A stretch of 64,000 nt of DNA. Source: Trichoplax adhaerens. Taxonomy: Eukaryota > Animalia > Placozoa. This document shows, one piece after another, positions 1 through 64,000 of this stretch. Location of the stretch: contig NW_002060945.1 in assembly GCF_000150275.1 (NCBI RefSeq), positions 7,507,684 to 7,571,683 of the forward strand. Direction: 5' to 3'. A program made the position numbers and the translations under genes. Numbering within the stretch: position 1 is the stretch's first letter; every line of letters starts with the position of its first letter. A model generated the notes under the pieces. The model was not told the origin of the DNA, searched no databases, and worked only from the letters and a program-made list of their open reading frames with translations.

Positions 1-855
1 ATGTTATATACGAGTATACGTGTAATCCCTAGGCAGTAAAATTTGTTCTACTGTAATTCTATTGGACCTTCAATAGCGAATTTTACTGTCTATTTTGCTG
101 CCTTACTTGTGATAGTTTATGTTATATACGAGTATACGTGTAATCCCTAGGCAGTAAAATTTGTTCTACTGTAATTCTATTGGACCTTCAATAGCGAATT
201 TTACTGTCTATTTTGCTGCCTTACTTGTGATAGTTTATGTTTAATACGAGTATACGTGTAATCCCTAGGCAGTAAAATTTGTTCTACTGTAATTCTATTG
301 GACCTTCAATAGCGAATTTTACTGTCTATTTTGCTGCCTTACTAGCGATAGTTTATGTACTGTACTATATACTGTATAATAATTAATACGAGTATACGTG
401 TAATCCCTGGAACGAGATCAAGAATTTGAGCTTTCCTTTCCTTAGTCTACTTTATTTGGAAGGCCATGCCAAGCGCGATATCATACACACGTTAACGAGA
501 CATTAGAACTGTAACAATGAATCAGCTCTAGTACGAACATAACTTTAATACCCTATCCTAATGCACGTAAACATTTGTAGCATGTGATCTTAATCTAGTA
601 CCAGTAGATAAGCCGTAAATAGTATTGTACGATATCTAGGATTCCCCACGTTGTATGGCGGCGCGTACACTGCAAGGTAATAAGCAGAGTAGTTTACAAG
701 ACAGGCGATGTTAGGACAATCCCTAGGCAGTAAAATTGATTCTAATTCTATTGGACCTTCAATAGCGAATTTTACTGTCTATTTTTGCTGCCTTACTAGT
801 GATAGTTTATGTACTGTACTGTATATAATGAATGAATACTGTCCATGTAATCCCT
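1..855. repeat. 118-bp tandem repeat (about 3.4 copies, 1-408) plus a detached copy (718-855); each unit has an imperfect inverted repeat
   Basis: Near-identical units start at 1, 119 and 237. A further copy is bounded by AATCCCT at 718-724 and 849-855. TAGGCAGTAAAATT pairs with AATTTTACTGTCTA, and CTATTG with CAATAG. Confidence 0.92.
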
Positions 856-973
856 CTGCGATGATGATTTGTAGGAGATTGCTGCGATCGGCGGCATGAC
901 GACGCGTCAGGTTCTTTTTATCTCTGTGACACGCGTTCTTGTCAAGTCAACGCACGAGTCGTGCGCAGTAGAT

Positions 974-2796
974 ATGACCATATCAGCAGGCGTCATCTAC
1001 CAGTCTCTTCTTTTAGGTTAGAAAGACATTTTGGCTCAAGAGAGGCCTATGGACCTCAGTGAGATTTGGAAATGGATACTTTGGTTTTATGCTAATATTG
1101 AGCATTGAATTGGTTCTATTTTGTATTGGCTATTTACAGTATACCTGTGTTGTCAAGGGATACATTGATTATGATGTATTCCGAGTTCTTAGGAGAAGCA
1201 CTTGTAATACGGGCATTAGCTTGGATAGTGACCATTGGAATATCTTATTTTTTGGCCATTTTAATGATTGCAATGATATACGAATGCATAGATGCAGTTC
1301 AGCAAGGTATGGATGGTATAGAGTTCAATCAGTTGATGGGATTGCAGCTACGGAAAAGTGTATTATTTATTGCCTTCCTTGGAGGATAGGCTGTATACGT
1401 CATGAATATTTTTGTACAGTAATTGTGATGTTACTTCATTCCTGGGGTTGTGTTCATGAAAAGAATTTGAAACCAAGAAAAGTAGTTTAAAATATCTTAG
1501 TTGTGGTTACACTAGTTTTCTTTTACCTACGATAGAATTAAAATTGAATTTACTTCATGTTTTCTCTGACGTTACTGGTGAATTCAACTTGAAAGTAGAT
1601 AGATTGAAATATATTCTCCTAATGATGGCCACTTTAGTTTTCTTTTTACTTACAATACTAATATATTGAATAAAGTCATAGGTAATACGGCCAATCATTC
1701 AAAGGATGCAAATAATACCTTTCACCAATTAATGGTAGGAATCAAGATGGTTATTATTGAATACCTTGTTGATTAAGTAGACATCATTTTCTGCTTACTC
1801 TTTAAAATCCTTTTTAGACTGTTTATCAAAGTGAGAGATCAGAGTTTTTACGTGTAATTAAAGAGCAATCGATCGACGTGAACAAGGAAATGAGTCCATA
1901 CGGATTGTCTATTTTTCAAGTAGGTGGCTATATACGATTGCATTGGATAATGGATACCATTCCATTGCGTGATGATTAGACTTACTCTTTTTTTATACAT
2001 GTAGTGGTTATGCACTAAGCACGACGTCATAGCAATTCAATATTTAATAAGAGAGTGCCAAGGACAAGTTACAGCAAAGACTGCTTTAGGAGATACGTGT
2101 TTAATGCTGGCTTGTGCAGCTTATGCGACCAATCTCACGCGAAAATATAGGACTGTTGAATTGCTAATTATGGAAGGTAAAGTGATGCGGTACAGTCTGT
2201 AGGTAGATGGAGTTTTAACCTTTAAAAAATGAATGAAAGGACACCAAATCTGAAATAGAAATCGCATGTTTTGAACAAATCATCGCGGTTTTATATTGTA
2301 CAAAATTTGGCTAACTAGCAACATAGATATAAAGTTAATTATAACAATTAGACTATAGTTGTTATTCTTCTGGTATTAGCTACGAAAATAGGCGTATTCC
2401 TGTAAAAATCAAGGGTAAAAAAATCTTAAATGGATCATCATGATGTAGTACAATTATGGTTCGGTATTCATTTGAACTTATTTTCGTAATTATAATTTAG
2501 GTTGTGATGTTAACGCAAAAAATTGGACAAATGTAACGGCTTTGAATATTGCAACACGAATGAAAGATGGAAAATTGTGGAAAATATTATTTAAAAACGG
2601 TTGATTTATTCTTATCCAGCTATTTTATTATTAGTCAATAACTTTTATCTTCAATTTTAGTCGTAACGCTGTAGTAACTCCATGTATATTAGGGTCTAGC
2701 TCTAGCGGCTTATTTTTAACGCGGTATATCCTGTTGCTTTCACCATTTTTAGGTGCTGTAATTTCTTTGACGGCTTTAATGAAGTCGTCGAGATAA
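974..2796 (+). CDS. Small ankyrin-repeat protein (6 exons: 974-1016, 1682-1734, 1818-1919, 2005-2176, 2501-2599, 2753-2796)
   Basis: GT-AG joins keep the frame open. The product has ankyrin-like segments TAKTALGDTCLMLAC...VELLIMEGCDVNAKNWTNVTALNIA...KILFKNGA. Exons 1-2 are less certain. Confidence 0.7.
1049..1669 (+). pseudogene. Degenerate intronless multi-pass membrane-protein-like sequence inside predicted intron 1 of the ankyrin gene
   Basis: Hydrophobic segments (WFYFVLAIYSIPVL; ALAWIVTIGISYFLAILMIAMIY; YILLMMATLVFFLLTILIY) are spread over different frames with stops between them. No family recognised. Confidence 0.35.
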
Positions 2797-3673
2797 TTTA
2801 CCACTTCTGAAAAATCTATCCGAATTGGGGAATGCATTATGATAGATGTGATACGAATCATGCTATTAAAAGTGTTTAAGCAATAGCTTGTTACTACAAC
2901 TCTTCGACACTCTAGATATTTGTTGTTCAATTTATAAAAATTATTTGTTTCTTTACGATTTCTGCATCTTATAACAAAATATTTGCATGGTAGCCAAGTA
3001 TCGTAAGTTTGAATTGTAAAATATAAAGTAAACATTAGACAAGGAGAAAGAATATACGTATTTATTAGGTACTACAAAATTAGTCAAGCGCGTCATTTGA
3101 CATGAGATGCACAAATATCATCTCGAGCATAGCACTATCTTTGCATATTATCTGTACTGACGATTTTAATTGTATATTATTACCCTTGTCAGTTATTTAT
3201 GTAACTTTTCAGTCATAATTGACACTCTGCAGTTTCAGATTGTATAGATACACCAGTAATAAAATTTCACTCACTATCAAATTAAATGCTATCTTTCAGT
3301 CTACATAATAAAATCGCTCCACTATAATAATGCAAATTATCTATTAACACTATTCCATGCAAAAGCAAATGCAGTAGAAATAAAATTTACAAATGGCACC
3401 ATAGACTATCTTTAAATCAAATACAAGATTTCAAAAATAGCTTTTAGCAAATGTACACTCTATACTTTTACAGTAAATTACAGTATGATATAGATATGTA
3501 CACAGTTTGTATTATGAATATCTTACACTGGATTCGAAATATATTTGAAGAGCACTACAACATTGTTAAGGATAAAAATGACTATATTTATGATGGCAAG
3601 GGAGAAAGTCACCGCAAGAACTGGATGAATGAGACGTGGTAACGTTTTATGGGAGCTAATCGATGTAAGATTA

Positions 3674-5371
3674 TCACGACATTACTAGATTGCGGGGTTC
3701 GTTTAATCCAGGATCAGGTAAGTTTAAATTTTTCAATAATGAAGATAGCCAACGCTTTGTTGAGTTGTCTTCTTTTAAGAACATAGCGAAAGTATTATCT
3801 CTGAGTTGCTCTGGTAAGCATTGCCTCAGGGCTTCTTTAGCTCTGTTGACAAAAGTATCCAAGCATTAGCTATGAATATTTTAGGTTGGCTAATTTTAAT
3901 ATCAAAAGCAAGCAAGAATTCAAGCTTACCTAGAATTCTCCGATAAGCACAAGTAACATCGAACAACATGCTTGAGCAATCGAGCTGATGGTTCTTTGCC
4001 AAGAGCTGACACCATTTTACTCTAATTTATAATAATACTTCATTAAAAAGTTGATTTAATCAAGTATTCCATAGTAAATACAATTACAATGGATGGTAAT
4101 AAATTACTGTCCCAAAATTGTTTTCTTATAATAATTGATAGACAAATAATCTTACTAAAATCATGGCCACATGCGAAAAGCGTTCATATGTGTGACAGAT
4201 ATAAGCCAAGCCGATAGGGTCGACAAGAATTTTCTGAAGGATGAAGGTTGCTACAGTTTTTGACAGTTCACTTCCAATTTCCATTATTCGTAGGCATAAG
4301 GGAACAATTTCAGTGGATAGTAGAAAACTGGTTACGTCAGAGTCATCAGTCTGTTGATTAATTTTAGGTAGGGTATCCAAAAAAAAAACAACATTTTGGT
4401 GATAGTATCAGAATCAACCAACATTCATCTCACCCTATGCCAGGCGATCGATTTTATAAGCAACAGCAATAAGTATGTTACCTTAACTAATGCACCGATG
4501 ACACCTAAGCTGGTCAAACGTAAGTACTCAAAGGGCCTTGATTTAGTTGTGGTATGGAGGAAGGGATACAGGAAGAGCGGAATATGTGCTGTGTGGAGAA
4601 ACAAAGCTTTTCATTATTTGGACGTTTTAGAATTAATTGTTGCGAAGGTTACGATAATAACATTGCCTACGAACCTTCTAAAAATAGCGATCTTGTTTCA
4701 GGATGTGAAGCGATACACTGAAGAAGAGCTAATGCATTGCAAACGCGGTTGGACTGTGCAGCCTGAATCGCAAGAAACATTGCACAATTTTATATCAAAA
4801 ATGACGATTAAGTTAATGTATCTTATCTGATATTAAATTAAGTTTAAGCAATTCAAGACTCAACTTACTGTTAGAGTTGGTGGATTAACGTATGGATAAA
4901 TATCAACTACTTCTTGCACCAAAGCAGCCACAGTTCCTATAATTATGTAGAATAGAATAGAATAACGTATTCAGTAAGGCATGTTTTACGAAGCGGAAAG
5001 AAAAAGACTATATCAATATCCAATTTACCAAAAGAATGCCATATCAGTGGAGCAAGATTTTGTACACTTTCACGTCCTTTACTAAGTATTTGAAAAGTAT
5101 CAAAGGATCACATTATTGGTAGTTCTGATACATGTACTGTATGATTGGATTGTAACGTTGGTGAGAAAGGATAAATAATTTATATTATTCACCTTAGCTC
5201 TAGTAAGGCTTCTTGTCTAGCTTCTGAACTGGCTGGATTGGATAGATCCTGTACCAAGGAGTAGATTTTTTCCATTTCTGTTGCTTGTTGCCTAGGCTGT
5301 GACTGTTGTTGGTGTGCTTGCAACATTGACTGTTGTTGCGGTGATTGAGAAATAGCAGGCTGCTGCACCAT
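3674..5371 (-). CDS. CNOT9: CCR4-NOT complex subunit 9 (RCD1/RQCD1), 8 coding exons
   Basis: Spliced translation gives [81 protein letters not shown], matching RCD1. A probable 5'UTR exon ends at 6049 (CTACA|GTAAGC). Confidence 0.97.
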
Positions 5372-6224
5372 GTGAGGTAATGGAAAGCGCTAGAAGATGG
5401 CCATATATATATAGACATATTAGTCAAGGGATAAAATTGAAGGAAGAAATCAATCTGATTTTTACGAATTCTCCAATTTTGCTACAATTCTTCAATCGTC
5501 CATTTTTATGTGTACTGTACAGTATACTAAAGATGTGCTTGTAGTTGTACAAAGCATTGAGATTATTTATAGTTGATAATTTTTTCTCTACGTACGATGT
5601 CGAATAGAATATGTAGTTGGTGTGCAATATTGACTAGTGTAAACTATCCACTCTATTCAATCTGTTTTTTCTACGGGATTTAAAAACTTTTATTGTTGAT
5701 TTATTGTACTTACTCGTAGATAACCGATCTTAGAACGATTAGTAAATTATTTTTTCTATGCCAAGGTATACTAGTTAGAATATTGTGTTTGATATCGATG
5801 AATTAAGTAAGAAAATTAGCCATGTTGAACAAGAAATTTTGTACAAGTCCATTCAGCGAGAGCATTTTACTGTAGTTGACAAACATTTTAGAGCTATAAA
5901 AACAATGATGAACGAAATGTTCAAGCTAGAACCAACAACAGCTAGCTTGAAAGAGATATTTTATCGGTGGAAGAGATTAGGTGAATGTACTATGTAGGAT
6001 ATTCCTAGTTGTATATGAAAACATGGAGGAAAGCATTGCTCTGCTTACTGTAGAATCGTTTGACAAGTTGAAATCAAGTAGCGAAACACCGAACTTGTAC
6101 TCTGCCCGTCGGCGCAGTGCGTGTTGATGATGAAGCTTGTACTGTAGTCTACACCTAGACTATGTCCTCTTGGCTACCGCTTTGGTACGATACAGTATGG
6201 GCAGTACAGTATTTACTATCCAGT

Positions 6225-6840
6225 CTATCACCGTTAAGGATTATTGATGTAAAAAGAACATTTCCCCCAAAAAGGCCACATCAAGTGGTGACTGCAGTTG
6301 ATGGCATCCATGAGTGCCATTTTGAACTATGTCCTTTTTTACCCAGTTGTCTGATTGAAGCATTGAATCGAATGGAATAGTTGGAACTATTTGCCACACT
6401 ATTCATCTGTATGTTATGGTCAATTTGGTATAGCTACTGATGGAAGCAACACTTTCTCTAGTGTTGGACTGGATGTATGTACCGTTGTACTAAGCACAAC
6501 CCTATGGTAGCGCATTGCATCGCAACCTCCATTGGCCATTTTGATGATCCAATTTCAATCCGATGTAGCGATGGATTTTTTTGCTGTAGCGTGTTAAGTC
6601 TATTCTTCGATTATGATGAAATAGTACGACCTATCACTTCTGGTGTACTTGTATATTCTAGTAACATCAATAACCATATTATTGGTGACAAACCTGATAC
6701 ATCTTCACGCTTTTTTTTGGAACAGTTGGATTGCGATGTCTTGGATGCTAGTTTTAGTCTTCTTTCTTATTTCAAAGTTTGTCTGCAAGAGACTTGCGTT
6801 GTCTGCTACAGTCCACTGTCAAACTGGAATAACAGACGGT
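6225..6840 (+). mobile_element. Decayed hAT-superfamily (ZNF862-like) transposase fragment
   Basis: Motifs appear in the expected order across frames, broken by stops and shifts: PLRIIDVKR, FGIATDGSNT, NPMVAHCIA (cf. HCIAH), DVLDASFSLLS..LQ. Recognised by eye only. Confidence 0.45.
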
Positions 6841-6842
6841 AG

Positions 6843-7000
6843 CGTACAGTGTATAGAGACTGTACACTGTGCTGTCCAAGCGTACAGTGTACAGTACATG
6901 CAGTACAGTACATACTGTACAAGATATACTGTACAATGATCACCAGCAGTCCCAGTCTAAGACTCTACTGTACTGTATACGTACTGAACTGTACACAGTT
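6843..7000. repeat. TACAG/CTGTA-rich quasi-palindromic simple repeat
   Basis: Dense GTACAGT, TACTGTAC and ACTGTACA words. Confidence 0.8.
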
Positions 7001-7051
7001 ACACCTGTCGAAGGTTTGGTAGTAAAGTGCCTGTGTACTACAAATCATGTT

Positions 7052-7333
7052 TGCGTAGCAGAAAGTCTCTGCGTACTACAAATGGCGTATGCGTAGAAGA
7101 AAGTCTTTGCAACGACTGCAAATCATGAGTGCGTAGAAGAAAGTCTTTGCAACGACTGCAAATCATGAGTGCGTAGAAGAAAGTCTTTGCAACGACTGCA
7201 AATCATGAGTGCGTAGAAGAAAGTCTTTGCAACGACTACAAATCATGAGTGCGTAGCAGAAAGTCTTTGCAATGACTGCAAATCATGAGTGCGTAGCAGA
7301 AAGTCTTTGCAACGACTGCAAATCAAAGAGTGC
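7052..7333. repeat. 40-bp minisatellite, about 7 copies
   Basis: GCGTAGAAGAAAGTCTTTGCAACGACTGCAAATCATGAGT at 7091, 7131, 7171, 7211, 7251, 7291, plus a diverged copy near 7052. Confidence 0.95.
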
Positions 7334-7511
7334 ATCACTTTCAAAATTGAATGTTCAATTGCCAACAACGATCAGTCCCAAAAACAGACAAGTTCAATCG
7401 AATCCAGCTTTGCCCTAGTTTAGTGGCAGAATTCACTTTCATCTATAAAATAATGGTACTTTCTGCAAATGATGTTTTCGGATATTGTACGCCATCACTC
7501 CAATTTTGCTC

Positions 7512-7775
7512 ATACAGTACAGTAGCTAATGCCTCACATGTTGCATACTGTACAGTGTACAGTGTACAGTATTTTACAGTACAGTACAGTACAGTACTGT
7601 ACACCATAAAGTCACCTACAGTACTGTACGTACAGTACAGTACTGTACACCGTAAAGTCACCTACAGTACAGTACAGTACTGTACTGTACTATACGGTAC
7701 AATCGGAGCGGGATAGGTACTGTACGGTACCGTACTGTACTGTACTGCAAAGACATCAAGCTACAGTACACAGAC
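7512..7775. repeat. (TACAG)n/(CTGTA)n palindromic simple repeat upstream of CLP1
   Basis: Runs such as TACAGTACAGTACAGTACAGTACTGTAC and TACAGTACAGTACAGTACTGTACTGTAC. Confidence 0.9.
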
Positions 7776-7948
7776 CTGAGACTGCAGCTGCACCAGTCTC
7801 AAGCTGACCTTACTTTCACAATTATAAATGCTGTAGGCTAAAATTGAAAATTCCGATTGGAAATAAATAAAAATAATCACTTGGTTCACTTGGTTAGTCA
7901 GTTATTCAACTTGTTTTAAACGAGCCCTGACTAAAATCTTGTATAGAA

Positions 7949-10900
7949 ATGGCCTCCACCGGTGTCGATGTTACTCGTTCTAATGAAGATGAGGATGGTC
8001 TTGTTGAACAGCGGGTAAGTTGGAGTCAAAGTACTGTTGTGCACTGCAAAAGTGCACAACAGTAGCTTGAAATGATGTCCTACCGTAGTTGCAGTAATGT
8101 GCTCAACTGCTACATTCACTTTGAGTAAGGTAGAACGATGACAAGGTATCGAATTGTACAAAGTTTCCTTAATGATAAGAAAATGCTAAATTGACTTTTA
8201 TGGTATCAGATCAAAGCTCGAGCTGTAGCAAGTCTACCTGGGAAAGAGTATAAATTGGAAGCTGAGACAGAGTTAAGAATTGAAGTTCGAAGTGTTAGCG
8301 ATGCTAAAGTTATTGTAAGTTCTACCGATCCATAACATGCAGTACATTCTTGGTCTTAATTGTATTTGTGGCATTCAATATACTGTACATCAATAGAGTG
8401 ATATATGCTATATATGGCATAGCTCCAGACGCATGACTATCCAACATTTCCAATGACAACTTACAGTCCATAATGATGCAAATCATGTCAACCTTGTTAT
8501 GTACATTACAACATCACATACACGTATATTACTGATAATGATGACATATTCTAATTCAGCTTCTGCAAGGAAAAGCAGAAATATTTGGTTGTGAATTGGT
8601 CAGCGATAAAGTTGTGGATATGAGGAAACGGACTACATGTGCAGTATTCACTTGGCATGGCTGTACTATTAAAGTAAGATTAAATGAGTGTTGGTATGAT
8701 ATTACATACATAATCTTCATCTAACATCTGTATCGGTATGTAAAAAAGTCACATACTCGTATACGGTACAACTATTGATTGAGTAAGATTGAAGAGTATA
8801 TTTATCAATAGCGCACTAGTGCCTGTAATACAAGAAGAAATCGAGTCTTACGTGTAATGTAGTATAAATTGCCAAACTAATTATTCAATGAAAGGATAGA
8901 ACTGCGTCGGTTAAAGTTTAAAATACATCCTGTCATTGATTAATATTTATTAAGCAATGATCTTTGTGTAGATTATTCCTGAATCTGTTTATGCGTACGT
9001 TTCGGATAAGACTCCTATGCAATTCTATGTTAATTTACATGAAGCATTGGAACAACGTCGATGCAAGGCAGTCGAGAACAATACTGATGGACCAGTGGTA
9101 ATTTGACGTCAATTGTACTTTAGGCAACTTGACAATTTAATAGAATCAACATTAGTGACACAGTAAAAGGATTGAATTGTTGTTATATTTATATTACATA
9201 GTTGCTGTATAGCAGGTTCAAGTGCATTACAATTTTTTTGTAAGAGTTACTTTGATAATCGAGCAGCAATATACAGTATATCTTAGTTATACGGTAAAGG
9301 ATTGAATTATGCCTACTCTGGATCAAGCTGTTATCGTGTCGTGAATTCATAATACGATATCGATACTATAAGAATGCTTTATAGAATTTCGAAGATTTAG
9401 TCCGATGATAAAGTAGAATGGGCCATCGTACGACACAATTTGCTAACTAATTAAAATGGATATTATAATTTAAAGACTATGGTCATTGGTCCTACTGACG
9501 TAGGAAAGTCAACTCTATGTCGTTTACTACTTAATTACGCCGTTCGATTGGGACGATTACCGACATTCATAGATTTAGACGTTGGACAGGTATAAGATCT
9601 CTTAATGTTATCGGTTTAGATACTATATTATCTATATGCTGTGCATTTCTTGACTATATTTAGGGTATTGTTTCAATTCCTGGCACGATTGGTAAGTTGT
9701 TTAATTTTTAGGAACATTATTCAAAATTGCTTTTCAATCTAGCGTTAATAACACTGCACTACTTTTTACTTTTTGCCTAATTATAGGTGCGTTACATATC
9801 AATAGGACCATTACCGTATCAGATGGTAAAGATTTGTGAGGTTGCGCACCTTTTTATACAGCATGTTGATAAATATTTTTGATTGCTACATAATTGTTAG
9901 GGCTGGATGATTACCCATCATTAGTTTTCCATTATGGTAGTAATACCCCTTCAACTAATGTAAAGTTATACATGACGTTGGTATCACGACTTGCAGATTC
10001 TTTGCGAAAATATTGGGCTAATTTACCTTCAAGTACGGAGATGTTATGAAAAGCCCCACTTTAGCAGTTTTTAACAGTTATGACTTAACGGGTTATCATG
10101 AAATTTTTAGGGTGCCACAACGGCTGTATAATTAATACATGTGGCTGGATAACCGATGTTGGATATAAGATAATTGTGGATGCAGCCGAAACATTTAAAG
10201 GTAGCTGCTGTAAATTTAATATTGCTAGATATTGAATTGATTTAGCTTAGATATAAACTACTAAAGGTTATCCTGATGATAATTTCCTTCTGTTTTTGCT
10301 ACGTTTTAGTCGATCAAATTATCGTTCTGGACAATGAACGTTTATATAACGATTTAATGATTCACTTTGGTAGCAATGCGGAAATTGTCTTAGCCCCAAA
10401 ATCTGGCGGAGTATGTGTATTAGATTTAATAAATCATATATACCGGTAATTCATTTACTTGAACCTTAGGTAAACTTTGTTCTGTTAAATACTGAATTTC
10501 TTTCATAGGTTATAGAAAGGGCGCAAAGTACACGTGCTAATGCTCGTGCTTTACGCATAAAGACGTATTTTTACGGTGATGATAATAGCGGATATACTCC
10601 GCATGTTTACGAGCTTGCCTTTTCAGATATACAAATTTTTAAAGTTGGAGGTACACTACAATTGTCGTTTCTTAAGTCAACTTTGTATGTCAAATTCTTT
10701 AATAAACTTTACACGGGTTGTGCCTTAAATTACTTCTAGGCCCAAATCTTCCGACATCATGCCTGCCTCTAGGAATGAAACCTGAAGATGCAGCACTGAA
10801 ATTAATCAATGTAGTTCCTGGTATAGACATTTAAAGACATATTCAAAATTAGCATATGCGAATATGATATACTCCTGCATCGCCTTTATGTAATGATAGT

Positions 10901-11208
10901 CATTATTTCATCTACTTCTTAGAGAAATCATTAATACATAGAATTTTAGCTGTTAGTGCGGCTTTGTCAACGGATGAAGATATTGTTCAGACTGCCGTAA
11001 TTGGCTTTGTTTGTGTGTAAGTAGACATAAATTAGAAGACAGCTATTTTGTGGTATATCTCTATTTACGATTCATTCTATTGTTGCAATGTAGGTACGAT
11101 GTCGATGTTAATAGAAAGATATTAAAGGTTTTGTCACCTTCTCCTGGTGCTCTTCCTCGTCATATTTTAATTCTTAGCGATCTCAGCTTTTACGATATAC
11201 CTTCTTGA
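7949..11208 (+). CDS. CLP1: Polyribonucleotide 5'-hydroxyl kinase Clp1, about 14 exons
   Basis: Spliced peptides [22 protein letters not shown]-loop [54 protein letters not shown]. Confidence 0.96.
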
Positions 11209-12161
11209 TATTATTTTTCTATAAACGGGTATATCACTGATATGGTCCTTATGCACTTGTTAGCCAAGTATCTTGTACGCGTGAAATCTGCTTTGCAGAG
11301 TTGGCTGAACAATCATACCTAAAATTGTAGTTATTTGATAGGCAAACTACTGTATTTGATGTGTATCATAGTTCTTATATACCTCTAAATACTGCATGTT
11401 ACTGAAACGTATTATTCGCTAAGATATCATTTTACATTTTTAATATTTGTAACACGATACATCACGGTTATGGACCATTTTCAAATTTTGTTCACTTTAA
11501 TTTGTATCATACTTGAGGTACAGTACTATTTAGTGTAAAACTATGTCTAGATATTATTATCAAGCTAAAGTATCATCAATTATAATTATGGTTACTGTCA
11601 GTTATTGTGCCAAGAGTTAAGGCATATCTCTAATAATTATAATTTATTAATATTGTGAATAATGGTTTCTGTTACCGTTTAATATTGATACTAGACGTCG
11701 AAGCACTTTGAATTGATTCTAACAGCTAGGCTTTATTATTTGACTGAGGAGTAAACAATTAGACTCAGAATGATTTATAAGGCAACACAAAATGATATGT
11801 ATCCAATAACCGAAACAACGCCGACAATGTATAATTAATAAACCACTATTTGTTAATACATACATTTATCAGAAGCATAAAACACCAAATTTTTTTTTAG
11901 AGACTTTATATATCTTTGTAAAGCAACAAAGTCAAGCTTTCAGTGGTATAAGTATACACGAGTATATGTACATTCGTACATGCCAATTATATAAATCAGA
12001 TTTTTAATCATTCATGCATGATCTGCGCAAACTATTTTGCAATGATATGCGTATATGATTACTTTACATGTTGTATATCGCACAGTAATAGTAGAAGAAA
12101 TTGATAAAATTGCCAACGACAATATTATCGGCTGATTGTAGTATTAGAGTAAGTCGAAAAA

Positions 12162-15100
12162 CTATTCACAGATGTTAACTGTCACATTGGGACTGCTATC
12201 AAACGTATCATGATCTAAATACCTTAGCCTGGAGCAATAATTCTAAACAAAAGTGAGGTTTATATGTATTCACGAGATCTCCATTTAAAATTGAAATGAT
12301 AATTAATTAATACTATGCAATAAAAAGTCATTGCCAGCATTGATTAATCGTATGAGCACTATATAAAATTTGCATATTGTTCTACATGCATTATTGCAAA
12401 ATAAATCATTTTAAGGATTACAAGTTCAGAAACCTGGAGGAATACTTTAGGATGACTCATAATACCCTAATGTTATATTGCAACTAATGTATTAACTTGA
12501 TAGATAAACAAGAAAATGCCAAAAAGCATGTGACGTAAAATTTTCATAATTAAAACTCAGCTATCTTGTATCCGTACAACAACCGTTCGTTATACCATAG
12601 CATGACAATCACTTTTGCTTCAAAGGTAAATTTATACAATGTGAGCAGTACCATAACTCTGGGGAGGTTTGCCATCGGTTAATCCTTCATTATTTTGAAC
12701 GGATGAATTATTCTGGCTAGGTGTTGATTCTATTTCTTTCTCTTCACTATTTCCATTATTCTGTGCTGACTGACCCATTGGATGCATTTGACGTAGATAT
12801 GACCTATCTCTAGGACTAGTAGGGTTGGATGATGATAGATTCACTCGTCGATCATGCATCTGAAACAGAATAAGAGAATTAATTTAATTTTATGATTCAC
12901 CGAAGACTTGCTATCGTGTAATACAGTGAGTTACAGTAGCAGATAGACTACCAAAATACTGTTAAGCATACTTCGTGCAACATCAAGGTACTCATGTTAA
13001 TGTCATGGTCACGTAATGATTGATGGGTGGCGTCTAGTGGCAAGCCGTAACCATCCACAAATCCAAGAGAAGGATGCAACATTGCACTATTTGTATTCCT
13101 ATAGTCATACTGCATAGATTGCATATTGGTTGCTATGCCTTCAGAAGTAGTGTCTTCAGATGTAGCCGGTCGGCTATTAAATAGCGTACTAAAATGCTTT
13201 TGTGTATCATAGATAATTATTATAAATTAATTAGCTAAAAAAAGTGTTGAGAAGTTAAAAGAGTAGCATTATTTACGTATGTTACCATACCAAAGACGAT
13301 AAATTTGAGAGTAAATGTTGCTGTGAAGAAAAGCTTGCACTTTCTGATATTGCTGTAGAAAGAAATGGCCCTTATGTGAATGCTCTTAAATTTTTTATAG
13401 TAAAGTAACAGTTTATCGAAGATTGACGTACAATATAGTTGTAAAAGATAATCGTTACCTTGTTCCTTTAGTTTACTTATGTACTGACTAGTTTCGGGAT
13501 TAGGTTTCCACTCCGGATTTTTCATCTGTATTGAAAAATTAGTGTTAACTTGTCATAGAAAATAAGACCAAAGAGAATTACGATATAACCTGAAAGTTAA
13601 TTAGTGATAATTCCATTTTTCCATCACGCGCGGTAGATTGTTGGTTTCTTTCAGGATTATTACTCGATAACCACTAATGTAGGCAAAAATTAAATAACAA
13701 TATTTAATTAAAGGATGTAAGAGTTTAGTAAAGCGAGCATAAATTTATTCATAGTAGAATTTAGCCGGCTGAATAAAGTACCTTTGGATCTCCATGTCGT
13801 TTGATATCCATCTCCGCGAAAGAACAAACATCACCGACACCTATGAATATTACCGTATAGAATAGACAGCTATTTTATGTTTTTTAAATTATACAATAGA
13901 GGTATTATTCAGCTATACCTTCAACTTCTATCGTAAACTGCCTAAAAAAGTCTATTATAGTCAATGACTTTGTTCGTAGAGCATAAAGCAGTACAAAAGG
14001 CGTAATTAAGGGGCTTAGTAGTTCCTCTAGATAGAATGACTTTTGGAAAAAAGTAAATTATTGATATATAAAAATGATTTGAAATAGTTTAATTGAAATA
14101 TTATTTTATCGTTTTACCAATTTATATTGGAATAGGGTTGAAAACTCTTCTCTAATCTATAAACATAGATGTTTGATGATAATTTCAGTTAATTAAAGAA
14201 GTTTTCGATTACTAAAAAAGCCTAAGCATAGAATAAGTTGTGCATTATAACATCAGATATAGTGCTTACGGTAACAGTATGAGCTTGAGTTTTCCAGTCA
14301 TCGGGCATATAATGGATGTGACATAAAATTGATTTCATGGCCTTATGAGGGCATTGAACGTCTTGCTATTGATTAACAAGTAGTAGGCGTAAAAAAGTAA
14401 ATGATATTAGTAATTTCTAGACTAAAGTTACATTATACTGCCCGTAAGATATACAAGGTATGTAGTAGTATTTATGAACCTCATTGGGGATCAATGTTCG
14501 ACATGATGTTATGATGACACCTAATCAAAAGTACAAAATAGAGCAAAATAATTTTATTAGAGTGGTTCAACATAAGCTAAAATGATCGTGCAACAGTTTA
14601 GACTTACCAAGAACAGTTACAGCAGTTAATACATGTTCTACGGTCAACAGAAATTCGTCATAGATTGTTAACGCCAAAAGTACCGCTAACATAGCACCAG
14701 CGAAGAAGGCGATATTTCTAAATAGACAAGTAATTTACCGTAAAGTTACAACTTATGAACAGTATTAATGTATGGAACACTTCCAATTTTGTTTTTAATA
14801 CCATGTTGATGACTAATGACTAAAAACATCTTACTTTGCAATAAGGGCTAATAAATGTGAGTAGAAAATATTCATATACTTTGACGCAGGTTTGTAGGCC
14901 CTACCAAGTCTGAAAGACGAACGAGATCTATTGAGTACTCTATTATGGCATTATGTTAACCCTTGTAAATGAATAATTAAAATCCTGACCTAAGATTTAA
15001 GTCGTGATCTAATTCATTAAAATGCCTCAGGTAATGGCGTGAATATAGTGACCTAATGGGTATTGATTGTATTAGTGCCGCAGTATAGACAAATTAAGTT

Positions 15101-18100
15101 CGAACATAAGATTATCAGTAGTCAGGATAAAGTGTTAATGGACAGTATTTTCACGTACCATCGACGAATTCCTAATCTTCCCGGATCTCTTCGTATAATC
15201 TTGGTTCAAACAGAAAATTGAGATGTTAGCATTGGTGTATTATCTCAACATGACTTAAGAAAATCAAATGATTCTTTCAATAGTTATTGTACAATTCACC
15301 TCAGCATAGGAGAAAAAGGAAAATAATATTTGCCATATGAAAATTATAGGACTGAGGACAATATTTAAAAGAGCAAAGTAAAATATCCTGGTGCTCAATT
15401 GTTCTGCGAGCTCTTGTCTATTGCAATAATATAATTGAAAGAGCAATTCAATATCATATAGCTATGTTCGATAGTGATATCTTTTTGCAGTTATTAAAGC
15501 TTCGTCCATGTCATTTACTGTTACTATATTTTAACAACTGCTGTCCTTTCGGTTTGATTATATAACATGTCTAACCAACCTCTTATTTGCTTTTTTATAA
15601 TCTGGTCGTAAGTGCCAGTCATTATCAAAAGGACTGCCGGGAGCCCCTTTTATACAGTTTAAGAAATAACAAAGTTTGAGTGTTAGATTATAAGTTGATA
15701 ATCAACAATCCGAAAATAATTTTAACACTCGCATACAAAATAGAATTGCTTCCAAATTATATAAATATCCTTTGGTGAAGAATAGTCTGTAAACGATAAT
15801 AGAAAATCCATTACAAACATTAATCAAAATAAAAACTAATAGAATTGAAATTAACGACTTTATACAATTATTTAATCACTTACTAATAAAGTAGAATGTA
15901 GTACGCGTAATACTAACCTTTGTCCAATAAGAGGAACTGTCAATCTTACTGGGATAATATCTTTATTAACCATAGCCACAAGATAATTTGTAAATCTTGA
16001 AATTCTATGGGTAATATCTTTAGAAGATAATAACATTTTAATATCAAAATGATTTGATAATTATGGCGAAGCAAAGATTATATTGATATTATTACCTAAT
16101 TCTGATAATTGTTCTTTATGGATGCACATTTGATGTTCAAGTTGGTATTTCATCATTCTATTTTGGACTTCTTGCCACGTTATATTTTGTAACTCACTCT
16201 GTGGTAAAGATGAAAGGGAACTTATTATTTTCAAATTATTCCGATCTAATTTGAAACGCGGCAATTAGTCATTTTTGTTATAAAATTGCTGTACCGTTGA
16301 TATTTTTAGTGCTTCTGAGTAGAATGATTTGATCTCAATGAAATGCGATAGATTCCATATAATTCTAATGAGACGCATTGCCCAAGAAGTAAAAGCAATT
16401 ACCAAAAAACAAATGATTGAAGTTGTAAATCTGTAAATGAAATGTATATTTAATCAATGCATTTCCAAATTGATTCATCTAGAAATCAGTCCGTGATATA
16501 TTCGCTATAAATTCAAGTTTACTTATTACAATAAAGAGTACACATAGGGTGCTTTCTATTGTTGCATAACATATTATGATGTTGTCAAAAATAATTTGTG
16601 CTTGAATAATGTAAATACTCGTAGTAAGCTAGCATTATTTCAAGTATCAATCATTCGAGCACGATATTCCTATACTATGATTTTTAAAAGATAACATCAC
16701 TTTAGCCTAGAAAGGATGAGCAAAGGATACCATACCTATTAACACATTGTCCAAGGGGTCTAACAGCATCAGGAATAGTGACTTTATGAGAATCACCAGT
16801 ATGTCCGGATGGTAGTTTATCGCCAAATAAGACAGGATAATCGACACAAGTTATCAAGAAAGTTGTAAAGAGGATTATAAAGAGAAATTGCCTAGAGAAA
16901 AATAGAATCGTTGTGGTAAGCATTTTTTAGTCTACCAAGACAAGCTTTTATTAAAGTCAAGAGGTTACTATCGCTCGTATGTAAACTAGCTATTCTCTTT
17001 TGGGCATCCAGCCGATGATATTGATAGAAAAATGAAGCGATTCAAGGAGGAGGAAGTGGACATTATTATCTATAATATCCTTCCTTTTCTTGCATTACAT
17101 CCAGTACTACTGTACATGCATCCATCAAATAAATCGATAAGTAGAGTAGTGAGGAATAAACTCTCTTATTGTGATGACAACAAGCAATTACAAAACGAAA
17201 GCAATATTTTATATTGTCATTAAGTTCTTCGCTTTGTCGTGTTTCTTGTAAGCGAAAATAATGATTGATTACTGTTGTCAACTAATACTAGCCCTAGACC
17301 ATGAAAGACTAGTCGACGCTTCAATTCGATTGATTTTACAGTGCTTAATTGGTTTTTAGGCCGACTATTTTTCAGAGCTTCATTTTGTTCCATCAATAAT
17401 TATCGCTATCAAGATTATTTCAAAAAAGTTTTAACCATAACAGAATACTTACATTAATTCAAAAACGTAATTGAGAATCATATAGGTAAGGCCATGATTA
17501 ATGTAATATTTATAAACCTATAGAATATTGTTGGGAGAAAAATAAATAAGACATCAATTGAGTTATCATGAAGAAATTGATTTCTTTCTTTAAATTCTCT
17601 TCTATTGAACGATAATGATCAACAGTATAAAACTGTAGTTAAGAAATATTGTTACTTTACTTTACTGCTATTATTGTAAAGATGAGCTATGGTACATTCA
17701 TGGATTGCTTTGCTATTGAAGACATTATTGATGGAGGAGATTGGATACTGTTAGGACATGACTCTTTGAAGTCCTCTTCTCGCGTAGTATACTGAACAAG
17801 CATTACTGTAAGGTGATCGGAGATTATTTCGACATACGCTATAAGGCTAGATAAGTTATATGATTGCTTTCCTGGAAAAAGCAATACTCATCGAGGAGAT
17901 GGCTTACTTGTACTAGTAGGATAGGATGGTTGAAATTTACTTTGTAGCCTCGTATTGTCGAATAGACGAGTCCGTGACTGCTCCATATGGGCATATAGAA
18001 GGGTTTTTGCCTATTTCAACCTAAGCTTAAAAGCTTGGATATAATGTGAATCGACAGTTAGATGGTCTTTGAACTATCGTTGTAGAAATAATTCTGGATA

Positions 18101-19088
18101 GCTCCGTGATCATCCCATAAAATGCGATCCGATTGACTACAGTCAACATAGATGGATCGCATTAGTATTGAAGAAGATACTGTTGATCTAAGAAATGGAT
18201 AGGATAGAATCGAATGGATCTTGTCGAATATATTTTACTATGGTCTTTGAACTATCGTTGTTGAAATAATTCGGGATAGCTCCATGATCATCCCATAAAA
18301 TACGATGCGATTGACTACAGTCAACATAGATGGATCGCATTCGTATTGAAGAGGATACTGTTGATCCGACAAATGGATAGGTTAGAATTATGTTGAATAT
18401 ATTTTACTATAAGACCATTGAAGTTAAAAGGACTATTTGAAGACACATTTCAAGATTGGATGGGATAGAACTCAACAGTGTCTATCTGTGCCATGGATAG
18501 ATTGTTTTGGTATGGAAGTGGATCCTGTTGATCTAGGACATGGGTAGGATAGAATGGAATTGATGTTATCGAATACACCTTACTGCAAGACGATTTAACT
18601 TGAAAAGACTCTTTTCAAGGCACACTTCAAGGTTGGATAGGATGAAAATAAACAGTATCTATCTCCATCGAGCTATCATCATCATCATCGTTTCCACTAG
18701 TATGGATAGCTAGCTCAGTTTAATACCATGCCCATGCGATGTTGATGATTGAGCGAAAAGCAAAGAAGAAAAATCAAGCTCTCCGTCCATTTACAACATG
18801 GACAATATTAGCTGATCGAATGACGTACCCTCCGAAAGAAAACATCCAAATTCTCGATATGATTCCATCGTGCTAACAAAAAAGAAGAAAATTGTATCGA
18901 TGGATGATATCCATAGACAAATAGATGATTTCTATCTTAGTATAGAGAAGAAATAGCAAACCTTTCTTGACATTGCTTTCTTCGTGTACAGTATGAAATT
19001 CATTCAAATAACGTGGAGGTACTTCTTCAGATCCACTTTCCTCCGGTGTATCAGCCAGTAATCTCGTATAAACTGTTTGTAACGGCAT
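12162..19088 (-). CDS. ATG9: Autophagy-related protein 9, more than 20 exons; last 1-2 exons uncertain
   Basis: Spliced peptides RWNHIENLDVFFRRVY, TTFLITCVDY, ITHRISRFTNYLVAMVNK, RHFNELDH, HIHYMPDDW, LEELLSPLITP, GVGDVCSFAEMDIKRHG, GKMELSLINF. Confidence 0.95.
17900..18680. repeat. Degenerate ~175-bp tandem array in ATG9 intron 2 (about 4 units)
   Basis: TGGTCTTTGAACTATCGTTG at 18063 and 18241 (near-identical pair), with more diverged units near 18410 and 18590. Confidence 0.85.
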
Positions 19089-19779
19089 CTTGACAATCTT
19101 CTCCACTCACTACTTTATTCTACACCGACTAATTTTACCAATTAACCAGGATAAAATAGATGAAAGTCGATTAAAAAGCGAACCAAATTATTTCTCTCCT
19201 GCCATGCCAAGATGATTTCATCGTTGAATGAGCCAGACTGGACGAGAATGGATGATTTTCTAGCGTTGCTATACGCTATCCTAAGCTGCCACGCTATTAT
19301 ACGATACAGTATAGATTGAAGAGTATCCTTTGCGATATTCTACTCGTTGTATGCAGTCCTCTGCGACAGACGGACGGAAATCCCCTCGACCGCTGCTTCA
19401 GCCAGCTGGACCGACTCTGTCCGTCCGTTATCGTCGACTATATGGTGTATCATACGGTAGTCCGATCGATTAGAGTACAGTATAGGATGGTCAAATGTTT
19501 ACATTAGATTTGACTCACGCTTAGACGATAGGGTCTCAAAACAGAGATCAGAATATACCAATTATACTCGATTCGATCGCTCCTTACGGTTTATTATAGC
19601 GATCGACGATTGTTTACAAAAACAATGCTGTTCTCGTCCGGCAAGTTTCGGCGTATCCGCACGTCACCCTACAAGAGATTGTTTACCACGGATACGGACG
19701 GAAGGATATGGACGGAATGTCCTCGGTAGCCATGACTAAAAATATTTAATGACGCAATGCCGGCAAAATATTTTTACTA

Positions 19780-21600
19780 GCAGTGGGAGGTTTATCCTGA
19801 GTAGGGATGATATCAAGGAGGTTGGAAATATCGCCTGGGTGATGATATGAATGGACTTGGATTGTGTTTTATTGCACAATGTTGGTAAATATCCTTACAA
19901 GGGACGATGTAGAAGTTGGAAATGTCGGCTGAATGATGATAAGAAATGTAGAATATTTTTCAAAACAGGATACCAGTCAGTATTGTTGGATATGTCAGCT
20001 CAGAAATGATATGATTGTGCTTGGACAGTAATTCTACTCCACAATGATGATGAGAAATGTACAATATTTTTCAAAATAGGATAGCAGTATCGTTGGATAT
20101 GTCAGCTCAGAAATGATATGAATGTGCTTGGACAGTAATTCTACTCCACAATGATGATGAGAAATGTAGAATATTTTTCAAACAGGATATCAGTATCGTT
20201 GGATATGTCAGCTCAGAAATGATATGAATGTGCTTGGATAGTAATTCTACTCTACAACGATGATAAGAAACGTAGAATATTTTTTAAAAGAGGATATCAG
20301 TATCGTTGGATATGTCAGCTCAGAAATGATATGAATGTGCTTGGACAGTAATTCTACTCTACAACGATGATGAGAAATGTAGAATATTTTTCAACACAGG
20401 ATATCAGTATCGTTGGATATGTCAGCTCAGAAATGATATGAATGTGCTTGGACAGTAATTCTACTCTACAACGATGATGAGAAATGTAGAATATTTTTCA
20501 ACACAGGATATCAGTATCGTTGGATATGTCAGCTCAGAAATGATATGAATGTGCTTGGACAGTAATTCTACTCTACAACGATGATGAGAAATGTAGAATA
20601 TTTTCTAAACAGAATATCAGTATTGTTGGATATATCAGCTCAGAAGTGATATGAATGTGCTTGGACAGTAATTCTACTCTACAACGATGATAAGAAATGT
20701 AGAATATTTTTCAAAAGAGGATAGCAGTATCGTTGGATATATCAGCTCAGTAATGATATGAATGTGCTTGGATAGTAATTCTACTCTACAATAATAATAA
20801 TGTAGAATATTTTTACAAGGATGTTATCAGTATCGTTGGATATATCAGCTCAGAAGTGATATGAATGGGCTTGGACAGTAATTCTACTCTACAACGATGA
20901 TAAGAAATGTAGAATATTTTTCAAAAGAGGATAGCAGTATCGTTGGATATATCAGCTCAGTAATGATATGAATGTGCTTGGATAATATTTTATTATACAT
21001 GATACATATTATGTTATCGGCTCAGTAATAATATGAATATACTTGGATAGTATTTTATTACACATTGCTGGTGAACATTCTTACAAGGGCTGATATAGAA
21101 GTGGAGTGAAAAATGTCGGCTGCGTGATGATAGGGATATGCTTGGATAGTGATTCTACTATGCAATCATGTTATAATTCTGCTTGTAATAATAATTATAT
21201 ACAGTAATATAGAATATCTTTACAAGGATGATATCAATGTGGTTGGATATATCAGCTCAGTACTAATACGAATGTACTTAGATAATATTTTATGGCACAA
21301 TGTTATCGGCTCAGTGAGGATATGAATGCACTTGGATAGTATTTTATCACACAATGCTGGTAAACATCCTTACAAATGATGATATAGAAATGGAGTTGGA
21401 AATGTCGACTGAGTGATGATAGGAATATGCTTGGATAGTAATTCTACCATACAATACTAATATTTATATAATATAAAATACTTTTGGCAAGGGTGATATC
21501 AATGTGCTTACAAGTGATGATATCAACGAGATTGAAAATATCAGCTCTGTAATGACAGGAGTATACTTGGATAATAATGCACAAGGGTGTAACAATTTCA
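19780..21600. repeat. 107-bp tandem array upstream of ATG9: about 10 homogeneous central units with diverged flanks
   Basis: TTGGATAT(G/A)TCAGCTCAG recurs near 19986, 20093, 20199, 20306, 20413, 20520, 20626, 20733, 20836, 20943. Confidence 0.95.
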
Positions 21601-22387
21601 GCTAATGTATGTTGAAATGCATTTTATTTTGTTATGCTTAACGATTGAATCAAAGCAGACATGCAGAAATGGCCCAAAGGACGGACGACAGGGATAAAAT
21701 CGACAAATAGTATGGTATAATGGTGCAACAGGTTTAGAATTGCGAGTACATTAGGGATATCCAGCTATTTCATGTTATTAATATCTACACTTCGCCAAGC
21801 GTGGATGATATACCCTGCTACTGCAGTCTAGTCTGGTGTTAAAATTTCAGCTTATTCCACGATTGTATTCATTAATTAATTAATCTTCTAACTTATAGTT
21901 AGAAATGCGGCTAAAAGAGTTCGTCTCCTAAAAGTCTATTACACTGGAAAATACAAAATCAAAACTGAACACACAGCGTACAGTATTATACTTGTAGTAT
22001 GATAAGCATAAGGCATACGAATAGTAGCAGTAAAAAGACTCAGATCTATAATTCCTTATTTTTATTTTTCAATATTCTGTTCAACTGATATATTCATTAA
22101 AGATGCAATAAACGTAAAGTATTCTTACAAAAGCCTTATATATGATAATTTCATTTACGCTTATTCTGTAATTATTTCCAAAACATTCTCGTAGTAAGCT
22201 GAGCGTCTTTATGCAAAGGCTTGATTTTAAAAACATCTTCCCTAGAGAAAACAACTAAAAAAATAGCTTATCAATATAGGTACTATTATACAAGGATCAA
22301 CACTTTTATCGATAGGATAGAAAAATAGGACAATTTTTAACATTCAGTTTTAGGTATGAATGTTCTGTTGAGTCAATATTACGTAAA

Positions 22388-25300
22388 TTATATTCTTGTC
22401 ACTCGAAGGTGGAGATCTGGATTTGGCCTCATGGTTAGTCGCATTTTACGAATAATTTTCACCTCTGGTACAAGCGAGAATGACAATTTGTTAAGTAATA
22501 TTGCTAGTACAGTTTTCATTTCAGCTAGGGCAAATTTATTTCCAATGCATGTTCTAGGCCCCGCTAGAAATGGCACATAGCTGTATTTATCCGTATAGTT
22601 GGAATCTTCCCAGCGGTCAGGATTAAATTGTAACGGGTCGGGGAAATAATCCGGCAATCTGTGGTTATGAATTAATCATCACAAATATAGGATACATCAA
22701 TGTATGTATAAAATCAAACATAGCGGCTATTTTTAACATCATCACAACGCTTTCGAAAGGAACAAGTCACAATCTATAACAGCTAATGATACGCATACCT
22801 GTGAGGTGGTACAATAGTAATTACTGTTCCCTTAGGTATATCATATTTATCAATCTTATCATCATTGATTGCCACACGAAATGTCATAGGTGCAGGAGAG
22901 AATAATCTTCAATAGATTATAGAGAGAGAAAAATAATTTCAGTATCGATTATATTTCAAGCCTTTCAATTTTTGCAATTAGACAAACTAATCCTTTAATT
23001 AACAAACGATGAATAAACCTAAGAGATTCTTTAATGGCGTTTTCAAGATATGGTAATTTTTCTAGAACATCCAATGTTATCAAATGATGTTCCTCTAATA
23101 CCATCCTAATTTCTCTGCGTACTTTCTCCTGCACATCTGGATTACTGGCTAATGCATACAATGTCCACGTCATAGAAACACTTGTTGTCTACAATCAAAA
23201 TGTATCACAGAAATTAAAGATGGCAGAAAATTGACTCAACTACGATTAGGCAGATCTTTTAGCTGAAAAATTACGTTTACAATTTGTTGTATGATATCAT
23301 AACAAAACCTTACTTCATGACCGGTAAAGAGAAAAGTCATAATTTGATCGTGTAATTCCTGCTGGGTTACACACGGGTTTAAATTTTCATCTCTTAATGA
23401 CAACATAGTGTCTAAAATGCTTTTATGTTCAGTATTAACTTCTTCTGCAAATAAAATAGTATTTCGTGATATAGTTACTGTGCATCTCTACAGATTGTAG
23501 AAGAGGATCAATACGTTGAAGGATTATTTCGTGTACAGAGAAAAATACTTACCTGTATTTAGTTCTTGTAATTTTTTAGCAATAACTGTATCAACAACAT
23601 CATGACAGCGTTTAAGAGACTTTGCAAAATTGACATTCCGCGCTATCGGAATATTTCTTATGATAGGAATCATGCTCATAAATCTAATGTTGCATAGTCG
23701 ATAAATTAGTTTCACTTTTTAAGTTGATGGAGAAAAGGGTGTATCGGTATATACCTGGCACATTATATTATCGGTTGCAGTTTTAGCAGTGCTGTATAGT
23801 TGATTATGTTGTATTTCTAATGTAGCATATACTTACGATAGTTCACTACCAGTTATTATAGTCCGGAAACTTTCAGAGATATCATTACCCTTATCTTCTA
23901 GGGAGTTACATTGGAAATCAAAGATGCCTTTGCATGTGATATCTAACGTTAGCCTAGTTAAATCTTTTAGTATATCTATCTTCACTACATTATTTTTGAC
24001 TTCTTCGAACCATAATGAGGCTAGTAGATCTCCATAATGTTGAAACATTGGAACTAGCGCTAAAAATATGAATAATCAAACTGGTGTCATAGTCTTATGT
24101 TATTTGCTTGCTATAGGGCAATAAAGAACAATATGCTATGGATAAAAAAACTTGTACTAAAGTAGCTTATATACGAAGTTAAAGTTTGTAGGCGCTGGTC
24201 CTGCTACTTAATATATATCTATTTCATACCTTTAATTTTGGAATATTTAAAAATAGGATTAAGAACTTTTCGTTGCTCTGTGTGAGTCTTTCCTTCAGAA
24301 GACGTTACACCGTTGCCGAATAAAGGCTTAATAAGCCTAAATGAAATCAGTATTAAAGTATAAATAAACTGCTACATTAACAACATTACCAAAACACGGT
24401 ATATAAATAGATCAAAAACAATGTCATTGGCAGGTTACACAAATATAATACGTCTAACAACAAGTTCTATTTTACATCAGATATCTTATCCATTCCGTAC
24501 CTTAAGATATAGGCAGGCTTTTGATAATTTTCACTATTTGTTACTAAGACATGCTTAATTGCTTTTGGATCTAATATTGCAACACGATCTTCATTCAGCA
24601 AAGACTGATAGCAGAATATTTGTCCATAGGTAGCGCTCCATCTGTGATGATGGAAACAGTGCCATCTTAAATACTTAACTACTGTTTGGTGTGAGGGTAT
24701 ACGAATGCAGCATATTTATCCAATCATTAAAAAATCAGAAAAGCATATGCAATACTTCAATTAGTTTTTGGTAATATACTTACTCAAAGAATGGTTCTGC
24801 TGGTTCATTTTTCAGCAATGTTAGCATTTGACCTAGCGGTGACCAGGTAAACGGTCCCGGCATCTAAAAGTGTTTCATGAAAGCGTTATATTTATAATAT
24901 TTATATTGGTAAAATTAGTAGCTTTATGTACATCCCAAACATTATTGTCTCGTAGATGATTAGGTGCGTTAAAGAAAGGAAAATAAAAGTAAAAATACGT
25001 ACAATATCTATCAGATGTTACTGTATAATGTATATCGTAGAGTATGCCAAAGTTAACTGCCGCAGGTATAGTCTGCAGATACCATAGCTAAATTAGATGT
25101 TATCGATACACGTACATATCGTAGAACAGCAACTCTTTCATCATTTTCAATTTGCATAAGTTATTTAGTAGAAGATATAATTTGATGCTGATACTTGCAT
25201 CGACGTGATTGATACATAAAGTAGAATGATAATTTTTTCATCATTTCCAATTTGCATAAGCGATTTACATGACATGATTTGATGCTATGGTACTACATCT

Positions 25301-25982
25301 GCATTACAGTAGACCAGCAACCCTTTCATCCTTTTCAATTTGCATAACCTATTTAGTAGAAGACACAATTTGATGCTATATAATAGCGCATCTACATTGT
25401 CTATATACAGTAGAATAGCAACTCTCATCATTTCAACTTGTATCAGCTGTTTAGTAGAAGACATGATTTGATGCTATGATACTGTATCTACAGTACGTTA
25501 TTGATACACATATTCATTATTTCCAAATTGCATAAGCGATTTCCATGATCTGATGTTATGATACTGCATCTACATTATTGATACATATAACCTGTACAGT
25601 AGAACATAAGCGATTTACAAGATATGATCTGATGTTATGATACTGCATCTACATTACTGATACACATAACCGTACAATAGAACAACAACTCTTTCATTAC
25701 TTTCAAATTGCATAAGCGATTTACAAGATAGGATCTGATGTTATGATACTGCATCTACATTATTAACACCTATCCCGTGCTGCAGAACAACAACTCATTT
25801 ATCATTTCCAATTTGCGTAAGCGATTTGTAAGATATGATTTGATGCTATAATACTGCATCTACATAGCACTTACTCTTCTTAAAGGAGACAATTTCTTCT
25901 TCACAAAATAGCGATAAATGAACCAGCAAAAGAATATCGTAAGTATCCATGACATTGCGCTCGTACTTGCTAGCCAACCCAT
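22388..25982 (-). CDS. Microsomal cytochrome P450, 10 exons; family not assigned
   Basis: N-terminal TM anchor plus PGP hinge, I-helix [11 protein letters not shown]-helix ESLR, meander FNPDRW, heme motif [10 protein letters not shown]. Confidence 0.95.
25125..25865. repeat. Degenerate ~90-105-bp tandem array in CYP intron 1 (about 8 units)
   Basis: Recurring CAA(T/A)TTGCATAAG...TGATGCTAT..TACTGCATCTACA near 25148, 25248, 25336, 25434, 25524, 25704, 25810. Confidence 0.88.
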
Positions 25983-26317
25983 AACTTCACACAAGTTTTG
26001 CAGACTTTTTTCGGTAGAGGATAATTTGTGGATCTTGTTGTAGTAGTTTCTAATTATTCTTGCTGCAGTAGATTGAATAGAACCTCAGGAATTCCGTTAA
26101 GAAACATTATAATGACTTCATGATCCATCCAATGAGAGTCAGATCATGTTTTATGCCATCAGCTCCAGCTTGGCTCCTCTCAGCTTAGCAATCACGAAAT
26201 GTTTTGTCAAGCTGATTATACTACTCTACCGTATTACAGCTAACTTCTATTCTTACACTTGTAGTTGCCGCCATCATCTGATGTACTCTGTATGAGCCGC
26301 AATAATGAAATGGGTAC

Positions 26318-27016
26318 CAACCCTATCATGTCGCTTCGTATACTATTGCATAGCGTAAGAATACTACAAGAATGGAGTTGTCAATGCTCTATCTTCCGAA
26401 TAGCAAAAGTCCACAGGGGAAAATCAAGGATTTAAGTATACATTGCTCTACGATTGCTGCATTTTTATCGAGCTCTAGTCATAGGCTTTAAGCTGTACGC
26501 GTCTATACTCTGATTGAATTCCACCCTTGTATTGCAACTGCATGCTAATAATTTAGTAGCCCTATACTTTCAGCTCCTACATTAGTCTCCAGCGGCAATG
26601 TAAAAATGGACCTCCGACAATTGTTTTACTCTTCTAGCAAGTATAGGATTGACAAGCAAATTGTACAACCCTATCATGTCGCTTCGTATACCATTGCATA
26701 GCGCAAGAATACTACAAGAATGGAGTTGTCAATGCTCTATCTTCCGAATAGCAAAATTCCACAGGGGAAAATCAAGGATTTAAGTATACATTGCTCTACG
26801 ATTGCTGCATTTTTTTCGAGCTCTAGTCATAGGCTTTAAGCTGTACGCGTCTATACTCTGATTGAATTCCACCCTTGTATTGCAACTGCATGCTAATAAT
26901 TTAGTAGCCCTATACTTTCAGCTCCTACATTAGTCTCCAGCGGCAATGTAAAAATGGACCTCCGACAATTGTTTTACTCTTCTAGCAAGTATAGGGTTGA
27001 CAAGCAAATTGTACAA
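26318..27016. repeat. 348-bp near-perfect tandem duplication upstream of the CYP gene
   Basis: CAACCCTATCATGTCGCTTCG at 26318 and 26666; about 5 substitutions seen between copies. Confidence 0.93.
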
Positions 27017-28815
27017 TCATGATACTAATAATGATATATACGAGTCTATGCTGTATTCAAAATTTAATTTAGTAGGTAATATTGGCAATGGATTGATAAC
27101 GTGTACACATGCAAGGGCGTTCAAGCTATCATGGTTCTGCTTACAACTAAAATTACAGCTAAATAATTTAAAGGAACACGATGATGTCTTGATTGAATAA
27201 ATTGCAGATAATTTAAGATATGATATACAGTATAATGTTCAGACAATATAGTATACCTGGTTTATAGTGCTTGCAATTGGCTTTATAGCCTAGCAAATAC
27301 ACGTAGATACACGAATATGCGTGCAATACATAGCAGGTAGAAATAATTTTGAAGAAAAACTACATTAAAATAACAGATTTTATGGTATATTTTTCCATTC
27401 ATTTGTCGTTTTTATTACTCTATTAAAACCTTTTCCTTAAAATGGCAAATTTAATGGAATATTAAAATACGACCAAAATTTGTTGCATTATTCCATAGCA
27501 ATCGATTTTACGACGTTACTAACAGCGATGGCAGGGTCACTTTTGTGGATTTAAAATTTTCAGTTATAGGATCAAGAGTAAATAATAGTATTATCTATCA
27601 TACGTAGAGTAAAATTAATATGGAAAAGTTATTTGATAGCATATATAGAAATACAGAAACTTTCGTGTTTCAAATACATAACGTACCAACATGGTAAAAT
27701 TTGGCTATTCAATATTGAATATACGAGAACAGTAGAGAATCTGTAAACACTATTTCAATATAAGATAGCAATAGAAAACTTTTTGTTATTGCTACATACC
27801 ACTAAATACTCTACAGACGCAGAGAAACAGAGCGTAGATACTTGAATGCTATTTCAGAGTCAGGCAATAATGAATTAGTAAAAGAAGAGCTTTTTTAGTA
27901 CAGTTACAGTATAACCTAAACTAATGACAATGCAAAACTACATTTTCAGTATCTTATGTCTATACCAACCAGTAGCAGAATTAGGATGTAAATATTGAAG
28001 CAAACGTAAATCTTTTAAGTAAGGCTAATGATAAGTTCATTGCTTCTGATGTAACTAGACTTTAGTTAATCTCATAGTCCAGAACTTTTACAAAAGGATA
28101 CATAGAAATGTGATCAATTTCCGATTTAGCCAATAATTAATGACAGTGTACACAAACGCAACTACTCCTAACATTACATACAGCTTTATAAAAAATATTG
28201 ACAGCTACCTCACGACACGAATTCATTACAATCTAATTATAAGAATTCTACTTTAACATACTTGATGGTACATATTCTACAGCAACAAGTTATAATACAA
28301 TATCTGACTATCACGCTATCATTAATTAATTATCACTTTAATAAACAATTTAACCGTCATATGAGTCTATCTTATGATAAATTCAATCGCGATATCGGAT
28401 ATAAATTTGTAAAAAGTAAAATATATATGAGTCCACTTTATAGATGATCGAGATATTATCCCTTTTCACAGATTTGATAACTGTATTAAGTTACTCGTTA
28501 TTAAAGTAGCTGTTCTTACGTAGATACTGCTTGCTATTTCTCTAGTAAATAGATTGATGAAGAATTTCGATATTCAAGACACGAACAGACTATAGTTTAA
28601 AATATCACTTTTATAATAACATCTTTACGGCTATAGCATATGAAAACAACTTTATCGTTCAATATAACTCGTCATTTTGCAATAGAAATACCTATTAATA
28701 AAAGTAAGGTTCGACTAAACATCATGAAATCATTTCCTAATCGTTGTAATATATCGATTGAAACGAGTAAGACTTATCCTGTATACATTTATTGAATTTG
28801 CTGCATAAAATTTGG

Positions 28816-29876
28816 CTATAAGTTATTTTCTGCAGGCAATGGAATAGTGAAAAATTGACTAAATAAGTAATCACTCCAGCTTGTAGGTAAAAGCGCTATC
28901 AATGCCATTAATTTCGATTCAAAACCAATCAGATAGTGATAGTCTGGTCTGGTCGATAGTAATGCATCGGCAACAGTTTCAGCAACCAAATTTAAATCCG
29001 ATGAAGCTTGCTGAACATAAATTCGAATATCCTCTAGTACTAAAAGATCAATAGTCAATGTTATGCATTATAATAATTGTAATTATATCACTACCGTCAT
29101 GATAGTATGTTGAACTTACGTTTATTGACATATTCTTCACTATAAAATTTTTTGGTTTGATCGTCCAAGTTGTTGTATAACTGGAGAGTCTCTCTTTCAA
29201 GAGCACCACCACAAATCATATTGGTTCTAAAGTAGCCAGGCTCAACTGTATGCACTGTGACACCAAAATACTTCATTTCACGGCGTAAAGCATCGGAGAA
29301 TGCCATTAAGCCGTACTTGGAGATACTGTAAGCACTGCAACCAGCAGTGGATATACGACCTAGAATACTACCAATATTGACAATTCTACCGCGTGATTTT
29401 TTAACCAGTGGTAAGAAAGCTGTTGTGATGGCTACTGAGCCGAACAAGTTGACTTCTGTTACTTTCTTATAACGTTCAATGGGTACCCATTCGATTAATC
29501 CACTGCCAGATACACCAGCATTATTGACAATACCCCATAAGCCTTGATCATCAGGCAATGTTTGCGTTACGATTTGAACAGCTCTTGCAATATCCTCTGC
29601 ATTAGTGATATCCAGCATGAACGGATGAAGACGTTTGGTTGCTATTTTACGCAATCCATCGATGCCACGTTGAGTTAAGCATCCTGCAAATACATAACAT
29701 CCTAATTGGTCCAGTTTTAAAGCAGTAAGTCGGCCAAAACCAGAGTCACATCCAGTCACCAAGACAAACTTGTCAGTCGCTTGGATCTTGCCATTCGTTG
29801 AATAACGGAAGATTTTATAAGCTATAATAGCAGTGAGAAGGGCAATAAAAGTATACAATATGAATGTCATGATCAT
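28816..29876 (-). CDS. SDR9C-family retinol/sterol dehydrogenase-like protein (RDH/DHRS9/HSD17B6-like), 2 exons
   Basis: N-terminal TM, TGCDSGFG, GLWGIVNNAG, catalytic YSISK, VEPGYF. Intron donor after 29120. Confidence 0.93.
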
Positions 29877-30639
29877 ATTCGTAGATGTTGACTACAATAG
29901 TGTGTCTCTACTATCGATAGTTCTACTTGAGGTTATGGACAGCTCCGTCGTCATTAATTAGAAACTGGGAATGCATGAACGTCTATTTTACGTCGTTTGA
30001 AGACGTCTTTTGTGCCCCGACCTCGTCACTACCGATGGCAAGCTAATTCACCATTGGTTAGGATCCTTCACCGGCAATATTAATAAAGCAGTACACAAGA
30101 TCGTGTGGTCAATCAAGATTAATAATCCAACCGTATTCGATAGTTGCTTACACCTATTGCTATCGTAAGCATGATGGGTTTAAAAGTTCGATAGTTGTAC
30201 AACCTGCAGACAGTCTTCCTAGGGCAAGTTGATTGTGGATTAAAAGTTGGAGATCGGTGTGCAAAATCCACTGCTGCAAGCCTAGCAATGATCTTGTAGC
30301 AGATGAAAGATGACAAACAAGCGTATTCAGTATTGAAGTACAACAGTAACTACACACCTTTCCTACGCTAATAAGCCATTTGTCAGGCTCATCAATGATA
30401 CTAATGATTAATTAATTCATGAATAAGGGAGTAATAAGAAGCTCGAGCAATGGCAAGACTTCGATGATGGCAACGCAAAAGGTAGATCAAGATGATGAAA
30501 AAACGAGAATTAATGCAACCCCCTAACTAGGCCACCGTCGCAGTCAGATAGCAAGTATGCTCACTACTGATAGAGCACTCTAATAGTCATCATGCGATGT
30601 CTACAATTTCAATCAACTGAGTCGTGTCTAGCACAACTT

Positions 30640-31500
30640 AGCGATTTCACTCATATCCTTACTACAGATTGAAACACTTAGTAGTAGTAACGGACTGAGA
30701 GACTGACAGACTCGTGGTCTCCATACTGAATCATGGCTTGAGTAAAGCTTGAATCATAGCGATGGACCGAATGACTGACAGACTCGTGGTCTCCATACTG
30801 AATACTGAATCAAAGTCCAGTAATCGATGATTTCATCCACTTACTTTCTACAGATTGAAACACTTAGTTGTGATGGACAGAGCGACGGACTCTTGCTATC
30901 GGAGACTTTCGAATCATGCCTTGAGTAACTACAGTACATAGCGATGGACCGAATGACTGACAGACTCGTGGTCTCCATACTGAATCCTGAATCATAGTCC
31001 AGTAATCAATGATTTCAGTCACTTACTTTCTACAGATTGAAACACTTAGTTGTGATGGACAGAGCGACGGACTCTTGCTATCGGAGACTTTCGAATCATG
31101 CCTTGAGTAACTACTGTAAAGCTTGAATCATAGCGATGGACCGAACGACTGACAGACTCGTGACATCAATACTGAATTTGAATCATGAACGGGCGATGTA
31201 TGATTTCAATCGCTCACTCGCTACGGATCGAAACACTTAGTTGTGATGGACAGAGTGACGGACTCTTGATATCGATACTCAATCATAGTATAGTGATTAG
31301 TGATTTCACTGCGGTCATGGACTGAAGATTGACTTATACTTAGTACAGGATGTAGTAGCGATGGACTGAGCGACTGACAGACTGGTGGCATCGATACTGA
31401 ATCTAAATTATGAAATGGTGATGAATGGTTTCACTCGCTCGCTTACTGCAGATTGCAACACTTAGCTGTCATGGAACCTGCGACTGACTGACTCGTGACT
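30640..31500. repeat. Degenerate ~185-bp array (dimer of ~90-bp subunits) between the divergent SDR and CCDC93 starts
   Basis: TACAGATTGAAACACTTAG-like anchors near 30663, 30848, 31031, 31222, 31446. GATGGAC...GACTC occurs twice per unit. Confidence 0.9.
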
Positions 31501-31795
31501 GCGAGCCAATGGCCCGGCTCGGTCCGGTCCGGTCCAGCCCATACTGGCCATAAGTCTACAGTGTACAGTATGCTGTACTGTACTCAATACAGTACTTACT
31601 ACTATGCTCTTTCCAGCGCATATTCATGCCCCAAGTTACTATAGCAATTGCTAGAGAAGCAGCACAGATTTGGCAAAGCAATCCCAATCCAGTTGGAGTT
31701 ACTTTTTAATTCAACACCATTCTAGTTTCAATCTTAGCCAAGTATTGCTCACTTTTAACGGGCGATAGTATAGCTTTAGTTGGTGCCACGGCAAG

Positions 31796-34700
31796 ATGTC
31801 TACTTCTGTATTTTCTCGGCTTACTTCAGCCGCATTTAGTGATGCGGATAAGGACCAGTTCCAAAAGGTAAAACCTCTTGCTTTGCTGGCTCATCTTGAT
31901 GTCTTGCTGCTGCTGTAGCCATGCAGAAAAATAAAGCTGCTTTTCTTCATCTCTCTCGTTTCTAGGCTGATATTAGAACGGATGAGGAGCAACAAGTTAA
32001 ATTAGATGATACAATGCAGTTGCTTATTGCTGCTGGATACTTTCGTGCTCGTATTAAGGGCCTCTCGCCTTTTGATAAGGTCAGACAAATAGGATGCATA
32101 ATGGATTGAAATCTTCTCTACTTTAGCGTGGCATCCATGTCATACATAAAGTCTGATATTATTTTCTTCCTTTATTTTAAAAACGTATTCGATAATGGAA
32201 TAATAGACTGTAGGTGGAATGACTTGGTGTATTACCTCCAGTAACTTTGATATCGATGTCGACTTGTTATACCAAGAGAATTCTACAATTGGGCAGAAGA
32301 TGTAAGAATTGCCAGTGTAATTAGGAGATGGCGATTGTGTTGTGTACACTTATCATGATTCCTAAACAGAAGACTCTGTTACATCTTGTTAGTCTTTAAT
32401 ACGACAATAATGAAATGGAAGTCCATAGAGATTGATCATAAACAGAATACCCAATTTGATTTAGTTAGTTTCCACTGCAATGATGGAATTGAAGTCTATG
32501 AAGATCGATCATTGCAGATAGATATGAAAGTAATCAACGATGAGTACACTATTCTATGACGCTTTACTATCAATTAGATAGAATACCCAATTTTAACCTT
32601 GTTAGTCTTCATTAAAATTATGAAATTAAAGTCTATAAGGATTGACTAGTGACGGTGGACATGAACGTAATAAACTAAACTATCCTATTATATTTTACTG
32701 GCAAGGTTGAACGTTAACATTGACACCAGCCATGATAAATGGACTGTATAGCCGATTCAATCTTGTTATTCTTGACTACAGTAATAAAATTATAGTTTAA
32801 GAGGATTGATCAGTACAACTTGACGTAAAGTAATCCACTTTACTATCCAGTTACATTTTTACTATCAATGGATTCGCTAGTCAGGATACGCAGATGATAT
32901 ACCGGAATCAATCTTGTTATTCTTTACGACCATACAGTGATAAAGTTAAAGTTCATATGGATTAAATAGTACAGATTGACATGCAAATAATAAAATAAAT
33001 TATCTTATTGTATTTCACTATCAAGTTTTACCTTGAATAGTTGCGCTTGTCAAACAAATAGACCGTATATCCGATTCGATTTGATTATTTCTTTTTACTA
33101 CAGTGCAGTAATGAAAGCTAAAGTTCATGAGGATTGATACGTAAATAATCAATTACGAATACCATCAAATTGTATTTATCTCGAAATTTTAGAGCATTAA
33201 CTGAGAAGATTGTTGCCGTCTTACCAAAGATGAAGTGCCCCTATCGTATTGAACCTCATCAAATTCAAGGTCTTGATTTTATACATATATACCCAGTTGT
33301 TCAGGTTTGTCAGCTAGAAACTGTGATGATTGTGTAACGTTTTTGTCAACAAGATGCAAAAAATTTTAGGTGCTATCTTGTTGAAAAGTACTAAGTTTAG
33401 ACTATAATTATAGTGGTTGGTAAAACAAGCTTTAGAAACGCGTCAAGAGACTGGTAATGTTACTAGAAAGATTTCTGAGCTCAACTTCGCAAAGTCTTAC
33501 CGTGCACCTGAGGTAGAAAATTTTAGCTATCACTGCTTCAACTTTATCCATAGCTTATGGCTAATTTATCCATATTTTATCGTCATTACTTAAATACTAC
33601 TATTGCTCGCAATGATAACCTTTAATTTTCCTTAAAATGTTCTATCACACATAATAGGATGATCAATATGCCGATAAGAAAGAAGGAATTTCTAAAGGAT
33701 TAAAAACAGTCATGGTAATTAAGCACATAAATATTTTGTGATACTCACAATAACTATACAGTATACTCTTGTCTTAATAATGTTATTAACATCAACTGCG
33801 AATTGAATATCCTATCTGCTGCTATTTGAAGGATAACTATAGACCAAATCGTAGATTTCGTCGATCAGACAGCAAAGCAGTCGCACAATTAGATGAACCA
33901 ACTCGTATTCAATCGACTTTGTTAGAGTACGGCATGTAAGTGCTTGTTTATCTATCTTCAATTTTTTCATATTGAATCATACAAATACAACGACACAATA
34001 AGAATTAGTCGGATCTCTGTACCCATTAATACTTTATAAATCGTTTTAAAATTAGAATGTTGTTATATTTATTAGGAAATTTGGTGCAGCTCCTAAATCC
34101 AAAAGTGAGGACGAGACGGTAAGGAAATGAAACATGTTAAATGTTCTATACTGTTTAGGCTAAGCAAGGATAGGTATATGCACGGTAAACTTATTGATTC
34201 TTGTTAATTCTTGATAATATAGGAGCAAAGTGAAGTTGCAAAAAAAGCTTCTGCCGTTAGCTCAGCAGTTAAAGCGGCTGCCGGTAAAGAAGTTAATGAT
34301 GATGAAGAGGAAGTTGTTGATGAAGTGAGTATAGGATGTTTTTAAGGTCATTCTATAATACTATAATGTAACATTTATTTACGAATCATGTTACGACATT
34401 CAGTATATTATATAATTATCACAGATATAGTAATTATTAAAATTAGTTGGGAAACAGAAAGGAAATTATCTTTTCATGCATATTTTACGATAATCGTACG
34501 TGCAGTTACTGTAACTATTGGTGTATTAAAATTATAGAAAGAAATCTCACGAATAATGAATGATATGTCTGCAGCCGCTGGTGCTGAGGTAAGTGTATTA
34601 TACTACCTAAGTTAAACTTTGCATTGATACGCATTACTAACACTACACTGTAATGATACGGTGTGTTAGTTTTTGGTAATTGTTCTATAGAGTATCCTGG

Positions 34701-36801
34701 AAATACCCAGTTGATATTATAAAACTTTTCTATACTTGATAAACAAGTTGAGAACGTAAGATATTCTTTACGTTTGTTTAGGCTACGGTCTCATCAAGTC
34801 TAGTTGGATCAATCGTAGGATTACAGTCGGAAGAAATTCAAAATATATCCTCTGAGTATGCTGGAAAGGTACATAGATAAAAGTCACAGTATTTTTTTGA
34901 TACAGTTACAACCTTACTAATATTATTAACTTATATATTTCAGCAAATTGATATTGGCCGTGATGAAAAGTCAGGACAAGTGAGAGGCCTAGAATCCCAT
35001 AAGAGAATTGTTGAGAATCTATCAAAGCAGATTGCATCAGAAGAACAAAACTTTTCAGTGGTACATGTCATGCAAAACTTACGATATTTTATATTCATTA
35101 TGTAGTAGTAATTGCTTTAATCGGTATAAATGTAGGTAAGTCAAAAACACAACCAATTGGAAACACAACTAGCAGAAAAGCAGCAAAGTTTGGCAGAGGT
35201 ATTTGACATCATCATTTTCTCAACACTAACAATAAGATAATAGAATTACCTTTATTTTTCTTATAGTATCAAACAAAGAAGGAAAAGTACGTTAGCGAAA
35301 TAGAGGAATTCAATGAGATCGAAAAGTCTGGCGAAAATGCTAGGTAAAGTTGAACGATCTTTCATTATTGTTTGCTGCTTCACCGATTTGCCTTTGATTC
35401 TTTTATAAGTATAAATCTTGTATCCCTTTTTATATTTGTTTACAGCCTGTTGGTAACGTTGCAAGACCTTGTACTTCAAAATGAGACATTAAAAAAGCAA
35501 GAACAACAATTTAAGAGTTTCTGCAAGGTAAGGCTAAAGCCCAATGCTAGTGATGTAACTTTTAGCGAATACATGCAATTTATCCAAATGTATAGTAAGA
35601 TAAATGATTTTACATTTAGGACGAGATCATTCGTCTCCAAGAAATGATTAATAATCTGAAAGACGAAGAAGAAGATAATTTAAGCTTGGACAAAGAGAAG
35701 TCACATTTAGTAGAAAAACAATATACTGCCGATAAAGAGAAATTCAATAAAATAAAATTATTCCTTGTATGCTATACTATTATTTTGGCCAAAATATAAA
35801 TATAAACGGTCAATTATTCATTATTGTCCTTGTTACTGATCTTCTATTATTATCCTTTGTTAAGGCTGGTAGAAATCGTGAAATTGCTTCAGTTCAGCGA
35901 AAAATTGATGAAGTTCCAACAAGAGCTGAACTTACTCAATATCAGAAACGTTTCGTGGAACTATATAATCAAGGTTTGAGATTGTTTCCTATTTCGTATA
36001 TGTTACGTGAGGTAGCGCACTTTAAGCCACCTTCCTTTGTTATTATTCCACAGTCGCAACTACATTAACCGAAACGAAGCAATATTTTACCTTGTATAAT
36101 ACTCTGGATGATACAAAGTTATACCTATCGAAAGAGGTATAAAACTTTTCCAGTGCTAATATTTTTACTGCTAACAATCGCGATAGACAAAGATCGATTT
36201 ATTGACAAGGAATCATTTAATTTTCTACTTTACTCATTAGGTCAGCCTGCTGAACTCGATCCATGATAACTTTCAACAGTAAGTCCATATACACTCTAAA
36301 GTTAAAATATTTTGACAAGAATTCTGTTTTAACCCAAATTAATATTCTTTCCTTGCGAATTATTTTATGAAAGGGCCATGGCTTCTGCCGCTAATAAAGA
36401 GCAGTTTCTGAAACAGTTGGAACAGATCGTGAGCGGAATCACCCAAAATAGAACAAAGGTTAATAGTTTTACCTAGAAATGTTCTTCAGTCGTATCGTTT
36501 TTTGTAATGATCATTTTGATCCATTGGATTATAATGATTTTTTTTGCAGGCCGAAAAGAAAAGAGCTAATGAGAAAATGCGTAGAGATGAGCTTACTGAT
36601 CGATACTTAGATTTAGTCGATAAACAAAGATTGTACATAAAGACTGTTAAAGCTTTTACCGAGGTATTTATTGATTTGTTGTCAATTGTTGTATATACAT
36701 CTCAATGCAGGCTATGTAATATTCAGCTTACGATCTGATTTTGTACTTTAAAGGAATGCAAGAAGAATGAAATACTAACTGCAAAATTGGAAAGAAGATA
36801 G
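31796..36801 (+). CDS. CCDC93: Coiled-coil domain-containing protein 93 (CCC/Commander complex), about 20 exons
   Basis: [87 protein letters not shown]. Confidence 0.96.
32365..33150. repeat. Highly degenerate ~135-170-bp array in CCDC93 intron 3 (about 5 units)
   Basis: Recurring (T/C)TTGTTA(G/T)T...TGAA..TAAAGT...GGATTGA motif near 32385, 32460, 32600, 32760, 32912, 33080. Confidence 0.75.
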
Positions 36802-38306
36802 ATTTTACTAAACTTGATTTGTTTATATTGATGAAATGTATCCTATACAGTATGTGAATAATTCAATGTGCACGTAAAATATTAAATACTGTAGTCATTC
36901 TAACTACCGTTTACCATTTTTGAACTGATATTAGAATATGTTATGTTTGATATGACCTATTTCCGGTACATTTTGCTACTATCGAGTTTAGGGCATGAAT
37001 CTTAATTCGGTAATAAAATTTATTTTGGTTGAATCATTTTGTGTACTTAATTGGTTGTCGTTTGAAAATATTTTCGTCAATTTACTCTAAATGTCCTGTA
37101 TTCTTTAAGAGCACTTGAACGAATCGAGCTTGTCGGCTAATAATATTATCCAATACCGATGGTTCTCAAATATACTTAAATGCCATTTGAAGGTTATATG
37201 ATACTGTCCTAAAGACTATAGTTTATTTACTACTAAGATAAAGCTGTTTGCAGTTATTATTACCAGTAATACAGTAAGTAATGCCCTAAATGCTACCTTA
37301 ACGGCTCAGAATCATAATTTATGGATTTACGTTGTGTCCTTGCAGCGCGAATAACGGCATATTATTATTTTCTAACCAAAGTCTACCGAACCATAACTAA
37401 TTGGATTTTGTTTACTACAAAATATGTTTAACGTGAAGTAAAATTTAAAAAGCTGTTTACCTGAAGAACTTGCGGTCATTGAAGTTATTTGTAGCCTTTC
37501 TGGCTCTAAGATTGTCTTGCTATACACAGAACCAGTAGCGATTATCGTTACGTTATTAGAAGAGTTCGAAATTGGTATCAAAAGCAATCGCAGATAAATT
37601 CGTTTATAACAGTTTCATTGTTACATTAACCGTACTAACTGCGAGAGTAAAAAAGCAACATCTTTCTCGTACAGTGCATTTGCAGCCTTAAAAGTTAACA
37701 TCAGTGCTAGGATAAAGAGCTACCACAACAAAGAAGACTTGTAAGTAAAATATAGCAACAACAAAAATAATTGCGACGGCAGATACGAAAATTACAAAGT
37801 AAATGAATAGGAAAGGCGATACCATAAACTTACTCGTATGTTGCTACCATTAAAATTACTTGTATGGCTTTGAAAATTGAGCAAAGCTTTCAAAGTATGC
37901 AACTAATGAAGATCATGAAAACGATATAATAAACTATTACTGTAAATATTCTTTTACTGTCGCCGACCGGTACATCCAAGTTAAAATGAGGCTTTTACAT
38001 AAATTGTAATTATGCTATGAAATAGAAATAACAGCTATACATACATCTAAATAATGGGCAGAGTCATTAATATCATTGATGACGTATTATATTTTTATAT
38101 TACGAAATAGAAATCTCCAAAGGAGAGAACAGAACGTGTTAGAATAGTATATCTAAATGTTATACTTTTAAGCTAATCATTATCAATTGCACTGGCTCAT
38201 TTTATTGACTGGCTAGCCGTTCGGGGCTTTGAGGGAATTGCATATGCATATCAATTTATGTAGAGTGATAAACTGTTTTTAACACTTGTTACAAAGGTAG
38301 GAGATA

Positions 38307-39672
38307 TTACAATTCAGAAGTATTTGGATTTGGCATAGGTGAAAATTTTCGAAATAACCAATCAGCAAGGCTATACGGTAGGTAACTAATGATTAAGAAT
38401 ATCCATGCATCAGATCCAATGTAATAAAATTCGCGAGGTGCTATAGAAAAAAGAGCATCCTCAATGGCTTCAGTAACTTTATTCACCTCAGGTGAGGCTT
38501 TCCCAGCTATTGCCAGTAAGCTTTCCTCCACTTTAAAGGAATAAAGGTGAAAAAAATGAAAGATTTAACATAACTACTAGCTTATATAGCATATACTAAG
38601 TATACAATGTATAGAGATTTCCAAGATATTCATTCATTATATAACTACACTAATACTGAACGAGACTGAATTTTTTTAAACTTTCCATTTCTCTATACTG
38701 ATGCTAACACTAAACAGTTTATATTCTATTTCGATGTAAAATTTAATACTGTTTTATGCTATAAAATATGCCATATTTACAGTATTGATGAATATCTATT
38801 CGTGACTTGGATCGAGAAAATTATTAAGGTTCGGAACTATTTAATAGGTATGCCATCATGATAGAGTAATGAAGAAGTTAGCCATAATCACATGAAAATA
38901 ATTTATGGTACATAAATTTATACTTACAGCTGGTAAAAAATTTCTGATTATACGTTTTTTGCAATTGTTGGCTGAGCTTAGATTGTTTCTCCTTCAGCTC
39001 TTCTAATATTTTTGCTGGCTGTGATAAAGGTGTACGAAATAATCCAGGACACATACAACTTACTGAAACATCAAAAGGCGCCATTTCACGTCGTAAGACA
39101 TTAGAAAAGGCGATAACTCCTGCCTTGGATACACAATAGGGTGCAAAATAAAAAGGACATGCTATGCCCAAGATACTAGCAACATTAACAACTCTTCCTT
39201 TAGCTATTTTAATGAGAGGAACAAACTGGTTGCTCATTCTGATGGTGCCATAGAGATTAATATCCACGATACGATGATAATCTTCTGTGGATAACCAATC
39301 AGTAAATCCATTGATTAATATACCAGCGTTATTGACAATTCCCCATAGTCCCACATCTTTAGGTAGGGTTTTATGAACCAGTTCATAGGCCTGCTCAACC
39401 TGTTCAGCCCTCGTAATGTCCAAGATGAAAGCATGAATTGTGGAATATTTCTCGTTCAATTCCTGGACTGCATCTAGAGTTAAACAACCAGCAAAAACAT
39501 TTACTTTTTGCTGACATAAACTTTCAGCTAGTAAGCGTCCAAAACCACTATCGCAACCAGTAATTAGTACATATCTATCGGATAATCCTTCCACTTTTCC
39601 TTTAGGTTTAACCAAAAAGCAAGCATAACATAGATAAGTTAATGCTAGTAAGATAATAATGGTGATAATCAT
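38307..39672 (-). CDS. Second SDR9C-family retinol/sterol dehydrogenase-like protein, 2 exons
   Basis: TGCDSGFG, GLWGIVNNAG, catalytic YCVSK. Single intron at about the same position as in the 28816-29876 paralog. Confidence 0.93.
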
Positions 39673-39864
39673 ATCTTGAAATTGAGGATATGGTTCAACG
39701 ATGAAATAAAAATGATTAAGACGTTTGTATTTAGGTAATCCAGAATCTTATGGTCAGATTTGGAGTAGAAATTGAATGAGGTAGCAGTCAGCTGTCTTGC
39801 TATCGTGTCTGTTAGTCAAATGAATGGTAGAATTAAGTAGCAATGATGTAATTATAATTATTTC

Positions 39865-40800
39865 TGTTAAATGATTGAAAGACTTTGATAGTAAAAAATC
39901 ATCAATTCTCTGAGGGAGCGATATGAATTGTCGATCGTGAACATTGACAGAAATGTTGACTATATAAAATATTAATGATTGAGTTGATTCCCGTGAATTT
40001 ATTCTTGGAAGATTTGTAGCATGATATAAATAGAGATTTACGATCAGAAAGATAGATATAATTGTTTCTTCCTAATAAGTGAGAAACCTTGGCAGCAAAG
40101 ATCATCGATTCTCTGAGTGGACAATATTAATTGCCGATGGTAAATATAGGCTGAAATGATAGCTAAGTAAAACAACTGTGATTGAATTGCTTCCAGAGAA
40201 TTATTTCTTCAATATCAAAAGCGTACCGTAGCTACTACTAACATCAAGGTATTCTATTCAGAAATATAAAAGGTTTCCTCTTAATGATTGGAAAATCTGG
40301 ATAGCAAGGATTATTAATTCTCTGAATGAACAATATTAATTATCGAAGGTCAATATGAACTAAAATGATAGTTAAGTAAAAAAGAGGTGGTTAAATTGAT
40401 TCCAGTAAATCTTATTTCTTCAATAGTAAAAAAATATATCTACTGTTAATATCAACGTATTTTATTCAGAAAGGTAGATATAATGATCTCCCTTAAATGA
40501 TCGGAAATCTTGATGGCAAAAATTTCAATTCTCTGAGTGAATAATATTAATTAGCGATAGTGAATATAAGCTGAAGTGATCGTAGGTAAAAATAATCGCG
40601 ATCGAATTTGTTCCAGTAAATCTTATTTCTTCAATAGTAAAGAAATATCTACTGCTAATATCAACGAATTTTATCCTGAAAGGTTGACATGATGTTTTCC
40701 TTCAAATAATCGGAAAATCTGAATGGCAAAGATCAGTTCTCTGAGTGAGCTCTATTAATTACCGGCACCGATCATTAACATTAGCAGAAATGATAACTAC
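39865..40800. repeat. Degenerate ~207-bp tandem array (about 5 units) upstream of the second SDR ATG
   Basis: TTCTCTGA(G/A) anchor near 39905, 40107, 40316, 40527, 40735. Confidence 0.88.
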
Positions 40801-40808
40801 GTAAAAAT

Positions 40809-41622
40809 ATGAATGAGTGGATGAATTCTAATGAGTTTTCCCTTCCAAGATGCAAGGTAAGAATTAGAGTTGAAGATCGATATCAAGTAAATAAATACAA
40901 CTCGTTACCGCGTACTGTATTCAATCAAGAACGGTAGATAAACTCTATCGAAATTAAAATGTGGAAATAGATTATAATAGAAGGGAATTAACAGAACAAG
41001 GATTGCCAATCTTAACAAGGAAATGAGTTCAAAAATTGATTTCAGTAGCTTAGCTGTTTTTCTAGCTATAAACTTTTTCCCATTAAATAGGTGGCTGTAA
41101 TTGGCGATTTAAACTGTTTCGATGGATGGCAAAGAGAGCTAAATGCCCTTGCGATCAATTTTAATATCCGCCGATCTAGAAAAAGGTTAGGTACAATCAT
41201 TAGAAGTGAGCCAGAAATAACAAGGCAGCTTTGTGGTCAGTAAGTGCAATAAATAGAATAATTAATAAGTCCGGCCTCCAGTTTTGAGCTGTTTGTTCGT
41301 TGATTTTTATTTATTTATTTACTCTTAAAATACAAGTTGGCCTAAGGATAGTCCAACCGTCTATTTGTCTGTTTGCAGATTTACCTAGAATTCACCTGTA
41401 GCATACTAAGAATAAAGTATTGAAGGTGGAAAGCTACTCGGGATCGAATTATGATCTATTAGATATATGTAATGTATCTTTCAGGTTATAGTAGCGGATT
41501 CTTATAAAGGGGTCTTATTAGGAGATATCGTATTGTAAAGAGGCTTTAGTGAGGATGGCAGCGATGATGAGGAAAAACAATTCGAAATTAGGGAGTGCTT
41601 TGAGTCTACATGTATCATCTAG
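40809..41622 (+). pseudogene. Possible remnant of a Rho/Rnd-like small GTPase gene
   Basis: Splice join 40856/41091 gives ...LPRCK|VAVIGDLNC (cf. RCKIVVVGDxxCGKT) but GKT is missing. The last exon-like block has an in-frame stop and ends ESTCII* (CaaX-like length if T-C-I-I is read loosely). Confidence 0.3.
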
Positions 41623-41639
41623 TTAGAATGCTCATCATG

Positions 41640-42460
41640 TTCTACGGTTCTTTGTATTACAGTTATGTATTAATTCTATCTTGTAATTATTTTAATATAC
41701 ATATATTCACTATATTATATAATTCCTTGTATTCTACCTATGAATTAATTCAATGAACTCTTGCAAATGTTTGATAATCACTATACGAGTGTACCCGAAC
41801 GTAGAACCTGTTGTGCGTGCTTGATGAATTATGTAGTGGCGACTGGCGAAATCGCTGTACGTGAAATTAAAGCAGAAGTTCATATGTTAGTATAGTGTAC
41901 AGATTACATACTGACATATGCGTATACAGTACAGCATCACTATGCATATCTGTCCTAACTATCACTGCAGATACACAGATCCTTGGAGCGATAGATGCGG
42001 GATACAATTATATTTTATATAATATAGATTATAGAATTATTTTAGTATACCTATGAATTAACTCAACTCTTGTATATATTCTTACATTCAACATCTTATG
42101 TAATTCTTTGTATTGGAAGTATCAATTCAATCAATTAATTTCTATCGTTTAAATGCTTTTAAAGTTGTCTTGTATATCTTATGCAGTTCTTAGAATTCGA
42201 TTTATAAATTAAATCTTGCAAACATGTTTTAAATTTATATTCAACATTTTAACTAATTCTTTATATCAGGCCTATAAATTAACTTCATACCCACAATTAT
42301 TTTGGAACCTTATGTTCATAATTTTATATAATTCTTATTACTAGAGCTATAAATTAAATCATATCTTGCAAATTTTTTTAGTTTTATATTCTTAATCTTA
42401 TATAATTCTTTGTACTACAACTATAAATGAACTCCTGTCTTGCAACTACTTTTAACTTTT
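41640..42460. repeat. AT-rich ~75-bp degenerate array, interrupted by unrelated sequence at about 41780-42010
   Basis: AATTCTT...CTAT(A/G)AATTAA motif near 41646, 41721, 42035, 42102, 42184, 42254, 42330, 42404. Confidence 0.75.
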
Positions 42461-43484
42461 TATATTGCTAGTACAATATTATCCTAATTGATATTTATAA
42501 ACATTACTCGATAGAGAATTTACTAGTGGTCATACAGTACAACACAGTACTTATTATATGGAAATAGTACATATTGACCAGTCTTTAAATCACTTCAGCT
42601 ATTCCACAGAGCCATAAGTCTAAAAGGCTCACGACTAATTATTATTTAGAAAGTAAAAATCGACTAATGTAAGCGATAACTGCATCGCTAGAAAAAAATA
42701 AATCCTCCATATCCTAATAAATAATATAATAAACCGATATAGTATATACTGTAAAGATAGCCAGTGTCAATAATCCTGTACTGCATACACTACACTCAAT
42801 GAACGATTATACAATATCTCAAAATGAAAATTAGTCAAGAGAGAGCTTATACACTAGCAGAGCAGTAGTGCAAGTTAACTTAGAAATAAAACCTATACTT
42901 TATTGCTATTGAAAACTATAGTTTTAATTCAGAACGCAATTTTAAGTTGAATTACTCATTCACATGAAAGAAGTATGCCCATGTCAGACTCATGTCGTAT
43001 ACTGATATCGTAGATGATGCCAGTAAAGTTATGGCAATACTTTAGCTTAAGTCAATATTAAAATATTATAACGTCATCAAGTTGAGTGTTGCTAACTAAA
43101 ATCGAACACGATCAGATAGCGACTACGGTAGAATAAAATAAATTTTTGAACACATGGAACAAATTTTTTTGTACTAAAAGAATAAGAAAATAAATTGCAA
43201 GACATTACTCGTAGTTATGGAATAACACATTTTCTCTAGTAAATTCACTACAGACATCAATCCAAGTGTAAATATTCATCATGACCTAATATCATGGATA
43301 TCTAGAAACAATGGCATTATATTTTCCACAAGTTACTATTACGTTGCTACAATCACAAGATATGGTCATTAGGCTAAATTGATAGCTGTTCAAGTATCAA
43401 CTAATATGAATGGCTTGTTGTAGATAGAATGCTATACTGGTACATCTTCAATGATTTGATGTTAAAATTAAGGTTGGTTCCTTC

Positions 43485-47910
<4,426 letters not shown>

Positions 47911-48008
47911 GATGGTTACTTTTGGAAACAAGGTAATTGGAGATCGTGATATTGCGTGCTAATAATCCAACGTGAGGAGGAAATGAAGATCGAGGAGACA
48001 AGGGACGG

Positions 48009-48041
48009 AATTGCTCAAGAGATTACGTAATTTACCCGTGG
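48009..48041. promoter_or_regulatory. Conserved promoter block containing palindrome ATTACGTAAT (PAR-bZIP/E4BP4-type site)
   Basis: The 33 bp are identical at 48009-48041 and 50928-50960 while flanks diverge. About 100 bp upstream of the pip ATG. Confidence 0.5.
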
Positions 48042-49399
48042 TAGTGAGAAACACTCGCTAGCTTTCAAGTTAAATAAATACATAAGAAATCTACCAATTA
48101 TAATTATGTTCTATTTCGAATGGACTGATCATTATTATTCAACTATCATCATCATCATCTAATTATTTATTCAAGACCATGTGCAAAATGACTTGTCACT
48201 GTTGTTGCTTCTATTGCTGATGTACCAGTGTCGATTCGATTATCCCCGATGGCTGAGAATGAGTGAAAAGTTGCAACACTATTTTGCACACGATGCTCGT
48301 TTACACCGCGATAGAACCGACCGATTAGAATTATGTTTCATCAACCAAGAAATAGGATCAGCGATTCTAGACTGGTATTCTGTAGATTAACAAGGTTTAG
48401 GATAGCAGTCTATTTAAATCAAAACGAACTATCCATGCTGTCTTCGAGATTGCTGCAGATACACTCGTATTGTATACCAAGTATGGCCATGTTTAGAGAT
48501 TAGTAAGATTGTGATCTTACTCACCTCTAAATATTACTTTTATTATCCATCATACTACAGAAATTGACAGCAAAGGCGATCCATCTCTTTCTTTCTCTAT
48601 TTGACTACTTTGCACATATTGGCTGGCTATGATTAATGATGAAGAAATCGATTGCAAAAGCTATCGATCCATCATGTTTGTAGATCATCATGAAGGCTTT
48701 TCCCTGCAACCTGGATCGTAGAATAAGTAGACTCTATACAGTTATATGCTTTAAAGTGGGTAGTTTGCGCTGCAATGGAACTGTGGTGTGCAAAATCACC
48801 TACTGCTATTGGACTTGCTTTCTACTACAGTGGTATCAATCAAGACTATAGCAGACGCCTTGAAGAGGTGACATTTCATTTTGCACACAGTATAATCTTG
48901 TGTTGCAATACTTAGGTCTAGTTGACGCTTTGAATGGGTGACATTTCATTTTGCACACAGTACATTCTTGTGCTTCATCGTATGATATTGGCTTTTGCAG
49001 TCTAACCTTAACCTCCTATTCTTCCAATTGCTGAGTTGTTAACAAGGTAAGCGAAAGGTTACCTCAAGCATTAGCTAGTTATTCTAGATCTTCCATTGAC
49101 CAGCAAGGTAAATTACTGCAGTTCAATTTGGAGATTGGAATCAGTTGGTGTTAAACCACGATAGAAGTGTAAACACCTATCTCAAGCGAATGAATTGAGA
49201 GCTGCAGCTTAGTTATGCCATGAATAATGCACAACAATATTCAACCATTTCAAGCAACATCAGTCTACTGTAGTGCTAGCCAAAATGGCCAATTATGGGG
49301 GCTTATATAGAATGATAGTTGCGTTCGCTTGGATTATATCGAGGCTTATCCATCAATTGTTTCAAATGCTTCAATAGTCACATTAATAAACCCTCAACT

Positions 49400-50400
49400 A
49401 GGATAGAATAGTATAAAATCATAATTCGATTCATCCCTCGATATACTGCAGGCAAACGTCAAAAATGGATGCCTTGAAATTGTACCTGCTATCATTAATA
49501 TTATCAGGTAAATCGGATCATGGATTACCATGAGAAATATTTAATGGTATGCATGAGTTTATGTTTACTGATCAGTCGATTTTAAAGTTTCTACTTTAAT
49601 ATGGACAGGATCTAAAAAATGGCATTAATTCATCTCTTAATATTACGGTAGACAGATATAGAAAGTTAAGCCGTTGAGGGTTGTAACTTGTTATTACCGA
49701 TAATTATCGGATAGGTCAGATCATGGATTACCGTTATGGTTATTGGCATTCGATATAATTTGGATTCCTCTAATCTATCGATCACATGTTATATTTCTAT
49801 TTTAGTATTGATAAAAATTAGAAAATAAATGGTGATAATAGTTCATCTCTTGATATTGTTCTAGACAAATATCGAAAATTTAATATATAGAGAGCTGTAA
49901 CTATCATCAATATGATCGGGTAAGTTAGATCATCAGTTAACTATATTATCGCTATTCGAATTCAATATTGTGAATTTGCTTTATATTTAGGCCAGACCAG
50001 ATTCTGGATAGCCTACTCTACATGTATTGATCAGATTTCAAACATTTCATTTTATTATCGATAGAATACGCGTACAGTAAATATTGGCATTAATTCATCC
50101 CAGGATAATACCATAGATAAACATCGAAATAAATGCGCTAAGAGATGTAGTTTGCCATTTATCATTATCGGGTAGGTCAGATCAATGATTACTATTATTA
50201 TTGCGATAAACATTCATTGGTATGGATTCTTCTACGACTCTGAATCAATTAATTTAAATGTTTCAGTATTAATACCCATGCAGCTAAAATGTACTTATAA
50301 TACTAATTCATATCTTGTTATTACTATAGGCAGACACCGAAAAGTTGTGCATTGAATGCAATGCAATGTCAATACCTCTGCACACCTTGTATCCATGGAT
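49400..50400. repeat. Co-duplicated portion (about 5 units) of the ~210-bp array found at 60490-62500
   Basis: Shares the GGTAGGTCAGATCATGGATTACCG-type anchor. Shorter remnants at about 51410-51600 and 56090-56450. Confidence 0.85.
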
Positions 50401-50686
50401 AGATATAGTACTTTCAGCTCATTACAATAGCAATAGGAAGAGAAGCACTATGTGATGCATAATACGTAGTCTGTTCAGCTTCATATAGTTTTTCAGTAAG
50501 TGGCAGTGTTTTGATTTCGGAGTGAATAAAAAGCAAGATGCACTAGTAGATGATGGCTGATCTACAATAATAAAGTCAAACGATACAAGCTGCCATCGTT
50601 ATGCATATCGTTCCACCATCCGGTTAATAGTTTATTTTTGCTTTACTTTACGCCTAATTTAGACAAGGATTAAGCAATAAACCTAC

Positions 50687-50823
50687 AGAAAGATTACCGG
50701 ATTGCCTGATACATTACCGCTCTGCTCGTAATTAATGGTATGGAGATTGGAAACTTTTAAGAAACCAATATCATAAGGCTCGATCTCAGGATAGAGATCA
50801 TCCAATACTTCTAAGCTTATCAT
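50687..50823 (-). other. Extra, intact pip exon 1 with promoter but no gene body of its own (candidate alternative first exon)
   Basis: 137 nt like exon 1 of copies A and B. Open frame MISLEVLDDLYPEIEPYDIGFLKVSNLHTINYEQSGNVSGNPVIF, intact donor CT|GTAGGT, same phase. Confidence 0.85.
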
Positions 50824-52031
50824 GGGGGATTCTATCACTTAGCAATCGACGTGATTACCGGTAGTGGTAACGCTTGCTAGCAATCCAAGAAGAGGAGGAA
50901 ATTGGAGACTAAGATGGCAAGTGACGAAATTGCTCAAGAGATTACGTAATTTACCCGTGGAAGTGAGCAGTACTCGCTAGCTTTCAAGTGAAATAAATAA
51001 ATAAATAAATAAGGAGTGGAGAACAGATGGACATGTTTCAATATATTATTCTTTATTGTTCTTCATTAATTATAATTAATTATTCAAGACCTTGTGCAAA
51101 ATGATTTGTCACGCCTGTTGTTTTTTGCTATGGTGTGCTCTGTCTATTCTATTTGCATGATGAATGAGGATGAGTTGAAAGGTGTCAGAATATTCTGCAC
51201 GCAGTGGTAGTTTATACCGCCATAGAACCGATGGATTATACAATATTCGGCAGTATTCAATGAACTGAAGAATTGGATCAAGGATTCTACTTTCGAATTC
51301 TATGGTTTAACAAGGGTTGGGATAACGATCTATTCGAATAAAAACTAGCTATCCATGCTGTCCACCACGTTGTTCTGTATAATCAGCAATACTGTATTAA
51401 TTAATACTAGAATGTCGGAGAAGTCGGATAATGGATTACCGTTTAGTAGTATTTAATAGTACTGTATACATGCATGAGTCTACGTCGATTTCAATGTTTC
51501 CATCTTAATATGGATTGGATCTAAAAATGGCAATAATTCATCCCTTAATATTACTGTAGAAAAATATTGAAGGTTAATGCCGTGAAGCTGTAGCTAGCCA
51601 ATAGAATTATAGTAAACTTTAACTCAAATTAATGCTAATATATTGTAATGCAGTCAAGTTTGTGGAGTATTGCTAATTAAAATTGAATACAATCAGGTAG
51701 TGACCAAAGTGGAATAGAATAAACTTTTTCGACTCACCAAACAAGTTTTACTTCTAAAAGGAGAAAGGAATCAATTTTAACATAATTGCAGATAAAGCAT
51801 CTTCTCTACGAAACTCCACTATTCAGACTTTAATGCAAGTCTAATAAATATGTACGATGAAATTAATATCATAAATATATCGCTACTATGTTGATGCAAT
51901 ATTGTTGTACGACCGTTAGGTCGAATTAATAACTATTCAAGTAGCATATAAATGCTCGCTACCCATAGTATACTACTAGTGGTCATCTACAATTCTTCAT
52001 CAATTGATGTAAAACCGTAGCTGTTTCCTCT

Positions 52032-54229
<2,198 letters not shown>

Positions 54230-54238
54230 CGTTGATGG

Positions 54239-54534
54239 TGTAATGTTATATCTGACTCACAAGGATTGTGTAGACAGGTTGAGGATGAAGGAAGGAGTTT
54301 TCTTGACAGCTTAATTACTGATGGTTACTCCAGCAGTCAGCGGTATAGAAAGAAAGTAAACCTTTAACCGTGATAATATCGTAATAAGGATAAGACTTCC
54401 ATATATATATATATATATATATATATACAGCATGTATAGCTATAACTCCTAGATATCGTTGTCTCTGATTGGCTATCATGTTTAGTACAAGATATGATAG
54501 TTATAGTAAACCACTTACAGAACGCACTGTCATA
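54239..54534. mobile_element. ~295-bp insertion just upstream of the pip B ATG, containing a (TA)n tract at 54401-54427
   Basis: Absent from the homologous region of copy C (about 59382-59400). GATGGTGTAA is directly repeated at 54234-54243 and 54535-54544. Confidence 0.6.
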
Positions 54535-54605
54535 GATGGTGTAAAGTTAGAAACAAAGCGATCGCAGGTGGTGATATTTACTTGCTACCAATCCAAGGTG
54601 GCCAG

Positions 54606-54967
54606 TGTAACGAGGGACTAGTAAGAGAAATACTCACAAGTCTTTGCTGTGATATTAATTAAATTAAATAAATAATCAATTATGCTTATAGTATGTTGTA
54701 TTATAACTATGTCCCTGCTTGGATTGTCTCTTTATCGAGTCAATGAGAGTATTGCATGTCTTTCTATTAACTTAGTGCACAAATGCACGTACGTGATTTT
54801 CTGTGTCTTGAGAACAAAGTTCTTCATTCCCTCTATCATGGACGACTAAAAATGACTAGTGATATCTAGTAGCCCTTTGCTCTATCTACTTTCGTGGATC
54901 TCATTAATCTTACCTAAAGTCAGCTTATTAAATCTCCATAAATACTACCAATCCCCTTACTATTACA
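54606..54967. mobile_element. 362-bp solo-LTR-like insertion in the pip B promoter
   Basis: Ends TGTAAC...ATTACA. It occupies the slot that reads ATCCAACGTG-AGGAG-GAAATG in copy A. The 5-bp flanks GCCAG/AGGAG match only partly. Confidence 0.55.
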
Positions 54968-56547
54968 AGGAGGAAATGGAGATTTACGTATCGAGTGACG
55001 AGATTGCTCTCATTGTCATGGTATCTATAGCGGCAGGCACTCGCTAGCTTACAATAAAAATAATAAGGGAATATAGAATTCATTAATTTGGAATTATTAT
55101 CAATTATTCGGTGACGAGATTACTTAAGAGAATATGTTATACGTAGTTTTAATTATACTAACTATAAAATAACGAGGGACTAAAATGAATTAATTTGAAA
55201 TTTTCATCAATTATTCGTAAATAGATCAGCTGATACCCTGTACAAAATAGCTTGTCGTTCTTGTAGCTTCTATTTCTATTATTATAGCGTCTATTCTTGA
55301 CGAGGATAATTCGAAGAGGTGGCAGAATAGCTGCACACAATGATTAACTATTATTTTAACCGCAATAGAATGGATGGATTATATACTCAACAATTGCGTC
55401 AGGAATGATATGCTTGTATTCTGTAGTTGAACAAGAGTTGGGAACTTAGGATAACAGTATGTTTCAATGCCGTCTATTGTGGCAAAAGCCTTACTAAAAT
55501 TAATAGAAAATATAGAATTAATTAATTTGGAAAGATCATCAATTAGTCGTTAAAGGATTAGGTGAAGTCTTGTGCAAAATAACTTGTCCTGCCTGTAGCT
55601 TCTAATTCTACTGTTATACTGAGTACTCTTGATGAGGAGGGTGAATCGAAGAGGTGGCGGAGTATTCTACACACTCTGATTATTTAAACGGCCGTAGAAC
55701 TGATGGATTATAAAATCAACAATTGTATCTAGAAATTATATGTTTGTGTCCAGTGACTGAACAATTGCTAGGAATGTAGAATAGCGGTATATTTTTATTA
55801 ATGTGGTCTACAGTATTGTGGCAGAGGGGCACTCGCTAGCTTTCATTATACTAACTGTAAAATAACTAACTCCCTGTTCTTACGCTCACTGGCTAGTTCA
55901 TAAGATAAACAAGAGGTTGTTTTCAACTTTAGCTAGTCTTTTCTGATCTTCCGTTGATAAACAAGGTAAATTGCTGTAGTTCAATTTGGAAATTAGGATC
56001 AATTTGTATTCAACCTCGGTAGAACCGCAGTACCGTCCGGTAAATCATGTCTTAAATAATGATGGCTGCTATCAAATAGATTATACCAATGCCTATCCAT
56101 CAATCGTTTCAAATGCTTCAATCTTAACATTAATAAAGCCTTAACTGGTATAAAATTATATAAAATCATGATTTAATTCGTCCATTGATATACTATAGGA
56201 AAACGTCAAAAGTCAAAGCCTGAGTGTACCTACTATCATTAATATTAGAAATGTCGGGTAAGTTAGATCATGGATTACCGTTTATTATTATTTTAATAAT
56301 ATACTGTACATGAGTCTACGTCCATCAATCAGTTGATTTCAATGTTTCTATCATATGAATTGGATCCAAAATGGCATCAATTCATCCCTTAATATTACTG
56401 CAGACAGATATCAGAATTTAATGCGGTGAAAGCTGCAGCTAACCAGAAAAGTTATAGTAATACTTTGACTAAAATTAATTCTAGTATATTGTAATGCAGT
56501 CAAGGTTGTTGAGTATTGCTAATTAAAATCGAATATAATCAGGTAAT

Positions 56548-56905
56548 TGTAACATTATGATCTTATATAGAAGATGCCTAGTATAGTAATATCCTAATAT
56601 ACGAATGCTTATTATATACCATTTAAGTACTGTATTGCATTACATTCATAATGTACGACATCATGACGACATATAGACGACATGCTATACATATAAAGAC
56701 ATTATCTCAATCTCATCTAAAACCTATAAATACCCTTGTAAGCTAACTCGTTAGTCAGTTCCTACATTCCTGCTATCTCAAATACCTTATCTATAACAAC
56801 CATATCATTGATAGCCTATAACTTGTATCTCAATAAAATCCTTTATACCTTCTATCATCGTCTACCTTAAAATACTTTACGCTACTTAAAGAAGATATTA
56901 TTACA
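56548..56905 (+). mobile_element. Solo LTR (358 bp)
   Basis: TGTAA...TTACA termini, perfect 5-bp TSD GTAAT (56543-56547 and 56906-56910), TATAAATA at 56725, AATAAA at 56832. Empty site AATCAG-GTAGT-GACCAA in the paralogous segment near 51691-51707. Confidence 0.88.
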
Positions 56906-57217
56906 GTAATGACCAATGTAGAATGGAATAAACTTTTTCGACACACCAAACAAATTTTATTACTAATAGAAGAAATTAATCCATCAAAAAAAAGTTTATT
57001 TGCAGAATAAAACATTTTCTTTACTAAATTCCATTACACAGACGTTAATGCAAGTCTAAATAATCGCGATGAAGTAAATGTCATGAATATTTCACTACTA
57101 TATTGATGCAACATTATTGTAGGGTCATTAGGTCGGATTAATAACTATTCAAGTAGATAGTATATTATACTGGTACATCTTTCATCAATTGATGTTAAAA
57201 ACGTGGCTGTTTCCTCT

Positions 57218-59377
57218 CTAAATATTACGAAATTTATCAGTAGCCTCTGTAAGTCTTCCGATTATCCCACGTTCATAGTCATTATGTCCGACATCGGGAA
57301 CAACATGAAATTTAGCCTCTGGCCATGCCTAAGGGAACATGCATATGTTAGAATGAAAATGTAGAGTAGAACTACAACTTCTTTGTAGTGAACAAATTAA
57401 GAACAGCTCATTTGTCTATCAAATTTGAACCTTATGCAAATCCCGTGCGGTCTGGATGGGACATATGACATCATATCATCCTTGCACAATGGCACCTGAT
57501 ATATGTCGAATCTTTTCCACGTTATCCAGAATGTGATTTGTACTCTTAAAATATCCGCCATGAACCATGAAATGGCTTCAATCATAAAAACATACCGGAT
57601 AGAAAGACAGTCACTGTTGAATTAATTTCAATATATAACGTTATGATCGACAATATTAACTAGGCGAAAACTTGATGCACCATTCAATATGAGCTAAAGC
57701 GAGGGTGAAATGGTCAATTTCAAAGAGAGCGAGGACTTCTTCGTCTATTAATAGTCTTAATATTGACAATTCCCATTTGCACCATGCACATGTATATCGT
57801 ATTTCAACCTATATGTTAAGTATAGGATATAAACCAAAATGATTTCGTTTTCTACAAACTATCAATATCGCAATGCCGTTACCGCATATAAAGAATTGGT
57901 TATAAAATGCTGACGTGTGAATAGCAGTTTGGCCTTACCTCTTCGTCATTGCCAGTCAAAGGGTGATAATATGCACCCATCACGTTCTCCACCCTCAACC
58001 TTCGTATATCAAATTTTATAATCAATACAAATGATCAAATTAACTTCTCATCAGGATTGATCATACTGCTCACGTAAAGAATAATATACTGGCAATGAGA
58101 CTAGCATCGTATACAGTATAAGTTAGACGAAGTATGACCACGGCAACTGTATTTGATATCATGTTGTATAATTTACCAGTCGTCAATCGAGTTATTCTAA
58201 ACACTGCAGAATTGGATTTATAGTAATTGGGTATATGCAGTAAATTAAAGGATCACACTGGTCAACTATATCTTAATGGATTACTGCATTATTGCAAAGT
58301 ATAATTTTGTCAAGTACCAGTATCTTTATTTTAGAAATGATTATAATGATTAATGCAATCCAATTCTTGTCAGTGGGGTTCTTCTACCACTACTATCAAT
58401 TTCATCAGAGAGATTTAAAATATTGTATTAGATGGGAATGTGTCCTTTTCCCTCAACTACTGCAGCTGACTAAATGTCAAGATTGGACATTTAGCTCGTT
58501 ACTTTATTGCAATTCTATTGGGAGATTTATGTAAAGCAATAGCAGGAATTGTCTCTCTACAACTACTGATTAAGTATTCGGATTGGACTTTTTGATTTTA
58601 TACTTTATTTTAGTATTATCAGAGTAATCTCCCTAATATAATCTGGTAAAATGCGTCTGTATCCATTTTCTTTTCTCATCATCTACTAATTTGATATCAA
58701 GACTGAATTTTGATTTCTTTATTGCAGTTCTCTTAGAGAGATTTACTCAATGCATTAGAAGGAAATATATCTATTTTCCCCTCAACTAACACTTATTCGA
58801 CGTCAAGATTTACATTTTAAATCTTCTTATTTCGTTGAGATTCGATCAGAGATTAAAATATTGTATCTTAGAAAGAAATGGCTCATTTTCTCTAAATAAT
58901 ACGTTACTGATTCAATACTAGGGTTGAATTTTTGAGCTTCTCACTTTACTGTAGTTTAATCAGCGAGATCTATTCATTGCATAAGAAAGAAATACCTCTA
59001 CTTTCCCCCCCCCTTTACTAGTACTGATTCGATGTCCCGAAGCTCTAACAGTTGCTAACGTAGCAAATAGTAAACATTACTTTAGAGCAACAATTTGTAA
59101 AAAATAATTCATCAGATGTGATTTAAATTAGTCTAATTCCTTATATAATATGCTAACAATGCTCCAATCATCACTACTGCCAATCCATCATACACAATTA
59201 TGGCTAGTTTAAAGAATGGTAAAGCATTCTTAACCTATAGAAAGATCACCGGATTGCCTGATGCATTGCCACACTGTTCGTAATAAATAGTATGAAGATC
59301 GGAGACTTTTAAGAAACCAGAGTCATAAGGCTCAATGTCAGGATAGAGGTCTGGTAATGCTTGTTACTTTGTACCAT
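57218..59377 (-). pseudogene. Proline iminopeptidase copy C, pseudogene
   Basis: Exons 2-5 (including GGSWG) are missing. Exon 1 is 139 nt (frameshift) with donor GT>AT. Exon 6 has a +1 insertion. GRYD is changed to G*YD (TGA at 57476-57478). Confidence 0.93.
58400..59035. repeat. About 5-6 units of the ~117-bp pip intron-1 array, in copy C
   Basis: Same CATCAGAGAGAT / GAAAT..TC / CTCAACT / TCAAGA anchors as 45815-47400, preceded by a homologous unique flank (about 58240 vs 45660). Confidence 0.85.
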
Positions 59378-60489
59378 CGTCGATGGTACAAAGTTAGAAA
59401 CAAAGCAATCTCAGGTAGTAATATTACTTGCTACCAATCCAAGATGAGGAGGAAGAAATGGAGATTTAGGTACCTAGTCACCAAATTGCTCGAGAGATTA
59501 CGTTATACATTACTAATAGCAGAATAACTATGCTAGGGAATAGAATTAATTAATTTGGAATTATCATGAATTATTCATAAATACTATAGATCAGGCGATA
59601 TCCTGTGCAAAATAACTTGTGGCTGTAGCTTTTATTTCTGGTGTTACACTGTCTATTCTATTCTTGATAAGGATGAATTGAAGAGGTAGCAGAATATCTT
59701 GCATACCGTGATTATTTAAACAGCAATAGAACTAATGGCTTATTTACTCAACAATAATGCGTCAGGGATGATATGCTCGCATTTTATGGTTAAATAAGGG
59801 GTTAAGGACTTCGGATAACGGTCTATATTAATACACTCCTCTATCAGTAATCGATACTGTCCTTGAAATAATTCTAGAAAGGGACAGTAAAAGCGATCAT
59901 TCTCTTTCTTTTTTGGCTACTTTGGACAGGTCTACTAGCGATCCATAACGTAGAAATGGATAGCAAAAGTCATCATCAATCCATCATAATTGCGATACTT
60001 GTAAGCTATCTTGGAGGCCTGTACTATTTTTACTCTAGTAAATAGAACAGTATTATTTTCTATACAATTTTGTGCTTTAGAAGGAATGGTTTGGGCTACA
60101 ATTGATCTGCTGTGTGCAAAATGAGCTGCCACCCCATTTGACTTCCTCGCCTAGCTTAGCCCTATTATCAGTCCTATGAATGACCCCGAAACAAGTGACA
60201 TTCCATTTTGCACGCTATACTATACTGTATTCCCTCAATGGTAGAAAGGAAGGCTGTAGCTTATATAGTCTAACTGATTAACTTCTATTCTTCCACTCAC
60301 TGGCTTGTTTATAAGGTAAACAAGAGGTTGTCATCAATTTTAGCTAGTCTTTCCCGATCTTCCATTGATGAGCAAGGTAAATTACTGTAGTTCAATTGGA
60401 ATCGATTTATATTCGACCTTGATAGAACCGCAAACAGCTATCTCAAAGTAAATGTGTTGAGAACTGGAACTTCTTAATATCAACACTGT

Positions 60490-62500
60490 CCGGTAAGTCA
60501 TGTCATAAATAATGAGGATTGCGATCGCATTGATTATATCATCGGCTATCCATTAATCATTTCAAATGCTTCAATATTAGCATTAATAGAGCCTCAACTG
60601 AGATAGAGTGGTATGAAATTATGATTTAATTCGTCCCTTGATTACTGTAGCTAAACGTCGAAAATTAAGGCAGTAACAGTGTATCTGCTATCGTTAATAT
60701 TGTCGGGTAAGTCGGATCATGGATTACCGTTAGTAATATTTAGTAGTCTAGATGAGTCTAAATTTATCGATCAGCTGATTTCAACGTTTCCATTTTAATA
60801 TGGATAGGATCTAAAAAAATGGCATCAATATATCTCTTAATATTACTGTAAACATATATCGAAAGTTAAGGCGTTAAGAGCTATAACTTACTTTCAACAA
60901 CATGATCGAGTAGGTCAGATCATAGATTACCGTTATCGTTATTAGCATTTGATATTGTGGATTACTCTACGTCTATCAATCAGATGTCAGTATTTCTATT
61001 TCAGCTTAGACAAAATTTAGAAAAAAATGACATTGATTCATGCCTTGATATAACTCTAGATAGATATTGAAATGGATACGTTGAGAGCTGTAGCTTGCTG
61101 TCATCAACATTATAGGGTAGATCACATCGTGGGTGGCCGTTATCGTTATTAGCATTTGACATTGTAGATTGCTCTACGTCTATCGATCAGATGTCAATAC
61201 TTCTATTTCAATATCGATAAAATGTAGAAAAAATGACAGAAGTTCGTCTCATGATATTTCTCTAAACCGAATATTGAAAGTTGAATATGTTGAGGGCTGT
61301 AACTTGCTATTACCAATGTTATCGCGTAGGTCAGATCACAGATTACCGTTATCGTTATTAGTATTCGATATTGTGAATAAGTGCACGCCTATCGATCAGA
61401 TGTCAGTATTTCGGTTTCAATATGGACAAAATTTAGAAAAAATAACATTAGTTCTTCTCTTGATATGACTCTAGACAGATATAGAAAATGAATGTGTTTT
61501 AGCGGATACGTTAAGAGCTGTAGCTTGTTATCATCAACATGATCGGATAGATTAGATTATGATTATTGGTTACCATCACGACTGCTTTTGGCATTCGATA
61601 TTCATAGATTGCACAATATGTATCGATCAAATGCCAATATTTTAATTCCAATATCGATAGAATTAAAAAAATGACTTTGGTTTAGCTCTTGATATTACTA
61701 TTGACAAATATTGAAAATTAATACGTTGAGAGTTGTAATTTACTACCATCATTATCGGGTTGGGCAGATTCGATAAAAAGTTATCGTTATCGCCTTTATT
61801 AGTGTTTGATATTGTGGATTACTACATTTATTGATCAGATTTCAAAGTTTCCAATTCAATTAATATCGATAGAATTTTTTTAAAATGATATTAGTATGCT
61901 TATTGATATTATCGTAGGGCAAACATCGACTATAAATATATTGTCAGCTTTAGCTTGCTATCATCAATATAGAGTAGGCTAAATCATTGATAACCGTTAT
62001 TATCGCGATTGGCATTTTATCTAATGGATTCTTCTACGTTTACCAATCCGTTAATTTAAATATTTCAGTATGAACATCCATAGAGTTAAAAATTAGGATA
62101 TGAATTTATCCTTAATATTATTATAGATAGACATCGTACATGAATGCCTTAACCTCTGTACAGCTCGCTATCATCAGCATAATCGAGTGGGTTAGATTAT
62201 TGATTACTATTATATCCGCTATTGATTTAGTGGTAAGGAATATTCTATACCTGTCGACCAAATAATTTAAATGTTTGAATCTTAACATCTACAGAGTCTA
62301 GGATAAAATTAAATTAAAATCATCTCTTAATGCTACCAAAGGCAAAAGTCCAAATGAACATGTTGAGAGTAGCAGCTTATTATTAACATTACTGAGCAAC
62401 TCTGATTATTGACTACTGTTGATTTTAATAAATGTTATGGATTAATCTACCCATATCATCCATAGATCAATATCAAAATGGCACTTAATTTTAACAAATT
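60490..62500. repeat. Degenerate ~210-bp tandem array (about 9-10 units) between pip C and MINDY4
   Basis: GATCAT.GATTACCGTT-type anchor near 60714, 60917, 61124, 61333, 61554, 61766, 61981, 62194, 62403. Confidence 0.92.
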
Positions 62501-63512
62501 ATACAGACGAAGGACATTCTAGTAAATTAACCATTATCGCATTGTTAGGCCAAATTTTCGATCTTATCATGACGTTTAATTTTATACGTCAAGACGATTT
62601 GCATGGTTATCTGACGTGGTCAACTTTTTCTCACTGACTTAATTGAGCTAGGTCATCAACCTATTCATTTATTAATCCATTTTAAAGTCTAGACATTCAA
62701 TTTATGTCAATCCCGAAATTACGAGTATGATCATCGCTTCATGTCAACATTTGGATGCATGTATTGTAGGGCAATAGACAGTTGAATTCACAATTTTTTT
62801 CCTGTTTCCTTCATAGGGCTATAAGATAAAAAACTAGTCTATTAACTGTCGTTTTTATTAACTGTAAATTTAGACTTTGGACTTAATGTAAACTCAATCA
62901 GTGTGTCAGTAAAATATTTTCATGCTATTTTAATATTCTCCCTTGATAGTCATGAAGCACCCCTTCAAAAGTCTTAATCGTTATCCTCATTATTCTATTA
63001 GAAAATCGTAGTATTCCATAATTAATTTCTTGATTGATATAGTAAAATGCAGGTAAAATGATGAGCAACTCCTATCAATAATAATAACGGGCAATATTTC
63101 AAAATTGAGCGTAAGAATTTTCTATATTTTATAGCTGTATAGTAAGTAAGAATAATATGCCGTTAATTTCATTTGAGGGATTGCCTAAATACGCTACATT
63201 ATATACAATACATTAAATGGAATTAGCAAAATAATCATAAACTATACTTGCAATCAATTTTAAGACTAGCCATAGTACCTTATCTCGGGATCAAATTAAT
63301 TTTGACTGTATTATGGAAGTAAACTCATGTCAAATTAATTACAGCCTGCTCTTTCCAAAATTATTTTTACTAGGTTTTCACCGCATTGAACAATTTTAAT
63401 TAATTCGCTATCAGTAATCCTTAATCTATTCATTTAGATATCCATCTATCAACTAATACTATAAAGTCTATCTAGCAACAATTTTCGCCCACTACATTCA
63501 AAAATTACAAAT

Positions 63513-63870
63513 ATGCCAATCGAAAACAAAGTTATCGAAAATCTTGCAAGTTCATTGATTAGAGAATATCTCAGTAGAAAGGTACAACAGGAATTAATGT
63601 GTGATCTACTTCATAAGAATAATTTCTGAACTAATAATGGTATAACATCATACTCTTTTATTTATAGAATACAATGTAAAAATAATTGTTATACCGTCCT
63701 TATTATTCTTCTTATTATAGCAAATTTTATCACTAACTTGTATAGTAAAAGTACGACAATGTTTTTCGTTGCACTGATTTGTTAGCGCATACGATAATAA
63801 TCTATTGTACGTAGGGACTAAAAGAAACTCTTAAAACTATGGATGCTGAGCTTCCCAGGCAGGAACTCAG
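63513..63870 (+). CDS. MINDY4: 5' exons of probable ubiquitin carboxyl-terminal hydrolase MINDY-4 (FAM188B); continues past the window
   Basis: Exons 63513-63581 and 63815-about 63870 give MPIENKVIENLASSLIREYLSRK|GLKETLKTMDAELPR, resembling the LisH-like N-terminus of FAM188B as I recall it (ASLVREFLSRKGLKKT). Confidence 0.75.
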
Positions 63871-64000
63871 GTAGATTAAAACTATCGCTTACGAATTAAA
63901 TTATTCTTATATATATCATTAGTAACAATAACAGTAGTATCTTGGTCAGTAAACAAGGTTAAAAATCGAATCAATAATTTTGTTAAAATCATATATCATA

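Follow-up and report, generated by a model that had tools for sequence, protein, structure and literature searches.

Private minisatellite arrays cluster toward gene 5′ ends in a chromosome region of Trichoplax adhaerens

The untranscribed intergenic spacers of rDNA are occupied, immediately 5′ of the promoter, by blocks of tandem repeats; these consist of duplicated promoter or enhancer elements and are kept homogeneous across many gene copies. Variable tandem repeats are enriched in yeast and human promoters, in yeast at about 25% of the genes, and a tuning of chromatin and expression has been proposed for them (Vinces et al. 2009, as reviewed in PMC3899988). In Trichoplax, which is almost transposon-free, the main class of repeats is the minisatellites, at about one per gene. 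Using TRF, Wang et al. (2010; PMC2871265) found 9,208 minisatellites with units of 7-1204 bp which make up 2.4% of the genome. Fewer than 4 copies are present in 94% of the repeat types, and transposons account for only 0.13% of the genome. The only repeat tied to gene upstream regions in that study is the ACAGT microsatellite. According to Kim et al. (2025; PMC12221973), Mutator elements of Trichoplax are concentrated in the promoters of housekeeping genes, about 3,000 in number.

We analyzed a stretch of 64,000 nucleotides from the genome of Trichoplax adhaerens H1 (105.6 Mb), which we call the window, together with an independent 176-kb left flank, thus 240 kb in total from one chromosome region. 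Arrays were detected with Tandem Repeats Finder (TRF) and self-BLAST. The CDS ranges of the window were taken from the annotation of Trichoplax sp. H2, and the gene identities are backed by Pfam, with the exons searched one at a time. The gene models of the flank are our own crude predictions. Some models were edited manually: the first exons of CYP and pipA were patched, one merged model was divided and three window genes were inserted. RNA contigs served as transcript evidence, and array positions were scored relative to start codons rather than mapped TSSs. TRF and self-BLAST recovered every array listed in a preliminary description, which had been made from the letters of the window alone, and added a few more. 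The arrays of the window are the following.

1-358 and remnant 718-855: 118-bp array, 3.0 copies of 98% identity in the first part; upstream of the ankyrin-repeat gene (TRF, self-BLAST)
7037-7333: 40-bp minisatellite, 7.4 copies; divergent gap of CNOT9/CLP1 (TRF, self-BLAST)
18062-18664: 178-bp array; ATG9, in a 5′ intron predicted to be intron 2 (TRF, self-BLAST)
19932-20982: core of a 107-bp array, with degenerate tails 19805-21578 as a whole; between ATG9 start and CYP stop (TRF, self-BLAST)
25113-25865: degenerate array of about 100-105 bp; CYP intron 1, a few bases past the donor site (TRF, self-BLAST)
26318-27016: tandem duplication of 348 bp, copies of 98.6% identity; 343 bp upstream of the CYP ATG (TRF)
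30643-31489: array of about 185 bp, 4.5 units, 77-87% identity; SDR1/CCDC93 spacer (TRF, self-BLAST)
32444-32980: degenerate 136-164-bp array; CCDC93 intron 3, 32302-33192 (self-BLAST, RNA splice joints)
39853-40819: array of about 205 bp; begins 186 bp upstream of the SDR2 ATG (TRF, self-BLAST)
41628-42466: degenerate 75-bp array, TRF core at 42310; midway between pipA stop and SDR2 start
45958-47380: degenerate array of about 115-117/235 bp; pipA intron 1, paralogue of 58474-59036 in pipC
49305-50339: degenerate array of about 210 bp, including 49613-50198; upstream of pipA, paralogue of the array at 60.6-62.3 kb
55048-55794: degenerate repeats of about 110/332 bp; upstream of pipB, homologous to 59535-59822
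60641-62297: array of about 205 bp; between pipC and MINDY4 (TRF, self-BLAST)

The arrays at 49613-50198 and 55048-55794 are absent from the first list. At its left end the 118-bp array is cut by an assembly gap of 1041 N and resumes on the unplaced contig C877; it is split by a dispersed element of about 310 bp (408-718) which has a 7-bp target duplication. A 150-bp element with two further genomic copies (41783-41933) lies inside the 75-bp array. The 178-bp array sits 430-1030 bp downstream of the ATG9 ATG (at about 19095), and the 107-bp array has about 10 copies of 91-93% identity with higher-order units of 213/427 bp. ACAGT-type pentamer repeats are found on both sides of the 40-bp minisatellite, at 6.9 kb and at 7.55-7.75 kb. 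We searched the RNA contigs for transcription of the arrays and found none. The pip locus is a threefold segmental duplication over 43-62 kb, and therefore the arrays of the window are not all independent. The array at 60641-62297 is part of the upstream segment that was duplicated with pip, and the arrays upstream of pipA and pipB are homologous to it. Thus, the pip and MINDY4 arrays which had been described as separate both exist, but the latter is a paralogous part of the pip duplication.

The clustering of the arrays toward gene 5′ ends, that is, in the promoter-side untranscribed spacer and in the first one to three introns, is statistically real. In window and flank together, 22 of 26 non-coding arrays have a start codon within 1 kb, compared with 31% under the null, and none of 20,000 permutations gave a value as high. 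Almost all arrays (24/26) are closer to a start than to a stop. The position dependence seen in the window repeats in the independent flank, where 9 of 13 arrays have a start codon no more than 1 kb away, compared with 27% of the non-coding positions (p = 0.002). Intronic arrays, 5.1 kb in sum, are confined to introns 1-3, and 188 later introns (38 kb) contain no array. For the window alone we can confirm that the later introns and the convergent gaps are devoid of arrays. The claim that most gene 5′ ends carry their own array is valid for the window, where 10 of 12 genes have one, but too strong for the flank (10 of 23), the overall count being 20 of 35 genes. A tandem family of secreted-protein genes has no array at any of its seven members, and 25 kb of its spacers are array-free. 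The overall density is about one array per 9 kb.

The arrays behave like ordinary minisatellites or VNTRs. Their units are arranged head-to-tail at a single locus and the copy number differs between lineages. They do not qualify as satellite DNA as they are only 0.2-1.8 kb long, single-locus and located between or inside active genes. Whole-genome DNA searches (105.6 Mb; very common words are skipped) retrieved no copies of the units elsewhere, save the paralogues from the pip duplication. Thus, the arrays are not a transposon family, and with the exception of these paralogues the initial view of private units rather than one dispersed family is correct. MITE- or Helitron-type repeats were also considered as units and ruled out, as none of the units is dispersed; the elements at 408-718, 41783-41933 and 56543-56908 are insertions and not units. 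The identity between copies forms an age continuum from 98% down to 66%. We searched for a motif shared across the arrays and found none to be enriched. ACAGT was rejected as a common array motif: its excess stems from about six arrays, and most are at background. The periods span 40-348 bp with a median of 143 bp (n = 27). Nine periods are in the range of 173-209 bp and seven in the range of 103-118 bp, a distribution indistinguishable from a single broad log-normal (p = 0.30 and 0.16). The nucleosome-scale or chromatin-sized steps that had been proposed are therefore not borne out.

H1 and H2 are collinear, with 98.9% identity across the compared region. Length differences between them are limited to the two youngest long arrays; the older arrays are invariant. 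In the 107-bp array H1 exceeds H2 by about 430 bp, which corresponds to four units of 107 bp or to a single higher-order unit of 427 bp. In the array of about 185 bp it is H2 which exceeds H1, by about 422 bp or about 2.3 units. The 348-bp duplication is found in H1 and H2 alike. It is bordered by a 3-bp microhomology (CAA), the sole junction readable without gaps, and we count this in favour of an origin by local duplication.

We suggest, with moderate confidence, that the arrays are locus-private minisatellites which arose by local duplication and then underwent unit turnover and decay, that their 5′ bias is due to tolerance together with TSS-proximal fragility, and that their period is not set by the nucleosome. 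Their history could proceed in the following steps. Initially, a tandem duplication of whatever local DNA was present would found each array, and the period would simply be the length of this first duplicated piece, broadly spread around about 140 bp. Then units would be gained or lost by unequal exchange or slippage, visible as the length differences between H1 and H2. Finally, point mutation would erode the arrays until the copies share only 65-70%. The 5′ bias may have two causes. Arrays might be better tolerated at 5′ ends, later introns being minimal (about 115 bp) and 3′-3′ gaps being mostly UTR and terminator. In addition, the open TSS-proximal chromatin might be prone to breaks or slippage. 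Tolerance alone falls short because approximately 70% of the non-coding positions are over 1 kb away from any start, and only 4 of the 26 arrays lie among them. A dedicated sequence function of the arrays appears less likely.

Such a function is at the core of an alternative which we consider unlikely, namely a selected promoter architecture. The arrays would be spacers or insulators between transcription units, phase nucleosomes or multiply binding sites; the nearest comparison would be the sub-repeats of rDNA intergenic spacers. An array is present in 9 of 10 divergent gaps compared with 1 of 10 convergent gaps, and with respect to a non-selective origin we note that the 9 of 10 divergent promoters could equally reflect selection. 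Between SDR1 and CCDC93 the RNA contigs leave 30490-31655 untranscribed, and 72% of this untranscribed spacer (1172 bp) is array, with ACAGT-type pentamer repeats as part of the remainder. The nine periods at 173-209 bp would also fit, as would the copy number of the old arrays, which is retained in H1 and H2, and their somewhat low divergence. The old arrays have 0.69% H1-H2 substitutions versus 1.08% in other non-coding DNA (p = 0.018, nominal). This low divergence is, however, not robust because 1-kb bins vary from 0.1% to 2.6% and are thus strongly overdispersed; purifying selection on the old arrays was not retained, since the nominal signal does not stand up to the regional heterogeneity. 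Further, about half of the genes, including all seven of the one tandem family, have no array, and a single log-normal suffices for the periods. The units are unrelated and have no common enriched motif, and the 613 bp covered upstream of the SDR2 orthologue in a distant syntenic placozoan-like contig are free of arrays. Selection for arrays, which the preliminary description had offered as one explanation, is thus not borne out.

Rather doubtful in our view is a genome-wide TSS-centred duplication in placozoans. Breaks in the promoter chromatin, caused by Mutator excision, recombination or replication initiation, would be repaired with template slippage. Arrays would then be present at about half of the genes (5,000-10,000 loci), the steps would be bounded by nucleosomes or Okazaki fragments, and some arrays would be kept as spacers for the organisation of promoter chromatin or of the published promoter hubs.

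We give little credence to the explanation that no special 5′ process exists and that free space and ascertainment are sufficient: arrays lengthen their own gaps, and the gene models and the choice of the region might inflate the bias. Arrays are indeed about 2.5 times as dense in the window as in the flank, which makes the window a striking case. For the flank, the gene models are our own predictions. On six annotated genes the predictor reproduced SDR1 and SDR2 exactly, matched start and stop of CCDC93 and was partially correct for the others, and it overlooks some exons, including some first exons behind long introns. After length adjustment the contrast between divergent and convergent gaps reaches only p ~0.05 (arithmetic on the gene map). 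However, the position permutation collapses each array to a point and in this way controls for the length added by the arrays, and the flank is still significant. By length the intron contrast gives p ~0.003, and restricted to long introns it gives p = 0.02 (arithmetic on intron counts), and long spacers distant from starts exist which have no arrays.

The least probable explanation invokes DNA transposons that target promoters: repeated insertion and excision would cause double-strand breaks, and their sloppy gap repair would leave the arrays behind as local tandem duplications. In its favour, Mutator elements are concentrated at Trichoplax promoters (PMC12221973), dispersed elements lie within the 118-bp array (with the 7-bp target duplication) and the 75-bp array, and four arrays adjoin pentamer repeats, but terminal inverted repeats were sought at the inserted elements and not found, most arrays have no nearby element or pentamer excess, the location of two of the three dispersed elements inside arrays is not beyond chance, and no excision is evident in this region.

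If most minisatellites are within 1 kb of starts genome-wide, a major part of placozoan promoter architecture would so far have escaped analysis. If the bias holds genome-wide, the local duplications which we suggest would also constitute a natural record of the sites at which small duplications occur in an early-branching animal. Three topics are touched by this: the ACAGT promoter repeats already published, the Mutator-marked promoter hubs and the gain of regulatory DNA in compact genomes. Should the bias reflect tolerance only, the arrays would still be useful hypervariable markers of placozoan lineages.

Compared with known systems, the arrays are the same objects in the same genome as the minisatellites of Wang et al. 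(2010; PMC2871265), and our density agrees; the position relative to genes, the privacy and the H1/H2 differences were not analysed in that paper. With the promoter repeats of yeast and human they share the enrichment of tandem repeats at promoters. The repeats of yeast and human, however, are for the most part built of short units, rich in AT and nucleosome-excluding, whereas the Trichoplax units are complex sequence of 40-350 bp and reach into first introns. Nucleosome-length satellite DNA (PMC8122249) likewise has tandem units of about 150-210 bp, but satellites are long, homogeneous, multi-locus and located in centromeric or pericentric heterochromatin; the Trichoplax arrays measure 0.2-1.8 kb, each lie at a single locus in euchromatin next to genes, and have periods beyond the range of nucleosome length as well. 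Mutator insertions (Kim et al. 2025; PMC12221973) are similarly a lineage-specific repeat feature at Trichoplax promoters, yet they are a dispersed family with a shared TIR motif and our arrays have no copies elsewhere. With the sub-repeats of rDNA intergenic spacers (cf. PMC6589552) the arrays have in common that tandem blocks occupy the promoter-side untranscribed spacer. In contrast to these, the RNA contigs give no promoter duplication or spacer transcript at SDR1/CCDC93, and each Trichoplax locus has its own unit.

The genome that carries the window (C1412:7507684-7571683) comprises 105.6 Mb in 1414 contigs and has a GC content of about 33%. The genes named in the preliminary description, CNOT9/Rcd1, CLP1, ATG9, a cytochrome P450, two SDRs and CCDC93, were confirmed with Pfam, and an SDR2 exon matches a protein of the annotated relative Trichoplax sp. 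H2 at 98% identity. The orthologous contig is annotated in H2, and its coding ranges were transferred via a collinear alignment (98.9% identical).

Positions in the window mapped from the H2 annotation
near 19095, minus strand, ATG9 start codon
22381-25975, minus strand, CDS of the cytochrome P450 gene (CYP)
28808-29862, minus strand, SDR1 CDS
31798-36803, plus strand, CCDC93 CDS
38302-39667, minus strand, SDR2 CDS
43489-48085, minus strand, CDS of pipA, one of three pip copies

With TRF and sensitive self-BLAST we recovered every tandem array that had been listed by eye in the window, at essentially the periods given, and two extra degenerate arrays upstream of pipA and of a second copy, pipB. 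Identity between copies is 98% in the 118-bp and 348-bp units and falls to 66-70% elsewhere. The arrays had been described as private to their loci, and indeed no dispersed family underlies them. When all 63 kb of the window were searched in four pieces against the whole genome, no copy of an array unit was found elsewhere, and the units thus do not fall into transposon families. The search tool skips very common words, which could not hide complex units of several hundred bp; such copies would have appeared. Dispersed sequences are limited to four regions and some exons of paralogous genes.

Dispersed sequences of the window (whole-genome search)
408-718, about 310 bp, at least 30 copies at 80-89% identity
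7541-7751, ACAGT-type pentamer region
41783-41933, two other copies
56543-56908, about 360 bp, at least 39 copies at 96-97% identity on many contigs
some exons of paralogous genes

The element at 408-718 sits in one unit of the 118-bp array and splits it, and AATCCCT appears to be its 7-bp target duplication; terminal inverted repeats were sought at this element and none were found. The element at 56543-56908 lies at the junction of two pip duplication units, and so young and uniform a family is unexpected where transposons are reported to be few and inactive. ACAGT/ACTGT is enriched 2.5-fold over all arrays, the source being about six arrays while most are at background level. On its left the 118-bp array borders an assembly gap of 1041 N. 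Positions 1-873 recur with 100% identity on the unplaced contig C877, which has additional 118-bp units. The true array therefore exceeds its assembled length, and the gap probably hides the longer array.

Not every array represents an independent event. Between 43 and 62 kb, pip (proline iminopeptidase) and its flanks have undergone a threefold tandem duplication, and a stray fragment of pip promoter and exon 1 lies at 50.4-51.4 kb. The array assigned to MINDY4 (60.6-62.3 kb) has homologues in the arrays at 49.3-50.3 and 55.9-56.4 kb, and the array in intron 1 of pipA has one at 58.5-59.0 kb; both are inherited copies of the pip duplication. The third pip copy appears degraded (within 43000-62300), and a further copy with 83% identity is found on the unplaced contig C765.

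The location of the arrays was analyzed over 240 kb. The left flank of the window (200 kb, 176 kb of it non-N) had not been seen when the bias was first described and served as an independent test set. Its genes come from a small self-trained gene finder, so that the models are approximate; SDR1 and SDR2 were predicted exactly, start and stop of CCDC93 were matched, and Pfam bore out the strands assigned to the E2F, Nup205 and cyclin genes. Some models were corrected by hand: two known first exons were patched in, one merged model was separated, and three genes of the window were added. On this map arrays are present in nine of ten divergent (5′-5′) gaps, in one of ten convergent (3′-3′) gaps and in 7 of 14 head-to-tail gaps. 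Introns 1-3 (n = 75, 33 kb) contain 5.1 kb of array, by count about seven independent loci, and the later introns of the 240 kb (n = 188, 38 kb, 18 of at least 500 bp) none. For the permutation test each array was collapsed to a point. Of the 26 independent non-coding arrays, 22 are no more than 1 kb from a start codon, compared with 31% of the non-coding positions, a result equalled in 0 of 20,000 permutations, and 24 of the 26 are nearer to a start than to a stop (null 60%, p = 0.0002). In the flank taken separately, 9 of 13 arrays fall inside this 1-kb distance (null 27%, p = 0.002), and for 12 of 13 a start is closer than a stop (p = 0.018). From the permutations and this replication out of sample we conclude that the 5′ bias is real in this region. 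That most gene 5′ ends carry an array is true of the window, where 10 of 12 genes have one within 1 kb of the start codon, but not of the flank (10 of 23); overall the count is 20 of 35.

The left flank also contains, at about -49 to -12 kb, a tandem family of genes for secreted proteins (at least six, counted as seven) with two or three exons each, a signal-peptide exon being followed by a long exon which opens with an arginine-rich stretch. The spacers of this family (2-6.5 kb) are essentially free of arrays; the one exception in the family is a 77-bp repeat, weak and of two copies, within a gene's only intron. Repeats of 78 bp (-112156 to -111607), 30/90 bp (-91357 to -91041) and 129 bp (-5862 to -5601) lie within long open reading frames in the flank and are for this reason read as putative coding minisatellites, not promoter arrays.

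Contigs from three RNA-type runs place two arrays relative to transcripts. The SDR1 transcript extends from the spliced CDS to 30486 and the CCDC93 transcript begins at 31659; no transcription was found between them in these contigs. This divergent spacer of 1172 bp consists mostly of an 847-bp array and adjoining pentamer repeats. From the SDR1 ATG the RNA continues upstream for about 620 nt (29862-30486), so either the 5′ UTR is unusually long or another, upstream transcript overlaps. According to the RNA contigs, three CCDC93 introns measure 98, 127 and 891 bp, and the array at 32444-32980 lies in intron 3 (32302-33192), where it had been placed by eye. The array in intron 1 of CYP starts a few bases past the donor site.

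T. adhaerens H1, the lineage of the window, and Trichoplax sp. H2 are collinear over 31 kb, and array lengths differ at two arrays only. The 107-bp array is longer in H1 by about 430 bp (four units or one higher-order unit of 427 bp), and the 185-bp array is longer in H2 by about 422 bp (about 2.3 units); all degenerate arrays have the identical copy number in both lineages. The 348-bp duplication is bounded by the 3-bp direct repeat CAA. Substitution divergence is 0.45% in CDS, 1.08% in other non-coding sequence, 0.69% in old arrays and 2.86% in young arrays, the last figure being inflated by register shifts. Although the deficit of the old arrays is nominally significant (p = 0.018), we do not take it as constraint, because non-coding divergence is very uneven among 1-kb bins (18-50 kb), with lows of about 0.1% at 28 kb and 36 kb and a high of about 2.6% at 37 kb. 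A more distant SDR2 orthologue (69% identity) is found on a 3.8-kb contig, syntenic with the 3′ end of CCDC93. No repeat is present in the 613 bases upstream of it, and a neighbouring gene, as called, stops about 410 bp before its ATG; the corresponding gap in Trichoplax measures 3.8 kb, 1.8 kb of which is array.

A nucleosome or half-nucleosome period, as proposed in the preliminary description, finds no support in the periods of this region. Counted as independent are 27 periods, namely 40, 74, 77, 79, 103, 103, 105, 107, 109, 117, 118, 141, 144, 150, 160, 173, 178, 182, 186, 194, 199, 200, 209, 209, 240, 332 and 348 bp. Nine fall at 173-209 bp and seven at 103-118 bp, but a single log-normal with a median of 143 bp suffices and often yields such clustering (scan-window p = 0.30, two-window p = 0.16). 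The label is non-discriminating since it spans most of the observed range.

The arrays are minisatellites, that is, single-locus repeats of variable copy number and of all ages from fresh duplication to near-unrecognisable. No sign of a sequence function or of a chromatin-sized step was seen in them over the 240 kb. Tolerance accounts for part of the 5′ bias, given the short 3′ gaps and a length of about 115 bp for later introns, but not for the emptiness of long spacers distant from starts. It is therefore likely that duplications arise or survive with a bias towards TSS-proximal DNA. Mutator elements are concentrated at placozoan promoters (PMC12221973), which suggests that they may be one concrete source of breaks from which arrays originate; direct support was not found in these data. 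The density of about one array per 9 kb (240 kb) agrees with the 9,208 minisatellites published for the Trichoplax genome (PMC2871265). That study left location relative to gene starts unexamined, and our data support a concentration of minisatellites around them.
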